Source: Candidatus Doudnabacteria bacterium | GTDB taxonomy: Bacteria; Patescibacteriota; Doudnabacteria; UBA920; 2-01-FULL-46-14 | Assembly: GCA_023246055.1 (NCBI GenBank) | Contig: JAHFJD010000001.1 | Location: 2,781 to 66,780 of the forward strand | Length of the DNA: 64,000 nucleotides | Reading direction: 5' to 3' | Shown: one piece after another, positions 1-64,000 of the stretch | How the letters are laid out: every line of letters starts with the position of its first letter | Numbering within the stretch: the stretch's first letter is position 1 | Notes under the pieces: model-generated | Databases searched by the model: none | Told to the model about the DNA's origin: nothing | What the model saw: only the letters and a program-made list of their open reading frames with translations | Made by a program: the position numbers and the translations under genes

Positions 1-182
1 TTTGAAATATGAATAGTTAGAGTTTTATTTTTGAGGCTCACAATATTGATGTCTTCGTCTGGGAAAATTTTTTTTATTTCTTGGCGGCATAAATCCAACA
101 CCTTGGCAATCTCGATTTGGCGGGAGAGGTCGTCTTTCTTGCTAAATTTGGCAGACAGGATATGGGAAAGTTTATTGAACAT
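1..182 (-). CDS. DUF721/DciA-like protein (partial, runs off left edge)
   Basis: Minus-strand ATG at 180-182; translation MFNKLSHILSAKFSKKDDLSRQIEIAKVLDLCRQEIKKIFPDEDINIVSLKN... resembles DUF721 proteins that usually follow recF; no stop within window. Confidence 0.45.
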   Translation of the reverse strand, partial: MFNKLSHILSAKFSKKDDLSRQIEIAKVLDLCRQEIKKIFPDEDINIVSLKNKTLTIHIS

Positions 183-1278
183 CTCCCACCCCCTCTCCAT
201 CTCCCCCTCGGGCAGGGGGAGAAATTGCACCCGCGTCTATATTGAATATTTGAGAATTGTGCGGCAAAAAATCCTTGATCTCTTCCAAGTGTGCAGTGGT
301 GAAAAACACTTGCTCAAAGGATTTGAGAAACTCGAGGAGTTGCTGCTGGTGAATGCTATCAAATTCGGAAAACACGTCATCGAGGAGCATAATAGGGGTG
401 TGACCGGATTTCACTAAATACTCCTTTTCCAAAATTTTTAAACCTAAAGTAATCGCTCGCAGCTGCCCACGTGAAAAATATCCGACGATTGGCTGATCGC
501 CTGCCATCAAAACCTCAAAATCGTCGCGATGCGGACCAATTGAGGTTGTTAATCTCTCCATGTCATGAGGTCGGGTAATCTCAAGTCTCCGCACAAATTC
601 GGACTTTTCAGTATTCCCACCTGCGTGATAAACGATTTGGACATTAAGTATCTGGGGAGATAGTGTTGTTAAAATTTCTCTCAAGTGTATATTCCCAAAA
701 TCTACAAATTCTTGTCGATACTTGGTAATGACGCTCCCGAAATCGGCCAGTTGTTCATCCCAAATCTCCACTGCCGTGTTTTGTGCCAAGGCCAAGTTGC
801 GCTGTTTCAAGGCTTGGTTATATTGCTGCATTGCATGCCGATATTCTGCTGAAACAGCAGATAAAGTTTCATCGAGGAAGCGGCGCCGGCCTGCTGGTGA
901 ATGGGTCAGCAGATTTAAATCCTCTGGCAAAAAACTGATCATCGCTTGTTGTCTTGCAAACTGATCTCGGGACACAGCTTGGCCATTTATTTTCAACTGC
1001 TGTTTTGATCTGCCTTCGGTCCTTTCCAAAAAAACCTCCACAACCCTACCATCACTCATTGTCAGCCTTAGACGAAAAAAAATCTGCTTGTTATTAATCA
1101 GTTGGTCAAGTGCGCTCGTCGGAAATCGGCGCAAGGCTAAACCGAAATATAAGGCTTCTAAAAAATTAGTTTTCCCCGACCCGTTTGGTCCGCTCAAAAT
1201 CACAAAACCAGGATTGAACGTCAACTCCAGATTTGATAGGTTGCGGAAGTTTTGAAAAGCCACTTGCTTTATATACAT
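172..1278 (-). CDS. recF: DNA replication/recombination protein RecF
   Basis: 368 aa, Walker A GPNGSGKTNFLEA, RecF signature, position between dnaN and DUF721; C-terminus extended by GC-rich hairpin repeat (ISPPARGGDGEGVGD). Confidence 0.85.
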   Translation of the reverse strand: MYIKQVAFQNFRNLSNLELTFNPGFVILSGPNGSGKTNFLEALYFGLALRRFPTSALDQLINNKQIFFRLRLTMSDGRVVEVFLERTEGRSKQQLKINGQAVSRDQFARQQAMISFLPEDLNLLTHSPAGRRRFLDETLSAVSAEYRHAMQQYNQALKQRNLALAQNTAVEIWDEQLADFGSVITKYRQEFVDFGNIHLREILTTLSPQILNVQIVYHAGGNTEKSEFVRRLEITRPHDMERLTTSIGPHRDDFEVLMAGDQPIVGYFSRGQLRAITLGLKILEKEYLVKSGHTPIMLLDDVFSEFDSIHQQQLLEFLKSFEQVFFTTAHLEEIKDFLPHNSQIFNIDAGAISPPARGGDGEGVGDVQ

Positions 1279-1370
1279 AAACTATGACCCCCTCTCAATC
1301 TCCCCCTCACGAGGGGGAGAAGAAAGAGGAGGCCTTACTAATCCATATACAAAATTCAATATTCGATATT

Positions 1371-2465
1371 CTAAATCTTGATTGGCATCACGATATAGAG
1401 ATAATTATCCCGCCCTACCGGCATAATCGCCGCGGGCGAAGACGATCCGATGATTTTCAACACCACACTCTCATCACCAAGATTAGACAGACATTCCAGA
1501 ATATACCGGTAATTAAAAATAATGGAATTTTTCTCGCCACTAATCTTTGCGTCCAGTCTTATTTCACTGTTCCCCACCTGCGCAGATTGCGCTTTGATGA
1601 TGATTTGTTTTTGCTGTGGATTAATCTCGAGTTCAATGTTGTTATTTTCAGTAGAAAACAGGCTGACAGCCTTTAGGGACTGTGTAAATTGGTTTTTTTT
1701 TACTTCTGCTTCGGTTGTGAAATTTTTGGGGATAATTTGTTTATAATCTGGGTATTGTCCTTCAATGAGCCTGGAAATAAGCTCTGTCTCAGCGGAACGA
1801 AAACAAATTTGCCCATCGCCAAGAAATATCTCTATAGGCCCCAAACTAATGATTCTCGCCACCTCGTTAACCGCTCGTGTTGGTATAATGATTTGTTTAG
1901 GGGTGGTTATTGGGGTGAGAAGAGGAACTTTTCCTTCAGTTAATCGATAGCGATCAGTGGCGGCTAATGTTAGGTTACTTCCTTCAAATGTAAACAAAAT
2001 TCCAGAAATTTCTGGCTGCGTCTCAGAAAACGATGCCGCAAAAGTCACCTCTCCAATACAATCAATCAAATCCTTTCCCTCTATTTTTGTAAAAACCCCT
2101 TCTTTTATTTTTGGGATAATAGGAAATTCCTCGGACGGCAAACCGTTGATATTGGTTTGGGTTTTCTCGGCTTCTAAGGATAAAATTTGGTTTTTGCTAT
2201 TTATTGTTATTTTCTCTGCTGTAATATTGTTCACATAATCATTCATTAATCTTGCTGGGACTGTTATCTCTCCTTCCTCTTCGATTTTTCCCCCAACCCA
2301 AGTATTCACCGCCATTTCTAGATTAGTTCCAGAAAGTCTTAATCCACCTTCTTCTGTTTTTAATAAAATATTATTCAGAATTGGGAGGGTGTTCCCAGAA
2401 CCAATAATCCGTGAAGTAATAGCGAGACCAGAGTTTAGATTTTTTTTTGTGCACACCATTCTCAT
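1371..2465 (-). CDS. dnaN: DNA polymerase III beta sliding clamp
   Basis: 364 aa, typical three-domain DnaN sequence, downstream of dnaA. Confidence 0.9.
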   Translation of the reverse strand: MRMVCTKKNLNSGLAITSRIIGSGNTLPILNNILLKTEEGGLRLSGTNLEMAVNTWVGGKIEEEGEITVPARLMNDYVNNITAEKITINSKNQILSLEAEKTQTNINGLPSEEFPIIPKIKEGVFTKIEGKDLIDCIGEVTFAASFSETQPEISGILFTFEGSNLTLAATDRYRLTEGKVPLLTPITTPKQIIIPTRAVNEVARIISLGPIEIFLGDGQICFRSAETELISRLIEGQYPDYKQIIPKNFTTEAEVKKNQFTQSLKAVSLFSTENNNIELEINPQQKQIIIKAQSAQVGNSEIRLDAKISGEKNSIIFNYRYILECLSNLGDESVVLKIIGSSSPAAIMPVGRDNYLYIVMPIKI

Positions 2466-2674
2466 AATATTAAATTAATCTTTTAATAATAGTAGTATTC
2501 ATAATATATCCTGTGTAAATGTTTATATTGAAATTTAACACCATATTTATTTGGGCAAACATATAATTGATATCAAAGGAGAGTGTTGTTTACATGGGGA
2601 GAGGGTGTTGGAAACTTCTCTCTTAAAAAAATCCCAGAAAACTTATCCCTAATTTTTCCCCACCTCATTCCCAA
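2466..2674. promoter_or_regulatory. AT-rich dnaA-dnaN intergenic region, candidate oriC/DUE
   Basis: 209 bp strongly AT-rich between dnaA and dnaN; only weak DnaA-box-like 9-mers (TTATCCCTA at 2645-2653). Confidence 0.3.
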
Positions 2675-4102
2675 CTAATCCATATATATTTTATTGGTGA
2701 TGAGGCTTAACTCTTGTCGCAAACTATCTTTTTGTTTTAACAAATTTTGTACCTTATCTATAGCGTGAATTACAGTCGTGTGGTCACGGCCGCCAAAAAA
2801 CTCACCAATCATCGGCAGGCTGGTCTCCAATTCTTTCCTGATAATGTACATAGAAATTTGCCGTGGCGTTACATATTCCTTCTTCCTCGATTCTTTGATG
2901 AGGTCATCCACAGATACGTTGTAAAAATCAGCAACCACTGACATGATGGTTTTTGGGGAAACCAAACGTTTTTTTGGAGGGAAAATAATGCTAGCGAGAA
3001 GATTTTTAACTTTTTCTAGTGTCGGGTTTGTGTTGTTGAGCTGGCAGTAAACTATCAACCGGTTTAAAGAACCTTCTAACTCACGAATATTCGTTTCTAT
3101 GGTTTGGGCGATGTATTCTAGGACCTCGGCATCGACTTTATAACCCCGTTCCCCCACTTTCGCCTTGAGAATGGCGAGTCTGGTTTCAAAATCGGGCGGT
3201 TGGACATCAGCAATCATCCCCCATTCAAACCGCGATACCAAACGCTCTTCAATGGCGGGAATCTCTTTGGGTAGGCGGTCTGAAGACAGAACAATTTGTT
3301 TATTATTTTGATGAAGAGCATTGAAGGTATGGAAAAATTCCTCTTGGGTTTGTTCTTTGCCCGCCAAGAATTGCACGTCATCAATCAGCAATACATCGAT
3401 TGAACGGTAGAGATTTTTGAATTTTTCAGTTCTATTCTCCCGAACAGCCTGAATAAATTCATTGGTGAATTTTTCCGAGGTCACATATAAGACGCGTCTA
3501 GTATCCATGTTTCGTAAATACGCATTGCCAATCGCTTGTATGAGGTGGGTTTTACCAAGGCCAACCCCGCCATATATAAATAATGGGTTGTAAGCTTTGC
3601 CAGGAGTTTTTGTTACCGCTTGGGCCGCCGCCGCCGCCAGTTCATTGTTCCCCCCAACAATGAAGGACTCAAATGAATATTTAGGATTGAGTCCGGAATT
3701 CAAAACAGAAGGGCGAAAGCTATTTGTTTCAAGATTTGGGGGGGCAACATTTTTTTTGACTTCTATTTTCTCCGCGATTGGAGCTGGATTGTTGTGGCCA
3801 CTCGCGATCCGATATTCTACAATCTTTACAGACGGATCAATAAGTTTAAAAGCCTTCAAAATATCTTGGTGGTATTTATTGACCAGCCATTCTTTGGTAA
3901 AAGTATTGGGAACACCAATAGTAATTTTTTCGTCATGCTGTTCCAAGATCGAAGTGTTCTTGAACCAAGTGGTGAAGCTGGCTTTTGATAATGTCAATTC
4001 CAGGTTTCCTAGCACCGCCTGCCAAATTTGCTGTAAAGAGTTCACAAGTAATAAATCCTTTGATAAGTTATATGAGCAGTTTACCAGAATGATTATCAAC
4101 AT
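2675..4102 (-). CDS. dnaA: Chromosomal replication initiator DnaA
   Basis: 475 aa, AAA+ Walker A GGVGLGKTHL, C-terminal DnaA DNA-binding domain; N-terminal start uncertain. Confidence 0.9.
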   Translation of the reverse strand: MLIIILVNCSYNLSKDLLLVNSLQQIWQAVLGNLELTLSKASFTTWFKNTSILEQHDEKITIGVPNTFTKEWLVNKYHQDILKAFKLIDPSVKIVEYRIASGHNNPAPIAEKIEVKKNVAPPNLETNSFRPSVLNSGLNPKYSFESFIVGGNNELAAAAAQAVTKTPGKAYNPLFIYGGVGLGKTHLIQAIGNAYLRNMDTRRVLYVTSEKFTNEFIQAVRENRTEKFKNLYRSIDVLLIDDVQFLAGKEQTQEEFFHTFNALHQNNKQIVLSSDRLPKEIPAIEERLVSRFEWGMIADVQPPDFETRLAILKAKVGERGYKVDAEVLEYIAQTIETNIRELEGSLNRLIVYCQLNNTNPTLEKVKNLLASIIFPPKKRLVSPKTIMSVVADFYNVSVDDLIKESRKKEYVTPRQISMYIIRKELETSLPMIGEFFGGRDHTTVIHAIDKVQNLLKQKDSLRQELSLITNKIYMD

Positions 4103-4279
4103 GTAAAATCAACAAAAATAGCTTTTAATAAGGCAATTTTTGAAAAATTTGAGGATAACTTGTGCATAACCAGTGCATGATCCCTCACCTTTTACAGAAC
4201 GCGGAAAATCTGTATAATTAATTCCATAAAGTTATTTTTTTACTATTTTGACTACCTGTCAAAAATTAAAAGGTGAGGG
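4103..4279. promoter_or_regulatory. Divergent rpmH/dnaA promoter region with DnaA-box-like TGTGCATAA and 13-bp inverted repeat
   Basis: TGTGCATAA at 4161-4169 (1 mismatch to TGTGGATAA); perfect inverted repeat GATCCCTCACCTTT (4178-4191) / AAAGGTGAGGGATG (4271-4284) overlapping rpmH RBS. Confidence 0.3.
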
Positions 4280-4414
4280 ATGAAGCGAACATATCAACCA
4301 AAAAAGAAACATAGGAAGCGCAGTCATGGTTTTCGGCGGCGTATGAAGTCACGCGGGGGGCGGCGGGTTTTGGCATCGAGAAGGTTGAAAAAACGAAAAA
4401 GTTTGACAATTTAA
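4280..4414 (+). CDS. rpmH: 50S ribosomal protein L34
   Basis: 44 aa [44 protein letters not shown], below ORF-table size cutoff; RBS GGTGAGGG upstream; stop immediately followed by rnpA ATG. Confidence 0.85.
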
Positions 4415-4747
4415 ATGTTGCCCAAACAAGCTCGATTAACTCAAGAGAAAGATTTTTCGCTTGTATATAAGAAGGGCCGCCGCGTTTCATCGCACAATCT
4501 GCGACTTTTTTTTCTAAAGACACCCCGAAACTTCAATCGTTTCGGTTTTGTGATATCCAAAAAAGCCATTGCTCATAGCACGGGCCGCAATCGGGTGAAA
4601 AGAAAATTGCGAGCAGCCATCTGGCAGGAGCGCCACCAGCTTAAAACCGCCTATGATATTATCATTCAAGGACTGTCGGGCAGCGCAAGCGTCAGTCCAC
4701 ATGCATTGTGCGAAGAACTCCTAAAACTTTTCGAGAAAGTACCATAA
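4415..4747 (+). CDS. rnpA: Ribonuclease P protein component
   Basis: 110 aa basic protein, RnpA-like, canonical rpmH-rnpA order. Confidence 0.85.
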   Translation: MLPKQARLTQEKDFSLVYKKGRRVSSHNLRLFFLKTPRNFNRFGFVISKKAIAHSTGRNRVKRKLRAAIWQERHQLKTAYDIIIQGLSGSASVSPHALCEELLKLFEKVP

Positions 4748-4752
4748 CCGTC

Positions 4753-5001
4753 GTGAAATATATAGTAGTTAACTTAATAAATTTATATCAGCGTATACTC
4801 TCTCCTGACCACAGCGCGTGGGGGAAGCATCGTTACCCATTTGGTTATTGCCGTTTTTATCCGACCTGCTCTGAATATTCCAAACAAGCGATTCTGACTA
4901 ATGGTTTTATTTTGGGCGGGGTCAAGGCTGTGGCACGAGTTTTGCGCTGCAACCCTTTTTCAGCGCCGGCCATTGACCCTGTGAGTAAAGTCTCTGACTG
5001 A
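4753..5001 (+). CDS. yidD: Membrane protein insertion efficiency factor YidD
   Basis: CRFYPTCSEY motif; proposed GTG start at 4753 avoids overlap with rnpA (ORF table starts 4708). Confidence 0.75.
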   Translation: MKYIVVNLINLYQRILSPDHSAWGKHRYPFGYCRFYPTCSEYSKQAILTNGFILGGVKAVARVLRCNPFSAPAIDPVSKVSD

Positions 5002-5006
5002 TCAAA

Positions 5007-5702
5007 ATGGAAATATTTCACCTGATCCTTATAAAACCCTTACTCAACCTCCTTATACTTGTTTATAATTTCCTGCCGGGCAGTGATATGGGGCTCGCGA
5101 TCATTGCTGTTACGATCTTCGTGCGAATTATTTTATTCCCATCATTTCAGAAATCTCTGAGAGCGCAAAAGGAACTCACGGAACTCCAGCCAAAACTCGA
5201 GGAGATCAAGGAAAAATATAAAGATGACAAGGAAGCGCAAACCAAAGCCACCCTGGAGTTCTATAAAACTAACAAAATAAACCCCTTTTCTTCTTGCCTA
5301 CCACTCTTGATTCAGTTGCCATTGTTGCTTGCTCTTTACACAGTTTTTCGGTCCGGGCTAGCAGGGCAAATTGCGGGTGAGCTCTACTCTTTCGTTGCAA
5401 ATCCAGGTGTTATTAACACGAAATTTTTAGGTTTTCTTGAGCTTTCTGCGCCGAGCCTGGTCCTTGCATTGCTCGCTGGTGTGTCGCAATTTTCGCAGTC
5501 AAAACTCATGGTCCCCAAGACCAAAACAGCGAAGGACAAAACCGCGAACATGATGAATTTGCAGTTGACTTATTTTATGCCTATCATCACAGTGATCATT
5601 GCCCGGAGGTTGCCGGCCGGTCTCTCGCTTTATTGGATTACAACCACGCTCTTTGCCATCGGCCAGCAGTGGTATATAATGAGGAGGCATGGACCCCGTT
5701 AG
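5007..5702 (+). CDS. yidC: Membrane protein insertase YidC (short form)
   Basis: 231 aa, multiple TM segments, YidC/Oxa1 family, position after yidD. Confidence 0.85.
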   Translation: MEIFHLILIKPLLNLLILVYNFLPGSDMGLAIIAVTIFVRIILFPSFQKSLRAQKELTELQPKLEEIKEKYKDDKEAQTKATLEFYKTNKINPFSSCLPLLIQLPLLLALYTVFRSGLAGQIAGELYSFVANPGVINTKFLGFLELSAPSLVLALLAGVSQFSQSKLMVPKTKTAKDKTANMMNLQLTYFMPIITVIIARRLPAGLSLYWITTTLFAIGQQWYIMRRHGPR

Positions 5703-5755
5703 AAATACTTGATGATTTCAGCGGGGCGATTGATTAACTTTTTATTTCCAATAGG

Positions 5756-6208
5756 GTGGAAGAAAAATACGGGACGATAAAACAGATCATCGCAGAGATT
5801 CTGCAACATATGGGGATCGAGGCAGAAATTGAAAACCGGTTTCTAGAAGAAACCGTGATTTTTAATCTCCGAACCCCGGATTCAGGCATGCTCATCGGCC
5901 AATATGGGGCAAACCTCGCCGCATTCCAGTATCTCGCCAGGCTCTTGGCGTTTCGGCGTTTGGGCGAGTCTGTGCGCTTTGTGGTAGATGTCGAAGATTA
6001 TAAAAAAACTCGCGAAGAATTTTTGCGAGAGTTGGCGAGGCAGGCCGCTGATCGCGTGCGAGAGACCAGACAAAGCTTACTCTTGAAGCCGATGTCAGCC
6101 TATGAACGCCGAATGGTGCACGCGGAGATCGGCAACATGCCAGATGTGATGAGCGAGTCAGCTGGCATTGATCCGGAACGAAGAGTGTTAATCAAATTGA
6201 AAATCTAG
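5756..6208 (+). CDS. jag: Jag/KhpB R3H-domain RNA-binding protein
   Basis: 150 aa, KH/R3H-like C-terminus (YERRMVHAEIG), canonical position after yidC. Confidence 0.75.
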   Translation: MEEKYGTIKQIIAEILQHMGIEAEIENRFLEETVIFNLRTPDSGMLIGQYGANLAAFQYLARLLAFRRLGESVRFVVDVEDYKKTREEFLRELARQAADRVRETRQSLLLKPMSAYERRMVHAEIGNMPDVMSESAGIDPERRVLIKLKI

Positions 6209-7654
6209 AAACGGCAAGACGTAGACGAGCCAGAAGAGGATAGAGAGATCGTTTTTGAAATAGGAGACGTCGACCAGACTGTGGAGCACGATCATTGCCA
6301 TGCCGGCTCCGGCAGCGAGGGCTAACCCCCTCTTGATCTCCCCCTCACGAGGGGGAGAAATTTGTTTTTGCCCCTCCTCGTGAGGGGGGGAAGGGGAGGT
6401 AACAGTTTTGTATATTTTTTTGTAAAATAGAATCAATAGCCCAATGATACTTAGCAATCCTAAAAGCCCGGTCTCCACCCAAAAGGTCAGAAAAAAATTG
6501 TGCGGATAGTTTTGAATGACCCGATCCGGGCCGAGGGGGTAGTTTTTGTAGGCTTCACGAAAACCCGTTAGCCCTACCCCAGTTATGGGATGATGCTTCA
6601 ATATATCCACTGCCGCAGTCCACAGCACATAACGATTTTCTTTGGATGGGTCAGCATGAGTGAGATTTAGAAGTTTGGCGCGGGAGACGGGGATGGCAAA
6701 GACAAGAGTGATAATAACCAATAGCGATAACAATAACTTTGGGGTGCGCGACCTCTCCTGGCCTTCGGCCACCCTCCCCTCGCCAGGGGAGGGGATAAGG
6801 AATGCGACCCCAACAAGGGTCGCCGCCAAGGCCAGCCAGCCCGCGCGGGAAAATGTTAAATAAAATGCAACCAGTCCAAATCCGAGCGCAGTCCACCTCA
6901 ATTTGTTTTTGGGCAGCATGATTAGCATGGTGAGAACGGGCCCTAAGAGCAAGGCCAATCCATTGGGGTGGTTTAGTAATGACACGATTCTGCGCTCCGC
7001 AAAACTGACGTCCCACCAGGAGGGCGGGAGATTTTGCAAGGTCAGATATTGATAAACTCCAAACGCAGATAAATACAAAACCAGGACGGTCATGCTTTGG
7101 AATAATTTTTTCAATTTTTCTTGCGAATCAATAGTAAGGCGCAGCAAGAAATAAAAGAGTATCGGTTCAAAAAAATAAGCTTTGAAAATACCAGCGGCTT
7201 TGAGCGTGTCTGGGGCGATGAATACAGAAATGACGGCCGCAAGGAGGAAGAGAATAATAAAAATATATTGGGCCACCCCCCACCTCACCTCCTCGCCTCG
7301 CCTTCGCTCGGACGAAGCGCCCCCCACAAGGGGGGAGGAATCCCTGGTTTTTATTCCTTCCCCTTGTGGGAGAGGGTTAGGCCTGCCCGCCATTGGCCTT
7401 GAGCCTTCAGGCGATTGGCAGGCGGGGAGGGGCGAAAGGATTGAAAGTATCCGCGGGTTTCGAATTAAAGCAATAACTTCCACTGCCGCCAATAGCAAAA
7501 TCATCCCTTCGAGAAATGTCGCGGGGACTCCGAATACTTGAAAACGAATTTGATAACTCGGCAGTCCCAGGACAATGAGATAAATCCCCCACTCTCGCCG
7601 GTAAAGACTTGCCACCAAAAAACCAATTAGACTGATTATTATCCAAGGGTTCAT
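6188..7654 (-). CDS. O-antigen ligase/Wzy_C family polytopic membrane protein carrying three in-frame GC-rich repeat insertions
   Basis: 488 aa; HPHNFFLTFWVETGLLGLL Wzy_C-like motif; insertions encode SPSPPHEEGQKQISPPREGE, IPSPGEGRVAEGQERS and a ~55-aa G/P/R-rich segment. Confidence 0.6.
   Translation of the reverse strand: MNPWIIISLIGFLVASLYRREWGIYLIVLGLPSYQIRFQVFGVPATFLEGMILLLAAVEVIALIRNPRILSILSPLPACQSPEGSRPMAGRPNPLPQGEGIKTRDSSPLVGGASSERRRGEEVRWGVAQYIFIILFLLAAVISVFIAPDTLKAAGIFKAYFFEPILFYFLLRLTIDSQEKLKKLFQSMTVLVLYLSAFGVYQYLTLQNLPPSWWDVSFAERRIVSLLNHPNGLALLLGPVLTMLIMLPKNKLRWTALGFGLVAFYLTFSRAGWLALAATLVGVAFLIPSPGEGRVAEGQERSRTPKLLLSLLVIITLVFAIPVSRAKLLNLTHADPSKENRYVLWTAAVDILKHHPITGVGLTGFREAYKNYPLGPDRVIQNYPHNFFLTFWVETGLLGLLSIIGLLILFYKKIYKTVTSPSPPHEEGQKQISPPREGEIKRGLALAAGAGMAMIVLHSLVDVSYFKNDLSILFWLVYVLPFLDFQFD
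6337..6390. repeat. GC-rich hairpin repeats (family 1) TCTCCCCCTCACGAGGGGGAGA plus second hairpin CCCCTCCTCGTGAGGGGGGG, inside CDS
   Basis: Perfect inverted repeats directly visible; same motif recurs at >=14 sites. Confidence 0.8.
7255..7440. repeat. Composite GC-rich insertion (family-1-related hairpins plus CCTGCCCGCC/GGCAGGCGGG motif) inside Wzy-like CDS
   Basis: ~185 bp of >65 % GC inside an AT-rich gene; contains CCCCCCACAAGGGGGGAGG hairpin and GCCTGCCCGCC...GGCAGGCGGGG. Confidence 0.6.
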
Positions 7655-7694
7655 ATTCGTATCATTCGAATGTTATTCGTATATTGGAATCGCT

Positions 7695-10514
7695 TTATGG
7701 AATTTTGACTGTTACTTGATTGCTTTTTTCATTGCCGATTCGCGCAAAAAGGCTATAGCTGCCTGGATTTGGGCGTGCTGTTTCGGGCCAGTTCAGGGTG
7801 TAGACAAAGATATCTCCGAAGCGCCGTTTGGAGATATTGCCGTCAATCTCCGTCTCGTTTCCAGCCGCAGAGCGCCGTAGAAATTCCACGGCATCAGTGC
7901 TCGCATCGAGAGAGGCTTCGATAGAAAAATTAAGAGGGAAATTTAAAGCAAAATTGTCTTGCGGCTCCAGAACGAGCAGTTTTTGACCGAGCGCAAAATG
8001 GAGATTCCGTATTTTTTGGGCCACACGGCCGGAAGCGGTTAGCACTTGCACCGTCAATTGATGCGCCCCGTCCACGTGGCTCGTTTGCCCCGTGTACTCG
8101 TACGGTACAGCCGCATCAGCGCCGATCACCCGGCCATCTAAAAAGAACCTTGCTTCTCTGATTTCGTCCGTTGATTTAACCTTGGCGCTGACCTTCCAGG
8201 AGTTTTCAGTGACCTTGTCTGGGGCGCTAATTTCGATTTGAATCGTGCTGTCAGTTTTGGGTTCCACTGGTCCATCTCCGCTGGCCGGATAAACATATCC
8301 ATTTGCCAGGGCCCAGAATCGGACAGGATCTTCCCAGCGCGGATCATCCGGTTTTTCCGAATGCAGCACAGTATAAACTTGAGTGGCGTTGTTTGCTGTC
8401 ACAGGGGCATGCACATCATCGTATTCTTCAGGCACATTGAAGCTTGCAAATATTTCAGTCTTGGTCTCCGGGCTGTATGTTGTTGGTAATTTGCCGGAGA
8501 GGCTGTCCACTGCGATTTCAGTAATCCCCGGCGGCCTCACGAACTCTTCTGCGGGTTTCCCCCCAAGGGCCTTTAGCATGAATCCTTGCCAGATGCTGGC
8601 CGCGACGAGTGATCCAGACGCTCCGCCAGTCATTGGCTCGTTGTTGTTATTGCCCATCCATACACCGGTTACCAGGCTCGGCGTATATCCCACGGTCCAG
8701 GCATCGCGGTATTCCTGGGTGGTGCCGGTTTTCGCCGCGACCGGGCGGCCGGGAAGCTGCAGGCGATTATTTTGCCCAAAAATATAAACTCGGGACGGGT
8801 TGTCTGACAACACATTGGTAATTTGGTAGGCAATTTGCGGGTCAAGTACTTCTTGCCCCCTTGATTCCTTATTTTCTTCCAACACGTTGCCTGATTTATC
8901 TTCAATTTTTAGGATGGCAGTAGTATTGTGCCTTACCCCTCCTGTGGCGAAGACTCCATAGGCAGCAGTATGTTCGAGGAGCTTGACCTCGGCTCCGCCG
9001 AGTACTAGGGCTGGGCCAAACCGCGACCGATCTTTGAGGGTAGTGATCCCCAGCGATTCCGCAGTTTCAATCGCATCGTCAATACCCGTGAGAATCAGGG
9101 TTTTGACAGCCGGGATGTTTAAAGATCCTTGCAAGGCTTTGCGGATAGACACCGGACCATGTTCTTTGCCATCATAGTTCGCCGGGATATACTCTTTACC
9201 GCCAAATTCACCAAAATCGGTGGTTACATCCATGATCAAGGTCGCCGGGCTCATGCCTTTTTTGAAGGCCGTGGCATAGACATAAGGCTTGAATGATGAA
9301 CCAGGCTGCCGCGGACGAAGCGCGACATTCACAGCGCCATCATGGGCTTTATCAAAATAGTCTCGGGAACCGACCATGGCCAGGATTTGGCCGGTGCGCG
9401 GGTCCATGGCCACGAGAGACGCATTGGTGGCATTGTATTTTTTTTCTGATGAAGCCACTTGGTCCGTGACTACCTGTTCGGCGATTTTTTGTAAATCTAA
9501 ATCCAATGACGTAGTGACGCGCAAGCCGTCGCGCCGCAAGCTGATATCACCGTATTTTTTCGCCAGTAAATCCTGGACATATAGCACAAAATGCGGGGCC
9601 AGAATTCCCCGACCAATGTTTCGGAATTCTACCTTTATACCCTGGGCTTCGTCGCGCTGTTTTTTTGTGATATATCCTTGATCAGCCATCACTGCGAGCA
9701 CAGTATCAGCGCGGGCATCGAGGGCTTCACGATTTGGGCCAAAGGGCGAATAATATGACGGAGCTTGGGGCATAGCAGCGAGATAAGCTGCTTCAATCAA
9801 GGTCAGATCACGGGCCGATTTTCCAAAAAAAGTCTGGGCCGCGGCCTCGACGCCATACGCGTTACCCCCATAGGGGATTTCATTCAGGTATAGCTGGAGG
9901 ATTTCATCTTTGGAATAGCGGCGTTCAATCTCCAGAGACAGGGCGATCTCCTTGATCTTGCGGCCCCAGGTTTTTTCGCGCGTCAACACAGCGTTTCTCA
10001 CAAACTGCTGGGTGATGGTTGACCCCCCCTGACTTTTACTGCCCTTGAGAATGTTTATGATTATTGCTCGGAGAATGCCGGTGATACTGATCCCCCCATG
10101 CGTATAGAAATTTTTATCTTCGATAGCAATGGTCGCATCTTTGACATACTTTGGTACTTGGTCCAGCGTGACAAGCGTGCGTTTTTCTTCATCATAGAGC
10201 TCGTAAAGAAGTTTCCCGTTGCGATCGAGGATTTTTGTTGATTCGACCGGCTCCCTTTTCGCCAGTTGCCCGGGATCAGGAATAGTAAAAGCATAGTAGG
10301 CAAAGGTTAGACCAAACAAGATGAAAAAAACAATGCCAGCAAAGACTCCAGCGACGAGTAATTTTTTAAACACTCCCTTGATCCGCCAAAACCGTCGCAA
10401 GAGGCGTCCCACATACACAAAAAACTTGCGAGCCAGAGAGGCTGAAGAGCGCTCTCGTGTCCGCAAGAATGGCTTGTCTCCAAATTTTTTCCAGCCGCGG
10501 CTGTAGTTAGACAT
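7695..10514 (-). CDS. Class A penicillin-binding protein (glycosyltransferase + transpeptidase) with long C-terminal extension
   Basis: 939 aa; GT51 motifs (EDKNFYTHGG, RQPGSSFKP SxxK), transpeptidase domain, N-terminal TM. Confidence 0.9.
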   Translation of the reverse strand: MSNYSRGWKKFGDKPFLRTRERSSASLARKFFVYVGRLLRRFWRIKGVFKKLLVAGVFAGIVFFILFGLTFAYYAFTIPDPGQLAKREPVESTKILDRNGKLLYELYDEEKRTLVTLDQVPKYVKDATIAIEDKNFYTHGGISITGILRAIIINILKGSKSQGGSTITQQFVRNAVLTREKTWGRKIKEIALSLEIERRYSKDEILQLYLNEIPYGGNAYGVEAAAQTFFGKSARDLTLIEAAYLAAMPQAPSYYSPFGPNREALDARADTVLAVMADQGYITKKQRDEAQGIKVEFRNIGRGILAPHFVLYVQDLLAKKYGDISLRRDGLRVTTSLDLDLQKIAEQVVTDQVASSEKKYNATNASLVAMDPRTGQILAMVGSRDYFDKAHDGAVNVALRPRQPGSSFKPYVYATAFKKGMSPATLIMDVTTDFGEFGGKEYIPANYDGKEHGPVSIRKALQGSLNIPAVKTLILTGIDDAIETAESLGITTLKDRSRFGPALVLGGAEVKLLEHTAAYGVFATGGVRHNTTAILKIEDKSGNVLEENKESRGQEVLDPQIAYQITNVLSDNPSRVYIFGQNNRLQLPGRPVAAKTGTTQEYRDAWTVGYTPSLVTGVWMGNNNNEPMTGGASGSLVAASIWQGFMLKALGGKPAEEFVRPPGITEIAVDSLSGKLPTTYSPETKTEIFASFNVPEEYDDVHAPVTANNATQVYTVLHSEKPDDPRWEDPVRFWALANGYVYPASGDGPVEPKTDSTIQIEISAPDKVTENSWKVSAKVKSTDEIREARFFLDGRVIGADAAVPYEYTGQTSHVDGAHQLTVQVLTASGRVAQKIRNLHFALGQKLLVLEPQDNFALNFPLNFSIEASLDASTDAVEFLRRSAAGNETEIDGNISKRRFGDIFVYTLNWPETARPNPGSYSLFARIGNEKSNQVTVKIP

Positions 10515-10537
10515 TTCTCTAATTATACAATAAAATT

Positions 10538-11719
10538 ATGATTATGGACATTCAAACTATTCTCACTCGGGGGGTCGCCGAGGTTATCGAAAAAAAACAT
10601 CTGGAGCAGGCTCTAAAGTCCGGTAAAAAATTGCGCGTGAAACTGGGCATTGATCCGACGAGCCCAAACATCCATATCGGCCGTGCAGTACTGCTTCTAA
10701 AGTTGCGTGCATTCCAGGAAGCTGGGCATACAGCGATATTTATCATAGGCGATTCGACAGGTATTGTTGGCGATACTTCGGACAAGGAATCGGAAAGACC
10801 AATGCTCACGGAAAAGCAAATCAAAGCAAACATGAAAACTTATCTAGCCCAGGCATACACAATTTTAGACAAGAAAAAAACAGAAGTTTATTACAATTCC
10901 AAATGGCTTAACAAATTGGGTTTCTTGGAGTTAGCCAGAATGGCAAACCTGTTCGGACTCCATGAGATGGAATCGCGGGAGATTATAGCCAGAAGGTTGA
11001 GCGCTGGACAAAGAGTATCCATTCACGAAATTCTCTACCCTCTAATGCAGGGGTATGATTCCGTAGCCGTGAAAGCGGATTTAGAATTAGGAGGCACAGA
11101 TCAGCGGTTTAATCTTTTGGCTGGCCGCAGAATCCAGCCCATGTATGATCAAACTCCGCAAGACATTCTCATGATGGAGCTTTTGGAAGGTACAGATGGT
11201 AGGAAAATGTCTTCCTCTTGGGGGAATGTGATCAATGTCACTGATGAGCCCGCCGAAATATTCGGCAGAGTGATGTCCATATCCGATGAGCTCATCATTC
11301 GTTATTTTATTCTATGCACCGAGGTGCCAGAGAGCGAGATCGCGAGCATGGCCATGGCACTGAAAAACAAATCTGTTAATCCGCGCAATCTCAAATCCAA
11401 ACTCGCCTTTGAAATTGTGAAGCTCTATCACGGAGAAAAGCCGGCCAAAACCGCGCACGAGGGATTTGAGAGCAAATTCGGTACAAGGCAAGGGGAGGTG
11501 AGCGCGGATTTTGAAATCAAGAAAACCGCCGGTAGCTATTCGATTGTCGATATTCTCGTGGAAGGCAAGCTGGCTTCCTCCAAATCTGAAGCTAGAAGAA
11601 AATTGCGCGAAGGAGCAGTAGAAATCGATGGCTCTAAAATAACAGACGAGACAGCTTCAGTGAAACTTACCAAAGGCACACTCATCCGCCTCGGGAAGAG
11701 GTTTTTGAGGATAAAATAA
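10538..11719 (+). CDS. tyrS: Tyrosyl-tRNA synthetase
   Basis: 393 aa, class I HIGH-like (PNIHIGR) and KMSSS motifs, C-terminal S4 domain. Confidence 0.85.
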   Translation: MIMDIQTILTRGVAEVIEKKHLEQALKSGKKLRVKLGIDPTSPNIHIGRAVLLLKLRAFQEAGHTAIFIIGDSTGIVGDTSDKESERPMLTEKQIKANMKTYLAQAYTILDKKKTEVYYNSKWLNKLGFLELARMANLFGLHEMESREIIARRLSAGQRVSIHEILYPLMQGYDSVAVKADLELGGTDQRFNLLAGRRIQPMYDQTPQDILMMELLEGTDGRKMSSSWGNVINVTDEPAEIFGRVMSISDELIIRYFILCTEVPESEIASMAMALKNKSVNPRNLKSKLAFEIVKLYHGEKPAKTAHEGFESKFGTRQGEVSADFEIKKTAGSYSIVDILVEGKLASSKSEARRKLREGAVEIDGSKITDETASVKLTKGTLIRLGKRFLRIK

Positions 11720-11991
11720 CAAATAGACCTGGATAACGAAGGAATCTCTACGCGCTGGTTCCAAAACCAAAGCTTTTAAGATTATTTTTATCTGGGGTGG
11801 GGCAATTGCGATAGTTATTTTAGTCGCCGCCGCGTTTTTTGGATACATTGAGGAGAATCAATCCGCTGAGCTTCTTTGGGCTGCGCTACTTTGGTTAATC
11901 TCGGGGATCTTGATTCGCCTCACTTATGGTAAACAATAGATTAGACTTATTTAAGCACTTCTAATTCCCCGCCGGTTACTGATCGGGGTTT

Positions 11992-12312
11992 TTATTTTTT
12001 CAGGGCGGATTTTAGTTTGGGCAGATTTTTTTTTACAACATTCCAGACACGCTTATAGTTTATCTTGAAGTACTCGTGAATTATCCGATTTCTTAAACCG
12101 ACTATATCGTGCCACGGAATGTCAGGATATCGATTGCGGAATTTCGCGGACAAGTGATTTGCCGCCTCGCCAATTATCTCTAATTCCCGGACCACACCGG
12201 CACGACGAAGTTTGTCTCGTCTAAAATTTTCGCAACTCATCCTCAACACAAACGTTTCAGCTTCCGCGATAGCCTCTAAGATATGTTTTTTATATAAAGT
12301 ATCTTTATCCAT
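11992..12312 (-). CDS. HepT-like toxin (DUF86, RX4HXY motif)
   Basis: 106 aa; RNRIIHEY motif; overlaps cognate nucleotidyltransferase gene. Confidence 0.7.
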   Translation of the reverse strand: MDKDTLYKKHILEAIAEAETFVLRMSCENFRRDKLRRAGVVRELEIIGEAANHLSAKFRNRYPDIPWHDIVGLRNRIIHEYFKINYKRVWNVVKKNLPKLKSALKK

Positions 12313-12781
12313 AAAGTATCTTTAAATCTTTGACCGCCTGCGGTTCGACAAGCTCATCCAGGTCCCCTTCCTCAGCCAAATCAACCTTCAAGTTTAGTGC
12401 GTCTTGGAGTATATTCTGTAGTCGGATAACATCTAAAAGGCTTTTATCGTTTTGTTTATGAAACCGAACTAGCACATCCAAATCACTATCGGGCCGCGCT
12501 TCGCCTCTGGCATAGGAGCCAAAAATACCGGCGAACTCAACGTCATTTTTTTTGAGAATCGGTACAGCTATTTTTTTGATTTGCTCCAAAGTCAAAACTG
12601 GCTTCGGATGGCTTGCAAACGGCGCCTCTGAAGCTTGATCAATGAGTTCTGGATTGGTTTTGGCAGCAAACCGCAAAAGTGCGCGAACGAATTCGCTGCG
12701 ATTGGCAAAACCATAGTTTTTTGTCGTTTGATCAACAAACTTGGCTTGTTCAGCAGTTAAGCTGATATTTACAGTCTTCAT
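12305..12781 (-). CDS. MntA-like nucleotidyltransferase antitoxin with N-terminal ribbon-helix-helix domain
   Basis: GSYARGEARPDSDLDVLV NTase motif; N-terminal NRSEFVRALL RHH-like segment; start placed at second Met (MKTVNISL) because upstream Met lies in GC hairpin repeat. Confidence 0.65.
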   Translation of the reverse strand: MKTVNISLTAEQAKFVDQTTKNYGFANRSEFVRALLRFAAKTNPELIDQASEAPFASHPKPVLTLEQIKKIAVPILKKNDVEFAGIFGSYARGEARPDSDLDVLVRFHKQNDKSLLDVIRLQNILQDALNLKVDLAEEGDLDELVEPQAVKDLKILYG

Positions 12782-12825
12782 AGATCCATTATAGCAAACT
12801 TTGGCAAGGTTTGTCAACCCCCTCT

Positions 12826-13323
12826 TCATCTCCCCCTTGATAAGGGGGAGAAAGAGTGAGGGTGATTGGCTCCGCAGATGGCCAGGGCTAGGGCGTCGGC
12901 CGCGTCATCGGGCTTGGGGATGGATTTCAGGTTCAGAAGAGTTTTAACCATGTACTGAACCTGTTTTTTGTCGGCCTTGCCGTAATTGGTTAAAGAGTTT
13001 TTAACTTGCAGGGGGGTGAATTCTGTGATGGGGATTTTATTTTGTCTCGCGCACAGCAACACCACACCGCGTGCCTGTGCGACCGCGATTGCAGTTTTTA
13101 CATTGTTATAAAAAAATACAGATTCCACCGCGACCTTGCCTGGCTTGTGTTTGCGGATTAACGAATTTAAATCCTTGTAAATTTCTTCGAGTCGTTCTGG
13201 TAGTGAATTATTTTTCGAAGTTTTCAGGCAGCCATATTCAATCGCGCGCAATTTGCCTTTTGCGGATTCAATGACTGCGTAACCAGTTGTGGCAGTGCCG
13301 GGATCAATACCGAGTATTATCAT
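12826..13323 (-). CDS. ruvC: Holliday junction resolvase RuvC
   Basis: 165 aa, MIILGIDPGTATTGYAV N-terminus, RuvC fold residues. Confidence 0.9.
   Translation of the reverse strand: MIILGIDPGTATTGYAVIESAKGKLRAIEYGCLKTSKNNSLPERLEEIYKDLNSLIRKHKPGKVAVESVFFYNNVKTAIAVAQARGVVLLCARQNKIPITEFTPLQVKNSLTNYGKADKKQVQYMVKTLLNLKSIPKPDDAADALALAICGANHPHSFSPLSRGR
12829..12851. repeat. GC-rich hairpin repeat (family 1) TCTCCCCCTTGATAAGGGGGAGA at ruvC 3' end
   Basis: Perfect 9-bp stem seen directly. Confidence 0.8.
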
Positions 13324-14039
13324 AGATTCGCGCTAGTGTGCACAGCGATTACGTCTTCATCATTTTCCAGCTCTGCGAACAAGGTATCTACTGCTGGTTT
13401 TTGTTCATCAGATAGATCCACTCCTTGGCTGCTTTCTTTTATGATTTGCGCTTCCGCAATCTTGACTCCGAGACTCTGGAGTTTTTGTTTGATAGGGTTG
13501 AGATCCAAAGGACGGGTGTAGACCTCGAGTCCTTCTTTTGATTCACGGACATCTTCGGCACCAGCATCGATCGCGGCCAGTTCCAGATCTGATAGATCAA
13601 CCCCAGATCTTTCCACGAGTATTTGTCCCCTTGTAGCAAACTGCCAGGCAACGCTCCCCTGTTCCGCGAGATTGCCCCCATGCTTTGCGAAGATATGTTT
13701 GATGTTGTTTACTGTACGATTCTTGTTGTCTGTCGCGGTCTCTATGAGAAACGCGGTGCCGAAAGGCCCGTAACCTTCATAGACTACCTCTTCAAGGGTG
13801 TTTCCGTCTTGTGCCCCTGCGGCCCGCGAGATAGCTCGTTCAATATTGTCACCGGGCATGCTCAGCGTTCGGGCATTCTCAATGACCATGCGCAGTTTGA
13901 AATTGGTAGCCGGGTCCACGCCTCCGTTTTTTGCGGCAATGGTTATTGCGCGGGCGAGTTTGGAGAAGGCCTGCCCTTTCTTTTTGTCAGCCGCGCCTTT
14001 TTGTCTCTTGATTTGTGCCCATTTGCTATGCCCGCTCAT
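13320..14039 (-). CDS. YebC/PmpR family DNA-binding transcriptional regulator
   Basis: 239 aa, MSGHSKWAQIKRQKG N-terminus diagnostic of YebC family. Confidence 0.9.
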   Translation of the reverse strand: MSGHSKWAQIKRQKGAADKKKGQAFSKLARAITIAAKNGGVDPATNFKLRMVIENARTLSMPGDNIERAISRAAGAQDGNTLEEVVYEGYGPFGTAFLIETATDNKNRTVNNIKHIFAKHGGNLAEQGSVAWQFATRGQILVERSGVDLSDLELAAIDAGAEDVRESKEGLEVYTRPLDLNPIKQKLQSLGVKIAEAQIIKESSQGVDLSDEQKPAVDTLFAELENDEDVIAVHTSANL

Positions 14040-15385
14040 ATTGTGATCGTTTCTCCATATTTCGGAATCGTGGCTTCAAGCTTGTGCTCTTTTAATTTTG
14101 CCCCAAATTCCAGCATGCTTTCCGCATCGCCGTGTACGAGACAAATTTGCCCGATTTCTTTGGCCGTGCTGATCCACGAAAGCAATTTTTTCTGATCCGC
14201 ATGAGCAGAAAACCCCCCGATGGCTATGACCCGGGCTTTCACTGGCACACTTTTGTTGAGCAGCTCCACCCATTTTTGTCCGTCCAAAATTTTTCGTCCA
14301 GGGGTGTGTGCTGCTTGGTAGCCAATGATTAGCAGGGTGTTTCTGGGGTCAGGCAGGTAGCGCTCGAGATGGTACATGATGCGGCCCCCGTTCATCATGC
14401 CGCTGCCGGCGATGATAATTTTGGGGCTGGGAATTTTATTGATCACTCTGGATTTTTGGCGGGTGGGGGTGAGGCGCAGCCCGGGGAAATCAAACAAATC
14501 ATGATCCTTTTTCTGTTGCAGCCAATCGTCGTTATTGAAAAACTCCGGGTATTTTCTGAAAATTTCTGTGACCTTGATAGCAAGCGGTGAATCCAAAAAG
14601 ATCGGCATCGCCGGAATCATCCCGGCTTTAATCATATTGTGCAGTTCGTACAAGATTTCCTGGGTTCGCTCAACGGCAAACGCGGGGATGAGCAGTGTCC
14701 CGCGTTGTTTGATGGTTTGCACTACGGTGTCTTCGAACAGCTGGCTGCGCTGCTGTGGGGTCTCATGCAGGCGGTTGCCATAAGTGGTTTCGCAGACCAG
14801 GAGATCAATAGCTTCGCGGAGCGGTTCAGTTTCGCGGATAATCGGCGGATGTTCATTGCCAATATCCCCCGAAAATATGAGCTTTTTCCCGTCGATGACA
14901 AGTTCTATGAACGCAGCCCCCAGGATGTGGCCGGAATTGTGAAAGATAGCGTAGTCTGTTTCTGAAAGCGGGATTTTTTGTCCATATTCTACACCTTGGA
15001 AAAATTTTTCTACTCGTTTTGTGGCCGCGGCACTATACAAAGGTAGGCGGCCGGTCTCCTGATACTCGATCTCCATAATTTCTATGGCATCTTCCCATAG
15101 GGCATTCATGAGCTCCAGGGTCGGGCTCGTGGCAAAGATTTTTCCGGTAAACCCTTCGGCGCATATTTTTGGCAGGCGGCCGGTATGATCCAGATGCGCG
15201 TGAGTTATCAAGACATTGTCAATCGCGCCACAGCCAAAAGGCAGCGCTTCATAATTTCTCGCCCGAGCGAACCGCTCACCTTGAAACAGACCGCAGTCTA
15301 CGAGTACGGTTGTGCGTTCGCCGCGTACTAGGTAGCAAGATCCGGTCACCTCAGTGGTAGCTCCATAAAAAGTGATTGAAGGCAT
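14036..15385 (-). CDS. MBL-fold beta-CASP family RNA-metabolising hydrolase
   Basis: 449 aa; HAHLDHTG metallo-beta-lactamase motif, beta-CASP-like C-terminal region. Confidence 0.7.
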   Translation of the reverse strand: MPSITFYGATTEVTGSCYLVRGERTTVLVDCGLFQGERFARARNYEALPFGCGAIDNVLITHAHLDHTGRLPKICAEGFTGKIFATSPTLELMNALWEDAIEIMEIEYQETGRLPLYSAAATKRVEKFFQGVEYGQKIPLSETDYAIFHNSGHILGAAFIELVIDGKKLIFSGDIGNEHPPIIRETEPLREAIDLLVCETTYGNRLHETPQQRSQLFEDTVVQTIKQRGTLLIPAFAVERTQEILYELHNMIKAGMIPAMPIFLDSPLAIKVTEIFRKYPEFFNNDDWLQQKKDHDLFDFPGLRLTPTRQKSRVINKIPSPKIIIAGSGMMNGGRIMYHLERYLPDPRNTLLIIGYQAAHTPGRKILDGQKWVELLNKSVPVKARVIAIGGFSAHADQKKLLSWISTAKEIGQICLVHGDAESMLEFGAKLKEHKLEATIPKYGETITI

Positions 15386-15417
15386 TGTAATTGAAGCATA
15401 GCATAATTTTAGAAACC

Positions 15418-15447
15418 AAAAACCGCTGGTTAAGCGGTTTTTGGTTC
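15418..15447. terminator. Rho-independent terminator hairpin (AAAACCGCTGGTTAAGCGGTTTTTGGTT)
   Basis: GC stem + T-run downstream of minus-strand gene ending 15575. Confidence 0.5.
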
Positions 15448-15574
15448 GGAATCATCGGAAGCAGGGCTCTGACTTCCTTCTGGATGTTTACTAATATCAT
15501 GACCGTCCATATTCTCAACATCATCGACGTCAGCGCTGCACATTGGGCAAGTTGGCATTGTGTTGCACCCCCTT

Positions 15575-16546
15575 TCAAGGTTTTACTGTAAACGTGGTTG
15601 TTTGATAAAGAATTGAACCATTTTTTGCAAAACCAAAAACTCGCACTTCGTATTGCCCGGTAGCCACCGGAGCACTGAACGTGAATCGGAAAGGCGAGCG
15701 TTCATCCGTAAGCCGTAGAGGTTCAGAAATCAAAATGGCTTGGGCGAGTTCAGTCGGTGCGCTCAGCTCTACGGTGATTTCGCTTCCGGGAACCACAGCT
15801 GTTTGTGAGAGGTCGGTGATGTTTAACTCCGGTGAAGGGGAATTGACAATCAGTCCCTTCACCAGTTGGTTGGCTGTTTTTATCTCCGCGGCCTTGATGA
15901 GATTCTGGGGATTCACATTTTGGAGGCCACGTTTGAGAATACCAAAATCGGTCTCGAGGGAAAAGGTCAGAGAGTAATCAAGCGCTGGATCGCCTAGCGC
16001 CATATAGAGATAATTGTCTTTGGTTTGCGGATCAATGGGGATGCTCAAGAGATTTTTTCCATTCAAGAGTTCATCAAGTGTTTGGGGATACACATGATTG
16101 GCCGTGAAAAATGCGGAAAGCGCAGCTTGTATGGTTTCGATATCCTCAAGCCTCCGCTGGTCGTGGATAGTAGCGTCCTGTTCGAGTTCGGCAGAGGAGA
16201 TAGTTGCGGAGTTGACCGTCCCGTTTTCTCCAGATCCAGAGAACCATGAATAGCTCCAGTATGCTGTGATACCGACTATCGGTATAGCCATTATTACGAT
16301 GAGAGATGGAATCACCATTTGGCGCATGCGGCCGAGAAACCCTGGTTTACTTTGTGCTTGCGGGGCGAGTTCTTTTTCGAGAATATCCATGCTCTGCGGT
16401 TTTGGTCGAATCGTCGCAACACTAAAAGCTTCTTCAACATCCATAGCTCCCCAACCCGCGCCGAGCAAAATCTGCCGGATCTCTAGTTCCGAAAATCCGT
16501 CTTTGAGATTTTGTTTGATATAGGAGAGAAGACTTGGTTCTATCAT
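15575..16546 (-). CDS. Hypothetical membrane-anchored protein
   Basis: 323 aa ORF with one TM segment, no recognisable domain. Confidence 0.45.
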   Translation of the reverse strand: MIEPSLLSYIKQNLKDGFSELEIRQILLGAGWGAMDVEEAFSVATIRPKPQSMDILEKELAPQAQSKPGFLGRMRQMVIPSLIVIMAIPIVGITAYWSYSWFSGSGENGTVNSATISSAELEQDATIHDQRRLEDIETIQAALSAFFTANHVYPQTLDELLNGKNLLSIPIDPQTKDNYLYMALGDPALDYSLTFSLETDFGILKRGLQNVNPQNLIKAAEIKTANQLVKGLIVNSPSPELNITDLSQTAVVPGSEITVELSAPTELAQAILISEPLRLTDERSPFRFTFSAPVATGQYEVRVFGFAKNGSILYQTTTFTVKP

Positions 16547-16556
16547 GGTTGTTATA

Positions 16557-16630
16557 TGGGCGTGCCTGGATTCGAACCAGGGACCCTCTGTGTATAAGAC
16601 AGATGCTCTAACCAGCTGAGCTACACGCCC
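16557..16630 (-). tRNA. tRNA-Ile (anticodon UAU)
   Basis: 74-nt cloverleaf by hand: acceptor GGGCGTG/CACGCCC, D-arm GCTCAGCTGGTTAGAGC, anticodon loop CTTATAC, T-loop TTCGAAT. Confidence 0.7.
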
Positions 16631-16655
16631 ATACCAGTATTATATCTGTTTCATC

Positions 16656-16928
16656 TTATGAAATCGAGATGCGTAGTTCAGCATCGAGAGCTTCAGCTAT
16701 CCGATGAAGAAACTTAATTGAAGGGTTGTAGCCCCCTCTTTCCAGCCGGGAGATAACAGGTTGTTTTGTGCCAAGCTTAGCCGCTAGCTGTTTTTGGGTC
16801 AGACCCTCCTTGAGGCGTTTTTTTATGATCATTCTGATCAAATCAAATTCCGGCCCCAGTTCATCGTAGGCTTTTTTGAATTCTTTATTTTTTAGTAACT
16901 GCACTCTAAAAGCTTTGTAAGTTCTCAT
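16656..16928 (-). CDS. XRE-family HTH antitoxin (HigA-like)
   Basis: 90 aa; HTH LTQKQLAAKLGTKQPVISRLERG; paired with upstream gp49/HigB-like toxin. Confidence 0.7.
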   Translation of the reverse strand: MRTYKAFRVQLLKNKEFKKAYDELGPEFDLIRMIIKKRLKEGLTQKQLAAKLGTKQPVISRLERGGYNPSIKFLHRIAEALDAELRISIS

Positions 16929-16954
16929 AAAGATAATATAACTTATAAGTTATA

Positions 16955-17260
16955 TTATGTCAAGTGTTTCATCCTGGAAAATGCGATATCAAGCTCCTTT
17001 CGAGGAGTTTGTTGAGATTGCTTTATAAATCCGTGTAATAAATAAACTGCATTGTTGTGAAAGCAATAGAAAATTCTAATCTCTTGTTTCCCCCTGACGC
17101 GCAGTTCAAAGACGCCTTTATTTATGTGTCTACTATGAGGCATGCTGAGCTGATAGCCAAATTCTTCGATCAAGCTAATAGTTCTATCTACTTTGGCGGC
17201 AGCTGGCATTCCGAGAGAACGGATAAATTTTTCTACACTTGCATCGATAAACAGCTGCAT
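16955..17260 (-). CDS. HigB-like toxin (phage Gp49/DUF891 family)
   Basis: 101 aa; ...GKQEIRIFYCFHNNAVYLLHGFIKQSQQTP typical of RelE/HigB-superfamily Gp49-like proteins. Confidence 0.7.
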   Translation of the reverse strand: MQLFIDASVEKFIRSLGMPAAAKVDRTISLIEEFGYQLSMPHSRHINKGVFELRVRGKQEIRIFYCFHNNAVYLLHGFIKQSQQTPRKELDIAFSRMKHLT

Positions 17261-17261
17261 A

Positions 17262-18014
17262 TTATTTTCCAGAAGGCAGCAAATCCCAGATAAGCTTAAA
17301 CCAGGTCCGGTAGGTTTCTGCGAGCTGCGGATGAATCATTACAAAGATTTTTCCGTCTTCGCCAAAATTGCCAATGTCTGTGCTGACAAAGGTTACGACA
17401 TAATCTCCAAACACATCCGTGTGTCCTTTGGCGGAATATTTTTTTGGTAGGATTTTATATTCCCCGCGAACCTTTTTAAAAGCCTGTGGCAGTTTTTCTT
17501 TTACGCGCCAATCATATAGTGTGTAGTATTTTTTCTTTTTGTGATGCATGGCGGATTGAAAGTCCTCTAGGTATTGTTTTTCAATCCCCGGAGAGAACCA
17601 CAACCCTTTGGCCCCCAAAAAATAGGTATCCTCTGCCACCCGGGCCATGTCGCGCATATAGTTTTTGAATCCCTCCAAGCCTTTGTAAATATAAGCGGCT
17701 TCTTCGAGTGGTTTGGCGTCATAGAGTTTTCTCATTTCAGGAAGCACGTTTGCGAGAGCATGTTCTTTTTCTGCCAAGACTTCGGCCAGCTTGTCAGGAG
17801 TGACGGCCCGGAACTGGTTCTCGCCTTTTTGAAAAATCCGAAACACCAGGCCTTTTTCTGTTAAGCGGTTCAGTGCGTCATAAACATTCCGCCGATGCAC
17901 GGCTGCTTTGAGGGAGATTTCCGACACACCAATCTCCCCTGCCGCAAGCAAGGTTTCGTAGATTTTGGCTTCATTCGGAGAAAGCCCTATATTTTCTAAT
18001 ATTTCCGCGTACAT
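17262..18014 (-). CDS. TrmB-family transcriptional regulator
   Basis: N-terminal HTH MYAEILENIGLSPNEAKIYETLLAAGEIGVSEIS; start placed at MYAEIL because the upstream 28 codons lie in a MITE-like repeat. Confidence 0.7.
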   Translation of the reverse strand: MYAEILENIGLSPNEAKIYETLLAAGEIGVSEISLKAAVHRRNVYDALNRLTEKGLVFRIFQKGENQFRAVTPDKLAEVLAEKEHALANVLPEMRKLYDAKPLEEAAYIYKGLEGFKNYMRDMARVAEDTYFLGAKGLWFSPGIEKQYLEDFQSAMHHKKKKYYTLYDWRVKEKLPQAFKKVRGEYKILPKKYSAKGHTDVFGDYVVTFVSTDIGNFGEDGKIFVMIHPQLAETYRTWFKLIWDLLPSGK

Positions 18015-18025
18015 ATGGTCATTTC

Positions 18026-18093
18026 TGTCATTCCCGCGGAGGCGGGAATCTATATAAACTAATCCTGGATTCCGGGTCAAGCCCGGAATGACA
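18026..18093. repeat. MITE-like element (family 2) with 9-bp terminal inverted repeats TGTCATTCC/GGAATGACA and internal hairpins
   Basis: TGTCATTCCCGCGGAGGCGGGAATC...CTGGATTCCGGGTCAAGCCCGGAATGACA; homologous copy at 48561-48620 and partial copy at 32304-32355. Confidence 0.55.
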
Positions 18094-18229
18094 ACCATTG
18101 TTAATGGTGCTCTTTATCACCCTATGGTGCTCTTGGCCACTCAATATCTTTATTGTATGCTCTCCTGTCACCATTGTCAACCCCGAACTGATTCGGTCCC
18201 AAAGCAGTGGTGCATTAAGGAGGAACAGG

Positions 18230-18769
18230 ATGGAGATAGAAGAAGGTAAAACAGCTTTGATTCAAACGGTCAAGTCGTTAGACAGAGACGACTCACTCAT
18301 CAGAAAAATTCAAGAAGAGGAGATTCCAGCAACTCCTTTGCCTAAAAATTTGCGGGCTTTGGTCGAGGTGATTGTGATGCATCTTACAAGGCTGGGGACT
18401 TTGTGCGGCTCTGTCCCCTCTTGCAATGGCTGGTCACTGGCTGTCCGTGAGGCTCCGGAGACAAGGGATCACTATTCTCAACAATGCTTTTTTGCAGTAA
18501 AAGGCCAATCGCGAGTTAGGCTTAGTAGAAGTTATTTGACGGATTTAGTTAAACCTTCGGAAGTGCTTGGGGTAGTACAGGCTTTGTCCACGTTGCCAGC
18601 AATTCTGACGGCTTGGCAGAGAGACGTAGAAAAGAAAAAGAAAGACGCGGCGGAGAAATTAAAAAAGACCGAAGGTGAGCTTGTGGAGGCAGAAAAGCAA
18701 TTAACCGATCTTTGTCGGGAATTGGTTAAAGTATCTACAGAAATTCTGAATCAAAAAAAGGAGAACTGA
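18230..18769 (+). CDS. Hypothetical protein with C-terminal coiled coil (first gene of 3-gene cassette)
   Basis: Start at ATG 18230 preceded by AGGAGG; 179 aa; KKKDAAEKLKKTEGELVEAEKQL coiled coil; no known domain. Confidence 0.5.
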   Translation: MEIEEGKTALIQTVKSLDRDDSLIRKIQEEEIPATPLPKNLRALVEVIVMHLTRLGTLCGSVPSCNGWSLAVREAPETRDHYSQQCFFAVKGQSRVRLSRSYLTDLVKPSEVLGVVQALSTLPAILTAWQRDVEKKKKDAAEKLKKTEGELVEAEKQLTDLCRELVKVSTEILNQKKEN

Positions 18770-18770
18770 A

Positions 18771-19424
18771 ATGCGGAAAAAGCTAATGGCGATGTGGAAA
18801 ACGCTATGGAGAACGTTTCTGTCTTATTTGATCGGTTGTGTGTTTGGGACTTTACTGTCCGCCCAAGACATCTCCCGGGCATCGTTTCTTTTGACGGCGG
18901 TCACTGTGACGGCCTTTGTCGTGTCGTTCAAACATCCCTTTGCCTCCCTTGCGAAAAGCGAGTGGTGGCAAAGATATGTTTTGCAATACGCGCCCTCGGC
19001 TCTGTTTGGACTCATCGCACCAGCAGTCTGGCAGGAAGCGGGTATTGCCGGGATTGTAATTCTGCTTGTCTCTGGTTCGATCCATGTCTCAAGCTGGAAT
19101 AACAATTCTGACTCCCGCTGGTACCGTTTGCAGCAGTTTCGGGAAGGGCTGGCGCAGGAGATGCCAGCCACCAACAGAGTGATTTCATTCCTCAATGGTC
19201 GCGGGTTGTCTGACGAGGCTGATCTGATCCTCTTGGCGATTTTTCGGGAGAAATCCAAAGACGAATGCGTGTCCCCAATGTTTGACATGAAGGAGATCCA
19301 GATGCAGTTTGACCTCGGTCAGCAGTGGCTTTTCCTAGACATTGCCAAGGAATTGACGAAGTACGTTGGGGTGAGAATGGGCCGCGGCATCGAAGTTCCA
19401 GAGAATATGGAGGAGAATCAATGA
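18771..19424 (+). CDS. Hypothetical membrane protein (N-terminal TM helices + cytoplasmic domain)
   Basis: 217 aa; 2-nt spacing to upstream gene; stop overlaps next start (ATGA). Confidence 0.5.
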   Translation: MRKKLMAMWKTLWRTFLSYLIGCVFGTLLSAQDISRASFLLTAVTVTAFVVSFKHPFASLAKSEWWQRYVLQYAPSALFGLIAPAVWQEAGIAGIVILLVSGSIHVSSWNNNSDSRWYRLQQFREGLAQEMPATNRVISFLNGRGLSDEADLILLAIFREKSKDECVSPMFDMKEIQMQFDLGQQWLFLDIAKELTKYVGVRMGRGIEVPENMEENQ

Positions 19425-19858
19425 AAAACAGGCATACCAGGAGCAACAGATATCCGATCACGGACGAGGTTCGAGTTTGGATAGTAAACTGCATCCGCAA
19501 GATCAATCTAACGCAAGACCTTTTGGCAAGCGAAAGCGGCGTGAAGAGATCGTGGCTTTCTCAAGTCTTGTCAGGGAGAAGGCACCAAGCAGTTGATCCG
19601 AACCTGATGCAGAGACTGCAGAGCGGTCTTGCAAAAGCCTTGAAAGAGTCCAAAGCTGAGGGGGTACAACAGCTGATCAGCGAGCTTCGCGTGCACTTTG
19701 CCGCGTTCGTGGACAATCTCCAGAGTTTGGACGATACCTCGTCTGCCTCTATGCGGATTGCTGCGGAGCTGCTTGAGAAACTGATTCAGGCTTGTCCCAG
19801 CAAGAAACAGCGCCTGCAAGTCATCAAGTTTTTGCAAATCATCGTCGAATCAGATTGA
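19421..19858 (+). CDS. HTH-domain protein (XRE-like)
   Basis: 145 aa from ATG 19421 (overlapping stop); LTQDLLASESGVKRSWLSQVLSGRR HTH-like. Confidence 0.5.
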   Translation: MKNRHTRSNRYPITDEVRVWIVNCIRKINLTQDLLASESGVKRSWLSQVLSGRRHQAVDPNLMQRLQSGLAKALKESKAEGVQQLISELRVHFAAFVDNLQSLDDTSSASMRIAAELLEKLIQACPSKKQRLQVIKFLQIIVESD

Positions 19859-19869
19859 GCTTTGATTTC

Positions 19870-19915
19870 ACGACCAAAAAAGGCGGCGGATAGCGAGCGA
19901 GCTACCCTACCGCCT
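19870..19915. terminator. Bidirectional rho-independent terminator
   Basis: AAAGGCGGCGGATAGCGAGCGAGCTACCCTACCGCCTTTATTTT hairpin with flanking A/T runs between convergent genes. Confidence 0.45.
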
Positions 19916-19920
19916 TTATT

Positions 19921-20178
19921 TTATTTATACAGATTGCTGTGGGTATCGAGGTCAGTGAAAAGAGCGGTATTTTTATCTAACAATTCATAAACAGCCCGAT
20001 AATCTCCGGTGATATTAATACTTCGGTATCCTTGGTATTTGCCAGTCAGGGCGTGATTACCAAGCATCGGGTGGGAAGGATTGGCCATGAATAAAATAAT
20101 TCGCTCATGAACTCGACTCTGCAATGTCCGGTATTTTTTATACTGTCTTATAAAGTCCTTGTGGTAGCGAACATTCAT
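19921..20178 (-). CDS. RelE/ParE-family toxin
   Basis: 85 aa; GDYRAVYEL motif; overlaps upstream antitoxin gene by 4 nt. Confidence 0.75.
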   Translation of the reverse strand: MNVRYHKDFIRQYKKYRTLQSRVHERIILFMANPSHPMLGNHALTGKYQGYRSINITGDYRAVYELLDKNTALFTDLDTHSNLYK

Positions 20179-20450
20179 TGAGAACGCAGGTAGCGGATGG
20201 CTTCTTGTGGATCAGAAAAAGCCGGCGAAATATTTTTTCCAGTTTTTAAATCTTTTTCAACTTTCGCCAAATGCCGCTCCAGCTTGACACTCATTTGGTA
20301 CGGAGCAGAAAAACGAATTTCTTTTTTTTCAATACTCTCCTTGAGAGAGCCAGCCACAACTGTACTCAAAGGCAAGCCGACCTCTTCGGCGAAGGTTTGC
20401 GCCTGTTTTTTGAGTGCTCTATCAATTTTGACGGTTAACACAGTTTTCAT
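20175..20450 (-). CDS. RelB/DinJ-family antitoxin
   Basis: MKTVLTVKIDRALKKQAQTFAEEVGLPLSTVV RHH-like N-terminus; start at internal Met (ORF table extends upstream). Confidence 0.7.
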   Translation of the reverse strand: MKTVLTVKIDRALKKQAQTFAEEVGLPLSTVVAGSLKESIEKKEIRFSAPYQMSVKLERHLAKVEKDLKTGKNISPAFSDPQEAIRYLRSQ

Positions 20451-20511
20451 AACAATATAACCATTGTATACACAACGGTAATATTTGTCAAGATTTATTT
20501 TTTCGGGTTTT

Positions 20512-23049
20512 TTACACGATCGTTGCGGAAGCGACAGTGTCTTTGTCATCAAGTCTGATGACGCGCACACCCTGGGTGGAACGGCCCAAGGTAGAGATAG
20601 TGCCGAGTGCAGTGCGCAGAGTCTGGCCGGCTTTGGAGATCACCACCAGATCAGCTTCGATAGCGCGATCCACAATATGCATGACACAGATGTTGCCGGT
20701 TTTTTTGGTGATATTCAGGGTTTTGATGCCCGACCCGCCGCGGCCCTGGATTTTGTATTCGGAAAGATTGGTTTTTTTGCCTAGGCCAAACTCGGACACC
20801 ACCAAAACTTGTAAATTTTTGGGATCTAAAGCTTTTTCAATGATCTCCACACTCATCACCTCATCGCCTTTGCGGAGCCTCATCCCCCGCACACCGGAAG
20901 CGTTTCTCCCCATTGGCCGGACCTGCCCCTCTTTATATCGAATAGCTTGTCCGTGGGCTGTGGTCATCATCACCTCGTCACTTCCAGAGGTCAAATGTAC
21001 CCATTTTAGTTCATCATCAGGGCGCATTTTCATGGCAATGAGTCCGGATTTTCTAACTTTGGTTAATTCAGAAATTTCCACTTTTTTGACAGTTCCGCGT
21101 TTTGTGCCCATGAACATAAATTTGTATTTTCCAGCCTCGGTTTTTCCGTACGTCAGCACTGCGGTGGCACTTTCCCCTGGCCCGAGATTCAAGAAATTCA
21201 CCAGCGCTTGCCCTTTGGCTGTCCTGGAAGTCTCGGGTAATTCATAGACTTTGGTTTGGAAAGCCCGACCTTTGTTTGTAAAAAATAAAATGTCATCATG
21301 TGTCTCGGCAGACAGCATTTTTTCCACTACATCTTCCTCTTTGGTGGTGATGCCGATCACGCCTTTGCCGCCGCGGCCTTGTTTGCGGTAAGTGTCAGGG
21401 GGTAAGCGCTTTACGTATCCTCCCTTAGTGACTACGATTATCACCTCTTCGTTGGCGATGAGATCCTCGACCTTGAACTCTCCGATCGGGGATTTTACGA
21501 GCTTGGTGCGCCGCGCATCCCCAAACTTGGTTTTGAGATCGAGAATCTCCTGTTTGATGACACCGTCAATTTTTTTCGGACTTTTGAGCAAATCTTCAAG
21601 CGTGGAAATCAGGCGGAGTTTCTCTTTGAGTTCATCATCAATTTTTTTGCGCTCGAGGCCCGCGAGAGCAGACAGGCGCATCTCCAGGATGGCTGCGGAC
21701 TGTTTGTCGGAGAGCTGGAATTTTTTCATGAGCGCAGCGTGCGCTTCCTCACGGGTAAATGATTGCTTTATGGTCTTGATTACCTCGTCAATATGATCGA
21801 GGGCTTTTTTGAGCCCCTCCAAAATGTGTGCGCGGTCGCGGGCCCGTTCCAGTTCAAAACGAGTGCGCCTCGTCACCACTTCGCGGCGGTGGGTCACGTA
21901 GTATTCCAAAATCATTTTCAGATTTAAGACCCGCGGGTCTATGCCATCCACCAGCGCCAGAGTATTGAGGTGAAAAGTCTCTTGCAATTGGGAGTAGTTA
22001 AACAGCTGGTTCAAAACTTTGTTGGGGATAGCATCCCTTTTTAGTTCGATGACAATGCGCACCCCGTCCTTGTCTGATTCGTCCCGCAGATCGCGAATCC
22101 CCTCGATTTTTTTATCCCCTACGAGTTTCGCGAATTGCTCCAAGAGTGTAGCTTTGTTTACGCGGTATGGTATTTCAGTGACAATAATATGATAACTGCC
22201 GTCTTTCACCTCAATTATCTCGGTTTTGGCGCGCATGACAATGCTTCCCTTGCCAGTGGCATATGCGGCTTTGATGGCACTCCAATCATAAATAATCCCG
22301 CCAGTGGGGAAATCCGGACCTTGCACAAATTCCGTCAAATCTTCGCTCGTGAGTTTCGGGTTGTCAATGATTGCCACGGCAGCATCCACCACTTCGCCAA
22401 GGTTGTGGGGCGGAATGTCGGTGGCCATGCCCACGGCAATGCCCAGAGTGCCATTGAGGAGCAGATTTGGGAGTTTGGCTGGCAGCACTTTTGGTTCTTT
22501 TTTTGTGGCATCATAGTTGTCCATGAAATTTACTGTGTCTTTGTCCAAATCAGTAAGCAGCTCAAGGGACATGGGCGCGAGTCTGCATTCCGAATACCGC
22601 ATGGCAGCCGGCGCGTCGCCATCGAGGGAGCCAAAATTTCCTTGTCCATCCACCAGCGGATAGCGCATGGAAAAATCTTGGGCCAGACGAACCAGTGAAT
22701 CATAGACCGCGACATCCCCGTGCGGGTGGTACTTACCAAGTACCTCTCCAACCACAGTAGCCGATTTGCGGTACCTGGCTTGCGGCGTGAGCCCCAGCTC
22801 GCTCATAGCGTAGAGCACGCGGCGATGAACCGGTTTGAGGCCGTCACGAACATCCGGTAAAGCTCGGGACACGATCACGCTCATGGCGTAATCAAGATAG
22901 CTCTCCTGCATTTCGTCCTCAATATGCCGCGGTTTTATGTAGCCGATTTCTCCGCCAGTCGGCGGATGCGGCTTCTCGAGCTTATCTTGGTGCTTCGGTT
23001 TTTTGGAGTTGTGATCGCCCGATTTTTTTGCCATCTTAGAAATTTTCAA
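20512..23049 (-). CDS. gyrA: DNA gyrase subunit A
   Basis: 845 aa, GyrA N-terminal and beta-pinwheel C-terminal domains. Confidence 0.95.
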
Positions 23050-23143
23050 TTATCAATTTTGCAATTTTCAATCAAATCCCAATTACCAATTGAGAATTGA
23101 AGCCTTGAAAATTTATTGATAATTGGTCATTGAAAATTGATAA
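23050..23143. promoter_or_regulatory. AT-rich gyrA upstream region with reiterated CAATT/TTGATAATT motifs
   Basis: aattttcaattatcaattttgcaattttcaatcaaatcccaattaccaattgagaattgaag...ttgataattggtcattgaaaattgataatt. Confidence 0.3.
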
Positions 23144-23344
23144 TTATTTAAATTTCGATTTAAGCTCTCTAACGTTATTCCATATCTCTTGCAGTTTCGA
23201 AGTATCGCCTTTTTCTGTAGCTCGGAATTTCAAGGTCAGACCCCAAATTGCCAGAATCAGAACCGCGGTCACAACTGAAGCAATCTTGAGAATGCGTAGC
23301 CGTTGTGCAAAGGGCTTGGCCTGCAGTTTTTTTAAGTAATTCAT
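23144..23344 (-). CDS. Hypothetical small membrane protein
   Basis: 66 aa ORF with one TM helix, fits intergenic gap. Confidence 0.35.
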   Translation of the reverse strand: MNYLKKLQAKPFAQRLRILKIASVVTAVLILAIWGLTLKFRATEKGDTSKLQEIWNNVRELKSKFK

Positions 23345-23354
23345 GTTGCGGCAT

Positions 23355-23978
23355 TTAGCGCTGCGGCTCCAGCACGATCACTTCAGTCTTGTCTGAAACT
23401 GCCAGATCGCTCTTCTTGAGGGTGAATTTTTCTTGCGGAGCGGCTTTGGTGCCCCCGAGCTCTTTGAGGAATTGTTCGACCTTATCAAGCGACGTCTTGA
23501 GTCCGGATTGCGCGTAATGCATGGGGATGACAAATCGCGGTTCGAGCTGATTAACGATTTTTACAGCCTCCTCGGCATCGCAGACACTATGCCCCCCGAC
23601 TGGCACAAACAGAATGTCTATTTCTCCCAGCTCCTCGACTTGCTCATCGGACAGTTCTGTTTCTTTGAGACTACCCAAAAAACCCAATCGAATATCTTCC
23701 ATGCGGATGGAGTAAATTGTCGCGCCGCGTCCGGCCACCCCCCTGATAAATAGACCTTTGACGTCATATTCACCTGGTGAATCGACCACAAAGGTGTTTT
23801 CATCTCCGACTGTGTCGCGGTTGCTATAGAGTTCTGATTCCGCATTCGACAGAATCACAAGATCTGTCTGTCCGCGAGGAGGCATAAGGCCAGTGGTTTT
23901 GGAAAAAGGGTCTGTGATTAGGGACAGGGACCCAAAAGAAATTTTGAAACTCGAGAGTCCAAACCAGGAAATTACCAT
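23355..23978 (-). CDS. MBL-fold metal-dependent hydrolase
   Basis: 207 aa; beta-lactamase-fold like (…VPVGGHSVCD…) small hydrolase. Confidence 0.6.
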   Translation of the reverse strand: MVISWFGLSSFKISFGSLSLITDPFSKTTGLMPPRGQTDLVILSNAESELYSNRDTVGDENTFVVDSPGEYDVKGLFIRGVAGRGATIYSIRMEDIRLGFLGSLKETELSDEQVEELGEIDILFVPVGGHSVCDAEEAVKIVNQLEPRFVIPMHYAQSGLKTSLDKVEQFLKELGGTKAAPQEKFTLKKSDLAVSDKTEVIVLEPQR

Positions 23979-24054
23979 GGGTTAATTATAGCCGATTATC
24001 CTTGACTTGTCATGCCTTTTCAGCTATATTTTGGAGTCCTTAAGGAGGATTATA

Positions 24055-24345
24055 ATGCGGTCATTTTGGAATTTTTTGCGGGACTGTTGGTACTGGTTTT
24101 ACGCGGGTCTCATGTCGAATGCGTCAAATTACCATTTGGATAAGCAGGAGGAGGAACGAAGGCTGATAATCAACCACGCGGCTGACGCGTCTCGAACTGA
24201 TGAGGAAGTTCATAGAGAATTTCTCGAGTACGTTCGGGATTATGATCGGCCCATGCGCTTGAGGCGGACATGGCAGTTAGTAGAAGAGCTGTTCGAACTC
24301 CGTCCGGTTATGATGGCCAAGTATTCGCGAAAGGAGCAAAAATAG
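24055..24345 (+). CDS. Hypothetical protein
   Basis: 96 aa from ATG 24055 preceded by AAGGAGG; followed by terminator. Confidence 0.45.
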   Translation: MRSFWNFLRDCWYWFYAGLMSNASNYHLDKQEEERRLIINHAADASRTDEEVHREFLEYVRDYDRPMRLRRTWQLVEELFELRPVMMAKYSRKEQK

Positions 24346-24348
24346 GCG

Positions 24349-24380
24349 GGCGACCTCCCATAAATGGTCGCTTTTTTTTT
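24349..24380 (+). terminator. Rho-independent terminator
   Basis: GGCGACCTCCCATAAATGGTCGC + T9. Confidence 0.6.
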
Positions 24381-24520
24381 CTGAAACAGGGAAGCTTATT
24401 TAATGATTGCATAAAACAAAAGCCGCCTTTCGGCGACCTTTGGATCTCACTTCAGTGAGAGAATCAGGCTTATCATCCTATAAATGTATTATAGGCAAAA
24501 AAAAATATTTGTCAAGCGCC

Positions 24521-24590
24521 GTTGGAGGTGAGGGGAGTTGAACCCCCGAGATCTGGGATGATAAGCCCTATCTCCCACCCGGCACCCCCA
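24521..24590 (-). ncRNA. tRNA-like element with Ala-type acceptor stem (G3:U70) and canonical T-arm but atypical 67-nt core
   Basis: Minus strand: GGGGGTG...GGGGGTTCAACTCCCCT CACCTCC A; acceptor and T-arm pair perfectly, D/anticodon region does not fold as standard cloverleaf. Confidence 0.3.
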
Positions 24591-24799
24591 CGGCCAAATA
24601 ATTATACCACGCAGTGGCCGGGCTTGATTTATTTTATTACCTTTGTTAGTATATGAAAACAATTGAATAAGTCTCAAGCAAGACTATTTAACTCTTAATT
24701 AACTACTAACTCTTAACCCTTGCCCGCCCTTCCGAAGCTTTAGCGCAGGAGGGCGCAATCAAAGTGGATACGGGTTAAGTATCCTTTTTTCTTACCAAA

Positions 24800-26068
24800 A
24801 TGCCCGAACAGACCATGGAGGAGCTCCTCCTCCAGTCAAAAATCAAAATCCTCGCTGCCGGCGATGTGGTCAAAGGCCGCATTTTGAGCGTGGGCAAAAA
24901 CGAAGTCTACGTGGACGTGGACGGCATCGGCATTGGCGTGGTGCGCGGCCGCGAGCTTTATGATGACGAGACGATTCTTTCTTCCCTAAAAGCCAATGAC
25001 GAGGTATTTGCCTCGGTGATCGAGGTAGAAAACAAAGAGGGCAACATTGAGCTATCTTTCCGCAAAGCCGGTCTCGAACGAGTTTGGCAAACTTTGCGGG
25101 AGAAGATGGAGAGCCGCGAGGTGATCCGAACCAAGATTCTGGAAGCGAACAAGGGCGGTCTCATGGTGCGCATCAACAACGTGGTTGGTTTTTTGCCTGT
25201 ATCGCAGCTCGCCCCCATGCATTATCCGCGGGTGGAGGATGGCGATAAAAACAAGATTTTGTCAGTCTTGCGGGGTTACGTGGGACAGGATTTTGATGTT
25301 CGAGTGATTACCGCCGAGCAGGACGGGGAGAAATTGATTGTTTCGGAACGAGCAGTAATCGAAAGCGAGTTGTTGCAAAAAATCGGCAAACTCTCAATCG
25401 GTGACATAGTAGAAGGTGAAATCACAGGAGTCGTGGATTTTGGGGCATTCGTGAAATTTGGGGATGGCCTCGAGGGGCTCGTGCATATCTCCGAGCTCGC
25501 TTGGCAACGGATTGAAAATCCCAAGGACATAGTGAAGGTCGGGCAAAAGGCCAAGGCCCAGATTATTGCCATTGATAATGATCGCATTAGTTTGTCCCTG
25601 AAGCGGCTCCTTAAGGATCCGTGGGAAGACGCAGTGAAAAAATATAAAATTGGGCAGATGGTCAAAGGCCGAGTTTTGAAACTCGCGACCTTTGGAGCGT
25701 TCGTTGAGCTGGATCCGGAAATCCATGGCCTCGCGCATCTTGGGGAGTTGTCTGTGGAAAAAATTGCCGATGTCAGTGCAGTCATCAAAGAAGGCGAAGA
25801 GCGAGAGTTTCGCATCATTTCTATTGAGCCAGCAGATCACCGATTAGGGTTATCTTTGAAACCGCCCGCCCGGCAATCGCCTGAAGGCTCAAGCCAGATG
25901 GCGGACGGGCCAAAAACAGAGGCACGGACTGAGGCCAAAACGGAAGAAACAAAAACTCCAACATCCCCTGAAAGCGGGGTCGGAGCGTCGACCGAGAGTG
26001 GAATCGCAGTTCCGACCGAAAGCGTCGGCGAACAACAAGCTCCCGAAGCAGCGAAAACCCCGGCCTAA
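24800..26068 (+). CDS. rpsA: 30S ribosomal protein S1 (four S1 domains) with low-complexity C-terminal tail
   Basis: 422 aa; repeated S1 domains; tail PKTEARTEAKTEETKTPTSPESG. Confidence 0.85.
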   Translation: MPEQTMEELLLQSKIKILAAGDVVKGRILSVGKNEVYVDVDGIGIGVVRGRELYDDETILSSLKANDEVFASVIEVENKEGNIELSFRKAGLERVWQTLREKMESREVIRTKILEANKGGLMVRINNVVGFLPVSQLAPMHYPRVEDGDKNKILSVLRGYVGQDFDVRVITAEQDGEKLIVSERAVIESELLQKIGKLSIGDIVEGEITGVVDFGAFVKFGDGLEGLVHISELAWQRIENPKDIVKVGQKAKAQIIAIDNDRISLSLKRLLKDPWEDAVKKYKIGQMVKGRVLKLATFGAFVELDPEIHGLAHLGELSVEKIADVSAVIKEGEEREFRIISIEPADHRLGLSLKPPARQSPEGSSQMADGPKTEARTEAKTEETKTPTSPESGVGASTESGIAVPTESVGEQQAPEAAKTPA

Positions 26069-26117
26069 TCCGGGGTTTTAAATCCACGAAAATAAAGATA
26101 TAATTACCGAGTCAAAT

Positions 26118-26170
26118 CGGTCTGGTGCCCGAGCAGTTAGGGAGCGGTCTGCCTGCCCGCCACGGCCTGA
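26118..26170 (+). other. Partial duplicate of tRNA-Cys 5' half (38 nt identical to positions 1-38 of the intact gene)
   Basis: GGTCTGGTGCCCGAGCAGTTAGGGAGCGGTCTGC repeated verbatim at 26171. Confidence 0.6.
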
Positions 26171-26241
26171 GGTCTGGTGCCCGAGCAGTTAGGGAGCGGT
26201 CTGCAAAACCGCGTAGACGGGTGCAACTCCCGTCCAGACCT
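26171..26241 (+). tRNA. tRNA-Cys (anticodon GCA)
   Basis: 71 nt; acceptor GGTCTGG/CCAGACC, anticodon stem GCGGT/ACCGC, loop CTGCAAA; unusual T-loop TGCAACT. Confidence 0.7.
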
Positions 26242-26300
26242 TGGGCGATGGCAGGCGGGCAAAACCGCCATTCACGGGTGCAACTCCCGTCGTGGCCTCC
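26242..26300 (+). other. Degenerate tRNA-Cys-like 3' fragment with encoded CCA
   Basis: Shares ACGGGTGCAACTCCCGTC T-arm with the intact gene; ends CGTGGCCTCCA; lacks D-arm. Confidence 0.45.
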
Positions 26301-26345
26301 AAGGTATTATTCCCCTCTTAGGCTAAGAGGGGTTAGGGGAGTTAA

Positions 26346-26732
26346 GAATTTGTAGTATATTATAACAATCCCCAAACGAAAACGAACCGCCACGAGCTTC
26401 GGCGAAATCAAACTGAAGTCGAGAAGAGGTTATGGCAAGTTCTGCGAAATAAACAGCTTGAAGGATTATTTTTTTTCCGGCAATATAATGTTGGTCAGTA
26501 CATATTGAATTTTTATTGCCCAAAGCTGAAGCTTGCGATTGAGCTAGACGGCGGACAGCACGCTGAAGAAATAAATAAAACATACGATGATCAGCGATCC
26601 GATTTTCTGCGCGAAAGGACAATAAAAGCCTTGAGATTTTGGAATAATGAAGTAATGGAAACAATGGATGGAGTTATTGATAAGATACGAATGAAAATTA
26701 AAATAACCCCTCCTAACCTCCCCTTAGTTTAA
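26346..26732 (+). CDS. DUF559 (Vsr/PD-(D/E)xK endonuclease-like) domain protein lacking a canonical start codon
   Basis: In-frame translation ...RLWQVLRNKQLEGLFFFRQYNVGQYILNFYCPKLKLAIELDGGQH...LRFWNNEV matches DUF559; only TTG at 26505 available as start; flanked by GC hairpin repeats at 26316-26340 and 26709-26740. Confidence 0.55.
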   Translation, partial: EFVVYYNNPQTKTNRHELRRNQTEVEKRLWQVLRNKQLEGLFFFRQYNVGQYILNFYCPKLKLAIELDGGQHAEEINKTYDDQRSDFLRERTIKALRFWNNEVMETMDGVIDKIRMKIKITPPNLPLV

Positions 26733-26751
26733 GGGGAGGAACAAAGCCCAT

Positions 26752-26835
26752 GCCCTCGTGGCGGAACTGGTTTACGCAGCGGACTTAAAATCCGCGGCTC
26801 GAAAGAGCTTGTGGGTTCGAATCCCACCGAGGGCA
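26752..26835 (+). tRNA. tRNA-Leu (anticodon UAA)
   Basis: 84 nt class II tRNA; acceptor GCCCTCG/CGAGGGC; anticodon loop CTTAAAA; long variable arm; T-loop TTCGAAT. Confidence 0.85.
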
Positions 26836-26911
26836 TTTAGTTGAGGGTTCCATGTCCGCCGTAGCTGTAGCGAAGGTCGGAGAGCCCCTCCCCAGGCATA
26901 GCAAATTAAAT

Positions 26912-27352
26912 ATGATCCTTGCCCATTCTATAATCGGCTTGCTACCGGTTGATAACCATCATTTTTCCTGGTATTGGTTCATCGGCTCTATTATTCCAGA
27001 CATAGACCATCTCTTTGTTCTGTATCAACACAAAATTTTTTCCCGGGACAAAATTGTTGACGTGATGCGGTTTGAAAAGAAATATAATCTTCATTTCAAA
27101 ACAAAATATTTACATTCCGTTTTCGGAGCAATAGTCATGACAGCCCCGGTCTTGCTAATGAGCAGCACAGGAGCCGTATACTTTTTTACAGCTTATATTC
27201 TCGCCTTGCTTCTGGATTGGCCGGATATAGACGAGAAACAATATCTTTTTCCGTTCAAAAAGAAATTCCGAGGGTTTCTGCCGATTTTTTCTGTCCCCGA
27301 AAGAGTCATCACCCTGGTGTTATTGGTTCTACTGGTTTACTTTTATTTGTAA
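26912..27352 (+). CDS. Membrane-bound metal-dependent hydrolase (YdjM/DUF457-like)
   Basis: MILAHSIIGLLP...WFIGSIIPDIDHL motifs; start set at second Met to avoid overlap with tRNA-Leu. Confidence 0.5.
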   Translation: MILAHSIIGLLPVDNHHFSWYWFIGSIIPDIDHLFVLYQHKIFSRDKIVDVMRFEKKYNLHFKTKYLHSVFGAIVMTAPVLLMSSTGAVYFFTAYILALLLDWPDIDEKQYLFPFKKKFRGFLPIFSVPERVITLVLLVLLVYFYL

Positions 27353-27444
27353 GACACTGAAATAAAAAGGAGTCCTAGATACTAAGGCTCCCGACTGTGA
27401 TTCGTGGTTTGTTATTGTCGGTACTCCTTATCTTTCAGGCAATT

Positions 27445-28599
27445 TTACCTGACGAAGTTTATCAGTTTTTTTCCGAGTTTAAAGAGTTTATAATAATTTT
27501 TGTCCAAAATCAAATCCCAGGTCCCGGTGTAATGTTTCTCGAGCCCGGTCTCCCCCGCCCGCAACGCCTGCGGCGTAGCGCTGGCGGGCAGGCCTACTGT
27601 GACATACCGCGATTTGAAACGGGTGATGCCTGACCAGGAGTGGGATTCTGACGCGTCCGGCGGCGCGATGCCCCACATGTCATAATATTTTTTGCCAGCA
27701 GCTTTGGCCGCGCGAATGGCTTCCCAGAGGACCAGACTTGGGACATTAGCATTGCGCATCTCTGCCGAAGACGCAGCGTAAAGATAAGTGCCGCTGTCGC
27801 CGAATAGCATGATAATCGTCGCGGCCAGAGTTTTACCTTCGTATTCGCCAGTGAGGAGTATGGCGCGGGGAGAGAACTCACCCTTACCCTCTCTTTGTAA
27901 AAGAGAGGGAGTCTCCCCCCCTTTAATTAAAGAGGGGGTCGGGGGGAGTTCGGCATACATAAAATGTTCTCTAAACTTTTCAAACCTTTTCCTGGGCCAG
28001 ACAGTGATACCATCCCGTTTCGAGGTTTCCGCTATCAACTCCAGGAATTTTTCGAACCCTGCACTATCTCCTGTTTTATCCTCGACGCGCACGCCTTTTT
28101 TCATGGCCAGTCTGATGTTGTAGCGGGATTTTTCATGCATTTTCGACATTAGCTGGTCTTCGGGTTTTGTCAGATCAACAAGCACTGTGTCTTCCGGCTC
28201 CATTTGTTTCTGCAGAATTTCTGGTTTTTGAAATTTGAAATTTGAAATTTGAAATTTATTTTGATAAGGTGGGCTTATCCTGACCAGCACAGCATTTTCA
28301 ACAGCCGCTATCGTTTTTAATTCCGCAACAAGTGTTTCCCAAACAGCCTTATCAAAATTACCCACCGGCCCCTTTGCCACCTCCAAATAGGTTTTACCGA
28401 GATATAGAGAGCGCACGACGATTTGGGCCGCAGCGAGCCATTTGCCATCATCCCCCATCACCACAACACGGTGGATTTTGTTTCCCAGTGCGGCCTGAAA
28501 CTCACCCCACTGCCAAGATTGCAGAAATGACGAGGGTGAAGAATTTTCTATAACGAATTTATTCCATTGATCTTTGTCTGAGGCGATTATAATTTCCAT
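27445..28599 (-). CDS. FemAB-family peptidoglycan bridge-forming aminoacyltransferase
   Basis: 384 aa; FemAB-like N- and C-terminal acyltransferase halves; contains GC-hairpin insertion (SPPTPSLIKGGETPSLLQREGKG) and a 7-bp tandem repeat. Confidence 0.75.
   Translation of the reverse strand: MEIIIASDKDQWNKFVIENSSPSSFLQSWQWGEFQAALGNKIHRVVVMGDDGKWLAAAQIVVRSLYLGKTYLEVAKGPVGNFDKAVWETLVAELKTIAAVENAVLVRISPPYQNKFQISNFKFQKPEILQKQMEPEDTVLVDLTKPEDQLMSKMHEKSRYNIRLAMKKGVRVEDKTGDSAGFEKFLELIAETSKRDGITVWPRKRFEKFREHFMYAELPPTPSLIKGGETPSLLQREGKGEFSPRAILLTGEYEGKTLAATIIMLFGDSGTYLYAASSAEMRNANVPSLVLWEAIRAAKAAGKKYYDMWGIAPPDASESHSWSGITRFKSRYVTVGLPASATPQALRAGETGLEKHYTGTWDLILDKNYYKLFKLGKKLINFVR
28227..28257. repeat. 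Heptanucleotide tandem repeat (GAAATTT)x4.4 inside FemAB CDS
   Basis: tttgaaatttgaaatttgaaatttgaaattt; encodes KFQISNFKFQK. Confidence 0.8.
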
Positions 28600-28620
28600 T
28601 CCCTTATTATACTGACAAAA

Positions 28621-28665
28621 GCAAAACCCCTCCAGAGAGATAGCGGAGGGGTTGCTTGTTTTGAA
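28621..28665. terminator. Rho-independent terminator
   Basis: AAAACCCCTCCAGAGAGATAGCGGAGGGGTTGCTTGTTTT. Confidence 0.55.
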
Positions 28666-28693
28666 ATTTACCTCGTTAGAGAACTGAGGGGCT

Positions 28694-29341
28694 TTACAGG
28701 CCTCGTGCTTCCAAGGCGTTTGTCACTTGTTCTACAGCCAGAATCCAGTTATGATTTTTCCAGCCCACCCAGCGGTCTCGCATGAGCTGGGGGTTTGTGA
28801 GTCCCGAATCCTGGTATTTATCGATCAATTGATTGGCCCGGATCACGGCTTCGTCGTAGTTTGAGTAAGATTCCGGATAGTCACCGCCTATCCCCCAGCA
28901 GTTGTGGGGCCGAATGTTTCTTTTACAGAAATTGCTTTCAGCAAAAGAGATCCCGATGATCAGGCGGTAGTGATCTTGTTTGAGCAGGGTTTCCACATGA
29001 CCTGCAAGTGGAGAGTTTTTAAGCTCTAAATATTTTTGCAACTCTTCCGCGCGAAGATCAGGAACAGTTAATGAATCCTGATTCCCCAAAAAGGCGTTGG
29101 CAAAATATTCTTGAGGGAAAGTCGGCAACGGCCAATCTTGCAATCCACTAAAGTCATTAGTTTCAAAAACAAACGAATGATCCCCTGTTGCAACTTGAGC
29201 TGCGGCAACATGAGGGGCAAATGTCCAGAGCAGGATTCCAACCAGAGAAGCACCTACAAAAAATCTATCCGAGGCAGACAAATGATTCTTCAGCAAGGAA
29301 GTTTCAATGCTGCCCCACTGGGAGAAACGAAGTGTCTTCAT
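28694..29341 (-). CDS. Hypothetical secreted protein, possible glucosaminidase-like peptidoglycan hydrolase
   Basis: Signal-like N-terminus from MKTLRF; ...IGISFAESNFCKRNIRPHNCWGIGG weakly resembles glucosaminidase/FlgJ-type motif. Confidence 0.4.
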   Translation of the reverse strand: MKTLRFSQWGSIETSLLKNHLSASDRFFVGASLVGILLWTFAPHVAAAQVATGDHSFVFETNDFSGLQDWPLPTFPQEYFANAFLGNQDSLTVPDLRAEELQKYLELKNSPLAGHVETLLKQDHYRLIIGISFAESNFCKRNIRPHNCWGIGGDYPESYSNYDEAVIRANQLIDKYQDSGLTNPQLMRDRWVGWKNHNWILAVEQVTNALEARGL

Positions 29342-29859
29342 ATTTGTGATTAAACGAATTCCTTTCTTGACCCTCTCGTTACAGTTATGGGTCTTGATCA
29401 ATAATTCGTGAAGCTTAGGTGTTGCCTACCCTATCCGGTTAGGGATAGGGCACGCAACCTGCCATCTTAACATAAAATGCTTTTTTGGTCAAGAGTCGCA
29501 GGTTGCAAATATTGGTTTTTTCTTTGTTTACAAACTAAAAACCGCTACAATTTGCGGTTTTTCGAAACATTGAACAATCTTATTATAGCAGATTTATACC
29601 TATTAGTCAATGCGCACTCTTCCGTGGCTACACTGATAGTGCACAACGAGACTCCTGATCTCTAGCCTGGTGATGTGGCCTTAACCCCCTCTCCCATTTG
29701 GGAGAGGGCGGGGGTGAGGTTTGGAAGACCGCTACATAAGCCGAAAGTCCTGTGGTTTTTAATATCTCCGCTACCTCACCCTAACCCTCTCCGTTGTCGG
29801 AGAGGGAATTCAGACAGTTTGCCAGCTATCAGAAAATTGTGCATGATCAGTTTGACTAT

Positions 29860-29927
29860 GACCCACTGAGGGATTCGAACCCCCGACTCCCGCCGTGTAA
29901 AGGAAGAACTCCCCGCCTGCCAAAGCC
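29860..29927 (-). other. tRNA 3'-half-like fragment (T-arm GGGGGTTCGAATCCCTC + acceptor strand) without matching 5' acceptor
   Basis: Minus strand ...GGCGGGAGTCGGGGGTTCGAATCCCTCAGTGGGTCA; no complementary 5' strand found. Confidence 0.35.
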
Positions 29928-29930
29928 TGG

Positions 29931-30004
29931 TGGCCATTGCTGGGTTCGAACCAGCGACCTTTCGGATGTAAACCGAATGCTCTAACCAGCTGAGCTAAAT
30001 GGCC
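29931..30004 (-). tRNA. tRNA-Val (anticodon UAC), CCA encoded
   Basis: GGCCATTTAGCTCAGCTGGTTAGAGCATTCGGTTTACATCCGAAAGGTCGCTGGTTCGAACCCAGCAATGGCCACCA. Confidence 0.85.
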
Positions 30005-30040
30005 AATGGCGGGCAGGTACCACTGAGTTAAGTGCGCGAA

Positions 30041-30124
30041 TGCCCGGGAGAGGATTTGAACCTCCACGGCCTTGCGGCCACTACCACCTCAAGGTAGCGA
30101 GTCTGCCAGTTTCTCCACCCGGGC
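30041..30124 (-). tRNA. tRNA-Leu (anticodon GAG)
   Basis: 84-nt class II tRNA; acceptor GCCCGGG/CCCGGGC; anticodon loop TTGAGGT; long variable arm; T-loop TTCAAAT. Confidence 0.85.
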
Positions 30125-30205
30125 TTTTTTGGCTTATTTAAGAGCTATATTATTATACTGAAAAATCATTGGCTTTTCAAACCCAAATCTTTATAGTTAA
30201 AACAA

Positions 30206-31690
30206 ATGACTTCTAAAAAACTTTTTTTTCTTCTGGTTTTTCTGCTTCCCATCAGCACTGGGAAAGTGTTTTTTTCGGAGCAGAGTTTTTTTTATGGTTA
30301 CCATATTTTTTATCATAGTTTTTGGGTATTCTTGACAGATATTGTATTTTGTGGTTTGATGTTGGCTTGGTTATGGGAAACCTTGACCCCCACTTCATCT
30401 CCCCCTCATGAAGGGGAGAAAATAGAAGGAGTCCCACACCAAATCACCTCAGCTTTCCTAAAAGACAGAGTTTATCAGGGATTGTTGTTTTTTTGGCTTA
30501 TTTTAGCGATTTCAACAATTCTTTCACGTGAAATGTTGCTGTCTTGGTATGGATTGGCTAGGTTTACTGAATATTTTTTCGTCTTCATCTATATCAGGGA
30601 AAATTTTCACATTTCACGTGAAATGAAGTCTTTTTTTTGGCTTATTTTAGCGATTTCTCTACTTGAAACTGGTCTTGGTATAGCCCAATACGTAAATCAA
30701 AGTTCCCTGGGTTTGAAATATCTTGGAGAATCACTTCTAAAACCAGGCATGCCAGGCGTAGCAGAATTTATTTCTCACGGAATTGGGAGCTGGCAAAACA
30801 TTTCACATGAAATGTTGGTTATGAGAGCTTACGGAACATTGCCTCACCCAAATATTTTGGGAGTTTTTCTGTTTACTGGACTGCTTGCCAATATTTGGCT
30901 TATTTATGGCACTTTGAAAGGGTTTCGATCATGGGAAATCTCTTTATTTCCAGCCCTGATCCTGGTTTCCACAGGAATGGTGTTAACTTTTTCACGCGCA
31001 GTTTGGATAGTTATTGCCCTGGTTTTGCTGAGTTTACTTGTTATGCTCCGCATCCGCAAATATCGGGTTTTTGAGACAATGCGCAGCGGGCGAAGAATGG
31101 CAGAACAGCAGGGTATTTATCTGCCCAAACATATCGCAGCCCTTATTCTGGCTTTGCTTGTGGCTTTGGGTTTGAATTTTTTTCTGTTTGGCGAGCAAAT
31201 TAAGGATCGAATAGTGGGGCGAGGTGTGGCAGCTATCGCAGAACAGGAAAGTTTTGTGGATCGCCAGCATTTCAACTCCATTTCACGTGAAATGATCAAA
31301 ACCCATCCACTGCTCGGCGTTGGGCTGCGAAATTTCGTAGCAAGAATGGATGAGTTTAACAGGCCTGCCCGCCATGCTTCGCAAGGCGATGCGGGCGGGG
31401 GAGAGCGCTTATTCCCTCAACAGCACCAGCCAGTGCACAATATTTATTTCCTGGTAGCTGCGGAAACTGGACTTGCTGGTCTCGCGGCATTGTTGTTTCT
31501 ACTCTATAATATTGTGCGACACGCAATCCAAAAGATCAGAGCCGGGGATAGGGGAGAGCGGACCATCTTGCTTGTATTGTTTTTCGGATTTCTATGTTTA
31601 GGGCTCGTTGACCACTATTTTGTTTCGATTCAGCCATCAGCCATGCTGTTTTGGATAGTGGCGGGACTCGTCTCTGCCAAAAGCGTATAA
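30206..31690 (+). CDS. O-antigen ligase/Wzy_C family polytopic membrane protein (paralogue of 6188-7654) with repeat insertions
   Basis: 494 aa; HNIYFLVAAETGLAGLAALLF Wzy_C motif; SSPPHEGEKIEG from GC hairpin; four copies of TTTCACGTGAAATG. Confidence 0.6.
   Translation: MTSKKLFFLLVFLLPISTGKVFFSEQSFFYGYHIFYHSFWVFLTDIVFCGLMLAWLWETLTPTSSPPHEGEKIEGVPHQITSAFLKDRVYQGLLFFWLILAISTILSREMLLSWYGLARFTEYFFVFIYIRENFHISREMKSFFWLILAISLLETGLGIAQYVNQSSLGLKYLGESLLKPGMPGVAEFISHGIGSWQNISHEMLVMRAYGTLPHPNILGVFLFTGLLANIWLIYGTLKGFRSWEISLFPALILVSTGMVLTFSRAVWIVIALVLLSLLVMLRIRKYRVFETMRSGRRMAEQQGIYLPKHIAALILALLVALGLNFFLFGEQIKDRIVGRGVAAIAEQESFVDRQHFNSISREMIKTHPLLGVGLRNFVARMDEFNRPARHASQGDAGGGERLFPQQHQPVHNIYFLVAAETGLAGLAALLFLLYNIVRHAIQKIRAGDRGERTILLVLFFGFLCLGLVDHYFVSIQPSAMLFWIVAGLVSAKSV
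30398..30419. repeat. GC-rich hairpin repeat (family 1) TCTCCCCCTCATGAAGGGGAGA inside CDS
   Basis: Seen directly. Confidence 0.8.
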
Positions 31691-31726
31691 TTAGCTTAGC
31701 TTACTTTCGAGCCATAAGGGGGGATT

Positions 31727-32317
31727 ATGAAAAAGGTTGGTTTCGTAACGCTTGTTTGCGGAATTACTTTATGTTTGTTAATGGGGACCGCCGCGTATGC
31801 GCAAGGTTCTGACGTGGATCGCAATCGTCATGATGCAGCATTCGCGCTCTTTGATGAAATTCTATGGTACATGGACCGGGAGTCGCGTTTCGGCTGCGAG
31901 TCAAAGAATAGCCCAAGGTATTTCCCTCAATTTCCTACACTCACAATCAGTGTCTGGCAAAATGGGGTTAAAAGTCCCGCGGAGAACATTTGGAGCGATT
32001 TGCCATTATTTATTAGACAAATTGCACCAACAGTGAGGTTAGTGTCGAACGATGGCTTACTTCCTGATACGTATCGCCTCGAGATCATGGATATCACGGG
32101 ACTGGAAGGAGAACTGGCGTTGATTACGTATCAGCATTCGACATTCAATTTCAAAATGTTTGAAACTGCTAGTGCTGGGTTTGCCCGTGGTGATGCGCTC
32201 CGATCTGCCTGCGGCAGACCGGAGCGTTATTTATATAAAAAAGGTTTAGTTTTTGTATCTTTACAGTGCGGCTCGAAATCATTTCATGAGGTCGGCCGAA
32301 AACTGTCATTCCCGTGA
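31727..32317 (+). CDS. Hypothetical secreted protein (signal peptide)
   Basis: 196 aa; N-terminal hydrophobic leader ...GTAAYAQG; 3' end runs into partial MITE-like repeat. Confidence 0.45.
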   Translation: MKKVGFVTLVCGITLCLLMGTAAYAQGSDVDRNRHDAAFALFDEILWYMDRESRFGCESKNSPRYFPQFPTLTISVWQNGVKSPAENIWSDLPLFIRQIAPTVRLVSNDGLLPDTYRLEIMDITGLEGELALITYQHSTFNFKMFETASAGFARGDALRSACGRPERYLYKKGLVFVSLQCGSKSFHEVGRKLSFP

Positions 32318-32396
32318 AGCTTGCCCTCGACCACGATCGGGGGACGGGAATCCAGTTTATTGTAAAAGCCTTGATAATTTGCTCGTCTTTTTTAAC

Positions 32397-33572
32397 TTAA
32401 TCGTCTTTTTTAAAAATGTTTGGTTGATCAGGGCCCTCAACTATAATCTCGCCGAGCGCTCCTTTGTCGATTGCCCGCGAGAGGCTGTGATCAACAATCA
32501 GATATTTCCCAGGCACTTCCAATTTAAATTCTGTCATCATGGCACCGCCTGGGGGCACAATGGTTGTTTGAACATTGCGGTGCGGTGGGGAAACAATATC
32601 GCCCTCTGGGTAGAGTTTATCCAGAATTCCGCCAATCACATGAAAATTTGCGGCAATGTGCGGACCGACACCAAAAAAGATTCTGATTGTTTCGCCAACT
32701 TTCGCCTTTAGGGCGTGTTCGCCGGTCAATGCCCCAACACGTCCGTTAAATACAAAGTATTCCGGTTTCTCCTGTTGTAACTTTTCGAGACTAAATTCCT
32801 GGTGTCCTTTTTCTCCGAATTTGCCCTTTGTATATAGTTCGCCCTGCATCACATAAAATTCGTGATCAACTTTTGACAAGCCGTCTTTTGGTTCAACAAG
32901 AATAAGGCCGTACATGCCATTTGCAACATGAGTGGGAATGTGAGGACTTGCGCAATGATACACGTAAATGCCTGGACGAGTTGCTTTGAATTGAAACGAC
33001 TTCGTTTCGCCGGACGCGGCTTGCGTCAATACTGCGCCGCCGCCAGGGCCAAGAACCGCGTGGAGATCAACAGAATGCTTTCCATGTCCCGCTTTTTCGT
33101 GTTCCGCGGAATCCATATCCATGTGCCCATCTTCCTCATCTCCGTGAGCAGATACCGAATGGATGGCGAGAGTGTCTACGGCAAAAGAATGAAGGGGGTT
33201 GATTGAGGCCCCTCGTTCGTTATTCCCGTGCATTGAATGCGTCAAGTGAATCTCTACCGTATCTCCTTCTCTGACGCGAATGAAAGGGCCGGGCACAGTT
33301 CCGTTATATGTCCAGTATTCATAGGTGACACCAGATGCAAGCTCGGCAACGACCTCCTTGGTCTCAAGTTCCACAAGAACCTTTTGACTTTCTTTTCTAG
33401 CAATTTGAGGAGGCACGTCACTCGCGTGGCGGCTTATATCTTGAACGGAAACCTCTTTCACTGGCAGAGTGGATTCCTGGGTAGTTTTATAGAAAACTCC
33501 CGCCGCAATAATCAAAATAATAATTCCCGCAAAAATCCATATATTTTTCATATTCATGATTTGTTTTTCCAA
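32397..33572 (-). CDS. nirK: Copper-containing nitrite reductase (NirK-type multicopper oxidase)
   Basis: 391 aa; two cupredoxin domains; type-1/type-2 Cu ligands (HTHVANGMYG, YVYHCASPHIPTH), N-terminal TM/signal. Confidence 0.75.
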   Translation of the reverse strand: MEKQIMNMKNIWIFAGIIILIIAAGVFYKTTQESTLPVKEVSVQDISRHASDVPPQIARKESQKVLVELETKEVVAELASGVTYEYWTYNGTVPGPFIRVREGDTVEIHLTHSMHGNNERGASINPLHSFAVDTLAIHSVSAHGDEEDGHMDMDSAEHEKAGHGKHSVDLHAVLGPGGGAVLTQAASGETKSFQFKATRPGIYVYHCASPHIPTHVANGMYGLILVEPKDGLSKVDHEFYVMQGELYTKGKFGEKGHQEFSLEKLQQEKPEYFVFNGRVGALTGEHALKAKVGETIRIFFGVGPHIAANFHVIGGILDKLYPEGDIVSPPHRNVQTTIVPPGGAMMTEFKLEVPGKYLIVDHSLSRAIDKGALGEIIVEGPDQPNIFKKDD

Positions 33573-33853
33573 AGATCATGAAGGATTCGACACGGCTCCA
33601 CGATTTTTGGATTGGATATTTTATAATAGGCATTAAGCCCATTGCGCCTCGCAGTGACCAGCCGCGCGTGGCGAAGAAGGGTAAGGTGTTGAGATAGGTT
33701 CGCTTTGGGAATTCCAAGCATTTTTATAAGTCTTTCAACTGACTGCTCTCGCACTTTGAGGATATTTAAAATTTCGAGCCGTTTTGGATTGGCGAGAATC
33801 TTATATATTTCGGCATTTTTTGCGTATACGCTTTTTGGAAATGGTGATTTCAT
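33554..33853 (-). CDS. ArsR/SmtB-family metalloregulator
   Basis: ILANPKRLEILNILKVREQSVERLIKMLGIPKANLSQHLTLLRHARLV winged-HTH; start at MKSPF. Confidence 0.7.
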   Translation of the reverse strand: MKSPFPKSVYAKNAEIYKILANPKRLEILNILKVREQSVERLIKMLGIPKANLSQHLTLLRHARLVTARRNGLNAYYKISNPKIVEPCRILHDLWKNKS

Positions 33854-34009
33854 TGTTTCGAAACTATATGTTATGGTTAAAGTATACCACATTCAAGAAA
33901 TCATGCAATAAGAAGGGCCTGTAGCCGAGTTGCTTAATCTGTCATTGCGAGCCTCGCCGTTTCGGCCGGGAACCCCTACCGCAGCAATGCGCCCCATTAG
34001 TCCATTTGG

Positions 34010-34080
34010 TGGACCTAGCGAGAATCGAACTCGCGTCCCGGCAATGCGAATGCCGTGTCTTACCACTGGACCATAGGCCC
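34010..34080 (-). tRNA. tRNA-Ala (anticodon CGC), G3:U70 present, CCA encoded
   Basis: GGGCCTATGGTCCAGTGGTAAGACACGGCATTCGCATTGCCGGGACGCGAGTTCGATTCTCGCTAGGTCCA(CCA). Confidence 0.8.
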
Positions 34081-34112
34081 AAATGGAATCGACTAAGGGG
34101 TAAAATGCCCCG

Positions 34113-34287
34113 CTAAAATAATTTTTCCAGATAGTTCAAGATGGCGTATTTTTGGTTGGCAAAATACAGACCAACGAGCAGGGCGAGGAACACAACATTT
34201 CCGATAACCACGAGTTTCAGATCTGATTTGATATGCAGGTATTCGGATGCGAATTCAGGATCGATTTTTTGGTCGTTTTCAGTCATA
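34113..34287 (-). CDS. Hypothetical small membrane protein (58 aa)
   Basis: MTENDQKIDPEFASEYLHIKSDLKLVVIGNVVFLALLVGLYFANQKYAILNYLEKLF; below ORF-table cutoff. Confidence 0.3.
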
Positions 34288-34405
34288 TGTCGTATAATTA
34301 TTTTAGATGTACGTATTATAGAGGAGATTGCCCAAGAAATCCACCCCCCTTTTCCCTGACCCGGGATCGTGATATATTTACTGACTAAGCATAATAATTA
34401 TTAAC

Positions 34406-34798
34406 ATGGCATTTATGGCAAAACGAGATGAATATGAAAACGGCTCTACTCCGGAAACCGTCGTTGGCTCCTCGGTCAAAATCGAAGGAGATTTGGTAAG
34501 TGACGGCGATATCCGCGTGGAAGGTGCTGTGTCGGGAAAAATAAAAACCACAAAAAATCTTTACATTGGCGTAGAGTCGCAAATCGAGGCTAACGTGGAA
34601 GCTGGCAATGCAGTGATCGCGGGCCAGGTCAAAGGAGAAATCAATATCAAAGATAGTCTTCTCATCCAAGAAACTGGCAAGGTTTCCGGAAATATTTCCT
34701 GTGCCCGGTTGTCTATAACCGAAGGCGCGCGGTTTTCCGGATCATGCACCATGGCCATGCCCGAGGGGGAAACCGTTCAAACGGAGTCTAAAGAATAA
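34406..34798 (+). CDS. Bactofilin (DUF583 polymer-forming cytoskeletal protein)
   Basis: 130 aa; beta-helical repeats (IEGDLVSDGDIRVEGAVSGKI...). Confidence 0.8.
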   Translation: MAFMAKRDEYENGSTPETVVGSSVKIEGDLVSDGDIRVEGAVSGKIKTTKNLYIGVESQIEANVEAGNAVIAGQVKGEINIKDSLLIQETGKVSGNISCARLSITEGARFSGSCTMAMPEGETVQTESKE

Positions 34799-34800
34799 TC

Positions 34801-34880
34801 TACTACGAAATACGAAACGGTACGAACATACGAAAACGTACCTTTCGTACTTTCGTAAAAATTCGTAATTTCGTAGTATT
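34801..34880. repeat. TACGAA/TTCGTA-rich palindromic element (family 3), copy A, ends at ATG 34881
   Basis: tactacgaaatacgaaacggtacgaacatacgaaaacgtacctttcgtactttcgtaaaaattcgtaatttcgtagtatt; exact reverse complement of copy at 46097-46173. Confidence 0.8.
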
Positions 34881-35744
34881 ATGTATTTCTATATTTTTGA
34901 CGCGGGTAAAGACCGGGAGGTGAAAAATTTTGAGCGGATCCAAGGCCGACTCCTAAATTTACTCGCCGAACACCATATTGAAGGTGAAACCTACCGGGTG
35001 ACCTCGATCCGGACAGTGGAGCTGCTCGTAGATCAGGCGATTGGCCTTGAGGCCAAAACCGTGATTGTGGTGGGCTCGGATAGCACACTTAATCGCACTA
35101 TCAATAGCCTTGTTCGGAAAAACGTGGATATAACAGTAGGTTTTATTTCGCTTGATTCGAGTTCGCGCTTGGGCCAGATTTTCGGCATTACCGCCGACAT
35201 TGACCAATCAGTGCGCTCTCTGGCCGGCCGGCTTGTGGCCGAGCTCGATATCGGGGAAATCAATGAGCATTATTTTTTATCCAAAGTGGAACTAGGGGAG
35301 AATCAATTTTCGCAAATTGAACGAGGTTTTTTGGGGCTTACCGCAATGCGAAAATTTTTAAACCTCAAGCCCTTTGTGCTAAATCTGCGCCTTGAGGATT
35401 CCTATAATGTTTCGACGGAGGTGTTGGCGGCGCAGATTATCAATTGCCGCAACAATGAGGGCTGCAAGATGAAGCTTGGCAACCCCACTGACCGGCTGCT
35501 CGATATTTTGCTTTTAAATAAATTATCAGCAACTCAGATCATTCGATACCGGCGCGATTTGGAGGGTAGGTGTTTTGATAACCTGCCTGGTGCGACTATC
35601 ATGCATGCTAAAAAGATAGAAGTCCTTGGCCCGCGCAAACTGCCCCTGGCCATTGAAGGACAGGTTTATACGAAAGCGCCGGCTATGGTCAAAATCGCGA
35701 AACAAAAAATCAAGATGATTGTCGGCAAACCCCGGCAGTTTTAG
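34881..35744 (+). CDS. DAGK_cat/YegS-like lipid kinase family protein
   Basis: 287 aa; ...KTVIVVGSDSTLNRTINSL... resembles diacylglycerol-kinase catalytic domain (GGDGT-like motif degenerate). Confidence 0.5.
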   Translation: MYFYIFDAGKDREVKNFERIQGRLLNLLAEHHIEGETYRVTSIRTVELLVDQAIGLEAKTVIVVGSDSTLNRTINSLVRKNVDITVGFISLDSSSRLGQIFGITADIDQSVRSLAGRLVAELDIGEINEHYFLSKVELGENQFSQIERGFLGLTAMRKFLNLKPFVLNLRLEDSYNVSTEVLAAQIINCRNNEGCKMKLGNPTDRLLDILLLNKLSATQIIRYRRDLEGRCFDNLPGATIMHAKKIEVLGPRKLPLAIEGQVYTKAPAMVKIAKQKIKMIVGKPRQF

Positions 35745-35821
35745 AACTTTTTTCCCTCAGGCCTCGCCAAGCGCAGCGGGACGGGCAGGCGTGGGGAGGG
35801 TTAGGGAGAGGTCGAATAACT

Positions 35822-35861
35822 TATAACTCACAGGCTTCACGGCCGTGAAGCCTGTGAGTTA
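35822..35861. repeat. 40-bp perfect palindrome ATAACTCACAGGCTTCACGGCCGTGAAGCCTGTGAGTTAT
   Basis: Seen directly in convergent intergenic region. Confidence 0.85.
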
Positions 35862-35872
35862 TGTTAAATTTA

Positions 35873-35917
35873 GCAACAAAAAAAACCGGGCGATGAGAAT
35901 GCTCTCGCCTCGGTTTT
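35873..35917. terminator. Bidirectional rho-independent terminator
   Basis: AAAAAAAACCGGGCGATGAGAATGCTCTCGCCTCGGTTTTT. Confidence 0.6.
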
Positions 35918-35919
35918 TA

Positions 35920-36555
35920 TCAGGGAGTGTATGAAACACCCAAACTCGCTGCCTGCAATTTCTTGCCGTAGTTGTATTCGACGAAAATTGCGGTTTTTTT
36001 GATGGGCAACATCATGCCAAGCGGCACGGTTTTGGTGATCCTCGGGGGCGTGAACAGCTTTGTTGTTTTGTCCGGTCCGAAAGGAGCTAGAAATGAATAT
36101 CCAGAGTAAAACGTGAATGGCTTCTCTGCGATTTTCAGATTCTTGCTCACGATCGTGGAATTGAACCATAGCAGGTTCGAGGAATCTTCGCGTTTGGTCA
36201 GGCCGGTCGTGAAAAGGTTGAAGTTCGAAACCGCAACTCCACGATTCCACAGATTCACATTCGCGCCGACCGTGGCATTGATTTGCGACCGGCCAAACGC
36301 TGTGATAATACCAGCGCCCGCGTAAAGATCCACTCGACTGCCAACGCCGTACAAAATCTGCGTGTAGCCATAGTGCAGGGTAGTAAAGTCGTTCGCGATC
36401 AAGCCATTCGTGGCAACGAAAAAGGCAATTTTATCTTTGCCAATGGTTTCCGCTGTGGTGAGTGTTTGACCGAAGGCAGTGCATTTGCTCGACAGAATCA
36501 TCGTGAAGCCCATGGCGCTGACAAGCAAAAAGAAGTTTTTCCAAGTCCTTTGCAT
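35920..36555 (-). CDS. Hypothetical secreted protein (possible beta-barrel)
   Basis: 211 aa; signal-like N-terminus; alternating hydrophobic pattern; C-terminal aromatic. Confidence 0.45.
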   Translation of the reverse strand: MQRTWKNFFLLVSAMGFTMILSSKCTAFGQTLTTAETIGKDKIAFFVATNGLIANDFTTLHYGYTQILYGVGSRVDLYAGAGIITAFGRSQINATVGANVNLWNRGVAVSNFNLFTTGLTKREDSSNLLWFNSTIVSKNLKIAEKPFTFYSGYSFLAPFGPDKTTKLFTPPRITKTVPLGMMLPIKKTAIFVEYNYGKKLQAASLGVSYTP

Positions 36556-36589
36556 ATTTCCTCCATATTAGTTTTTGTTCAGTTCCTTT

Positions 36590-36619
36590 CAGACAACATT
36601 CACTGTTGAATATTGTCTG
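36590..36619. promoter_or_regulatory. 30-bp near-perfect palindrome (operator-like) upstream of 35920-36555 gene
   Basis: CAGACAACATTCACTGTTGAATATTGTCTG, 35-65 bp upstream of start codon. Confidence 0.4.
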
Positions 36620-36662
36620 GAAAAAATTCCCGTCTATTGTGTCCCGACGGGGAGGGAGATTG

Positions 36663-36914
36663 TCAGTCCTCCTCATATAGCACTAATTTTGGATGGTCAT
36701 GAATAAGCCGATTAAGCCTCTCAATTACCGCAGCTTTTTGATCGTCTTCTACATCGTCCACACAAAATACGGCTTCAACTACATCCTCGCCGCCCGCATA
36801 TCCAAGCTCGCCCAGTAGTAAGAAGAATTCCTTTTCAATTGCGTTCACCTCCGGCGCTTCGCCCATGGTAAAAAAGTCGTTATTCGCTGGTCTAAAACGC
36901 AAACAAATTTTCAT
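36663..36914 (-). CDS. Hypothetical small acidic protein
   Basis: 83 aa from MKICLRF with GGAGGA RBS; ORF table version extends upstream. Confidence 0.4.
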   Translation of the reverse strand: MKICLRFRPANNDFFTMGEAPEVNAIEKEFFLLLGELGYAGGEDVVEAVFCVDDVEDDQKAAVIERLNRLIHDHPKLVLYEED

Positions 36915-37085
36915 AATCCTCCAATTTGGTTCGATATTAGCCGGAGACATTTCCAGCGTAACGAGGAAGAATAGCATTATTTTTGTAGAATGTCCATGAT
37001 TATGACTTTTAAAATTGATAATTTGTGCCTTATTTAAGAGAAAATAGATTGATAGAATAATATTTGTCAGAAAAATTGACAAAAT

Positions 37086-37886
37086 ATGGAATTCAGATAT
37101 TCTGCAAATATGGATATATTAGAAGCTTTAGAAAAGATTGGATTAAAAGATAAACAGGCGGGAGTATATCTTGCTCTTTTAGAGCTGGGGACAGCAAGTG
37201 TGGAGTCTATAGCCAAAAAGGCAGGGACCAAACGGCCAACAACATATTTGATTCTCGATGAGTTGCAGAGTCGCGGACTCGTGAGCATTGTGCCGCGTGC
37301 GAAAAAGACCCTATATTCTGCCGAATCTCCTCAATTGATTTTGAGTGAGATCGGCCACAGGGAGGAGTTGCTAAAACGTTTTATGCCGAATCTGCTCGCT
37401 GTTTACAATACTCGAAAAGAAAAACCCCAAGTATTATTGTTTGAAGGCAAAGAGGGGGTGGGACAAGTGTATGACAAGATTTTTTCTTCTCCAGAGGTGC
37501 AGTTTTTTTCCACGATTCGGGACGTGTTTGTGATGTTTCCGGAGATGTCGAAACTTTTGAGCAGTTTGGTAAACGCGAAACAAATAAAAATTAGAGAAAT
37601 TTTAACTCAAACCCCGGCAGATTTGGAATACATCGGTAGGACGAAGCAAGGAGAACATTATCAAAGTCGACTAGCGCCAAAAAAATTTCCAGAATTTTTA
37701 TCTGACAGCGCCATTTTTGGTAATAGTGTGGCATTTTTTTCTTTCAAGCCCCAGGTTTTTGCCGTGCAAATAGACAGCAGGGAAATCAGCCAATCACTGA
37801 GAGTATTGTTTGATTTGGCGTGGTTGGCTGCAGAGCCTTATGAAAAAGTAATCCACTTGGCAAAGGGCCGAGAATCTGTAAAATAG
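37086..37886 (+). CDS. TrmB-family transcriptional regulator (second paralogue)
   Basis: MDILEALEKIGLKDKQAGVYLALLELGTASVESIAKKAG HTH + TrmB C-terminal domain. Confidence 0.7.
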   Translation: MEFRYSANMDILEALEKIGLKDKQAGVYLALLELGTASVESIAKKAGTKRPTTYLILDELQSRGLVSIVPRAKKTLYSAESPQLILSEIGHREELLKRFMPNLLAVYNTRKEKPQVLLFEGKEGVGQVYDKIFSSPEVQFFSTIRDVFVMFPEMSKLLSSLVNAKQIKIREILTQTPADLEYIGRTKQGEHYQSRLAPKKFPEFLSDSAIFGNSVAFFSFKPQVFAVQIDSREISQSLRVLFDLAWLAAEPYEKVIHLAKGRESVK

Positions 37887-37911
37887 GGAATTAGAAAGCT
37901 TCGCGGAGGAA

Positions 37912-38364
37912 TTGATGAACAGGAATCTAGTTGCCATGCGGCAATGGCCGCAGCGGATTCGCAAAGAGGCGAGTCAGGATTGGCTATGGAAAGCAACAGA
38001 AGCCCGATTCAAATTTGTGATCGGGTTGTCGTTGAGTTTGATGGCGTCATTCATTTTGTCAACTCTGCCTCAAAGGTGGGTGACATATACGATAGTTTTT
38101 GGCGGCGGCATACTCGTGGGCATTGTCCTAAGGGAAAAGCGGACCTGGTTTGTGCTAGGTGCCATTGTCGGCAGTGTCGATTTGCTTTTGGCAAGCCGAT
38201 TTGTTCTATCGTTATTGTACGTCGTAGGTTTGGTTTTTGCGACCAATGTTGTGGGTTTTGGCACGAGGTATCTCCGAATATTAATGTGCACTCACGATTT
38301 TCATGTCAATAAACGTCTGCCATACCGCAATGCCCTATCCCTAGCACGCACTTTGACGCACTGA
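37912..38364 (+). CDS. Hypothetical membrane protein
   Basis: 150 aa; 3-4 TM helices. Confidence 0.4.
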   Translation: MMNRNLVAMRQWPQRIRKEASQDWLWKATEARFKFVIGLSLSLMASFILSTLPQRWVTYTIVFGGGILVGIVLREKRTWFVLGAIVGSVDLLLASRFVLSLLYVVGLVFATNVVGFGTRYLRILMCTHDFHVNKRLPYRNALSLARTLTH

Positions 38365-38479
38365 AATGACCATAAGGATTCCTAAATGTGATGAAGACGG
38401 CAGGTCTTGGGATCAGCCGTCTTTTTATGGGCTGCCAGTTGCAAAAATTGAAAGAAAATGACATAATAGGTTCTAACTT

Positions 38480-40477
38480 ATGGATTTAAGTACTTTATCC
38501 CAGCAGCTGAATATGTCAGTGCAGGAACTGCGCGCGAAGATGCGAGTGGCCGGATTTCGTGTGTCGCTGAAAGCACGCAAGGTGGAGAACAGTCTCGCAA
38601 GAGATATTTACAAGAAGCTTTCCGGGGTTGTGCCAGAGGCAGAGCCGAAAGCAGTCAAAATCACAAAGATTAGTGTGCCGCCGTTTATTACGGTCAAAGA
38701 ATTGGCAGAAAAATTGCATGAGCCTGTCACTGCGGTGATCAAAAAACTCATTCAGAATGGAGTGATGGCGACAATCAACGAGGAGATAGATACAGAAACC
38801 GCTGCCATCATCGCGGCAGAGTATGGAGTTGAGGTCGAAGCAGAACAAGCCAGTGGAGAGAGCGTGAAACTGGGCCTTGGTTATGTATCTGAACAAATGG
38901 GCCGGGAAAACGCGACAGATCTCGAGACTCGCCCGCCGATTGTGGCTGTGATGGGACATGTTGATCATGGCAAGACCACTTTGCTTGATACTATCCGCAA
39001 AACCAAAGTGGCAGCCTCGGAAGCCGGTGCTATTACTCAGCACATTGGTGCGTATCAAATTGAGGTTCCGCAGGAACCGAAATCCCGAGGAGGCGGAGCC
39101 GAGCTCGGGATCCCCGCCTCCGCTGGGGATGATTTTACTGGACGTAAAATCACCTTTCTTGACACTCCGGGCCACGAAGCTTTTGCAGCAATGCGAGCTC
39201 GCGGCGCTAATGTCACAGACATCATTGTTCTAGTCGTGGCGGCAGACGATAGCGTGAAGCCGCAAACTTTGGAGGTTATCAATCGAGCCAAGCTGACCAA
39301 AACGCCAATGATAGTGGCGATCAACAAAGTTGACAAACCAGAAGCCAATCCGGAGCGAGTGAAAGCGGATTTGGTAAATCTCGGAGTAACCATCGAGGAG
39401 TGGGGTGGCGGAACGCCGGCTGTGAATATTTCTGCAAAAACCGGACTCGGCATTGAAAAACTTTTGGAAACTATTCTGCTGGTCGCAGAGGTTGAAGAAC
39501 TCAAAGCCAATCCCAAAGGCCAGACCCTGGGGACAGTAATCGAATCGCATCTGTCCAAAGGACAGGGGGCGGTGGCCACAGTCATCGTGCAAAACGGAAT
39601 TTTGCGAAATGGCGACAACGTGATGGTGGGGAGCACTCACGGCCGGGTAAGGAGCATGGAAGATGCAGCCGGTAAAAGGGTGAAAGAGGCCGGGCCAGCT
39701 CTGCCTGTGGTTATTTCTGGACTCTCAGACCTACCCGAAGTCGGCGATATTTTGCGCGTGGCCCTGACACTCGAAGAGGCCAGAGCTGAAGCCATTGCGC
39801 TCGCGAAACTCGAGCGCGCCAAGCGGCTCTTGAGCCGCAGCGAGCTCAAACCTGATCCATCGACGCGCGAGCTCAAGCTCATCTTGCGTGCTGACATGGC
39901 AGGCAGTCTCGGGGCGATTACTGATGCTCTGGGGAAGCTTGGCACAGAAGAGGTGAAGGTGAATATTGTTGACCAGAAAGTGTCCGAGATTACAGAATCA
40001 GACATTCTCCTCGCGGAAAATACTGGGTCGCCGATCATCGGATTTCACACGAGGTTTACTCCGGGAGCCGCGAAACTAGCCAAGCAGAAAAATATCACAG
40101 TGGATATCTATGAAGTGATCTATGAACTCATTGAGGACGTGACATCAGCCCTTCTCCGGATGATGCCCATGGTGATTGTGGAAACAGTTTTGGGCAAGGC
40201 CAAAATCAAGGCCGTGTTCCGGACCGAAAAAGACGGTGGCATAGTCGGTGGCGAGGTGGCTGATGGCAAGATTGTAGACAAGAAAAAATTCCGCATCATG
40301 CGCGAGCAGCAATTGGTTGGCGAGGGGAAAATCGAAGAGCTGCAGCAGAACAAGGTCGAAGTCGGAGAGGTGGCTGTCGGTCGGGAATTTGGCCTGAAGA
40401 TTCGGTCAACAGTCCCCGTTAAGAGCGGTGATGTGCTGGAAATTTACGATGAGAGTGTGAAAAAGAAAGGCACGTAG
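38480..40477 (+). CDS. infB: Translation initiation factor IF-2
   Basis: 665 aa; GTPase G1-G4 motifs (GHVDHGKTT, DTPGH, NKVD), IF-2 C-terminal domains. Confidence 0.95.
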   Translation: MDLSTLSQQLNMSVQELRAKMRVAGFRVSLKARKVENSLARDIYKKLSGVVPEAEPKAVKITKISVPPFITVKELAEKLHEPVTAVIKKLIQNGVMATINEEIDTETAAIIAAEYGVEVEAEQASGESVKLGLGYVSEQMGRENATDLETRPPIVAVMGHVDHGKTTLLDTIRKTKVAASEAGAITQHIGAYQIEVPQEPKSRGGGAELGIPASAGDDFTGRKITFLDTPGHEAFAAMRARGANVTDIIVLVVAADDSVKPQTLEVINRAKLTKTPMIVAINKVDKPEANPERVKADLVNLGVTIEEWGGGTPAVNISAKTGLGIEKLLETILLVAEVEELKANPKGQTLGTVIESHLSKGQGAVATVIVQNGILRNGDNVMVGSTHGRVRSMEDAAGKRVKEAGPALPVVISGLSDLPEVGDILRVALTLEEARAEAIALAKLERAKRLLSRSELKPDPSTRELKLILRADMAGSLGAITDALGKLGTEEVKVNIVDQKVSEITESDILLAENTGSPIIGFHTRFTPGAAKLAKQKNITVDIYEVIYELIEDVTSALLRMMPMVIVETVLGKAKIKAVFRTEKDGGIVGGEVADGKIVDKKKFRIMREQQLVGEGKIEELQQNKVEVGEVAVGREFGLKIRSTVPVKSGDVLEIYDESVKKKGT

Positions 40478-40561
40478 CGATCCCAATCTACGAATGACAT
40501 ACTAATGATACGAATGCATTCGAAACATTGGAATGAAGATTAGAGTCATTAGAATCGCCAC

Positions 40562-40912
40562 ATGAGCACACGACAAGAGAAGGTCAATTCATTGATCCAG
40601 CGGCTGGTCAGTGAGTATCTGGTAGCCGAGCGTTTTGAAGGCATCACCGGACTTTTAACTATCACTGCCGTGGGTGTGTCCGCGGATTTGGAACATGCCA
40701 AAATATTTTTTTCCAGCCTCGGGCAAGATCAAACAGAGGTTTTGAAAATTTTGCGTGAGCATATCTACGAGATTCAAGGCATGCTTTATAATCATCTGCA
40801 GATGAAAAAAATTCCGCGCATTGTTTTTGTGCCTGACTCCTCTGGAGCACATGCTGGGAGGATTAATCAGATTTTAAATGAATTGGCCGATGACCATACC
40901 GGTGCGCAGTGA
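40562..40912 (+). CDS. rbfA: Ribosome-binding factor A
   Basis: 116 aa; RbfA KH-like fold; canonical position after infB. Confidence 0.85.
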   Translation: MSTRQEKVNSLIQRLVSEYLVAERFEGITGLLTITAVGVSADLEHAKIFFSSLGQDQTEVLKILREHIYEIQGMLYNHLQMKKIPRIVFVPDSSGAHAGRINQILNELADDHTGAQ

Positions 40913-41864
40913 TTTGCAAAAACAGTTTGCAGCCGCCAGGGAGCTTGTGAGGGGTTACCTGCGGTTTATTGTGATTTCTCATGAATATACGGATGGGGAT
41001 GATTTGGGATCCCTACTCGCTCTGGCTCGGGTTCTAGAAGCTGAGGGCAAAGTGGTGGCCAGAGTGGCTTTTGGCGGGATGCCGGAAAATCTGCTGTTTA
41101 TGCCGGGGCACAGTGAGTTGCAAAGCGCGTTGCCTCATGATTTTCAAGAGTATGATTGTTTGATTACATTGGGCTGCGGGAAACTCGATCGCGCGGGTTT
41201 TCCGGCCTTGCAGAACTGGTCCAAGCCAATTTTGAATATTGATCACCACCATGACACTCAAATGTTTGGCACGGTGAATGTCTGGGATGAAAAACGGGCG
41301 GCCAATTGTGAGCTTGTGTACGTGATGCTCAAAGATTGGGGAGTGGCGATAGATAAAGTTGTTGCCCTGAATTTGCTCACCGGAATCTTCACAGACACGG
41401 GCGGTTTCAGACATGCCAATGTCACGAGCGATACTCTGGAAATCGCTGCGGAATTGTTGCGTCGCGGGGCGCGGCTGGATCTCATTTCGCGTTTTACAAT
41501 GTCTCGCAAGGATTTGCCAAAACTGCGGGTTTGGGCCATGGCCCTCGAACACGCGCGTTTCGACGAGAAGCGCAAGGTTGTATATACTGTAGTTACGGCA
41601 GAAGATTTGGAAAAAGCCGGAGCCAGAGAAGAGGACCTTGAGGGTGTGGCCGAGCTTCTGAACACCATCCCGGAAGCGAAATTTTCTATGCTCTTAAAGC
41701 AGCGGGGGGGTGAGGTAAAAGGGAGCTTGAGATCAGAGCCGCATAAAGGTGTGGATGTCTCCGAGATCGCGAGATCTTTTGGCGGCGGCGGTCACAAACT
41801 CGCCGCGGGATTCAAATTTGACGGGACGATCGAAAAGACTGAATCAGGTTGGCGAATCTCCTAG
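40878..41864 (+). CDS. DHH/DHHA1 phosphoesterase (NrnA-like nanoRNase/pAp phosphatase)
   Basis: ISHEYTDGDDLGS, NIDHHHD, GGGGHKLAAG (DHHA1) motifs. Confidence 0.8.
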   Translation: MNWPMTIPVRSDLQKQFAAARELVRGYLRFIVISHEYTDGDDLGSLLALARVLEAEGKVVARVAFGGMPENLLFMPGHSELQSALPHDFQEYDCLITLGCGKLDRAGFPALQNWSKPILNIDHHHDTQMFGTVNVWDEKRAANCELVYVMLKDWGVAIDKVVALNLLTGIFTDTGGFRHANVTSDTLEIAAELLRRGARLDLISRFTMSRKDLPKLRVWAMALEHARFDEKRKVVYTVVTAEDLEKAGAREEDLEGVAELLNTIPEAKFSMLLKQRGGEVKGSLRSEPHKGVDVSEIARSFGGGGHKLAAGFKFDGTIEKTESGWRIS

Positions 41865-41947
41865 TACTACGAACTACGAATTTTTACGAAAGTACGAAAG
41901 GAGACAAGGTTTTTTTGTAATTTCGTATTTATTAGTAATTTCGTAGT
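41865..41947. repeat. TACGAA-rich element (family 3), copy B, ends at ATG 41948
   Basis: tactacgaactacgaatttttacgaaagtacgaaagg...taatttcgtagt; first 37 nt match copy C. Confidence 0.7.
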
Positions 41948-42451
41948 ATGACGACTGTCAAAGACATCATGACTAAAAATGTAATCTTCTGCACACCGTA
42001 TGATTCCATCCGAGATGCAGCGCGGTTGATGTTTTTAAATGCGCTGACCGGCCTGCCAGTAGTTGATGAAGAGAGCAAGGTCATGGGTATCATCACCGAG
42101 GTTGACATTGTGAAGCTTGAGGAGCCAGTGCATATCCCGAAAATGCTAGCTATCCTCGGTAGTTTCGTGTATTTGGACAATCCGATAAACGGTGATGAGA
42201 TTGAAAAACAGCTAGAGGTTTTAACAGCCACCAAGGTGAACGAAGTGATGACCACTGACGTGGTTAGTGTTGGGCCGGATGATTCGGTTGAAACTCTAGC
42301 GGAAATTTTTTTGCACAAAAAAGTCAATCCCGTTCCGGTGGTGGAGGCTGGCAAACTCGTTGGCATCGTGAGCCGCGCTGACATTGTGAAACTCATTGCC
42401 GGTGACAAGGAATTGGCAAGACAAGAATGGAAAGCGCTCGTGAAGAAATAA
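41948..42451 (+). CDS. CBS-domain pair protein
   Basis: 167 aa; two CBS motifs (VVDEESKVMGIITEVDIV; PVVEAGKLVGIVSRADIV). Confidence 0.8.
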   Translation: MTTVKDIMTKNVIFCTPYDSIRDAARLMFLNALTGLPVVDEESKVMGIITEVDIVKLEEPVHIPKMLAILGSFVYLDNPINGDEIEKQLEVLTATKVNEVMTTDVVSVGPDDSVETLAEIFLHKKVNPVPVVEAGKLVGIVSRADIVKLIAGDKELARQEWKALVKK

Positions 42452-42471
42452 TCGCAACCGCTCTCGCAAAC

Positions 42472-42505
42472 AAAAAATCCCGATCAGTTTGGGATTTTTT
42501 GTTTG
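42472..42505. terminator. Bidirectional rho-independent terminator
   Basis: AAAAAATCCCGATCAGTTTGGGATTTTTTG. Confidence 0.6.
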
Positions 42506-42509
42506 GGCT

Positions 42510-43235
42510 TTATTTACTTATATCTTCTGCAATCTTCCACCTCTGTTCAAATAACTCATCCATAAACGTTGCAAACGGCGCGTAATCAAATCTCATACCA
42601 ATGGCTTCTTCCTTATGTTTCGGATCGTAGGAGGTAAAATAAACTATACGGTGATCATACACAAAAATTCGCGCTTCCATATTGGGATAGTATTTCACCT
42701 CAATGCCCGCCTTTTCCCAACTGCGCAATTTTTCCACACTCACTTCTGTTCGATTTTGAACCAACCACCTCACTTTGACACCTCGTTCTACGGCTCGTTG
42801 GTTTACCAAAAGAGTTTCAGCAGGTAGCTCCAGTCCAGAGACAATCAAGTTTATGCTTTCTTTGGCAGTCTTGGCATCTTGTTCCGTCATTTTTATAATC
42901 TGCTTTCTTTTCTGTACAAAAACCAGTTTTAGTAAATCGCGATGATTTGTAACCTTTCTTTCACTTCCAAAAGTGTCTTGAAAGTTTTGTCGGATGAGGG
43001 AAGAAAAAAAATCTACTCCTTCAGAGGCAGACCTGGCTTTAAACTTTATAGGGTAACTACGCACCTCTTCGACTAGTCCAGCTTGCATCAATTGTTTTAC
43101 TGCTCTGTATGCTGCATTAGGAAAAACCCGCAGGTCTTTACCAATTTCTTTTGCAGACATTGATCGGCCCTTCTCCAGCAGACGATATATGCTGGCCGCT
43201 TGCGGTGAGATTAATTTCAACAATAGATTAGTCAT
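42510..43235 (-). CDS. TrmB-like HTH regulator (third paralogue)
   Basis: N-terminal wHTH AASIYRLLEKGRSMSAKEIGKDL...LMQAGLVEE; C-terminal TrmB-like domain. Confidence 0.55.
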   Translation of the reverse strand: MTNLLLKLISPQAASIYRLLEKGRSMSAKEIGKDLRVFPNAAYRAVKQLMQAGLVEEVRSYPIKFKARSASEGVDFFSSLIRQNFQDTFGSERKVTNHRDLLKLVFVQKRKQIIKMTEQDAKTAKESINLIVSGLELPAETLLVNQRAVERGVKVRWLVQNRTEVSVEKLRSWEKAGIEVKYYPNMEARIFVYDHRIVYFTSYDPKHKEEAIGMRFDYAPFATFMDELFEQRWKIAEDISK

Positions 43236-43310
43236 AAATTGATTTTAACGTACTTTGGTTAAAATAGCAAGTCTGATATTTTTAACCGTTCCAATTGAAA
43301 AGGAGGACAA

Positions 43311-43973
43311 ATGTTAAAACAGCTAGGGGTCAGCATATTCCTGCTCTTTTTTGTTTCCACACCATCTCACGCCCAAGGCGTAAAAATGGGTAAAATCACC
43401 TTGACCGGAGAAGTCGAGTTTACGCAAGATCAAAAAGGTCGCCAGACTTATGATCTTTATATGTTCGGCCACACTCGCAATATCGAGTTTCTGGGACGTG
43501 CAACAGACGTAGAAAATAGCATCCGTCGCATGGAGCTTTCGCTTGGCAAGAGCTTCGCGCTGTTTCCCAACCAAGACAAGAAGCCGCGGATTGTGATAAT
43601 CGGATACGCTGGCCTGACCACTGATGGAGCAATCTACACGCCCGTCGTTGTGGTATTTAACTTCCGCTGTCTGAATGGAGCTTATATTGCTGACCCTAAG
43701 TTTTACTACTACCACGGGCAGCCGGAGTATCTCCACAGCAATACGCTTTATCAAAAAAGCTATATAGACTTAACAAAGGGTGGCGGATGGCAATTTCGGT
43801 GGGAGCGATTGCAAGCTGTAGGAAACCTGACAATCTTTAACCGCTTCGGAATTGAGCGCCGCATCTGGGTTAGAAATGAGACCCTAGGAAAAAATAGCCA
43901 CTTTCATATCTCCCCATTCGTGGATACGGCAAACAAGCAGGTTGGGTTCTATACCGGCTTCCGATGGCAATAG
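43311..43973 (+). CDS. Hypothetical secreted protein
   Basis: 220 aa; signal peptide ending HAQG; aromatic C-terminus (FRWQ). Confidence 0.45.
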   Translation: MLKQLGVSIFLLFFVSTPSHAQGVKMGKITLTGEVEFTQDQKGRQTYDLYMFGHTRNIEFLGRATDVENSIRRMELSLGKSFALFPNQDKKPRIVIIGYAGLTTDGAIYTPVVVVFNFRCLNGAYIADPKFYYYHGQPEYLHSNTLYQKSYIDLTKGGGWQFRWERLQAVGNLTIFNRFGIERRIWVRNETLGKNSHFHISPFVDTANKQVGFYTGFRWQ

Positions 43974-44154
43974 AACAAAGCGCACGCCCCACCTAACCAG
44001 TGGGACACGGCGCTTTCTTTTTTTATCCGAAATTTTGCTCAGGCTTCGGCGCGTAGCCGGCGCGTAGCCTTCGCATTTAATTATTTTTATTTTAATCCAA
44101 TCTTCGGCAAACCTGCTTCTGGCGTAAGCCAGCCGTAGCCTTGGCGAAGGCTGG

Positions 44155-44225
44155 AGCGGGTAACGGGAATTGAACCCGTTTCTCTACCTTGGCAAGGTAG
44201 CATAATACCGTTATACGATACCCGC
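44155..44225 (-). tRNA. tRNA-Gly (anticodon GCC), U73 discriminator, CCA encoded
   Basis: GCGGGTATCGTATAACGGTATTATGCTACCTTGCCAAGGTAGAGAAACGGGTTCAATTCCCGTTACCCGCT(CCA). Confidence 0.85.
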
Positions 44226-44250
44226 ATGATGGAATTTAAGAGAAAAACTC

Positions 44251-44501
44251 TCAATCATGGAGGCCGAGTCGTTGCGTGTCTTTTTCGGTCCACCTGGCTT
44301 GCGTTTCTATCATGCTCTTTAGGGTTTTGGGCGGAAATGTGTCAGCCAAGTGGTGAAAAGAAACAGTGACCTGCCTACCATCGGAATGTTTGTATAAGGG
44401 TGACTGCCTTTTTGTCTTTTAAGAAGAAACCCGTCCTGTTGTAGGGCGCGGACAAGCTTGCGAGTATTGAGATTACGGAGTCTGACATAATCAATGCCCA
44501 T
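44251..44501 (-). pseudogene. hicA: HicA toxin gene disrupted by a -1 frameshift in a C/G run near 44398-44405
   Basis: Frame 1: MGIDYVRLRNLNTRKLVRALQQDGFLLKRQKGSH then nonsense; frame shifted by one continues ...LYKHSDGRQVTVSFHHLADTFPPKTLKSMIETQARW, matching HicA C-terminus. Confidence 0.6.
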
Positions 44502-44502
44502 T

Positions 44503-44754
44503 CTACACAGTCACAGCAACTGCTGGCTCGTTTGAAACCATTACACTCTCTGGAATTTTCTGGCCTTCTTCTAACAACTCCTCGATTACCATTTGGGCAA
44601 CCTCTTGAATATTGCGAATTGCTTCTTCTTTGCTATGACCCCAGGTGGCCGCGCCTTTGTTTTCCAACTCCGGAAGGTAAGCCCGCCAGCCGTCGCCATC
44701 AGGCTCAACCACCACCCGAAAGACATAAGATTTAGTTTTTGCTAAATATTTCAT
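44503..44754 (-). CDS. hicB: HicB-family antitoxin
   Basis: 83 aa; YVFRVVVEPDGDGWRAYLPELENKGAATWGHSKEEAIRNIQE HicB/UPF0150 fold. Confidence 0.75.
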   Translation of the reverse strand: MKYLAKTKSYVFRVVVEPDGDGWRAYLPELENKGAATWGHSKEEAIRNIQEVAQMVIEELLEEGQKIPESVMVSNEPAVAVTV

Positions 44755-44825
44755 AGGCTAAATTATACATCAAAGTGGGAGCGCTGGGAATCCCTGCCCG
44801 CAGTGCTACGCATCAGAGACTAATG

Positions 44826-44898
44826 TGGGTCCGGCGCGAGTCGAACGCGCGACCGTTGGCTTAAAAGGCCACTGCTCTACCAGCTGAGCTACGGACCC
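44826..44898 (-). tRNA. tRNA-Lys (anticodon UUU)
   Basis: GGGTCCGTAGCTCAGCTGGTAGAGCAGTGGCCTTTTAAGCCAACGGTCGCGCGTTCGACTCGCGCCGGACCCA; loop CTTTTAA. Confidence 0.85.
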
Positions 44899-44947
44899 AT
44901 AAATTTACTTGATAATTATACAAAATTTAACAAATCTTTTCCAGGCC

Positions 44948-46096
44948 TCAAAAGCTGTCTTTTATTTTTCCCCAGAAACTTTTGTTCACGTTCACTGTTT
45001 CACCAGACTCCTCGGCCAAAGTTTTGAGGAGTTCTTTTTCTTTTTTCGTGAGTTTCTGCGGGGTGACTATGCGCACAGTGACCAAATGATCGCCTCGCCG
45101 TGTTTTGTGGTCTAGGTGTGGCACCCCTTTCCCAGCGAGGCGCAAAATTTTTCCTGATTGAATTCCCGCTGGAATTTTTAACATGACCGGCCCGTCTACA
45201 GTAGCGACCTCGGTTTCCCCTCCGAGAGTGGCCCCATAAAAACTGATCGGGATCTCGCTGCGGATATCAAAGCCGTCCCGGATAAATTCCGGATGCGCTT
45301 TGACCCGAATCTGAATATACAGATCGCCGGGTTTGGTGCCGCGGTATCCCATTTCTCCTTCTCCGGTGAGGCGAATCCGCTGCCCCGAATCTATGCCGGC
45401 TGGAATGTTTATGGTAATGGTTTTTGTTTGACGTTTGATCCCCGCGCCTACGCATTCACGGCAAGGTTTTTCCGGGATTTTCCCTGTCCCATCACAACGG
45501 TCACAAGTTTGAGCTGATTGCATATTGCCGAGGATGGTGCGGCGGTGAGTGATAATCTGCCCTTGGCCATGGCATTTGGGGCAGGTGATGACCTCGGTTC
45601 CGGGTTCTGCACCTTGGCCTTTGCAATGCTGGCAAGCATCCTTTTTTTCAAGATTAATTTTCTTTTCTAACCCAGTCACGCTTTCCAGAAATTCGATATC
45701 AAGGTTCATCTCCAGGTCTATGCCCTGGGGTTTGCGGGTTTTGCGTCCCCCGCCGAAAATATCAGAGAAGATATCAGAAAAATCCGCGCTAAAAGTTGAT
45801 CCGTTTCCCGCGGAAAACCCGCCAAAGTCGAAGCCCTGAGAAAAATCCCCGGTAAATCCGCCAAAGCCGCTGCCTTGTCCGGCTTGATCAAAGGTCTGCC
45901 CGAACCGGTCATACTGCGCGCGCTTCGCGTCATCAGAGAGAGCCTCATAGGCCTCATTGACTTCCTTAAATTTTTGCGCCTCGCCGCCACCCTTGTCAGG
46001 GTGATACTCGTGCGCGAGCCGCCGATAGGCGCGTTTAATCTCGTCTTTGGACGCGGTTTTGGGAACCCCTAGAATTTGATAAAAGTCCTTAGCCAT
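44948..46096 (-). CDS. dnaJ: Chaperone DnaJ
   Basis: 382 aa; J-domain HPD, G/F region, 4x CxxCxGxG zinc finger. Confidence 0.95.
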   Translation of the reverse strand: MAKDFYQILGVPKTASKDEIKRAYRRLAHEYHPDKGGGEAQKFKEVNEAYEALSDDAKRAQYDRFGQTFDQAGQGSGFGGFTGDFSQGFDFGGFSAGNGSTFSADFSDIFSDIFGGGRKTRKPQGIDLEMNLDIEFLESVTGLEKKINLEKKDACQHCKGQGAEPGTEVITCPKCHGQGQIITHRRTILGNMQSAQTCDRCDGTGKIPEKPCRECVGAGIKRQTKTITINIPAGIDSGQRIRLTGEGEMGYRGTKPGDLYIQIRVKAHPEFIRDGFDIRSEIPISFYGATLGGETEVATVDGPVMLKIPAGIQSGKILRLAGKGVPHLDHKTRRGDHLVTVRIVTPQKLTKKEKELLKTLAEESGETVNVNKSFWGKIKDSF

Positions 46097-46173
46097 ACTA
46101 CGAAATTACGAATTTTTACGAAAGTACGAAAGGTACGTTTTCGTATGTTCGTACCGTTTCGTATTTCGTAGTA
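46097..46173. repeat. TACGAA-rich element (family 3), copy C, between dnaK stop and dnaJ ATG; identical to reverse complement of copy A
   Basis: actacgaaattacgaatttttacgaaagtacgaaaggtacgttttcgtatgttcgtaccgtttcgtatttcgtagtag. Confidence 0.8.
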
Positions 46174-46174
46174 G

Positions 46175-48025
46175 TTATTTTTTTTCTTTAAACTCCGCAT
46201 CTTCGGGTTTGTCTTTCTTCTCTTCTGTTTTCCCGTCTGCTGACTTCTGATTTCCGTCTCCCGTCTGTCCGCCAGGGGCGGACTGATACATTTGCGCGCC
46301 AACCTTTTGGATTTCCGCGCTGATTTCGTCCATTTGTTTTTTGATGGGCTCAATGTCACTGCCGTCTTTGACTTTTTTGAGCTCCGCGACCTTGGCTTCG
46401 AGGTTCGTTCTGGTTGCTACATCTATTTTATCGCCTCCATCCTTGAGAGTTTTTTCCACGACTGTGATGAGTCCGTCAGCTTGGTTGCGGATGTCCACTA
46501 CTTCGCGGCGTTTGCGGTCTTCCTCGGCATGCGCTTCCGCTTCTTTTTTCATGCGCTCTATCTCGTCTTTGGAAAGGTTGGAAGACCCGGAAATCGTGAT
46601 GTGCTGCTCTTTGCTGGTGGCCTTATCGCGAGCCGTGACCTTGAGGATGCCGTTGGCATCAATATCAAAAGTCACTTCAACCTGGGGCACACCGCGCGGT
46701 GCTGGCGGCAAGCCGTCGAGAATAAATCTCCCTAGAGATTTGTTGTCTGCGGCCATGGGCCGCTCTCCTTGCAGAACATGGATTTCGACAGAGGTCTGAT
46801 TGTCTCCGGCTGTGGAAAATGTCTGGGATTTGGCGGTGGGGATAGTGGTATTGCGTTCGATGAGAGGAGTAGCCACGCTGCCCAGAGTTTCTATTCCCAG
46901 AGTCAGGGGAGTAACATCTAAAAGCAAGACGTCTTTGACTTCACCGCCCAGGACCCCGGCCTGGATGGCTGCTCCCTTGGCGACCGCCTCCATCGGATCA
47001 ATACCGCGTTCCACTTGTTTGCCAATGTAGTCCTCTACATTTTTTTGCACTATTGGCATGCGAGTCGGACCGCCGACCATGATGATTTTATCAATATCTT
47101 TCGGCGACAATTTGGCATCAGTTAGCGCCTGTTCCAGAGAAGTTCGGGTGCGTTCCACGATCGGTCGGACGAGCTCCTCGAGCTTCGCGCGGGTGATTTT
47201 TAGGCTAAGATGTTTGGGGCCTGCGCTATCCGCGGTGATGAATGGCAGGTTGATTTCCGTTTCCAGAGTGGTGGAGAGCTCGATCTTGGCTTTTTCCGCA
47301 GCTTCCTTGAGGCGATTAAATGCCATTTTATCCTGCTTGATGTCGATTCCGGATTCTTTTTTAAATTCGTCAGCGATATATTCCATGATCCGGTTATCCA
47401 TGTCTGTGCCGCCCAAATGCGTATCGCCCGAGGTGGATACTACTTCAAACACACCTTGACCGAAATCCATGATGGTGACGTCAAGCGTGCCGCCGCCGAA
47501 ATCGAACACCAGGATTTTTTGTTCCGCACCTCCTTTATCCAGACCGTAAGCCAGAGCCGCGGCGGTTGGCTCGTTGATGATCCGGATGATTTCTAGGCCA
47601 GCGATTTCTCCGGCATTTTTTGTGGCTTGCCGCTGGGCATCGTCAAAATACGCCGGCACAGTGACCACGGCTTTGGAGATCGGTTCGCCCAGGTAGGCCT
47701 CCGCATCCTTTTTGATTTTCTGCAAGATAAAGGCGGAAATTTGTTCCGGAGTATATTCTTTGTCTTTCATTTTCACTTTATCCTTGGTTCCCATTTTACG
47801 TTTCACGGAATAGACTGTGCCTTCCGGATTGGTGACAGCTTGGCGCCTGGCTGGCTCACCCACCAGAAGCTCGCCGTCTTTTGTCATGGCCACGTAGGAT
47901 GGAAAGGCTTTGCCGCCACCGACCGTGGTGCCTTCTGCAGAGGGAATGATGACCGGCTTGCCGCCTTCGAGCACCGCCGCCGCGCTGTTAGATGTCCCGA
48001 GATCGATTCCTATAATTTTTGGCAT
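46175..48025 (-). CDS. dnaK: Chaperone DnaK (Hsp70)
   Basis: 616 aa; [23 protein letters not shown] Hsp70 signatures. Confidence 0.95.
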
Positions 48026-48091
48026 ATAGATTTTCCTTACTTTAATTATTCTTATAGATCCCCGCCTCCGCAGGGATGAAAGTCGCTAGTT

Positions 48092-48550
48092 TTACTTCAC
48101 GACTTTCACCTTAGCAGGTCTGATGACTTTATTGTTAAGTTTATAGCCTGGTTGCACCTCTTCGATTATCGTTCCCGATTCTCCGTCTCCAGCTGTCATC
48201 TCTACGGCTTCATGAAGCTGAAAATCGAATCTCTCTCCCACGGTCTTGATTTTTTCTATTCCCATTTCGAGAAGCGTTTTCTCCAGTTGCTGCACGATTT
48301 TTATGACTCCTTGCGACCAAGTTTCAAATTGTTGGTCCTGGGGAGAATTTTTCAGCGCCCGCTCCAGACTCTCCAGTGTCGGCAGCATTTTTACTACCGT
48401 AACCTCTTGCGCAAACTGGATGAGTTCCTGATTTTCTTTGTCGCGCCGCTTTTTGTAATTCTCAAAATCCGCGGCAGTCCGTTTCCAATTGTTGAGGTAT
48501 TCTTCGGCTTTTTGCTTGAATTCTTCTAATTCACTATTTGTTTCTTCCAT
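48092..48550 (-). CDS. grpE: Nucleotide exchange factor GrpE
   Basis: 152 aa; GrpE coiled-coil + beta domain. Confidence 0.9.
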   Translation of the reverse strand: MEETNSELEEFKQKAEEYLNNWKRTAADFENYKKRRDKENQELIQFAQEVTVVKMLPTLESLERALKNSPQDQQFETWSQGVIKIVQQLEKTLLEMGIEKIKTVGERFDFQLHEAVEMTAGDGESGTIIEEVQPGYKLNNKVIRPAKVKVVK

Positions 48551-48560
48551 ATCATTCTTC

Positions 48561-48620
48561 TGTCATTCCCGCGGAAGCGGGAATCCAGTTTCTGGATCCC
48601 AAATCAAGTTTGGGATGACA
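48561..48620. repeat. MITE-like element (family 2) with TGTCATTCC/GGGATGACA terminal inverted repeats, 11 nt upstream of grpE ATG
   Basis: tgtcattcccgcggaagcgggaatccagtttctggatcccaaatcaagtttgggatgaca. Confidence 0.6.
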
Positions 48621-49356
48621 ATACACTGAAATTAATTATTATTGCGGCTCCCAACCCAGATGCTAACATTTTCTTCACATACTCCAGCAGGGAAATATTC
48701 CTCGCGTATTTCATACGTTTCGGTCCAATGATGCCGATCACGCCTTTTTCGCCACGTGGCAAATTGACCCGGGTGACGACAAGGCTAAAATCTTTGGCCA
48801 GTGGCACTGGCGCTTCGCGGCCGATAAATGCTTTGACCTCTTGCAAATCTTTTTTTGCGAGCATGCTTCCATATTCAGAGACGTCATCAAGGAATCTCGC
48901 GATTTCTTTGACTTCGGCTGTTGACACATTCTCATCAATCACATTCGAGAGGCCAGTGGTGCTGGCATTTCCTGGCAACAGAGCAAATGCTGCGCCGTCA
49001 GCTTCACGCGCAAGCAATTTTGTGAGGCTCTTGCCAAGCTCTATATACTGGCGCTGCAGGTCCCGCAAATCCGCATTGAGCTTTTGCTGCTCGAGTCGGG
49101 ACAATTCCAGATGTTTCATGAGTTTATTTATAAAGAACCGGAAACCCTCATCTGTCGGGATGCGCCCGGCGCTAGTATGCGGCTGATAAATATAGCCAGA
49201 CTTCTCCAAAGCCTGCATTTCGTTTCGGATCGTGGCCGCGCTCACTGAAAAACCATATTTTTCAGAGAGTTCTACAGACCCGACTGGCTGGCCGGTAGCG
49301 GAATAGTCCTTGACAATCGCAGCCAGGATTTTCGCTTGTCGTTGGGTGATTTCCAT
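48604..49356 (-). CDS. hrcA: Heat-inducible transcription repressor HrcA
   Basis: 250 aa; N-terminal wHTH; HrcA family; CIRCE upstream. Confidence 0.9.
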   Translation of the reverse strand: MEITQRQAKILAAIVKDYSATGQPVGSVELSEKYGFSVSAATIRNEMQALEKSGYIYQPHTSAGRIPTDEGFRFFINKLMKHLELSRLEQQKLNADLRDLQRQYIELGKSLTKLLAREADGAAFALLPGNASTTGLSNVIDENVSTAEVKEIARFLDDVSEYGSMLAKKDLQEVKAFIGREAPVPLAKDFSLVVTRVNLPRGEKGVIGIIGPKRMKYARNISLLEYVKKMLASGLGAAIIINFSVLSSQT

Positions 49357-49438
49357 ATACTACGAAATACGAATCTCTACGAAAATACGAATAAAATTCA
49401 TGTTTCGTAATTTCGCATCCCTTTCGTATTTCGTAGTA
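49357..49438. repeat. TACGAA-rich element (family 3), copy D, abutting hrcA ATG
   Basis: atactacgaaatacgaatctctacgaaaatacgaataaaattcatgtttcgtaatttcgcatccctttcgtatttcgtagta. Confidence 0.7.
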
Positions 49439-49447
49439 ATTATAAAT

Positions 49448-49474
49448 TTAGCACTCAACCCTGTCAAGTGCTAA
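49448..49474. promoter_or_regulatory. CIRCE operator (HrcA binding site) TTAGCACTC-N9-AAGTGCTAA
   Basis: ttagcactcaaccctgtcaagtgctaa; 1 mismatch to consensus TTAGCACTC-N9-GAGTGCTAA. Confidence 0.8.
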
Positions 49475-49588
49475 TCCTCCTCGGTGAATTCATTGGTCGA
49501 TCGTACAGATCACGATAGTCCAGGGGCAAAAAACCAGTTCGTTGTTACCATACTAGTATGCTAATACAGCGGGAAAAGACAAGATCAT

Positions 49589-49999
49589 CTAAAGAGCTCG
49601 CAAAAATTCTGTTGGTGTGAGGGTGGTGATATGTTTATAGACCTTGAGGTTGAGCAATTCACGGTCACCGGTCACAATAAAATCACAGCCGCCATCCACG
49701 GCGGCTTCTAATACTCGGTTATCATCAGGGTCTGTTTTTAAGATCTCCACAGTAGAAATCGGATGGATTAACACAAAATTCTTTCGAACCTCCTCTTCGA
49801 TCAACGTAATGTCATCGCTGGCCATATCAAATTTTCTACCCAGCACATCTGTCAGTTCTGCCAAAAGGACTGGCGAGATAATCACTTCCAGTCCCTTCGT
49901 CAAGACCAGAGACAAAATCTTCCGCGGTTTGCCGCCGCGGGTAATCGCTGATACTAAAACGTTAGTGTCAAGAACGGCCTTTTTTAGATTTTCGACCAT
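49589..49999 (-). CDS. PIN-domain toxin (VapC-like)
   Basis: 136 aa; VLDTNVLVSAI N-terminal PIN motif, conserved acidic residues. Confidence 0.8.
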   Translation of the reverse strand: MVENLKKAVLDTNVLVSAITRGGKPRKILSLVLTKGLEVIISPVLLAELTDVLGRKFDMASDDITLIEEEVRKNFVLIHPISTVEILKTDPDDNRVLEAAVDGGCDFIVTGDRELLNLKVYKHITTLTPTEFLRAL

Positions 50000-50231
50000 G
50001 CCGGTACTCGTTGACTATTCGGTCCACGTCTGCCTCGCTTTTAATTCCCAGCCTTTTGGCAGCCTCTCTGCCCGCCCGAAAAATTCTGTCCCAGCTTTGC
50101 AGCTGCCTCAAACGAAGCTGAACCGCCTCGCGAATAAATTCGCTGCGATTCTTGTATTCCGCTTTGGCAGTCTGGTCAATCTCCTTAACTAGCCCCGCTG
50201 GGAGAGCAATGTTGAAGGTTTTAGTACTCAT
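49968..50231 (-). CDS. Ribbon-helix-helix antitoxin (CopG/VapB-like)
   Basis: 87 aa; NRSEFIREAVQLRL RHH signature; overlaps PIN gene. Confidence 0.75.
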   Translation of the reverse strand: MSTKTFNIALPAGLVKEIDQTAKAEYKNRSEFIREAVQLRLRQLQSWDRIFRAGREAAKRLGIKSEADVDRIVNEYRHGRKSKKGRS

Positions 50232-50255
50232 ACAAATATTGTATATAATAAATAC

Positions 50256-50275
50256 AACCCCGTCAAGTGCTAATC
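50256..50275. repeat. 20-bp direct repeat (AACCCCGTCAAGTGCTAATC) duplicating the right half of CIRCE (49457-49476)
   Basis: 19/20 identity with aaccctgtcaagtgctaatc; the two copies bracket the vapBC cassette. Confidence 0.7.
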
Positions 50276-50297
50276 AATCAACTTCTAAAGCTAAAAT

Positions 50298-50876
50298 TTA
50301 GTTTGCAAGCTCGGCTACCACAACGAACCGTTTTAGAGATGTGCCGACCGGGTAAGAGGTTTGCAGGGTCAAGAGCCGGCGGCCGTTCGTCTCCTGGGAG
50401 AGCACGGACAGATCGTCTTTGGCTACCACGCGCGTTTCTGTGACTTGGTAGACAAATTTTTCACCCTGACTGTTTGAGATATAGATATTTTGTCCTATCT
50501 GCATTTTAGGCAGCAGCGCAAACACGGTTTTGAAATGACCTTTGGACCAGGCATTGTCAGATGAATGGCCGAAAATGTAGACATTGCCAACCTCTCCAGC
50601 ATCGGCTGTACCAGGATAATGCACGACTCCGTCAATGAGGAGAGCTTGAAATTCAGATTCATTGACTGCAGTGGCATATAGTACCGGTACCGTAATATTC
50701 AGCGCCGGAATCATGAGCACATTCGGATCTATTTTTTCCCTAACGGAAATTTGTCTTGTTGGTTTCTCGCGGCGCAACACAAACTCGACGTTCTGGCGAA
50801 AGTAATCGAAATTCAAAAGCACCCACGCGGTTGCCACCGCGAGAATCAAAATCAAGATTCTTTTGATGTGGTTCAT
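50298..50876 (-). CDS. Sortase-family transpeptidase homologue with Ser in place of the TLxTC cysteine
   Basis: 192 aa; N-terminal TM; IFGHS (His), LLTLQTSYP where TLxTC expected, KRFVVVAEL (Arg). Confidence 0.55.
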
Positions 50877-53761
50877 TTCAGAGATCTCGCTAAATATTGT
50901 CCCGTGTAGGACCGTTTCACGCGGGCGACTTCTTCTGGCGTGCCTTCCGCCACAATCTCACCGCCCTTATCCCCGCCCTCGGGTCCCAGATCAATGACCC
51001 AGTCAGCGTATTTGATGACATGCAGATTGTGTTCGATCACGATCACAGTGTTGCCCTTGTCCACGAGCTTTGAAAGCACAGTGAGCAAGCGCTTCACGTC
51101 CTCGAAATGCAGTCCGGTGGTCGGTTCATCGAGGATGTACAGGGTTTTGCCGGTTTGGGTGCGGGCCAGTTCCGTGGCGAGTTTGATGCGCTGGGCTTCC
51201 CCGCCCGACAGGGTCGTGGCGCTTTGGCCGAGGTGCATGTAGCCAAGGCCGACCAGGGATAATACGTCGAGTTTGCGGTAAATAATGGGAATATTGCGGA
51301 AAAAGATTCGCGCCTCATCCACAGTCATTTCCAGGACATCAGAGATATTTTTGCCTTTGTAATGAATGTCTAGGGCTTCTTTGTTGTAACGTTTGCCCTT
51401 GCATTCTTCACAAGCCACATAGACGTCCGGCAGGAAATGCATTTCGATCTGGATCACGCCATCTCCAGCGCAAGCCTCGCAACGGCCACCTTTGACATTG
51501 AATGAAAATCGCCCGGGCTCATAGCCGCGCATTTTGGCTTCCGGTGTTTCGGCAAATAAATCACGGATATAGGTAAACACCCCGGTATAGGTTGCGGGGT
51601 TGGATCGCGGGGTGCGCCCGATTGGGGATTGATCGATGTTGATGACCTTGTCAATGTTATCAAGACCCAAGATTTTTTTGTGCTCACCGGGCTGGTCTTT
51701 GGCGTTATAGAAATAAGCGGATAAAGCCTTGGCCAAAATGTCATTGAGCAGAGTGGATTTTCCCGAACCGGACACGCCAGTGATACTGATAAATTTTCCC
51801 AAAGGGATGCTGACGTCCAAATTTCTCAAGTTGTGTTCGCGAGCGCCATAGATGGTGATTTTTTTGCCGTTACCGGTTCTGCGCCGGGCCGGGATCGGGA
51901 TGCTTTCCTGCCCCGCAAGGTAACGACCGGTGAGTGATGTAGGATTTTCTTTGATGTCAACTGGAGTGCCCGCAGCTACGACCTCACCTCCGTGTTTGCC
52001 AGCTCCGGGCCCAATGTCCACAACCCAGTCAGCGCTCGCTATGGTATCCTCGTCATGCTCCACAACGATCACGGTATTGCCGAGATCACGGAGTGTTCGC
52101 AGGGTATCGAGTAAACGATCATTGTCCCGTTGATGCAATCCGATCGACGGTTCGTCGAGAATATACAGGACTCCGGTCAGGCCGGACCCGATTTGGGTGG
52201 CGAGCCTGATGCGCTGGGCTTCCCCGCCCGAGAGCGTGTCAGCGCCGCGGTTCAGAGTTAAATATTCCAGACCGACATTGTCGAGGAAATTCAGCCGGGA
52301 CCGAATTTCCTTGATGATTTGCTTACCGATTTTCAAATCCTTCTCGGACAGCTGACCTGCGAGGAGTTCAAAGAATTTCCGCAGTGCATCTACAGTGAGG
52401 CTTGATACATCCATAATGGATTTGCCCGTCTCGCCTCGGCTCGCCGAGGTCGGATCCATAACCGTGACCGCTAATATTTCGGGACGGAGTCTTTTACCCT
52501 GACATGTGGGGCAGGTTTTGAGGCGCATGTATTGCTCAATTTCTGACCGCATGTAGTCCGAATCGGTTTCGCGATATCGGCGCATAAGATTTGGCACCAC
52601 GCCCTCAAAATCGAGATTGTTGTCTTTGGAGCCATAAAGAATAATGTCGAGAAATTTTTTGTTGAGTGTTTTTACCGGGACATTGGCCGAAAAGCCATGA
52701 GCTGTCGCGACGTCATCGATGATCCGATCATACCAGGATAACCTTGCCGTAGTTTTGCTCCACGGACGAATCGCGCCTTCAGCGAGGGACAATCGCGGAT
52801 TGGGAATCACGAGTTCTGGATCAACCTCAAGTTTGGTCCCGAGTCCCGTACAATCAGGACAAGCGCCATGCGGCGAGTTGAAGGAAAAATTTCGCGGATG
52901 AAGTTCTGCCAAACTGACATGTCCTTCGGGGCAAGCGAATTTCTGTGAAAGAGTTAGCGTCTGGTTTGTATCTGGAAAATAGACGACCGCGGTTTCATTT
53001 CCCAGATCGAGAGCAGTCTCCAAAGAGTCGCTGATGCGAGCCCGATCATTGCGCTCGATAGTCAAGCGATCCACCACCACATCCACTGAATGTTTTTTCT
53101 TTTTGTCGAGATCGGTTGCGAGTGCTTCTGCGATATCTATGAATGTGCCGTCGATTCGCACTCTGGCATAGCCGGCTTTTTTTATTTCCTCGAAGACGTG
53201 TTTGTGTTCTCCCTTGCGGTCGGATATGAAAGAGGCTAGGAGCATGAGTTTGGTGCCGCGGGGGTAGTCCAGGATTTGGTCGACCATGGCGGTCACGGTT
53301 TGGCCGGCAATTTTTTTCCCGCAAACTGGGCAATGCGGCACGCCGATCCGCGCAAACAGTAACCGCAAATAGTCATAGATCTCCGTAACCGTCCCCACTG
53401 TCGAGCGCGGATTATGGGAGGCAGATTTTTGGTCAATGGAAATCGCCGGACTAAGACCCTCGATTTGCTCGACGTCTGGTTTGTCCATGAGCCCTAAAAA
53501 TTGCCTGGCATAAGCCGAGAGACTCTCCACATATCGCCTCTGGCCCTCGGCATAAATCGTGTCAAAAGCCAAAGAGGATTTTCCAGAGCCGGAGATGCCG
53601 GTGAATACGATGAGTTTGTTACGCGGCAAATCCAGGTCAATGTTTTTGAGATTGTGAACCTTGGCCCCGCGGATTTTGATCAAACCAGCGCTCCCCCCTT
53701 CTGGCCTTAAAATAAGGGAGGAATGAGGCGGGTTATTAGATTTAGAATTACGTTTGGTCAT
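50873..53761 (-). CDS. uvrA: Excinuclease ABC subunit A
   Basis: 962 aa; two ABC ATPase modules, zinc fingers, UvrA signatures. Confidence 0.95.
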
Positions 53762-53909
53762 AGTATCTAGAGAAGTCTTGAGAGTGAAATTTATTCAAAA
53801 CAAGCTGTCCGCCGAGGAGGCGGATAACTGCCTGCCATTCTATCACTATTGTCAAGACGAGTCAATCGCCTTATGATATTTGGGTAAAACCTAGCATCTA
53901 GGAGGAACC

Positions 53910-54482
53910 ATGACTGAACAAGGTCAAACCACGCTCGTGATCATTGGGACAAAGAAACAAGATTTGCCGCCGGCTATCCAACAGAGTCGCGAAAATCTAT
54001 TTTGGAGTCCGGATAAACTCCATACGATGAGGGGAATCCCTTCCGGAATTGAAAGAGCAGTGACCACGGAGCAGATGCCTGTGGCTGTAAGAAACGCGCT
54101 CCAGAATGTACCGAAAGACGCGGCGACCATCGTCCAGGTGGTCAAAGATGTGAGGGCGTTGGCTGAGTATTTAGGATCGCGTACGGACCTCGTCTCCACT
54201 GCGTCACCGATTATCCTCATCATTCCGGATCGGTCAGTGCTGTCACCAGAGTTAGAAAAGGTGCTGGCAAATTTCGCGGACAGGATTGCTATGCGCACGA
54301 AAGCAGAGGCCATGCAGTTTGTCGGCAATCCCACCACCACCACTGCAGTCATCCTGTTCCGCGTGGACGATCGAGAGCTCAAAGCCCGTCTGGCAGTGTG
54401 GATGATTGGCGATGAAAGTATGAAGCTTTATTCTGCCAGAAATTTAGGCGCGCTCCTGGATTTGCTCGAGGACCTGGGATGA
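53910..54482 (+). CDS. Hypothetical protein
   Basis: 190 aa ORF between uvrA and uvrC, no recognised domain. Confidence 0.45.
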   Translation: MTEQGQTTLVIIGTKKQDLPPAIQQSRENLFWSPDKLHTMRGIPSGIERAVTTEQMPVAVRNALQNVPKDAATIVQVVKDVRALAEYLGSRTDLVSTASPIILIIPDRSVLSPELEKVLANFADRIAMRTKAEAMQFVGNPTTTTAVILFRVDDRELKARLAVWMIGDESMKLYSARNLGALLDLLEDLG

Positions 54483-54588
54483 CCAGCAAAATTTAGAGAC
54501 GGATCGCATTTAGACTCTTCAAAAAAAGAATCTGAATTGATCCGTTTTTTTAAAGTAATTATTTGGAAAACATCTATAATAGAAGAGT

Positions 54589-56598
54589 ATGGCAAACTTG
54601 GCCATAAAACTCAAAAATCTTCCTCAAGCCCCCGGGGTGTATCTGTTCAAAAACAACCGCGGCGAGGTTTTGTACGTTGGTAAAGCTAAAAATCTGAAAA
54701 ATCGCGTCAGGTCATACTTTCAGAATGGCAGAGATTTCGAAGCGCGACTCACGGTCATGAAGCAAAACATTGCGGATCTTGATTACACAGTGGTGTCCTC
54801 GGAAATCGAGAGCCTGATGCTCGAAAATAATCTCATCAAGCAATATCAGCCACGATTCAATGTGCTCATGCGAGATGATAAAAATTATCAGTTTATCAAG
54901 CTCGATTATTCTTTTGAAATCCCACAGATTTACACAGTGCGTCAGGTTCCCCTCCTCGTGAGGAGGGGTCAGGGGAGGTTAACCCCCTCCCCGCCCGCCT
55001 CGCAAGCGAGAGCGTTGCGGGCAGGTTCCTCTCCCCCTCACCTGCCCGACTTCGTTTGGGCGAAGTCCAGGCGGGCGGGCGAGGGGGAGAAACTTTCAAG
55101 GTATTTCGGGCCTTATACCTCCAGCCTGGCAGTCAAACAAACTTTGCACCTGTTGAAAAGCATTTTCCATCTCTGCCGCAACAAAAAGATCATTACCAAA
55201 CCCTGTTTCGCCTATCAACTCGGCCGTTGCAGTGGGGTGTGTGTTGGCAAGGTCTCATTACCTGAGTATCTTGAGACTTTTAAGCAAGTCGAAGGTTTTC
55301 TCAAGCATCGGCAAACCGAGATGATGAAAATTCTGCGCGGGGAAATGACCACTGCCGCCACGCGCCACAAATTTGAGAGGGCAGCCATGATCCGGGATAC
55401 GATTCGGTCACTAGAATATATGTGGCAAAAGCAAAAAATCGTGACAGCGAGAAATGAAAACCACGATTATCTCGGGTTGTTCAAACTGGCAACACAAGCG
55501 GTGGTGTGTTTGTTTGTGGTGCGGGGAGGGAGACTCATCCATACTGAACATTTTGAACTGGTGCATGACAATTCTTCATCACCGGAGATTATGGAGCGAT
55601 TTATCACCCAGTATTATGAACAAACCAGCGATATTCCTCAGGAGCTTATCCTCTCTGAAGAATTACCCCGCGTCCCACTCCTGGAAAAATTTCTCACTCG
55701 GCTCACAGGTCAGCGGATTACATTGATTGTTCCGCACCGCGGCAAAAAATCTGGATTGTTAAAACTTGCTGCGGAAAATGCCAGACTCTATCACGAGCGG
55801 CAAATGCCGGATTTTCAAAAAGAAAAACCCAAGCAAACACTCCATGCTTTATCGAGGTTTCTTGAACTTCCAAAAATCCCGATGCGCATTGAAGGTTATG
55901 ACATTTCCAACATCCAAGGAATCAATCCAGTCGGATCGATGGTAGTGTTTACTGCTGGCGTGCCGGACAAAAGCCAATATAGAAAATTTAAAATCAGACT
56001 CCCAGAAACCCCCAATGATTTTGCTATGATGCGCGAGATGCTGGAGCGGAGATTTCGTCACCTCCCCCTCATGAGGGGGAGGATGGGTGGGGGTCGCGGA
56101 GCAAATACACCCACAACCTTCCCTCCCCCTCCTCACGAGGAGGGGGACAATACCTCTTGGCTTCTCCCCGACCTCATCATTATCGACGGCGGCAAAGGGC
56201 AGCTAAATGCTGCTGTTTCCATACTGAAACACAATGATCTGAAAATTCCTGTGATAGCGCTTGCGAAACGACTCGAAGAAATTTTTTTGCCGGGGCGAAA
56301 GAATCCCCTGGTGCTTCCCCCAGGCAACCGGGCGTTATTTCTCCTTCAGCGTATTCGGGATGAGGCTCATCGTTTTGCTGTGACATTTTTCCGGAGCCGT
56401 CACCGGCGCGCTCAAATTTATTCTCGCCTCGAGGATATTTTTGGGGTTGGACCAGTAACTCGAAAAAAATTGATCAAAAAATTCGGCAGCGCTATAGCGG
56501 TCAGACGCGCTTCTCTTGACGCTCTTACGGCAGAGATCGGTCCGCGACTTGCAAAAAATATCAAGGAGCAACTGCCCCCATATCAAGCGAAGCCCTGA
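54589..56598 (+). CDS. uvrC: Excinuclease ABC subunit C carrying two in-frame GC-rich repeat insertions
   Basis: 669 aa; GIY-YIG N-terminus (GVYLFKNNRGEVLYVGKAKNLKNR), UvrC Endo-V/RNaseH-like and HhH C-terminus; insertions at 54940-55095 and 56060-56160 encode P/G/E-rich segments. Confidence 0.9.
   Translation: MANLAIKLKNLPQAPGVYLFKNNRGEVLYVGKAKNLKNRVRSYFQNGRDFEARLTVMKQNIADLDYTVVSSEIESLMLENNLIKQYQPRFNVLMRDDKNYQFIKLDYSFEIPQIYTVRQVPLLVRRGQGRLTPSPPASQARALRAGSSPPHLPDFVWAKSRRAGEGEKLSRYFGPYTSSLAVKQTLHLLKSIFHLCRNKKIITKPCFAYQLGRCSGVCVGKVSLPEYLETFKQVEGFLKHRQTEMMKILRGEMTTAATRHKFERAAMIRDTIRSLEYMWQKQKIVTARNENHDYLGLFKLATQAVVCLFVVRGGRLIHTEHFELVHDNSSSPEIMERFITQYYEQTSDIPQELILSEELPRVPLLEKFLTRLTGQRITLIVPHRGKKSGLLKLAAENARLYHERQMPDFQKEKPKQTLHALSRFLELPKIPMRIEGYDISNIQGINPVGSMVVFTAGVPDKSQYRKFKIRLPETPNDFAMMREMLERRFRHLPLMRGRMGGGRGANTPTTFPPPPHEEGDNTSWLLPDLIIIDGGKGQLNAAVSILKHNDLKIPVIALAKRLEEIFLPGRKNPLVLPPGNRALFLLQRIRDEAHRFAVTFFRSRHRRAQIYSRLEDIFGVGPVTRKKLIKKFGSAIAVRRASLDALTAEIGPRLAKNIKEQLPPYQAKP
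54940..55095. repeat. Long GC-rich composite hairpin insertion (family 1 + CCCGCCCGCC/GGCGGGCGGG arms) inside uvrC
   Basis: ttcccctcctcgtgaggaggggtcaggggagg...ccccgcccgcctcgcaagcgagagcgttgcgggcagg...caggcgggcgggcgagggggagaaac. Confidence 0.7.
56061..56148. repeat. Two adjacent GC-rich hairpin repeats (family 1) inside uvrC: CCTCCCCCTCATGAGGGGGAGG and TCCCCCTCCTCACGAGGAGGGGGA
   Basis: Seen directly; encode HLPLMRGRMGGGRGANTPTTFPPPPHEEGD. Confidence 0.8.
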
Positions 56599-56669
56599 TT
56601 GACTAAAATCGATGTTTGCAGTAAAGTGATTAGGTATGAACTATCTTTTGATACTTAATTTCTAACGGG

Positions 56670-56888
56670 GTGAACCAAGCATTACTCATCGCGCAAATGG
56701 CGATTTCAATACTAATCGTTGTAGCTGTACTGCTGCAAAACCGCGGTTCAGGGTTATCATCCGTGTTTGGCGGGGGCGGAGCGATTTACCGCACTAAGCG
56801 CGGCCTGGAAAAGGGACTATTTATCTTGACGATCATTTTAGTAATTTTGTTCATAGCCATCGGTGTTGCGAATCTGGCCTTGCAGTAG
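56670..56888 (+). CDS. secG: Preprotein translocase subunit SecG
   Basis: 72 aa; two TM helices, LLQNRGSGLSSVFGGGG motif typical of SecG. Confidence 0.7.
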   Translation: MNQALLIAQMAISILIVVAVLLQNRGSGLSSVFGGGGAIYRTKRGLEKGLFILTIILVILFIAIGVANLALQ

Positions 56889-56943
56889 CAGTTTGACAAG
56901 CTCACTGCGTGTTAATTTATCTAAACGATTCGTTACACGTAAA

Positions 56944-58704
56944 ATGCTCGATCTCCAATCACCGACAAATCACGAAGACCGCGACAAAACCACATTCTCG
57001 CGGTTTGTCGCGCGCGCTAAAATTTATTCGAACAGATTTTCCAGCGCAGAAAAAAAACTCTTAGCTGGATTGTTGATCCTACTGATTGGCAGTGCGGTAT
57101 TTTATGAGATCAGATTCCGCTCGAACTCGATCCTCGTGCCAAAAACCGGCGGCTCTTATACTGAAGGCCTCGTCGGTCAGCCGCAGCACATCAATCCGCT
57201 TCTGGCCCCAGCCAACAAAGTCGACCTCGACCTCTCCCGGATTGTCTATGCCGGGCTTTTGAAATTCGACCAAAACCTCAATCTAGTCCCGGATTTGGCA
57301 GAGGCCATGCCACAGATTTCCGCAGATGGCAAAGAGTATACAGTAAAGTTGCGCCCGAACCTGATCTGGCCGGGGAAGGAAGGCCGCCGCCTCACAGGAA
57401 GTGACGTGAGGTTTACCATACAAGCCATCCAAAATCCGGATTATCAGAGTCCCCTGCGGCTGTCGTGGAACAAGGTGGAAGTGCAAGAAATCGATGAGCT
57501 CACGTTAAAATTTATCATCCGAGAAGCCTCCGCCACATTCATTGCCAATCTTACGGTAGGGATCATGCCGAAACATATTTGGGAAAATATTTCCGGTTCA
57601 TCATTTGCGCTGTCGAATCTCAATCTCGAACCCACTGGCGCCGGTCCCTTTCAAGTGGATAAAATTACTCGCGGACGAAATGGCGAAGTTCGTAGCATCA
57701 GCCTTGTGCCGAATAAACAATATCATCTTGGTCGGTCGTATTTGGACAAACTTACTTTTCGTTTTTTTGAGTCAACCGATGATCTCATCGAGGCTTATCA
57801 CAGCCACGATATCGAGGGGCTTGGTTTTGAACCATTTGACCGGAGTTTGTTCATTGAACCCAAAAAAAGCCTCCAGCAAATCAAGTTGACACTCCCCCAA
57901 TATCAAGCGGTATTTATTAACGAACTAAAAAATCCGGCACCCCTCGGAGATCCCCGGGTGCGTCTCGCTCTTGCGAAATCCGTTAACAAACAGCAAATCA
58001 TCTCTGATATTTATGGGGATCAAGTGGGGGAGGCTTATGGTCCGATTTTGCCCGGGCACCTTGGCTATCATGAGCAAATCCCAGGGGCTCCAATGAATAT
58101 TTACGATCTAGAAGGAGCCAAGAAACTCCTCGAAGAGGCGGGTTGGACTGTGGATCCGGCGACCGGTTTTCGCAAAGACAAACTTGATCGTACTGTCACG
58201 TTGAGCCTCGTGACCAATGATTTTTCTCCAAACGTGCGCGTGGCTGATGCTCTCAAGCAAATGTGGGAATCAATTGGCATCAAAATCGTTTTGAGCATAG
58301 AAACGCCGCGCGACCTTGAAGAGAAATACATCCGGCCGCGGAATTTTGAACTCCTGTTGTTTTCGGAGAATGTGGGCGCTGATCCGGACCCGTATCCGTT
58401 CTGGCACTCGGCCCAGCGCCGCGATCCGGGTCTCAATTTCACGACTTTTGCGAACGCGCAGGCAGATCGTCTTTTGGTTGAGGCTCGAGGTAATGTCTCG
58501 GCAGTGGTTCGTGCCCAAAAATATCGACAATTTCAGGAAATTTTTGTCGGCGTGGTTCCAGCTATCTTTCTGACTCGTAGCCTGTATGTCTACAATCTAC
58601 CCGCCAAAATCCAAGGCGTGAAATTGGGCACTGTGGTTACCGCGGCTGATCGATTTGCCGATATCCGGGAGTGGTATATTGAAACCAGGAGAGTAAAGAA
58701 GTAG
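56944..58704 (+). CDS. ABC transporter oligopeptide-binding protein (SBP family 5) with N-terminal TM anchor
   Basis: 586 aa from ATG 56944; SBP_bac_5-like sequence throughout. Confidence 0.75.
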   Translation: MLDLQSPTNHEDRDKTTFSRFVARAKIYSNRFSSAEKKLLAGLLILLIGSAVFYEIRFRSNSILVPKTGGSYTEGLVGQPQHINPLLAPANKVDLDLSRIVYAGLLKFDQNLNLVPDLAEAMPQISADGKEYTVKLRPNLIWPGKEGRRLTGSDVRFTIQAIQNPDYQSPLRLSWNKVEVQEIDELTLKFIIREASATFIANLTVGIMPKHIWENISGSSFALSNLNLEPTGAGPFQVDKITRGRNGEVRSISLVPNKQYHLGRSYLDKLTFRFFESTDDLIEAYHSHDIEGLGFEPFDRSLFIEPKKSLQQIKLTLPQYQAVFINELKNPAPLGDPRVRLALAKSVNKQQIISDIYGDQVGEAYGPILPGHLGYHEQIPGAPMNIYDLEGAKKLLEEAGWTVDPATGFRKDKLDRTVTLSLVTNDFSPNVRVADALKQMWESIGIKIVLSIETPRDLEEKYIRPRNFELLLFSENVGADPDPYPFWHSAQRRDPGLNFTTFANAQADRLLVEARGNVSAVVRAQKYRQFQEIFVGVVPAIFLTRSLYVYNLPAKIQGVKLGTVVTAADRFADIREWYIETRRVKK

Positions 58705-58715
58705 AATACTTTGAT

Positions 58716-58833
58716 AAGGGCGCGTGGCGGAACTGGCCCGCCCAAATTTGCAAAGCAAATTTCAGTCGGGCAGGCAGATTTGCCCCGCATAGCTGGTGCC
58801 TGTATGGCGGAACTGGTATACGCGTACGTTCAC
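58716..58833 (+). other. Two tandem degenerate copies of the tRNA-Leu(CAG) 5' portion (pseudo-tRNA remnants)
   Basis: 58716-58800: GGGCGCGTGGCGGAACTGGCCCGCC... with Leu-like D-arm and variable arm but no T-arm; 58800-58833: 28 nt identical to tRNA positions 5-32 (GTATGGCGGAACTGGTATACGCGTACG). Confidence 0.55.
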
Positions 58834-60389
58834 CCCGCACTAACTCTTTGCAAGTTTAACAAATTACTTATTCTTGATGGGCGTATGGCGGAACTGGTAT
58901 ACGCGTACGCTTCAGGAGCGTATGGCCGCAAGGCCGTGAGAGTTCGAGTCTCTCTACGCCCACCACCCAAGTAATTTCTCCGATCGGCGATCAAGTCGTA
59001 AGGTTCTTTTAGCTTAAGGATCACATTTTCCGCGCTCACCAACCGGTTCGAGGTCAACGTTTCCACCAAACAATGCTTTTCTTCTTCATTTGCCATTTCG
59101 TAGCTTGAATATGCGGTTTTTGCGAGTTCGAGAACATTGAGGACGTGATCGGGAACGGCAGCCATTTTCTCTGGGGCTCCCAGCTGCTGCTCTAGATCTT
59201 TCTTCTCCAACAGCAGAAGCCGATTCCGATTGTCAAACGCTTCTTTATCGAGGACTTGATCCAGGTAGGCGTCGGTCAGGCGAGCCAACCGCTGTTCAAT
59301 GTTCGAAATCCGCAATCGCAAACCCTTCTGTGCCGATTCCGTATTCTGCTTCCAGTCCGCTTTCAGTTTTTCAATGGCTTGCCGAGCCCGGACTTCTTCC
59401 AGCGGCTCCAGTTCCAGCTTGAACAATTCCGCCCTAACAGCGTAGTCCACGGCCTCCTCTCGTACGCAACGGGTCGGACATGCCGAAGTATGGCAACGGT
59501 AATAAACATGGCCTTTCTGCCGCTCGCCGATCATGGTTGCCTGACAGAGGCTGCACGCCAGTAGCCGCCGGAAAGCAAACCAATGCCGGAAATTCCTCGG
59601 GTGATAACGTCCATCGAGTATGGCTTGCACACGATCGAAGGTAGGCTTCGGTACCAGCGGTACGTGAGCGCCGGGAAAGGATTCTCCAGTGCTGTGAATG
59701 AGAATCACACCGACATAGAAGGGATCCCGTAACATCAAGGCCCACCGGGCCCGCTGCACGGAGCGGTTCCTGGTGTTTCTCAAGCCTCGCTTCGTCATTT
59801 CCTCCGTCAGTTGATCAAGGTTGTATCTTCCGGATGCGTACAGATCGAAACCCAGACGAACGAGTGGCCCTTTGACCGGGTCGATGGCCTTGGGTTGACC
59901 GGCTCCTTGATCAAGGTAACCCAACGGGGCAGGGCGCGGATAGATACCTTGCTTGAGCCGGCCATAGAATCCTTTGCGCGTCTCTTCGCGTAGGTTTCGG
60001 ATATAGTCGGCGGCCACGACAGCTTGAATGTCAGCGGTCAGCCGCCCGCCGCGCGTGTTCAGATCCAGGCTTTCATTGGCAAACCAAACATCAGTCCCCT
60101 GATCGATGAGTTCTCCGAGATCCGCCCAGTCCCGAAGGTTCCTGGCGCTGCGGTCGATCTTGTGAATGACCACACCGGTCGCCTTGCCGGCTTTCAATGC
60201 TTTCAGCATTTGATTGAAAATCGGTCGTCCGCGTTTGGCAGCGGTTTCTCTTTCTTCAAACCATTCTCCAACATCGAACCCGCGGGTTCGGCAGAATCGC
60301 TCGATGGCGCCTCGCTGTTCTTGCAAAGAGACGCCTTTTTCGCCTTGTTTGGGCGTAGAAACACGGATGTAACCAAACACTTGTTTCAT
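58830..60389 (-). CDS. Large serine recombinase (resolvase/invertase N-terminal domain + recombinase + zinc-ribbon domains)
   Basis: 519 aa; YIRVSTPKQGEKGVSLQEQ catalytic Ser motif; C-terminal ~47 codons read antisense through tRNA-Leu so true stop may be earlier; high local GC. Confidence 0.85.
   Translation of the reverse strand: MKQVFGYIRVSTPKQGEKGVSLQEQRGAIERFCRTRGFDVGEWFEERETAAKRGRPIFNQMLKALKAGKATGVVIHKIDRSARNLRDWADLGELIDQGTDVWFANESLDLNTRGGRLTADIQAVVAADYIRNLREETRKGFYGRLKQGIYPRPAPLGYLDQGAGQPKAIDPVKGPLVRLGFDLYASGRYNLDQLTEEMTKRGLRNTRNRSVQRARWALMLRDPFYVGVILIHSTGESFPGAHVPLVPKPTFDRVQAILDGRYHPRNFRHWFAFRRLLACSLCQATMIGERQKGHVYYRCHTSACPTRCVREEAVDYAVRAELFKLELEPLEEVRARQAIEKLKADWKQNTESAQKGLRLRISNIEQRLARLTDAYLDQVLDKEAFDNRNRLLLLEKKDLEQQLGAPEKMAAVPDHVLNVLELAKTAYSSYEMANEEEKHCLVETLTSNRLVSAENVILKLKEPYDLIADRRNYLGGGRRETRTLTALRPYAPEAYAYTSSAIRPSRISNLLNLQRVSAG
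58879..58962 (+). tRNA. tRNA-Leu (anticodon CAG), CCA encoded
   Basis: GGGCGTATGGCGGAACTGGTATACGCGTACGCTTCAGGAGCGTATGGCCGCAAGGCCGTGAGAGTTCGAGTCTCTCTACGCCCA(CCA). Confidence 0.85.
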
Positions 60390-60470
60390 GGTTGTTGGTG
60401 GACTTGAGACTTACTTAGTTAAAAGATTACTGGCTAGAGTGGTGATAAAACGTGGAGAAACTCTCGCCCT

Positions 60471-62720
60471 TTATCGTCGGATGTATCCCCCAATCGCTCG
60501 GTCGTCCAACCCAGCAAGGTGGGCATCCTTCTTCCGATTTAGAAAAGCGAAGACATGCCAATAAAGCAGTCCACGCGCCGCTTCGCTGGCGCCGGCGTGC
60601 TCCTGAAGCAACTCGTTTAGCATTCCCCAAACTTGTCCATATTGCTCGTTTCGCAATAGTACTTCTGCCAAGCGAATGGTGATCTCGACACGAAGATCCT
60701 TGTCACTGCATGTATCGGCCCATTTTCGCCATTCAGCAAAGTCCGGCTTGGTGTCCATGCGTTCTCGCCACCTGGCACGGACTACATCGTACGCGCAACA
60801 CTGTTGGAGATTGGAAGGATCCGGCCGTTCAAGTGGAAACTCGTTAGCGCTTTCGCCCAACGTTTTAAGCTGCAGCAAGATTTCCAATGACTTTACGAGG
60901 TAGTCCTGGCCTGGCTTAAATCGTAGGTATGGGTTCGCCAGAATCCACTCCAGAACGCTTTCAACGTGAGTGTTCGTGTGCCTGAATGACGACCGGAAAA
61001 AAGGCCAAATATCACCGCTGATCAGCGCAAAAGTGACTTCCGACAGGTCGTTTCCAATTCGGGAACCAGACACCAAACCATCCTGGATCGCACTTAGCAA
61101 GTCTGATTTAGTCTTATCTTTTATATCTCGCCGTACGCGGTCAACCAATCCTTGATTGATGCGCTGGACGAATGTAATCGGCTGGACGAGACTAGCGAAA
61201 AGATTCTCCGCAGTAGGATCGATTTGTGAGGCATCAACATGAATTACGCTCGCAAAACCGAACGTATCAAGATCGTCGATCAGCCGAGTGATGTCACTCT
61301 CCAGATGTTCGTTCAGGTTTTGAAATGCACTCTCAGCGGCCCTCACAAAGAGCGTCTTCGTAAATCCTAAAGGCGCATTCGAATCCAGAAGGACCAAAAG
61401 GTCGAGGAGCGCTCTTGCGCGTTTCGATAGCGACTCCAGAAAGTAGTCGCAATGGTTGTCAGATAGCCTCAGAAATTTTGATTGAGTCATCCTGACGGCG
61501 GTCCCAGGATTGCCACTTGACATCGCGGCGATGGTAGCTACGTCCACGTCACGCGGAAGGTCCATCCGATTCAAGATGGCTGCGATGTCTGAGCGCCTGA
61601 GAGGTTGAAGCTTGAGGCTCGGCAGTTCTGCCACATCCAAGGGGTAAATGGATTCGAAAATCCATACAGTACGATCCCGAGCCGGAGCGGTCTTCCCTTG
61701 TGAGGTGACCTCGCGCACAAATTCCCTGATACTGTTGGCTGCAGCAATTGGATAGGATTCGACCCATATAACAATATCCTTCGAATCCAGTTCCTCAATT
61801 AGCTTTGTACGGCCTAGACCGCTGGGATCAGCATCTGTCACCGCCCGAAAGGTGTGTTGTAGGAACTTATCCACGGAGCGAGCATCTCCCGGACTAACTG
61901 GAAAGCAGTCGCGTTCTCGATTGCGTATATAGTGCTTGATTAGCTCGCTTTTCCCCAGTCCAGGCACAGAGACAACGTCGACGAAACGAACAGTTTTAAG
62001 CGATTCTTTCAACCGTTCGTAATCACTTGATCGTAATTTGTCTAAGTACCAGGGTTTTGAAATCAGATTGTGAACACCATCTAGGTTCTGTCTTAGGAAG
62101 GTTGAAAGACTTTCTAGGTCTGGAAAGGAGGCTAGGCGTTGTTTGATGATAGACTTTAATTGGTCTGCAGCGGAGAGGTGACCGTCAATTTGCGCGCTAC
62201 GAAGCTGCTTCTTCAAAACATCGAGCAAGTTGTATTCATGGGTATAATTCGCTTTCGGTTCGCCTGCGATTCCGACATTGTCATGCGAGAGGTCATGGAG
62301 ATCCGACTTGATCTTCTGAATGTCTGAAAGATCAAGGCCAGGGCAATAGAACAGAATTTCTGGGTCGCGACGGCTTAGAAACCTTATACCCTGATTAACG
62401 AGTGCTCCCTTAAGGAATCCCTGTAAACGCTCCAACTTTTCCAAGAAGGAGTGGAGCTGGCGAGAAACTTCATCGCCAGGTAGATTCTTGACTTCACAGA
62501 CCGCTAGTCGATCTCGAAACGCCAGAACCAAGTCAGCTTGTCTCGCTTTTTGCCAGGGGAATGCCACTTCGAAGAACGCTGACAATTCACCTCGGCTATC
62601 GGTATCCAAAGTGTCCGCCCACCTCTCAATGTCTCGAATTGTGTTTAACGTAGTGGGCTTACTCACCCATTGTTTAAGAGCTCTTATCCACTTTGGATCG
62701 TCTGGAACAAAGCATCGCAT
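60471..62720 (-). CDS. NERD/PD-(D/E)xK nuclease-like domain fused to P-loop NTPase and C-terminal alpha-helical domain (candidate defence/abortive-infection protein)
   Basis: 749 aa; N-terminal ...ADLVLAFRDRLAVCEVKNLPG (D...EVK NERD-like); Walker A VSVPGLGKSELIKHY near aa 300; long helical C-terminus; ~55 % GC vs ~42 % flanks. Confidence 0.55.
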   Translation of the reverse strand: MRCFVPDDPKWIRALKQWVSKPTTLNTIRDIERWADTLDTDSRGELSAFFEVAFPWQKARQADLVLAFRDRLAVCEVKNLPGDEVSRQLHSFLEKLERLQGFLKGALVNQGIRFLSRRDPEILFYCPGLDLSDIQKIKSDLHDLSHDNVGIAGEPKANYTHEYNLLDVLKKQLRSAQIDGHLSAADQLKSIIKQRLASFPDLESLSTFLRQNLDGVHNLISKPWYLDKLRSSDYERLKESLKTVRFVDVVSVPGLGKSELIKHYIRNRERDCFPVSPGDARSVDKFLQHTFRAVTDADPSGLGRTKLIEELDSKDIVIWVESYPIAAANSIREFVREVTSQGKTAPARDRTVWIFESIYPLDVAELPSLKLQPLRRSDIAAILNRMDLPRDVDVATIAAMSSGNPGTAVRMTQSKFLRLSDNHCDYFLESLSKRARALLDLLVLLDSNAPLGFTKTLFVRAAESAFQNLNEHLESDITRLIDDLDTFGFASVIHVDASQIDPTAENLFASLVQPITFVQRINQGLVDRVRRDIKDKTKSDLLSAIQDGLVSGSRIGNDLSEVTFALISGDIWPFFRSSFRHTNTHVESVLEWILANPYLRFKPGQDYLVKSLEILLQLKTLGESANEFPLERPDPSNLQQCCAYDVVRARWRERMDTKPDFAEWRKWADTCSDKDLRVEITIRLAEVLLRNEQYGQVWGMLNELLQEHAGASEAARGLLYWHVFAFLNRKKDAHLAGLDDRAIGGYIRR

Positions 62721-62845
62721 ACGCGTTTACTTGGATTGGATTGGGCAGAGCATACGAAAAGCAGGCTGCAAAAGCAACCTGCCGAAATCTCCCCGAGCTA
62801 GTAGCTGAAGGAAATCCACACCATCCTCCTGTAAATATAACTTGG

Positions 62846-62880
62846 GCTGCTATGTCCGATAGGACTCGGACATAGCAGCT
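62846..62880. repeat. Strong perfect hairpin GCTGCTATGTCCGA-TAGGA-CTCGGACATAGCAGC downstream of island-internal gene start
   Basis: 14-bp perfect stem seen directly. Confidence 0.8.
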
Positions 62881-63600
62881 TGCAGCCACGCACGTCTTAC
62901 AAGTCGTGCTTGGGTCTGTGGCCGACGCCAATGTTGTGCACAATGACTTGCGCGCTCCCATTTCCTAGACAACCGTGATAAACCATGCTCCACATCTACT
63001 AGCGCTACCGCGTGCCGCTAGGACACACTAGTAAACGTGTGCTAGCGTGAGCATCCCTATCATCGGCGGAAACAAGCATTGACGACCCTGAGGCCCCCTT
63101 ACTCCATGGCTAGTGTAGTGGCCATTTTGAGCGCCAATAACCCAACGAAGACGCGGTCAGCCACGCGTTGGGTCAAAGAATAAAGCGTTCGCAACACCAC
63201 CAATTACCACTTTCGTGGGGTGCTCAATGATTCATTGAAGTAGGAAGGAACTATCGAAATCCTTGGCTGGACACCGCAGATTACAAGGCAGTATATACCA
63301 TTCAAGTTATTGTTTCAATAGGACTTACAGTTCAGAAACTCCTTTTAATACCGTCTGCTTATGGAAGTATAAAATTTCTGTAAAAAGGAAAGTGGGCGTT
63401 ACGATGAGGGTTTCGTCTTGACGCGTTGCGAGGGAACCCGTATAGATACTTTCATGATCTTGGTTATGCGGATATTTCTTAAAACCTAACCTGTCGTAAT
63501 CACGCCCGCCTCAGGCGGCGTTCACGCATTGAATGCGGACACGGTGGCCACGCAACAAGAACCAGAAGAGCCAACCGACAATCGAAAGGAGAAACAATCG

Positions 63601-64000
63601 GTGGCTCGACAAAGTAAACGCTCTTATGGGAGCGGATGTGTGATTCAACGGGGGAAGGGTTTTGCAATCCGCTGGCGCGAGATTCAAATCCTACCGGATG
63701 GAACGAAGCGGTTCGTCAATCGCTGTGAAGCTGTGGGCCGCGTATCCAAGAGGAAAGCGGTTGATATTCTCAACGAGCGGCTGGCTACGGCAGCGACGAC
63801 GGTCCAACGTCCGGTTATCACGTTTTCGGAACTCGCCACGGTTTGGAAAGCAACTGTACTCCCCATGTACAAATACTCCTCGCGGCTTGTTCGCGGGGAT
63901 ACCGTAACCAAGAAGCTCATTCCACGTTTCGGAGACTGGGAGTTGACTGACGTGACGAAGCAAGAAATCCAAAGCTACATCGCGGAACTTCACCGTGCCG
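63601..64000 (+). CDS. Tyrosine-type site-specific integrase, N-terminal part (runs off right edge)
   Basis: GTG start after AAGGAG; VARQSKRSYGSGCVIQRGKGFAIRWREIQILPDGTKRFVNRCEAVGRVSKRKAVDILNERL...SELATVWKATVLPMYKYSSRLVRGDTVTKKLIPRFGDWELTDVTKQEIQSYIAELHRA resembles phage-integrase N-terminal arm-binding/SAM-like regions; no stop before window end. Confidence 0.55.
   Translation, partial: MARQSKRSYGSGCVIQRGKGFAIRWREIQILPDGTKRFVNRCEAVGRVSKRKAVDILNERLATAATTVQRPVITFSELATVWKATVLPMYKYSSRLVRGDTVTKKLIPRFGDWELTDVTKQEIQSYIAELHRA

What the first reader, a model, noticed from the sequence alone, without database searches (positions are those of the whole stretch)
30522..31294. Four copies of the 14-bp palindrome TTTCACGTGAAATG inside one CDS, plus an internal duplication
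Within the Wzy-like gene the palindrome occurs at 30522-30535, 30611-30624, 30801-30814 (CACATG variant) and 31281-31294. Each is translated as ISREM/ISHEM. A ~23-bp segment TTTTGGCTTATTTTAGCGATTTC is also duplicated (30491 and 30637). A CACGTG-core palindrome repeated four times in 800 bp of coding sequence is unexpected. It could be intragenic regulator binding sites or remnants of a small mobile palindrome.
Basis: seen in the sequence. Interest (0 to 1): 0.5.

Follow-up and report, generated by a model that had tools for sequence, protein, structure and literature searches.

The report
Centromere-like parS sites inside a gene
The repeated palindrome is most likely a cluster of parS sites, the DNA landing pads of the chromosome-segregation protein ParB, written in frame into a membrane-protein gene near the replication origin of an uncultured Patescibacteria bacterium and conserved at the DNA level in related genomes.

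Summary
Four copies of (C)ATTTCACGTGAAAT(G), one with CACATG, lie in 775 bp of a Wzy_C-family ORF (30206-31690) and nowhere else in the 64 kb. The 12-bp core TTTCACGTGAAA is the core of the chromosomal ParB site parS (TGTTTCACGTGAAACA).

The window holds recF-dnaN-dnaA|rnpA-yidC-jag, so the cluster lies about 26 kb from the likely origin.

In 80 homologous loci from Patescibacteria genomes plus the window, the core (at most 1 mismatch) occurs 63 times inside the Wzy ORFs (114 kb) and 14 times in 1.17 Mb of flanks. Several relatives carry perfect canonical parS.

The cause is selection on the DNA, not a protein repeat. Ser-Arg-Glu is encoded TCA-CGT-GAA in 47 of 55 cases in these genes, against 1 of 75 in neighbouring ORFs.

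The "internal duplication" is a second motif conserved at synonymous sites (TTTTGGCTTATTTTAGC). Its function is unexplained.

No ParB gene lies in the window or the flanks, and binding is inferred. The outer half-site base is A, not the canonical G.

Verdict: a new member of a known kind (a parS centromere cluster), of moderate interest.

The parts
30520..30535 (.). parS-like site 1, TCTTTCACGTGAAATG (core 12/12; read in frame as L-S-R-E-M)
   Evidence: Alignment slot at about residue 106 carries a site in 14 of 31 aligned Wzy homologues. S107 is TCA in 11/11 and R108 is CGT in 8/9 orthologues.
30610..30625 (.). parS-like site 2, CATTTCACGTGAAATG (perfect 16-bp palindrome; I-S-R-E-M)
   Evidence: Slot at about residue 138 is shared by 9 of 31 aligned homologues. 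S137 is TCA in 7/7 and R138 is CGT in 8/9.
30799..30814 (.). parS-like site 3, CATTTCACATGAAATG (core 11/12, degenerate; I-S-H-E-M)
   Evidence: The same slot (about residue 201) has a perfect core in the two closest relatives L082 and L085, so this copy carries a G-to-A change.
31279..31294 (.). parS-like site 4, CATTTCACGTGAAATG (perfect 16-bp palindrome; I-S-R-E-M)
   Evidence: Slot at about residue 361 is shared with L082, L085, L021 and L046.
30206..31690 (+). Host gene: Wzy_C / O-antigen-ligase-family polytopic membrane protein (494 aa)
   Evidence: ORF. Pfam PF04932, E = 1.5e-15, 57.7 bits against a cut-off of 31.7. 59 homologues found, 29 aligned. About 11 hydrophobic segments; the four sites fall at segment ends or in loops.
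30488..30513 (+). Companion motif, copy 1 (TTTTTTTGGCTTATTTTAGCGATTTC; encodes FFWLILAIS), two codons upstream of site 1
   Evidence: The 17-mer TTTTGGCTTATTTTAGC (up to 2 mismatches) occurs 43 times inside Wzy ORFs and 8 times outside. Leu codons are fixed: CTT in 26/34 and TTA in 31/34 FWLIL peptides, against background frequencies of 0.21 and 0.28.
30632..30657 (+). Companion motif, copy 2 (identical 26 nt), three codons downstream of site 2
30124..30149 (+). Third, 77%-identical copy of the companion motif in the intergenic region, abutting the 5' end of the minus-strand tRNA-Leu(GAG)
30332..30360 (+). Promoter-like element embedded in codons 43-52: TTGACA, 17 nt, (TGG)TTTGAT
   Evidence: Read from the sequence. 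In orthologues it reads TTGACA-17-TGGTATAAT (L008) or TGGTCTAAT. L43 is TTG in 11/11 (p = 5e-7) and L51 is CTA in 6/8. Function not tested.
2675..4102 (-). dnaA, within the origin-region gene set recF-dnaN-dnaA | rnpA-yidC-jag (172-6208). It sets the distance of the cluster from the likely origin at about 26 kb.
   Evidence: Pfam Bac_DnaA, DNA_pol3_beta, Ribonuclease_P, 60KD_IMP. Three 8/9 DnaA boxes lie at 4093-4169.

Best explanation
The four palindromes are chromosomal parS-type centromere sites. ParB dimers would nucleate on them, then spread or slide along neighbouring DNA as CTP-bound clamps. The resulting partition complex marks the origin-proximal region for segregation (with ParA) and for loading of SMC.

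The sites lie inside a coding sequence. parS has only two stop-free reading frames: xTT-TCA-CGT-GAA-Axx, which gives [F/L/I/V]-S-R-E-[T/I/M/N/K/S], and TTT-CAC-GTG-AAA, which gives F-H-V-K. Here the sites are written as (I/L)-S-R/H-E-M at the ends of transmembrane segments and in loops of a Wzy_C-family membrane protein.

The same gene carries such sites in related Patescibacteria, some at shared positions and some lineage-specific. What is maintained is therefore a tight cluster of sites at this chromosomal place, not any one site.

Shown here: the sequence identity to the parS core, the clustering, the origin proximity, conservation across genomes, and selection on synonymous codons. Inferred: that ParB is the binder and that the function is segregation.

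The duplicated 26-mer is a separate DNA-level motif of unknown role.
For: 1. Core identity. TTTCACGTGAAA is the central 12 bp of the published parS consensus TGTTTCACGTGAAACA (PMC7022226 table; papers listed). It is present in 3 of the 4 sites, and 11 of 12 bases in the fourth.

2. Restriction to one gene. Over the window plus 80 loci found through peptide patterns unrelated to SRE, there are 63 cores (up to 1 mismatch) in 114 kb of Wzy ORFs and 14 in 1171 kb outside, a 46-fold difference in density. Eleven of the 14 outside copies lie within 1.4 kb of the gene.

3. Canonical sites in relatives. Perfect TGTTTCACGTGAAACA occurs in the homologous gene or right next to it: 9 times in L021, 5 in L016, 4 in L046, 2 in L043, and also in L002, L012 and L047.

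4. DNA-level selection. SRE is encoded TCACGTGAA in 47/55 cases in Wzy ORFs, against 1/75 in other ORFs of at least 150 aa in the same loci. HVK is encoded CACGTGAAA in 9/14 against 0/17. The strongest codon-conservation outliers among 229 alignment columns include S107, R108, S137, R138 and R243. The residue before SRE always comes from an xTT codon and the residue after it from an Axx codon.

5. Only the two stop-free frames are used.

6. Origin proximity. dnaA, dnaN and recF lie at 0.2-4.1 kb, with rnpA, yidC and jag alongside.

7. The locus is syntenic across genomes: S1-FemAB-[Wzy]-bactofilin-DAGK-IF2-RbfA-DHH. All four window slots are shared with the two closest relatives.

8. ParA and ParB exist, and are scored essential or growth-defective by Tn-seq, in a cultured Patescibacterium, Southlakia epibionticum (SEML1_0183 and SEML1_0184; PMC10633639 supplement).
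Against: No ParB or ParA gene was found in the 64-kb window, in the annotated contigs extending beyond both ends of the window, or in 1.28 Mb of related loci. The searches were tblastn, a ParB HMM and Pfam on neighbouring proteins. The rest of the genome could not be read.

Seven of the 8 half-sites have A where canonical parS has G at position 1. That base is contacted by Arg173 of ParB, which is reported as conserved in ParB orthologues (PMC7383237). A canonical ParB might therefore bind these sites poorly. Relatives mix A, G and T at this position.

About half of the syntenic orthologues carry no site in the gene.

Binding has not been measured.
Confidence: 0.77

Rival explanations
1. The sites are bound by a different sequence-specific protein: a ParB paralogue with a Noc-like or regulatory role, or an unrelated transcription factor that recognises a CACGTG-core palindrome and controls the Wzy gene or an internal promoter.
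For: The outer base A matches the Noc site ATTTCCCGGGAAAT at position 1 (PMC7383237). A conserved promoter-like element lies about 190 bp upstream of site 1 inside the gene. No ParB gene is nearby. ParB itself is known to modulate transcription in some species (PMC4488948, listed).
Against: Position 6 is A as in parS, not C as in the Noc site. Noc sites are dispersed around the chromosome, whereas these are clustered near the origin (PMC7383237). Distant relatives carry the exact 16-bp ParB consensus at the same gene. Four operators spread over 775 bp of coding sequence are unusual for a gene-specific regulator.
Confidence: 0.12
2. The repeats are a protein feature: a recurring I-S-R-E-M structural or functional motif of this Wzy_C subfamily. 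On this view the DNA palindrome is a by-product of codon usage.
For: S107 is invariant, and R108 and E109 are at least 90% conserved, in 29 homologues. The motifs sit at similar structural places, at segment ends and in loops.
Against: In the 11 closest genes the codon frequencies are TCA 0.23, CGT 0.19 and GAA 0.67, which predicts about 3% TCACGTGAA. The observed figure is 47/55 over all the Wzy ORFs, against 1/75 in other ORFs of the same loci. The palindrome extends into the flanking codons. At the same alignment slot some homologues carry the site in the other frame, as FHVK. Sites continue into non-Wzy DNA next to the gene in L021 and L016.
Confidence: 0.04
3. The palindromes, together with the 26-nt repeat, are remnants of a small mobile or repetitive palindromic element (of the MITE, REP or Rickettsia-palindromic-element kind) that inserted in frame.
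For: There are multiple near-identical copies. In L021, nine copies of an extended palindrome aatTGTTTCACGTGAAACAatt lie in 1.2 kb, which suggests local amplification.
Against: The unit is only 14-16 bp, with no target-site duplication or terminal structure. There are no copies elsewhere in the 64 kb and almost none in 1.17 Mb of flanks. All four window sites occupy alignment slots shared with genomes at 43-60% protein identity. The 26-nt repeat is a direct repeat whose position is conserved across orthologues.
Confidence: 0.03
4. The palindromes act at the RNA level, as hairpins in the Wzy mRNA that affect stability, pausing or processing.
For: The sequence is self-complementary and lies in a transcribed region. 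Synonymous constraint is equally compatible with a selected RNA structure.
Against: The hairpin would be a 6-bp A/U-rich stem with a 4-nt loop, which is weak (read from the sequence). No Rfam family matches the gene. In relatives the same sequence also occurs outside the ORF. The exact identity to a DNA-binding consensus is not explained.
Confidence: 0.02

Closest known systems
Chromosomal parS (ParB/Spo0J-binding centromere-like site, consensus TGTTTCACGTGAAACA) as in Bacillus subtilis, Caulobacter and Hyphomonas
   Same: The central 12 bp TTTCACGTGAAA are identical. The site is palindromic, present in several copies, origin-proximal and rare elsewhere. parS inside coding DNA has a precedent: the first described B. 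subtilis site lies inside spo0J (Lin and Grossman 1998, from my own knowledge).
   Different: The outer two bases on each side are C-A/T-G instead of T-G/C-A, so position 1 is A rather than the G contacted by ParB Arg173 (PMC7383237). All four sites lie in one gene, 26 kb from dnaA, and not next to parAB. The cognate ParB has not been seen.
Dense parS clusters of Streptomyces coelicolor (21 sites), Myxococcus xanthus (22) and Listeria innocua (PMC7022226 table; PMC7333895)
   Same: Many closely spaced sites near the origin. The consensus drifts between lineages: CACCTG in Streptomyces, TGTTCCACGTGGAACG in Myxococcus.
   Different: Here the cluster is tied to one orthologous membrane-protein gene across genomes whose proteins are only 25-60% identical, and individual sites turn over inside it. 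The searched literature describes no such host-gene association.
Noc-binding site NBS (ATTTCCCGGGAAAT) of Bacillota
   Same: A at position 1, and the same ATTTC...GAAAT arms.
   Different: The centre is CACGTG (A at position 6), not CCCGGG. The sites are clustered near the origin instead of dispersed. Noc is described as a paralogue confined to Bacillota (PMC7383237).
Box A heptamers (ATTTCAC) of plasmid P1 parS (from my own knowledge, not checked here)
   Same: The half-site ATTTCAC is the same heptamer that the helix-turn-helix of P1 ParB recognises. This shows that a ParB-family protein can read A at this position.
   Different: P1 parS is an asymmetric composite of box A, box B and an IHF site on a plasmid. 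Here the sites are simple abutting inverted half-sites on a chromosome.
Engineered ParB variants with Gln173 plus Lys179 or Lys184 and Gly201 (PtoN5, 6 and 11 in PMC7383237)
   Same: The paper reports that these variants switch to a hybrid site with features of both parS and NBS, and that Q173 variants prefer adenine at position 1. That A1 plus A6 half-site is the type seen in the window.
   Different: They are laboratory constructs. Whether the window organism's ParB has such residues is unknown.

Membership tests
Chromosomal parS (ParB-binding centromere site) | Palindrome containing the conserved core of TGTTTCACGTGAAACA | tested here: met
   The 12-bp core TTTCACGTGAAA is exact in 3 sites and 11/12 in the fourth. 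Consensus taken from PMC7022226.
Chromosomal parS (ParB-binding centromere site) | G at position 1 of each half-site (contact of ParB Arg173) | tested here: not met
   Seven of 8 half-sites have A and one has C. Relatives mix A, G and T. Contact described in PMC7383237.
Chromosomal parS (ParB-binding centromere site) | Origin-proximal location | tested here: met
   dnaA is at 2675-4102, with recF, dnaN, rnpA, yidC and jag around it. The cluster is at 30.5-31.3 kb.
Chromosomal parS (ParB-binding centromere site) | Few, clustered copies; absent from the bulk of the DNA | tested here: met
   Zero further copies in 64 kb. 63 copies in the gene against 14 in 1.17 Mb of flanks over 81 loci. The whole genome is not available.
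Chromosomal parS (ParB-binding centromere site) | Sequence maintained by selection on the DNA itself | tested here: met
   Codon tests. Shared alignment slots.
Chromosomal parS (ParB-binding centromere site) | A ParB (ParB_N plus HTH_ParB) encoded by the same genome | not testable with these tools
   None in the window, the contigs extending it, or the related loci. Other contigs of the genome cannot be reached. ParAB exist in a cultured Saccharibacterium.
Chromosomal parS (ParB-binding centromere site) | Specific ParB binding and CTP-dependent loading in vitro or in vivo | not testable with these tools
   Requires an experiment.
Noc-binding site (NBS) | C at position 6 (centre CCCGGG) and dispersed chromosomal distribution | tested here: not met
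   The centre is CACGTG and the sites are clustered.
Mobile palindromic repeat (MITE, REP or RPE-like) | Dispersed copies, terminal structure or target duplication, presence or absence varying between orthologues independently of position | tested here: not met
Protein sequence repeat | Conservation at the amino-acid level with free synonymous codon choice | tested here: not met
   47/55 SRE are encoded TCACGTGAA, against 1/75 in control ORFs.
Wzy_C / O-antigen ligase family (host gene) | Match to Pfam PF04932 above the gathering score | tested here: met
   57.7 bits against a cut-off of 31.7, E = 1.5e-15, residues 250-430. Enzymatic activity was not tested.

The most novel reading that the evidence does not exclude
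The four sites may be the core of a composite centromere embedded in a gene and conserved across Patescibacteria. It would combine three elements: parS variants that have lost the canonical G at position 1, which implies a ParB whose residue-173 contact is changed or relaxed (a natural counterpart of the engineered ParB-to-Noc intermediates); a companion 17-24-nt motif at nearly fixed spacing from the two oldest sites; and a consensus promoter embedded upstream in the same ORF. On this reading the choice of a polytopic membrane-protein gene is not accidental. One possibility is that coupled transcription, translation and membrane insertion tether the centromere to the membrane of these very small cells.
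Probability: 0.2. Interest if true: 0.7.

Novelty: new member of a known kind. Interest (0 to 1): 0.45.

Why it matters
It places a likely centromere on the chromosome of an uncultured Patescibacteria lineage. In the literature I could search, no paper links parS with this group.

It shows that a DNA signal can dictate a conserved peptide motif (SRE or FHVK) in a protein. Anyone reading such "conserved motifs" as functional residues should take note.

The same gene keeps a tight cluster of sites while individual sites come and go, across proteins that are only 25-60% identical. This gives comparative material for an open question in the field: why parS sites cluster, and what keeps them clustered (PMC7333895).

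The variation at the specificity-determining outer base (A, G or T by lineage) predicts co-variation in ParB residue 173, which can be tested directly once the genomes are read in full.

Tried and rejected
1. ParB and ParA search. A ParB HMM built from 40 database ParBs also found nothing, at E up to 10. Pfam on 20 neighbouring proteins and the annotated contigs extending the window gave nothing either.

2. Looking for Patescibacteria ParB sequences. A consensus ParB query returned only Bacillota and Pseudomonas-type proteins. The last database search, with the ParB of metagenome locus L148, led to Coriobacteriia, not to the window's lineage.

3. Literature. No paper links parS with Patescibacteria/CPR or with O-antigen ligase genes. 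DUF4446 appears in no paper. Livny et al. 2007 is not held.

4. Metagenome scan for the exact 16-mer. No Wzy homologue was among the 120 loci, so it did not extend the orthologue set, but it gave side observations.

5. Rfam found no RNA family in the gene.

6. Companion motif. I considered an antisense promoter (GTGAAA-16-TAAAAT, 9/12), a sigma-54 promoter (the GG-to-GC spacing is one base too short), an IHF site, a DnaA box and a frameshift site, all by reading the sequence. None fitted convincingly, so it is left unexplained.

7. GC skew over the window is not informative about the origin.
Full report
**Observation**

The sequence contains four copies of a CACGTG-centred palindrome inside one ORF:
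- 30520-30535, TCTTTCACGTGAAATG
- 30610-30625, CATTTCACGTGAAATG
- 30799-30814, CATTTCACATGAAATG
- 31279-31294, CATTTCACGTGAAATG

The ORF is 30206-31690 (+), 494 aa, and matches Pfam Wzy_C (PF04932) at E = 1.5e-15. The sites are read in frame as LSREM, ISREM, ISHEM and ISREM.

No other copy with up to 1 mismatch exists in the 64 kb. The 12-bp core with up to 1 mismatch is expected 0.14 times and is seen four times. The internal duplication is a 26-nt perfect direct repeat at 30488-30513 and 30632-30657.

**What the palindrome is**

The central 12 bp, TTTCACGTGAAA, are the central 12 bp of the chromosomal ParB-binding site parS, TGTTTCACGTGAAACA (PMC7022226; further papers).

The window begins with recF, dnaN and dnaA on the minus strand, followed by rnpA, yidC and jag on the plus strand. 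This is the classical origin-region gene set. Three 8/9 DnaA boxes lie upstream of dnaA. The cluster therefore lies about 26 kb from the likely origin, where parS sites are normally found (PMC7333895).

**Evidence from relatives**

The protein has 59 database homologues. An alignment of 29 of them shows [F/I/V]-S-R-E motifs at the same positions and at additional ones, including variable loops. The residue before SRE always comes from an xTT codon and the residue after it from an Axx codon.

I fetched 80 genomic loci encoding homologues from species-representative genomes. They were found through the peptide patterns HQP[VA]HNI[YF] and R[AG]YGT[LF]PHP, so selection was blind to the palindrome. 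The record titles name Candidatus Doudnabacteria, Paceibacterota, Moraniibacteriota and other Patescibacteria.

Over these loci plus the window:
- The core (up to 1 mismatch) occurs 63 times inside the Wzy ORFs (114 kb) and 14 times in the remaining 1171 kb.
- Eleven of those 14 lie within 1.4 kb of the gene.
- 25 of the 81 ORFs carry at least one site.

Several distant homologues carry the exact 16-bp consensus: 9 copies in L021, 5 in L016, 4 in L046 and 2 in L043. The closest relatives carry five sites (L082, 60% identity), six (L085) and three (L083).

**DNA-level or protein-level**

This is the decisive test. In the Wzy ORFs, Ser-Arg-Glu is encoded TCA-CGT-GAA in 47 of 55 cases. In other ORFs of at least 150 aa in the same loci the figure is 1 of 75. 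His-Val-Lys is encoded CAC-GTG-AAA in 9 of 14 cases, against 0 of 17.

In a codon alignment of 11 orthologues, the strongest synonymous-codon outliers among 229 columns include S107 (TCA 11/11), R108, S137, R138 and R243.

Only the two stop-free frames of the palindrome are used. At the best-conserved slot, some homologues carry the site in the SRE frame and others in the FHVK frame. The peptide motif is therefore a consequence of a selected DNA sequence.

On the protein alignment:
- The slot at window residue ~106 holds a site in 14 of 31 genes.
- The slot at ~138 holds a site in 9 of 31.
- All four window slots are shared with L082 and L085.
- Many other slots are lineage-specific.

The cluster persists while single sites turn over. 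In the window protein the sites fall at the ends of hydrophobic segments or in long loops.

**Mechanism**

The best-supported reading is a parS centromere cluster. ParB nucleates on the palindromes, spreads or slides on flanking DNA, and the complex serves origin segregation and SMC loading (established knowledge, reviewed in PMC7333895).

What is shown is the identity of the site, its clustering, its origin proximity and the selection on the DNA. That ParB binds is inferred.

ParA and ParB do exist in Patescibacteria. In Southlakia epibionticum, SEML1_0183 and SEML1_0184 are annotated as ParA-type ATPase and ParB, and are scored essential or growth-defective by Tn-seq (PMC10633639 supplement).

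**Weak points**

No ParB or ParA gene lies in the window, in the annotated contigs extending it, or in 1.28 Mb of related loci. The rest of the genome is out of reach.

Seven of the eight half-sites read ATTTCAC, not GTTTCAC. Position 1 is one of the two bases that distinguish parS from the Noc site. In Caulobacter ParB it is contacted by Arg173, which is reported as conserved in ParB orthologues. Engineered Gln173 variants prefer A at this position (PMC7383237).

Relatives of the window use A, G or T here, often mixed within one gene, while more distant lineages keep the strict consensus. Either the ParB of this clade reads position 1 loosely or it has changed. I could not decide between these.

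**The internal duplication**

The repeated 26-mer encodes FFWLILAIS. Its core, TTTTGGCTTATTTTAGC, is itself conserved at the DNA level:
- With up to 2 mismatches it occurs 43 times inside Wzy ORFs and 8 times outside.
- It is almost always on the coding strand, 240-600 nt into the gene.
- It is also present in distant homologues that lack parS-like sites.
- In 34 FWLIL peptides the first Leu is CTT in 26 and the second is TTA in 31, against background frequencies of 0.21 and 0.28.

The motif contains an imperfect inverted repeat, TGGCT-N6-AGCCA. In the close orthologues it sits two to three codons from the two oldest parS slots, on the left of one and on the right of the other, both in direct orientation.

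A 77%-identical copy abuts the 5' end of the divergent tRNA-Leu gene. I tested several readings: an antisense promoter, a sigma-54 promoter, an IHF site, a DnaA box and a slippery site. None fitted convincingly (and reading of the sequence). Its function remains unexplained.

**Rivals**

- A protein repeat is contradicted by the codon data.
- A mobile palindrome is contradicted by positional conservation and by the absence of dispersed copies.
- An RNA hairpin would be weak and does not explain identity to a DNA-binding consensus.
- A non-ParB binder, or a regulatory ParB paralogue, cannot be excluded and takes most of the remaining probability.

**Comparison and novelty**

The element works like, and most probably is, chromosomal parS. 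It passes the tests for core sequence, clustering, origin proximity and DNA-level selection. It fails the test for G at position 1. The tests for a cognate ParB and for binding could not be run.

It is not a Noc site: the centre is wrong and the sites are clustered. parS clusters and parS inside genes are known. What is new:
- The lineage. No paper in the searched library links parS with Patescibacteria.
- The long-term association of the cluster with one membrane-protein gene.
- The drift at the outer base.

I rate it a new member of a known kind, with moderate interest.

Noticed in passing
window 30332-30360 (+): A sigma-70-like promoter is embedded in codons 43-52 of the Wzy ORF: TTGACA, 17 nt, TGG-TTTGAT. 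In orthologues it reads TTGACA-17-TGGTATAAT (L008) or TGGTCTAAT. The Leu43 codon TTG is kept in 11/11 and the rare CTA at Leu51 in 6/8. The element points downstream through the parS-like sites. Its role is unknown.
   Followed up: partly
window 34406-34798 (+); L083 12000-12914: A bactofilin gene lies 1-8 kb downstream of the site-bearing Wzy gene in most syntenic loci, usually preceded by a DUF4446 gene. The window has the bactofilin but no DUF4446. A multicopper oxidase and an ArsR regulator lie in between. In Myxococcus, bactofilins position ParB-parS complexes (from my own knowledge), so the linkage may be meaningful.
   Followed up: partly
L092, L097, L099, L154, L180 and others (metagenome contigs): In many metagenome contigs a UPF0102/YraN-family gene (PF02021) carries two in-frame parS-like sites exactly 24 bp apart (...FVEVKTVSRE...DISREM...), with further sites nearby. 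L123 has three sites at the 5' end of a valyl-tRNA synthetase-like ORF (judged from its sequence, not checked). Gene-embedded parS-like clusters with mixed outer bases are therefore not limited to the Wzy gene.
   Followed up: partly
L148 2483-3415 (-) and L137; proteins P0180-P0299: A ParB clade, named Coriobacteriia in database records, lacks the Arg173 that reads G1 of parS. Residues 170-173 are SKNQ, SKKP, SKSS and similar in 120/120 members, with Gln at 173 in 53, while Gly201 is kept. All 120 mainstream ParBs have G[K/R/Q]SR or SKSR. In L148 the gene sits about 1 kb from GTTTTCACGTGAAAAC and CATTTCACGTGAAATG. This disagrees with the reported conservation of R173 and suggests natural co-variation between ParB and parS.
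   Followed up: partly
L021 10861-12055; L046; L043: In some Paceibacterota and Moraniibacteriota loci the canonical sites are extended palindromes, aatTGTTTCACGTGAAACAatt. L021 has nine in 1.2 kb, running from the 3' half of the Wzy gene into the DNA downstream of it.
   Followed up: partly
window 29860-30124 (-) and 34007-34080 (-): Minus-strand tRNA genes (Val-TAC and Leu-GAG in close orthologues, Ala/Arg/Pro in others) lie directly upstream of the Wzy gene, and tRNA-Ala(CGC) lies downstream, in most of the syntenic loci scanned. ARAGORN calls two overlapping tRNA-Val genes (29860-29935 and 29928-30004), but Rfam supports only the second.
   Followed up: partly
window 6188-7654 (-): A second Wzy_C-family gene sits next to jag in the origin region and carries no parS-like site. 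The sites are specific to one paralogue.
   Followed up: partly
window 58830-64000: A serine-recombinase gene (Resolvase/Recombinase domains) overlaps tRNA-Leu(CAG) at 58879-58965. In the contig extension it is followed by a 749-aa ORF, a phage-integrase-like gene, Rad52/22, PD-(D/E)XK and peptidase M23 genes. This is probably an integrated mobile element or prophage at the tRNA.
   Followed up: no
window 30206-31690 compared with L004: Neighbouring genes are 61-87% identical to those of Candidatus Doudnabacteria RIFCSPHIGHO2_01_FULL_46_14 (L004), but the Wzy protein is only 39% identical, and L004 keeps a single degenerate site. The host gene evolves much faster than its surroundings, yet it retains the DNA motifs.
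   Followed up: no

Follow-up and report, generated by a model that had tools for sequence, protein, structure and literature searches.

Four genes in the window, the 64,000-nucleotide stretch of a Candidatus Doudnabacteria contig analysed here, start at the end of a palindromic element of 80-85 nt. What is this element, and why does it end at start codons? We suggest, with a probability of roughly 60%, that the window elements are the ORF-less members of a Patescibacteria-wide inverted-repeat family whose full-length form carries a GxxExxY gene. The element itself is probably a small, mobile DNA element.

The copies in the window

Each element has two inverted arms with four TACGAA boxes in each. 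An arm is made of two tandem units of about 18 bp, giving four TACnAA boxes at fixed spacings of 1-2, 4 and 2 nt (TACGAA-N1-2-TACGAA-N4-TACGAA-N2-TACGAA). The termini are invariant in all four copies (TACTACGAA.TACGAA ... ATTTCGTAGTAT), with TACTACGAA...TTCGTAGTA as terminal inverted repeats. The first-pass annotation had listed four copies, and all of them are present, with small corrections to their boundaries. Copy A (34800..34879, +, the strand of its downstream gene) lies between the stop codon of a bactofilin gene (34796-34798) and the ATG of a DAGK-like lipid kinase gene (34881), with TACGAA at 34804, 34811, 34821 and 34829 in the 5' arm and TTCGTA at 34844, 34852, 34862 and 34870 in the 3' arm. 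Copy B (41865..41949, +) lies between the stop of a DHH/DHHA1 gene (41862-41864) and the ATG of a CBS-pair gene (41948). Its 5' arm is intact (boxes at 41868, 41875, 41885 and 41893) and its 3' arm is half decayed (TTTGTA at 41914, TTCGTA at 41922, TTAGTA at 41932 and TTCGTA at 41940). Copy C (46095..46174, -) runs from the first base after the dnaK stop (46175-46177) through the AT of the dnaJ ATG (46096-46094). Copy D (49357..49438, -), one box of which reads TGCGAA, makes up approximately the whole leader from the hrcA promoter to the hrcA ATG (49356). This promoter (49439..49474, -) is TTGACA-17-TATAAT (49467..49439), agrees with the consensus at 12 of 12 positions and overlaps a CIRCE operator, TTAGCACTT-N9-GAGTGCTAA (49474..48). 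Since this perfect promoter is directly upstream of D, copy D is expected to be transcribed.

In support of the earlier claim that the element adjoins start codons, each copy ends at an ATG or 1 nt before it: the terminal AT of B and C is the AT of the ATG, the ATG follows directly in D, and it lies 1 nt further on in A. The far ends of A, B and C are 0-1 nt past the preceding gene's stop codon. Copies A and C, at unrelated loci and previously described as identical over 78 nt, are in fact identical over 80 (80/80), and the likeness runs on, more weakly, 10 nt into the upstream flank (90 nt at 96%). The degenerate stretch noted ahead of rbfA proves to be a fifth, decayed copy (40478..40561, +) that takes up the space between the infB stop and the rbfA ATG. 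It has the boxes TACGAA, TACTAA and TACGAA, then TTCGAA, TTGGAA, TTAGAG and TTAGAA, and its decayed 3' arm now resembles a leaderless-type promoter (TTGGAA-16-TAGAAT-N6-ATG). Moreover, a solo half-element (7655..7694, -), which shares 88% identity with the rbfA copy's 5' half, fills the space from a PBP1 stop to the ATG of an O-antigen-ligase-like gene.

Both the sequence and the fold of the copies depart from chance. TTTCGTAGTA, with at most one mismatch, has 10 matches compared to 2.2 expected, a number that 0 of 100 shuffles reach, and TACGAA occurs 48 times in the window compared to 23.5 expected, 29 of the 48 inside the four elements. The predicted RNA hairpins have energies of -30.3 to -35.8 kcal/mol (z-scores -3.7 to -7.0). 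In the read-through RNA the unpaired probability of the 12 nt before the AUG is 0.09-0.19, which agrees with the long hairpin at the start codon that had been proposed. In an Rfam 15 scan the gathering score was reached by tRNAs only and by no element, and at E up to 5 the elements gave chance miRNA-like matches only, far below threshold. We found no description of the element in Rfam or in the searchable literature.

Arms and GxxExxY genes in other genomes

A pattern of 18 bases covering three boxes was run on public genomes and metagenomes. It matched at least 117 loci in genomes and at least 120 in metagenomes, with about 17 chance matches expected. The arm syntax is thus present in more than 230 loci, mostly in Patescibacteria and some in Bacteroidota, and 69 of the 117 genome loci bear CPR-lineage labels (among the matches listed). 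Note that the fourth box and the G that follows it, which the pattern does not force, are almost always there. Among 2.9 million viral contigs there was one chance match only, which gives no hint of a viral vehicle.

As in the window, the arms of other genomes are not random with respect to gene starts: among the matches listed, an ATG lies within -2..15 nt of 31% of 242 arms, compared to 7% of random positions. Of the paired elements, 75 occupy co-directional gaps, 3 convergent and 4 divergent ones (matches listed; baseline 1263/212/228); they fill the stop-to-start gap, with medians of 106 nt for the gap, 82 nt for the element and 19 nt for what is left over. The outer arm end adjoins starts in 27 cases and stops in 22, about evenly among the matches listed; the inner end seldom abuts a gene. 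About 40% of the arms have no partner. The downstream genes in other genomes, again among the matches listed, encode ribosomal proteins in 18 of 91 cases, chaperone or heat-shock proteins in 5 of 91 and varied housekeeping functions in the rest, and the arms often lie within ribosomal-protein operons. Mismatches in the boxes cluster at one position, which gives TACnAA. Compensatory changes account for 6 of 87 changed pairs, and the 4-nt spacers show no more complementarity between the two arms than shuffled pairs do. Judged from these alignments, the constraint is sequence-specific, acting on the boxes, and not mere pairing.

GxxExxY proteins form a large family of unknown function. In at least nine of the scanned loci a GxxExxY gene (about 130 aa, PF13366) is bracketed by the same two arms, the inner arm ends being 2-70 nt from the ORF, and 9-12 of the 15 GxxExxY genes in the scanned loci have the F arm on the left and the R arm on the right. 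GxxExxY/PF13366 is the sole recurrent gene between arms. A second sample consisted of eight CPR homologues of GxxExxY, picked by protein similarity and contig size only. Arms were present on both sides in five of them, partially on both sides in one, on one side in one and as decayed traces in one; that is, 6-7 of the 8 loci are bracketed. In addition, ORF-less and ORF-bearing copies of one genome have arm alleles in common, and one GxxExxY cassette has perfect inverted repeats (32/32). We found no description of the association between arms and GxxExxY in the literature. The AlphaFold2 model of GxxExxY has a pLDDT of 92, the residues D74, E84, K86, Q98 and Y102 are invariant, and the best structural matches are DNA nucleases. 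On this model GxxExxY is a predicted minimal Cas4/RecB-like PD-(D/E)XK nuclease with its catalytic residues intact.

The ORF-bearing relatives are found at S7/EF-G (in four lineages), at L5/S14, at ATP synthase, in a type IV secretion operon and at HisK/RR. No GxxExxY gene was found in the 64-kb window, nor any remnant of its ORF in the loops of the ORF-less copies. Since the same arms bracket the GxxExxY gene in the full-length members, we read the window copies as ORF-less, MITE-like relatives of the cassette; they could be either a deletion derivative of it or a landing pad for the gene.

Mobility, function and rival readings

The identity between copies had been taken as a sign of copying or mobility, and sites without the element bear this out. 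In the Doudnabacteria relatives L119, L120 and L122 the hrcA leader has no element, and TATAAT is only 11-12 nt from the hrcA ATG; in L120 the dnaK-dnaJ gap has none either and measures 12 nt. Copy A carries with it the last five codons of dnaK, from the flank of copy C. Near-identical sets of copies occupy unrelated loci within single genomes (L042/L001, L131, L023 and L061), and two strains differ by an 18-nt indel that equals one two-box unit. All four window copies read TA-CTACGAA...TTCGTAG-TA. The TA could belong to the repeat itself, no consistent target-site duplication was found in the other genomes examined, and a TA-duplication model leads to an implausible ancestral hrcA leader.

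We propose that the window elements would stand to the GxxExxY cassette as MITEs stand to an insertion sequence. The TACGAA boxes would be the recognition sites of the GxxExxY nuclease, and spread may occur by nuclease-triggered copying or gene conversion, which fits the dnaK codons carried in A. Having no promoter of its own, the cassette would survive only as a co-directional insert inside operons, and in compact genomes insertion would be tolerated only in the short space, a few nucleotides long, that separates a stop from the start after it. Insertion restricted to these junctions would leave a stop codon on one side (A, B and C), an ATG on the other and no Shine-Dalgarno sequence between them. 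The adjacency to the ATG would thus arise because the element inserted in few-base junctions of a genome in which Shine-Dalgarno sequences are often absent. After transcription, the arms would pair into a hairpin of -30 to -36 kcal/mol that brings stop and start codons together. This hairpin probably enforces translational coupling, the downstream AUG depending on an upstream ribosome that opens the base of the stem; at hrcA, initiation would depend instead on a transcript starting inside the first box.

A broader proposal is more tentative, and we hold it at somewhat less than even odds. GxxExxY proteins may be the box-specific nucleases of an unrecognised class of minimal mobile cassettes (two four-box TACnAA arms with or without one 130-aa PD-(D/E)XK gene), settled at stop-start junctions in essential operons, across the Patescibacteria and in parts of the Bacteroidota, whose ORF-less hairpins shape the co-translation or mRNA processing of their neighbours.

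The element is kept at orthologous sites in five species pairs, with 93-100% identity between the copies and 70-80% in their flanks, and 91% of paired elements lie in co-directional gaps, compared to 74% of all gaps. Such persistence and such a preference would equally fit a host function. The copies within a genome also have one orientation relative to transcription, and the 12 nt ahead of the AUG are hidden in the hairpin. They could be host-serving intercistronic RNA elements, not selfish ones, whose hairpin acts as a signal for processing, stability or coupling and is kept by selection; GxxExxY would then be a dedicated, possibly RNA-cutting nuclease, and its own gene inside such a hairpin would form a feedback loop. 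We consider this unlikely, at perhaps one chance in five, because changes that keep a G.U pair on the sense strand are not in excess (17 vs 20), compensatory changes are few, either arm has decayed in sister species (L002, L172) and many arms are unpartnered. Moreover, identical copies sit at unrelated loci, close relatives do without the element, and the GxxExxY structure best matches DNA nucleases.

The constraint on the boxes is symmetric between strands and leaves one position free, and box spacing is fixed while spacer sequence varies. These features, the enrichment before ribosomal-protein and other highly expressed genes, and the position of copy D immediately 3' of the hrcA -10 box could also describe a DNA operator array, in which a conserved oligomeric regulator, bound to the four-plus-four TACnAA boxes, tunes or blocks transcription across growth-gene operon junctions. 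We give this little credence: no regulon is conserved, the same junction does not recur more often than expected by chance for the approximately 90 junctions sampled, half of the arms face stop codons, and the bracketing of GxxExxY genes by inner arm ends would be left unexplained.

The first-pass annotation had also read TAGTAT as a -10 box. This does not hold, since TAGTAT abuts or overlaps the ATG, and at most a weaker variant may apply, to B and C only, with TAATTT at -12 (TTCGTA-16-TAATTT-N6-ATG). In a promoter module for leaderless mRNAs, TTCGTA would be a weak -35, TAATTT the -10, and transcription would start on the A of the ATG. Of 44 genes of this genome, 8 do have TAnnnT at -12 relative to the ATG, compared to 0.55 expected, and the decayed rbfA copy has the same layout. 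However, B and C match the consensus at only 7 of 12 positions and were not listed by the promoter scan, the spacing is 9 nt in A, and a perfect sigma-70 promoter precedes D. Across the other genomes, 2 to 15 nt separate arm and ATG, and the box junction is TAATTC. The location of elements inside ribosomal-protein operons, the stop codons faced by half of the arms and the antisense transcription that the second arm would fire into the upstream gene make such a module very improbable. Finally, the idea first favoured, an RNA thermometer for heat-shock genes, deserves almost no weight: two of the four window copies do precede hrcA and dnaJ, with the AUG at the stem base, but only 5 of the 91 downstream genes (matches listed) are heat-shock genes, stems of this stability, far above that of known RNA thermometers, would not melt in a physiological temperature shift, and hrcA already has CIRCE control.

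Comparison with known systems

Integron attC sites are likewise imperfect palindromes that sit precisely in the gap separating one ORF's stop from the following ORF's start. We rejected this assignment: the flanking genes are syntenic core genes (hrcA-grpE-dnaK-dnaJ, infB-rbfA), there is no adjacent integrase, and the cores differ. REP/BIME sequences with their RAYT (Y1) are extragenic palindromes in operons, with CTAC...GTAG ends also seen in the window copies, and have a single associated gene flanked by repeats. REPs, however, are species-specific and GC-rich, with a preference for gene 3' ends, whereas here one box syntax extends across phyla; this candidate was also rejected, since no RAYT-like ORF was seen between arms and the GxxExxY fold differs.

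The intervening sequences of 23S rRNA resemble the element in that inverted flanks form a transcribed stem, from which an optional small ORF is looped out and which is tolerated where RNA cutting is harmless, but those lie in rRNA helices and the element in mRNA junctions. Free-standing homing genes (phage T4 seg and mob) and the I-Ssp6803I-type PD-(D/E)XK enzymes share a small nuclease gene between conserved genes, a likeness that comes from the gene sites of the GxxExxY-bearing relatives only, with cleavage of empty sites putative here. The co-copying of flanks, as between A and C, is a further but only suggestive resemblance, and the known homing genes have neither inverted-repeat arms nor ORF-less multicopy derivatives.

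Finally, MITEs such as Correia/NEMIS of Neisseria differ in several respects. The partner here is a 130-aa PD-(D/E)XK nuclease, while the parents of MITEs encode a DDE transposase; the element has four 6-bp boxes per end and no clear target-site duplication; and it is found almost only at co-directional stop-to-start junctions. Nevertheless, the window copies, like MITEs, are short and non-coding, have terminal inverted repeats and occur as near-identical copies. As with Correia elements, they lie beside genes, with which they would be co-transcribed, and form long predicted hairpins in the mRNA. Just as MITEs have parent insertion sequences, the window copies have a longer relative whose ends are the same and which carries a gene, here that of the putative mobilising nuclease GxxExxY.

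The window copies and their surroundings

The first-pass annotation had described four palindromic elements, and all four were confirmed: copies A (34800-34879, plus strand), B (41865-41949, plus), C (46095-46174, minus) and D (49357-49438, minus). On the strand of the downstream gene, the 5' half reads TACTACGAA-N-TACGAA-N4-5-TACGAA-N2-TACGAA, followed by a loop of 9-13 nt and by the 3' half, TTCGTA-N2-TTCGTA-N4-TTCGTA-N1-2-TTCGTAGTAT. In copy B the 5' arm is perfect and the 3' arm is half-decayed, and copy D carries a single TGCGAA box. The window has 48 TACGAA boxes (23.5 expected), 29 of them within the four elements, and the element terminus, TTTCGTAGTA, has 10 matches against 2.2 expected. 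Predicted hairpin energies of the copies lie between -30.3 and -35.8 kcal/mol (z-scores -3.7 to -7.0).

Pfam places copy A between a bactofilin and a DAGK-like kinase, B between DHH/DHHA1 and a CBS pair, and C between dnaK and dnaJ; copy D lies between a 12/12 sigma-70 promoter overlapping CIRCE and hrcA, and this promoter shows that it is transcribed. In A-C, 0-1 nt separates the upstream stop codon from the element, and, as had been proposed, all four elements run up to the ATG or stop 1 nt short of it. The degenerate stretch reported before rbfA proved to be a decayed fifth copy (40478-40561), spanning the interval from the infB stop to the rbfA ATG. Apart from this copy and a solo half-element (7655-7694), which occupies another stop-to-start gap, a relaxed search of the window found no further full copies.

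The suggestion that identity between copies reflects copying also held. Copies A (34800-34879) and C (46095-46174, minus strand) match at 80/80 nt and share an upstream flank at unrelated genes: the last five codons of bactofilin, ACG GAG TCT AAA GAA TAA, align in frame with the dnaK terminus, GCG GAG TTT AAA GAA AAA AAA TAA. From the sequence, this shared flank looks like co-conversion during recombinational copying and not like clean cut-and-paste. The window DnaJ is at most 70% identical to any public protein, the best named matches being Candidatus Doudnabacteria, which assigns the window to a Patescibacteria (CPR) genome. Three related Doudnabacteria have the same CIRCE/promoter with the hrcA ATG only 11-12 nt past TATAAT; in one, the dnaK-dnaJ gap is 12 nt and contains an AGGA motif, and two others have different CGAA-type palindromes before dnaJ. 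These comparisons show that the element is absent from the same sites in relatives. Phage carriage was not found: 2.9 million viral contigs gave one chance match, inside coding sequence.

The elements had also been read as promoter modules giving leaderless mRNAs. This fails as a general reading; for copies B and C alone it stays a minor candidate. An ordinary promoter was rejected because the match is weak, the spacing is inconsistent and the elements lie inside operons. TAnnnT stands exactly 12 nt 5' of the ATG in 8/44 window genes (0.55 expected), and a Shine-Dalgarno-like tetramer precedes only about one third of them. Leaderless transcripts and SD-free junctions are thus normal here, so the missing Shine-Dalgarno before the four element ATGs is not special. 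The leaderless signature is found, for example, at the gene starts 16928, 23978, 28599, 43235 and 40562. TTGACA-17-TATAAT-like promoters with the -10 box exactly 6 nt from the ATG are present at 8/44 window genes.

Other repeats occur in the window. A GC-rich hairpin repeat, (G)ATTCCCGC-GGAr-GCGGGAAT(C), occurs in the two remaining internal junctions of the hrcA-grpE-dnaK-dnaJ operon with one copy each (48026-48091 and 48551-48603), so that every junction of this operon holds some palindromic repeat; a third copy (18023-18050) lies within a likely spurious ORF start. A second family of GC-rich hairpins, ACCCCCTCT..ATCTCCCCCTC-loop-GAGGGGGAGA, has at least seven copies (188-224, 1287-1323, 6325-6400, 12817-12853, 26705-26741, 30386-30422 and 56062-56150), mainly at gene ends and in one case immediately 5' of an ATG (12829); these could be terminators or a further junction repeat. 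Shortly past a gene ending at 26068, the 34-nt sequence GGTCTGGTGCCCGAGCAGTTAGGGAGCGGTCTGC is present as two exact direct copies (26119-26152 and 26171-26204, 52 nt apart). An RHH_1 antitoxin and PIN_3 toxin pair (49589-50231, minus strand) is immediately upstream of the hrcA promoter. Finally, a large serine recombinase gene (58830-60389, minus strand; Resolvase, Recombinase and Zn_ribbon_recom domains), the adjoining tRNA gene (58879-58962) and partial tRNA-like direct repeats (58788-58823 and 58869-58904, with 26742-26835 listed under the same feature) resemble an element that has integrated at a tRNA site.

Distribution, anatomy and position of the arm family

A pattern of three boxes with constant spacers, specifying 18 bases and expected about 17 times by chance in 596 Gb, recovered at least 117 loci from public genomes; a scan of metagenomes gave at least 120. 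Among the matches listed, 69 of the 117 genome loci belong to MAGs labelled CPR (Patescibacteria), among them Nomura-, Moran-, Uhr-, Falkow-, Doudna- and Saccharibacteria and Parcubacteria; Bacteroidota account for about 27 and Omnitrophota for 2. The arm consensus is aTTCGTA-ya-TTCGTA-nnaa-TTCGTA-a-TTCGTA-G, in which the fourth box and the trailing G are near-universal though absent from the search pattern. Roughly 60% of arms are accompanied by an inverted partner no more than 100 nt away, and about 40% are single. No strain-level insertion polymorphism was found among near-identical locus pairs beyond one 18-nt arm indel between two strains; this indel amounts to one two-box unit, so the arm consists of two tandem units.

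The same CPR operons contain sister repeats built from other xxCGAA boxes (ATGCGAA x4, AACGAAT/ATTCGTT and TCCGAAT/ATTCGGA), likewise placed stop-to-start: in locus L001 in the gaps before genes at 4123 and 6346 (minus strand), in L131 after tuf and before secY, and at L119 9925-10000 and L122 9889-10000. The TACGAA family may be one among several related box families. Some Bacteroidota MAGs carry long tandem box arrays (L078 3421-3647, L114 1264-1515, L103 252-517), either as 60-bp six-box units repeated four times or as a (TACGAAA)n microsatellite, and the L114 array adjoins a GxxExxY gene. Two Moranbacteria have a reverse-oriented arm 3 nt 5' of an ATG (L013 3439-3469, L076 7097-7127), 100% conserved between species about 80% identical; here translation of the upstream ORF may continue across the boxes, TACGAA encoding Tyr-Glu.

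The placement next to start codons extends to copies elsewhere: 76/242 arms (31%) have an ATG at -2 to 15 nt from the outer, gene-facing end, compared with 7% for random positions in the same loci, counting only ATGs whose ORF reaches 50 aa or more. Downstream lie housekeeping genes unrelated to one another, with 18/91 encoding ribosomal proteins, often inside S10/spc operons, and others encoding EF-G, SecA, GAPDH, DnaE, LigA, FtsW and MurF. Chaperone or heat-shock genes make up only 5/91 (GroEL, GroES, DnaJ, HrcA and HtpX), and this census rejects the heat-shock thermosensor once proposed from the window's two heat-shock targets.

Of the gaps that hold paired elements, 75 are co-directional, 3 convergent and 4 divergent (baseline 1263/212/228; chi-square about 13). 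The elements fill these gaps: the median gap is 106 nt, the median element 82 nt and the median remainder 19 nt. The outer end of single arms (box 4 plus G) abuts a start 27 times and a stop 22 times; the inner end abuts a gene only about 10 times. Contact with the start codon is therefore half of a wider rule, shown here for the family, by which outer ends abut both flanking genes. Pairing of the arms with 16S rRNA as an alternative ribosome-binding site was dropped as a reading: none of the loci contains a 16S sequence, and the arms face stops as often as starts. Note that element-free junctions of the L131 ribosomal-protein operon measure 3-18 nt and have no Shine-Dalgarno; they are so short that an inserted element necessarily ends beside the ATG.

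Across 106 paired elements, box deviations cluster at a single base pair, that of the G in TACGAA (the C in TTCGTA), and the effective box is TACnAA. Selection for RNA structure was rejected: the same elements show no sense-RNA excess of G.U-keeping changes (sense 17, antisense 20), only 6/87 changed pairs are compensated, and the 4-nt spacers of opposite arms do not exceed shuffled pairs in complementarity (32% vs 35%), whereas the 2-nt spacers do so somewhat (58% vs 41%). Elements persist at orthologous sites in five species pairs with flanks 70-80% identical; they are 93-100% identical in three pairs, and in one the opposite arms have decayed. Together, the box-focused changes, the few compensations, the spacer results and this persistence point to sequence-specific recognition of the boxes, and not to selection for pairing alone.

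Association of the arms with GxxExxY nuclease genes

GxxExxY (PF13366/TIGR04256) is a widespread nuclease family that has been listed as 'unknown' (PMC3424549). When arm pairs in element orientation (F...R), 150-3500 nt apart, were searched, at least seven loci enclosed an ORF of about 130 aa, identified by Pfam and NCBIfam as PDDEXK_3 (PF13366)/GxxExxY (TIGR04256) with E-values of 1e-19 to 1e-32. In the scanned loci, 9/15 GxxExxY genes are bracketed by arms in a strict test and 12/15 by eye, always with the F arm on the left and the R arm on the right and with inner ends 2-70 nt from the ORF, the reverse of the orientation around host genes.

Because these loci had been pre-selected for arms, an unbiased test was run on eight CPR homologues obtained by protein search and chosen on similarity and contig size only. 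Five have arms on both sides (L245, L252, L254, L260 and L261), L251 has partial arms on both sides, L248 a 5' arm alone and L256 decayed arm traces alone. All eight sit co-directionally within operons. The association of the arms with GxxExxY genes is shown. A cassette occupies the S7|EF-G junction in four different lineages, ORF-less and ORF-bearing copies of one genome have spacer alleles in common (L074), and the inverted repeats of the L205 cassette are perfect (32/32).

Besides GxxExxY, only host genes lie between arms, and no classical transposase parent was found there. The loops of ORF-less copies hold no GxxExxY ORF remnants (best E-value 0.12), and sequence search found no solved GxxExxY structure. 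A GIY-YIG nuclease gene between grpE and dnaK (L119 6817-7122) and 23S_rRNA_IVP (four-helix-bundle) genes near GxxExxY cassettes (L251 330-692, L254 3343-3792) are further selfish-looking small genes in CPR operon junctions.

Proposed mechanism and known systems

We propose that the boxes are recognition sites of the GxxExxY nuclease and that copies spread through nuclease-triggered repair. A promoter-less cassette would require co-directional operon sites, which would account for the junction bias and the consistent orientation. The hairpin had been suggested to sequester the start codon, and folding agrees: the 12 nt 5' of the AUG are predicted to be buried in the stem of read-through RNA (unpaired probability 0.09-0.19). 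A ribosome terminating 0-6 nt short of the stem base would open the stem, and the SD-less downstream gene would then be translated via coupling. An hrcA transcript starting about 7 nt past TATAAT would miss the outermost stem strand, with predicted unpaired probabilities of about 0.9 for A and U, and on it the AUG would be accessible.

This proposal gives PF13366/TIGR04256 'GxxExxY' a role that can be tested, the first for this family, and a candidate target in DNA (or RNA). Very compact Patescibacteria genomes tolerate the repeat family in their most essential operons (among them ribosomal-protein, str and dnaK); the hairpin may allow this by bringing stop and start codons close together again. 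For annotation, the arms can be mistaken for leaders, promoters or 'riboswitch-like' hairpins, and they can be read through as spurious C-terminal extensions. Some Saccharibacteria are now culturable and genetically tractable, and since Saccharibacteria MAGs are among the carriers, the proposed mechanism is directly testable.

No Rfam family matched at gathering or permissive thresholds, and full-text literature searches found neither a paper tying TACGAA/TTCGTA arrays, MITEs or REPs to CPR nor a GxxExxY function. Although neither likeness amounts to a full match, the element behaves like a MITE/REP-type repeat on the one hand and like a free-standing homing-endonuclease cassette on the other.

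What the first reader, a model, noticed from the sequence alone, without database searches (positions are those of the whole stretch)
49448..50283. VapBC toxin-antitoxin cassette inserted next to the hrcA CIRCE operator, bracketed by 20-bp direct repeats that duplicate half of CIRCE
A near-consensus CIRCE (TTAGCACTC-N9-AAGTGCTAA, 49448-49474) precedes hrcA. Its right half plus spacer (AACCCTGTCAAGTGCTAATC, 49457-49476) recurs as a direct repeat at 50256-50275 (19/20). The RHH-antitoxin/PIN-toxin pair (49589-50231) lies exactly between the two copies. This has the hallmarks of a cassette insertion with target duplication, or site-specific capture at the operator. The orphan half-CIRCE could still titrate HrcA.
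Basis: seen in the sequence. Interest (0 to 1): 0.55.

Follow-up and report, generated by a model that had tools for sequence, protein, structure and literature searches.

The report
Toxin-antitoxin cassette splitting hrcA promoter
A small toxin-antitoxin gene pair was acquired horizontally and landed inside the promoter/operator of the heat-shock repressor gene hrcA in a Candidatus Doudnabacteria genome, duplicating 21 bases so that both the newcomer and hrcA have a promoter; this is a clear but fairly ordinary case of genome plasticity.

Summary
A 21-nt direct repeat (20/21 identical) at 49456-49476 and 50255-50275 brackets an RHH-antitoxin/PIN_3-toxin operon. The downstream copy is part of a CIRCE operator (49448-49474) in front of hrcA-grpE-dnaK. 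All these genes are on the minus strand.

The upstream copy is fused to the cassette's own -10 and operator palindromes, giving a hybrid promoter for the toxin-antitoxin genes.

Three related Doudnabacteria loci (L004, L061, L046) show the empty site: sortase, a single CIRCE/promoter, then hrcA. A second genome (L060 and the P0003 contig) carries the same cassette. Its PIN is 91% identical and its non-coding flank 90.5% identical, next to an hrcA only 69% identical in DNA. That points to horizontal transfer to the same place.

The sortase-hrcA gap is a hotspot. Other relatives hold AbiEii or MazE-Doc modules there, or unknown genes. Shorter orphan half-CIRCE copies with no toxin-antitoxin genes between them recur in at least six relatives.

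The mechanism of duplication is unresolved (short-homology Campbell-type recombination, a staggered cut, or a site-specific recombinase). Interest is moderate. I file it as a new member of a known kind.

The parts
50255..50275 (-). Upstream copy of the 21-nt repeat (GATTAGCACTTGACGGGGTTG on the minus strand). It is the left CIRCE arm plus -35 plus 6 nt of spacer, and has no right arm (orphan half-operator).
   Evidence: It lies 22 nt after the sortase stop, where L004 has its single CIRCE.
50238..50266 (-). Hybrid promoter of the toxin-antitoxin operon: -35 TTGACG (50261-50266, from the repeat), 17-nt spacer, -10 TACAAT (50238-50243, from the cassette). The ATG starts 6 nt after the -10, so the mRNA is probably leaderless.
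   Evidence: Promoter scan, 10/12; sequence. The native cassette promoters in L063 and L056 have the same -10 and spacing but no half-CIRCE.
50230..50256 (-). Putative RHH operator: TGTAT-N7-ATACA overlapping ATACAA-TAT-TTGTAT, covering the -10 and the start codon. The homology to the cassette begins here (TG|TATTTA).
   Evidence: Read; conserved in L063 and, as ATACAATcATTGTAT, in L056. Its function is inferred.
49968..50231 (-). RHH (CopG-type) antitoxin gene, 87 aa.
   Evidence: Pfam RHH_1, E 6e-8; homologues paired with PIN_3 genes in other genomes.
49589..49999 (-). PIN_3 / TIGR00305 toxin gene, 136 aa, overlapping the antitoxin gene by 32 nt.
   Evidence: Pfam PIN_3, E 1e-21; TIGR00305, E 3e-13. 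Acidic residues D11, E48, D93 and D112 are invariant in 18 homologues.
49477..49588 (-). Non-coding 3' flank that travels with the cassette. It includes the palindrome TTACCATACTAGTATGCTAA (49545-49564).
   Evidence: 90.5% nt identity to L060 nt 1-95, against 68.8% for hrcA. No significant RNA fold (z +0.9).
49456..49476 (-). Downstream copy of the 21-nt repeat (GATTAGCACTTGACAGGGTTG), part of the intact operator/promoter.
49448..49474 (.). CIRCE operator. On the minus strand it reads TTAGCACTT-GACAGGGTT-GAGTGCTAA. Its one mismatch to the consensus is the first T of the -35 hexamer.
   Evidence: The same operator with an embedded -35 is seen across the hrcA loci; 41 of the strict 12-mer hits carry a right arm.
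49439..49467 (-). hrcA promoter: TTGACA (49462-49467), 17 nt, TATAAT (49439-49444); 12/12 to consensus.
49357..49433 (-). Structured hrcA 5' leader made of TACGAA repeats. It is a second indel relative to the empty-site relatives.
   Evidence: Fold -27 kcal/mol, z -4.3. Absent in L004 and L061; a similar leader is present in L053.
48604..49356 (-). hrcA (250 aa), first gene of hrcA-grpE-dnaK.
   Evidence: Pfam HrcA, E 1e-17; ORFs.
50298..50876 (-). Sortase gene, the conserved upstream neighbour that fixes the position of the ancestral site.
   Evidence: Pfam Sortase, E 3e-24; synteny uvrA-sortase-hrcA.

Best explanation
The RHH-PIN_3 toxin-antitoxin (TA) operon, together with about 110 nt of 3' non-coding flank (778 bp in all, 49477-50254), is a horizontally acquired cassette. 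It integrated inside the hrcA promoter/operator of a Candidatus Doudnabacteria genome.

The ancestral site was sortase, about 21 nt, a CIRCE with the -35 TTGACA embedded in it, TATAAT, then hrcA. Integration left 21 nt of this site (left CIRCE arm, -35, and 6 nt of spacer) on both sides of the insert.

The downstream copy continues into the right CIRCE arm and the TATAAT box. hrcA-grpE-dnaK therefore keeps an intact HrcA-repressible consensus promoter. The upstream copy lost the right arm. It is joined, at a shared TG, to the cassette's own operator palindromes and its -10 box (TACAAT). The TA operon is thus driven by a hybrid promoter: a host -35 and a cassette -10/operator. It is probably autoregulated by the RHH protein and transcribed as a leaderless mRNA.

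Shown: the repeat, the two promoters, the empty sites, the cassette's native promoter elsewhere, and the much higher similarity of the cassette than of hrcA between two genomes.

Inferred: the direction of events; the mechanism, for which I favour Campbell-type or illegitimate recombination through the short shared sequence ATTAGCACTTGAC...TG over transposition; autoregulation; and that the orphan half-operator does not bind HrcA usefully. The 21-nt repeats would also allow precise deletion, restoring the single CIRCE.
For: - Repeat and genes.
- Both copies hold a -35 at 17 nt from a -10. The hrcA promoter scores 12/12 and the TA promoter 10/12.
- Empty sites with a single CIRCE directly after sortase: L004, L061 and L046. 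The homology break is exactly after GGGTTG.
- L063 carries the same cassette (RHH 90% aa identity, 82% nt identity). Its native promoter is catcTTGACAgatatgtatttaacataTACAAT with no half-CIRCE. L056 (RHH 68%, PIN 53%) sits at an unrelated locus after rpoC, with TTGACA-17-TACAAT and a palindrome. The -10 and operator therefore belong to the cassette, and the -35 and its upstream sequence belong to the host.
- Horizontal transfer: the P0003 contig and L060 have PIN 91% identical and the RHH in the same 90% cluster. The 3' non-coding flank is 90.5% identical, while hrcA is 68.8% and grpE 69.2% identical in DNA. Closer relatives of the window (HrcA 78-84%) lack the cassette.
- In both genomes the right junction is immediately before ATTAGCACTTGAC.
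- Hotspot: the sortase-to-hrcA gap ranges from 86 to 2335 bp. It holds AbiEii (L062), MazE-Doc (L006) and other cargo.
- The independent assembly L055 has the same structure.
Against: - There is no transposase or integrase in or next to the insert. A 21-bp target duplication is longer than typical transposon duplications, so the enzymology is unknown.
- Orphan half-CIRCE copies exist in relatives with no TA gene between them, so a pre-existing half-site cannot be fully excluded.
- The left junction of the cassette in the second genome (P0003 contig) could not be read because no DNA was available.
- GC content of the cassette is not anomalous. That fits a donor from the same phylum but gives no independent support.
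- No expression or binding data exist.
Confidence: 0.7

Rival explanations
1. Site-specific capture. The left half of CIRCE, (G)ATTAGCACTTGAC, acts as an att-like core for a recombinase supplied in trans. Small cargo elements (the RHH-PIN cassette and a roughly 90-125-nt GC-rich hairpin element) integrate there repeatedly, each leaving the core on both sides.
For: - The right junction of the cassette lies at the same base before ATTAGCACTTGAC in two genomes whose hrcA genes are only 69% identical.
- In L001, L009, L010, L060 and L062 a hairpin element with inverted ends (CCTCCTTCG.../...CGTAGGAGG; fold -37.9 kcal/mol, z -5.4) is bracketed by two copies of the half-site. The left copy always ends right after TTGAC.
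- In L001 and L010 the orphan and the full site share the variant TTATCAC.
- A large serine recombinase gene lies 8.5 kb away.
Against: - No recombinase is linked to the cassette. Large serine recombinases share only a 2-bp core, so they do not explain 21-bp repeats (established knowledge).
- The length of the duplicated segment differs between cases (12-21 nt).
- The hairpin elements could descend from one old insertion.
- L063 and L056 show the cassette family at other sites with an ordinary promoter.
- L011 and L053 have no clear inverted ends.
Confidence: 0.15
2. Pre-existing half-site. The lineage already had an orphan half-CIRCE upstream of the full CIRCE, as many relatives do, and the TA cassette simply inserted between the two copies without creating any duplication.
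For: Orphan half-sites 54-125 nt upstream of the full CIRCE, with no gene between, occur in L001/5/8, L009, L010, L011, L012, L053, L060 and L062.
Against: - The closest relatives without the cassette (L061 at 84%, L004 at 83%, and also L064 and L066) have no orphan.
- In all relatives the identity between orphan and CIRCE stops right after TTGAC. In the window it runs 7 nt further (GGGGTTG against AGGGTTG) and is 20/21 overall, which suggests a young and different duplication.
- The upstream copy sits where the single CIRCE sits in L004 relative to sortase.
- No remnant of the GC-rich hairpin follows the upstream copy.
Confidence: 0.1
3. Selected regulatory element. The half-CIRCE over the TA promoter is kept because HrcA binds it, so the toxin-antitoxin operon is heat-shock regulated or the site titrates HrcA.
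For: - The half-arm lies directly upstream of, and abuts, the -35 of the TA promoter.
- It is unchanged between the window and L055, although the PIN gene differs at several positions.
- Orphan half-sites recur in relatives.
Against: - CIRCE is an inverted repeat, which implies a dimer that needs both arms; the right arm here matches 2/9.
- The window and L055 are only about 2% diverged, so conservation of 21 nt says little.
- The native cassette promoters lack any half-CIRCE.
- Nothing was tested by binding.
Confidence: 0.05

Closest known systems
Type II VapBC-like toxin-antitoxin modules (RHH/CopG antitoxin with PIN-domain toxin)
   Same: The antitoxin gene comes first and overlaps the toxin gene. 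The antitoxin is a small RHH DNA-binding protein. The PIN toxin has four conserved acidic residues. A palindromic operator lies over the promoter. The phylogenetic distribution is patchy and indicates horizontal transfer.
   Different: The toxin belongs to PIN_3 / TIGR00305 and only marginally matches the classical PIN model PF01850 (23.7 bits against a cut-off of 23.6). The promoter is a chimera with a host operator half. Activity was not tested.
HrcA/CIRCE heat-shock regulon (hrcA-grpE-dnaK operon preceded by TTAGCACTC-N9-GAGTGCTAA; consensus as cited in PMC545781)
   Same: One full CIRCE precedes hrcA-grpE-dnaK(-dnaJ), and an HrcA homologue is present.
   Different: In this clade the CIRCE overlaps the -35 and the spacer of the promoter (TTAGCACTTGACA-N5-GAGTGCTAA-N4-TATAAT). 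HrcA is short (about 250 aa). An extra orphan left arm sits 799 bp upstream.
Campbell-type or att-core integration, and insertions flanked by short direct repeats (tyrosine-integrase islands, XerCD-dependent IMEX elements at dif)
   Same: The insert is bracketed by identical direct repeats that are part of the target. A precise empty site exists in relatives. The target is a palindromic protein-binding site.
   Different: No integrase is linked to the insert. The insert is only 778 bp. The repeat length differs from the related orphan copies. The mechanism is not shown.
MITE/REP-like palindromic elements with flanking duplications
   Same: The GC-rich hairpin element between the orphan half-site and CIRCE in relatives has inverted ends and flanking direct repeats. 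A related hairpin lies at window 24723-24755.
   Different: It is not present at the finding itself. Flanking repeats of 12-19 nt are longer than usual MITE duplications. Copy number in these genomes is unknown.

Membership tests
Type II toxin-antitoxin, VapBC-like (RHH + PIN) | Toxin with a PIN-domain fold and sequence signature | tested here: met
   PF13470 PIN_3 at 78 bits (cut-off 27); TIGR00305 at 49.9 bits (cut-off 29.15); PF01850 at 23.7 bits (cut-off 23.6).
Type II toxin-antitoxin, VapBC-like (RHH + PIN) | Conserved acidic catalytic residues of the PIN domain | tested here: met
   D11, E48, D93 and D112 are invariant in an alignment of 18 homologues. Their assignment to the active site is by analogy only.
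Type II toxin-antitoxin, VapBC-like (RHH + PIN) | Small DNA-binding antitoxin encoded immediately upstream and co-transcribed | tested here: met
   RHH_1 at 32.7 bits (cut-off 20.5). The genes overlap by 32 nt on the same strand. The same pairing occurs in L055, L056-L059, L063 and the P0003 contig.
Type II toxin-antitoxin, VapBC-like (RHH + PIN) | Toxicity neutralised by the antitoxin; RNase activity | not testable with these tools
   Needs expression and biochemical assays.
HrcA/CIRCE operator | Inverted repeat TTAGCACTC-N9-GAGTGCTAA upstream of a chaperone operon | tested here: met
   49448-49474 matches with 1 mismatch and is the only site in the window. It lies upstream of hrcA-grpE-dnaK.
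HrcA/CIRCE operator | Both arms present (applied to the upstream copy at 50255-50275) | tested here: not met
   The right-arm position reads GTATTTATT, 2/9 matches to GAGTGCTAA. The upstream copy is therefore a half-site, not a CIRCE.
HrcA/CIRCE operator | Bound by HrcA | not testable with these tools
   Needs gel-shift or ChIP.
Transposon-type insertion with target-site duplication | Direct repeats of target sequence flanking the insert, with a single copy at the empty site | tested here: met
   L004, L061 and L046 have a single copy.
Transposon-type insertion with target-site duplication | Terminal inverted repeats and/or a transposase in the insert | tested here: not met
   The only ORFs are the RHH and PIN genes. 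No terminal inverted repeats of the insert appear in the repeat search.
Integrase-mediated (att core) integration | A linked tyrosine or serine recombinase | tested here: not met
   None lies between uvrA and dnaJ. The nearest recombinase is a large serine recombinase at 58830-60389, separated from the insert by uvrA, uvrC and a solute-binding-protein gene.
Integrase-mediated (att core) integration | The same core sequence used in independent integrations | tested here: inconclusive
   The right junction lies before ATTAGCACTTGAC in both the window and L060. Hairpin elements are bracketed by the same core in several loci. Independence of these events is not established, and the left junction in the second genome is unavailable.

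The most novel reading that the evidence does not exclude
The left half of the CIRCE operator, with its embedded -35 (ATTAGCACTTGAC), is a recurrent, sequence-specific integration site in Candidatus Doudnabacteria. Small integrase-less cassettes (a toxin-antitoxin operon and a GC-rich hairpin element) are inserted and excised there by a recombinase acting in trans or by the repeats themselves. Each event regenerates a working heat-shock promoter and donates a -35 to the cargo. This would be a promoter-capturing cassette system aimed at a stress operator.
Probability: 0.15. Interest if true: 0.7.

Novelty: new member of a known kind. Interest (0 to 1): 0.4.

Why it matters
This is a cleanly documented example, with filled and empty sites, of how a selfish toxin-antitoxin cassette enters a reduced CPR genome without breaking an essential stress operon. 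The duplication rebuilds the hrcA promoter/operator and at the same time gives the newcomer a -35.

It also shows that in this clade CIRCE and the -35 hexamer are fused, and that the sortase-hrcA gap is a hotspot for toxin-antitoxin and defence cargo.

If the half-operator proved to be a true recombination target, it would define a new kind of small-cassette integration site. As it stands, the case is instructive rather than surprising.

Tried and rejected
- Chance repeat: rejected.
- Common intergenic motif: rejected. There are two copies in the window, and the hits in related loci listed with context lie upstream of hrcA.
- Assembly artefact: rejected, because the independent assembly L055 has the same structure.
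- Known RNA family in the region or in the hairpin elements: none at Rfam gathering thresholds.
- Terminator in the cassette's 3' flank: none was found, and the flank does not fold better than shuffles.
- Compositional anomaly of the cassette: none.
- Exact look-up of the window's PIN protein found nothing, although a 100% identical protein, P0001, exists.
- The DNA of the second cassette-bearing contig (ERZ27297570) could not be fetched. Only its right part was recovered, through L060. The RHH search gave L063 instead, which turned out to show the native promoter.
- Literature searches for toxin-antitoxin cassettes flanked by direct repeats and for CIRCE half-sites gave nothing relevant beyond the CIRCE consensus.
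- Transposon reading: rejected, because the insert has no terminal inverted repeats and no transposase.
- A regular expression for the full promoter architecture was mis-spaced and returned zero. I rely instead.

Full report
**Layout.** All genes around the finding lie on the minus strand. In the direction of transcription the order is uvrA (50873-53761), sortase (50298-50876), an 87-aa RHH protein (49968-50231), a 136-aa PIN_3 protein (49589-49999), hrcA (48604-49356), grpE, dnaK and dnaJ. The organism is a Candidatus Doudnabacteria (Patescibacteria/CPR). The best genome match for HrcA is a Doudnabacteria MAG at 79% identity.

The direct repeat is 21 nt, at 49456-49476 and 50255-50275, with 20/21 identical. 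With up to three mismatches it occurs only at these two places in 64 kb. The number expected from shuffles is 0.03. The downstream copy is part of the only CIRCE in the window, at 49448-49474, which has one mismatch to TTAGCACTC-N9-GAGTGCTAA (consensus as cited in PMC545781). The RHH and PIN genes and a 112-nt non-coding tail fill the 778 bp between the copies. An independent assembly, L055 (97.8% nt identity), has the same structure, including the single A/G difference between the copies. The repeat is therefore not an assembly artefact.

**What the repeat is.** On the transcribed strand the hrcA control region reads GATTAGCACTTGACAGGGTTGAGTGCTAAATTTATAAT. The -35 hexamer TTGACA starts at the last base of the left CIRCE arm. 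The right arm lies in the spacer, and TATAAT follows at 17 nt, a 12/12 sigma-70 consensus.

- This fused operator/promoter is the rule in the clade. Among hits to the strict 12-mer TTAGCACTTGAC, 41 carry a right arm at the proper distance.
- The one "mismatch" to the CIRCE consensus is the T that creates the -35.
- The duplicated 21-mer is therefore the left arm, the -35 and 6 nt of spacer.
- The upstream copy reads GATTAGCACTTGACGGGGTTG|TATTTATTATATACAATATTTGTATG. That is TTGACG, 17 nt, then TACAAT (10/12), with the RHH start codon 6 nt after the -10.

**Which part of the hybrid promoter came from where.** L063 carries the same cassette (RHH 90% aa identity, 82% nt identity). Its upstream sequence is catcTTGACAgatatgtatttaacataTACAATatctgtATG, with no half-CIRCE. 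L056, a Doudnabacteria genome with a 53%/68% identical pair after rpoC, has TTGACA-17-TACAAT followed by the palindrome ATACAATcATTGTAT.

- The -10 box and the palindromes (TGTAT-N7-ATACA and ATACAA-TAT-TTGTAT, 50230-50256) therefore belong to the cassette. They are the likely RHH operator.
- Everything from GGGT leftwards is host sequence.
- The junction lies at a TG shared by both parents.
- The native cassette promoter and the CIRCE promoter also share TTGACAG.

**Empty sites.** uvrA-(sortase)-hrcA synteny is widespread.

- In L061 (HrcA 84% identical), L004 (83%) and L046, sortase is followed directly by one CIRCE/promoter and hrcA.
- In L004 the motif starts 21 nt after the sortase stop. 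In the window the upstream half-copy starts 22 nt after it. Alignment shows homology breaking exactly after GGGTTG.

**Horizontal transfer.** A 2774-bp ENA contig carries RHH, PIN (91% identical to the window's) and hrcA in the same order. Its HrcA (P0134) is only 72% identical to the window's, and no sampled HrcA is closer to it than 72%.

- The Logan contig L060 carries the same hrcA with 297 nt upstream. Its first 95 nt are 90.5% identical to the window's cassette tail. hrcA and grpE are 68.8% and 69.2% identical in DNA.
- Lineages closer to the window (HrcA 78-84%) lack the cassette.
- The cassette has therefore moved between diverged lineages and sits at the hrcA operator in both.
- In L060 the tail abuts ATTAGCACTTGAC at the same base as in the window. 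There the motif is an orphan half-site, followed by a 125-nt GC-rich element and then the full CIRCE.

**A hotspot with recurrent half-sites.** The sortase-hrcA gap ranges from 86 to 2335 bp. Besides the RHH-PIN pair it holds the following cargo:

- an AbiEii-type module (L062);
- a MazE-Doc module (L006);
- unknown ORFs (L001, L002);
- a 73-aa CxxC protein (L064, L066);
- metabolic genes (L068).

Orphan left half-CIRCE copies lie 54-125 nt upstream of the full CIRCE, with no gene between, in L001/5/8, L009, L010, L011, L012, L053, L060 and L062. Their identity to the full site always stops right after TTGAC. The intervening sequence is a GC-rich element that folds as one long hairpin in L001 (-37.9 kcal/mol, z -5.4).

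- The window's copy extends 7 nt further.
- It is nearly identical to its partner (20/21).
- Its closest cassette-free relatives have no orphan.

**Mechanism.** The insert has no transposase, no integrase and no terminal inverted repeats. The nearest recombinase is a large serine recombinase 8.5 kb away, beyond uvrA and uvrC, and that enzyme family does not leave 21-bp repeats.

I favour integration through short shared sequence. One route is a circular or linear donor carrying ...ATTAGCACTTGAC at its right end and TTGACAG..TG at its promoter, recombining with the CIRCE promoter. That would give exactly the observed duplication. A staggered cut or a trans-acting site-specific recombinase cannot be excluded.

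The functional consequences are inferred:

- hrcA keeps full HrcA control.
- The TA operon gains a strong -35.
- No terminator separates PIN from the hrcA promoter, so read-through into CIRCE is possible.
- The half-operator alone is unlikely to bind HrcA.
- The repeats allow precise loss of the cassette.

**The toxin-antitoxin pair itself is ordinary.** It has RHH_1 and PIN_3/TIGR00305 domains, overlapping genes, and invariant D11, E48, D93 and D112. Its GC content matches its surroundings.

**Verdict.** The case is refined to a promoter/operator duplication that creates a hybrid promoter. Its kind is known (a mobile TA cassette in an intergenic hotspot). The open, more novel possibility is that the CIRCE half is a specific integration core.

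Noticed in passing
window 49357-49433 (minus strand): hrcA has an 84-nt leader built of TACGAA(A/T) direct and inverted repeats. It folds into a long hairpin (-27 kcal/mol, z -4.3) that ends 8 nt before the AUG. The closest relatives (L004, L061) have 11-14-nt leaders instead. L053 has a similar TACGAA-repeat leader (z -3.6), and L019 shows a trace of one. It could be a thermosensor or a regulator-binding array.
   Followed up: partly
L001 3844-3975; L009 512-653; L010 1412-1500; L060 96-268; L062 2806-2935; window 24723-24755: A GC-rich hairpin family (CCCTCCTKCGC-TRAAGCTTCGG-AAGGGCGGG...CGTAGGAGG) sits between an orphan half-CIRCE and the full CIRCE in several relatives. It has inverted ends and flanking direct repeats, so it looks MITE-like. 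One short copy lies elsewhere in the window. It has no Rfam match.
   Followed up: partly
window 58830-60389 (minus strand) and tRNA 58879-58962 (plus strand): A 519-aa large serine recombinase (Resolvase + Recombinase + Zn_ribbon_recom domains). Its 3' end overlaps an 84-nt tRNA gene on the other strand. This may be the edge of an integrated element.
   Followed up: no
window 49545-49564: A 20-nt palindrome, TTACCATACTAGTATGCTAA, lies in the cassette's non-coding tail. It is identical in L060 although the flank is 9.5% diverged overall. It may be a protein-binding site.
   Followed up: no
L062 676-720 and 725-2633: An AbiEii-type module lies in the same sortase-hrcA gap. It is preceded by tctaTTGACAGGGTGtttcatttttgaTACACT. 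This -35 and its next four bases match the CIRCE spacer (TTGACAGGGT), hinting at an insertion at the same point as in the window.
   Followed up: partly
L006 1865-2481 (minus strand); L019 2041-2376 (minus strand): Other cargo in the same gap: a MazE-antitoxin/Doc(Fic) pair in L006 and a bAvd-like protein in L019. bAvd-like proteins are often accessory to diversity-generating retroelements.
   Followed up: no
L064 3015-3185; L066 1320-1490; L068 75-250: A conserved structured-looking leader follows sortase (...CAGTTTT.CTTTTA...GATGGTTGGCTGATTTGCG...GGCCGGTTTTTT). It precedes a 73-aa CxxC protein in L064 and L066, and an aminotransferase operon in L068. It may be a riboswitch or attenuator.
   Followed up: no
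L027, L028, L032, L033, L035, L040, L041, L049 (upstream of hrcA): More distant relatives have two CIRCEs at hrcA: one over the -35 and spacer, and a second just after the -10. Several loci (L010, L037, L053) have both arms changed to TTATCAC...GTGATAA, suggesting a shift in HrcA specificity.
   Followed up: no
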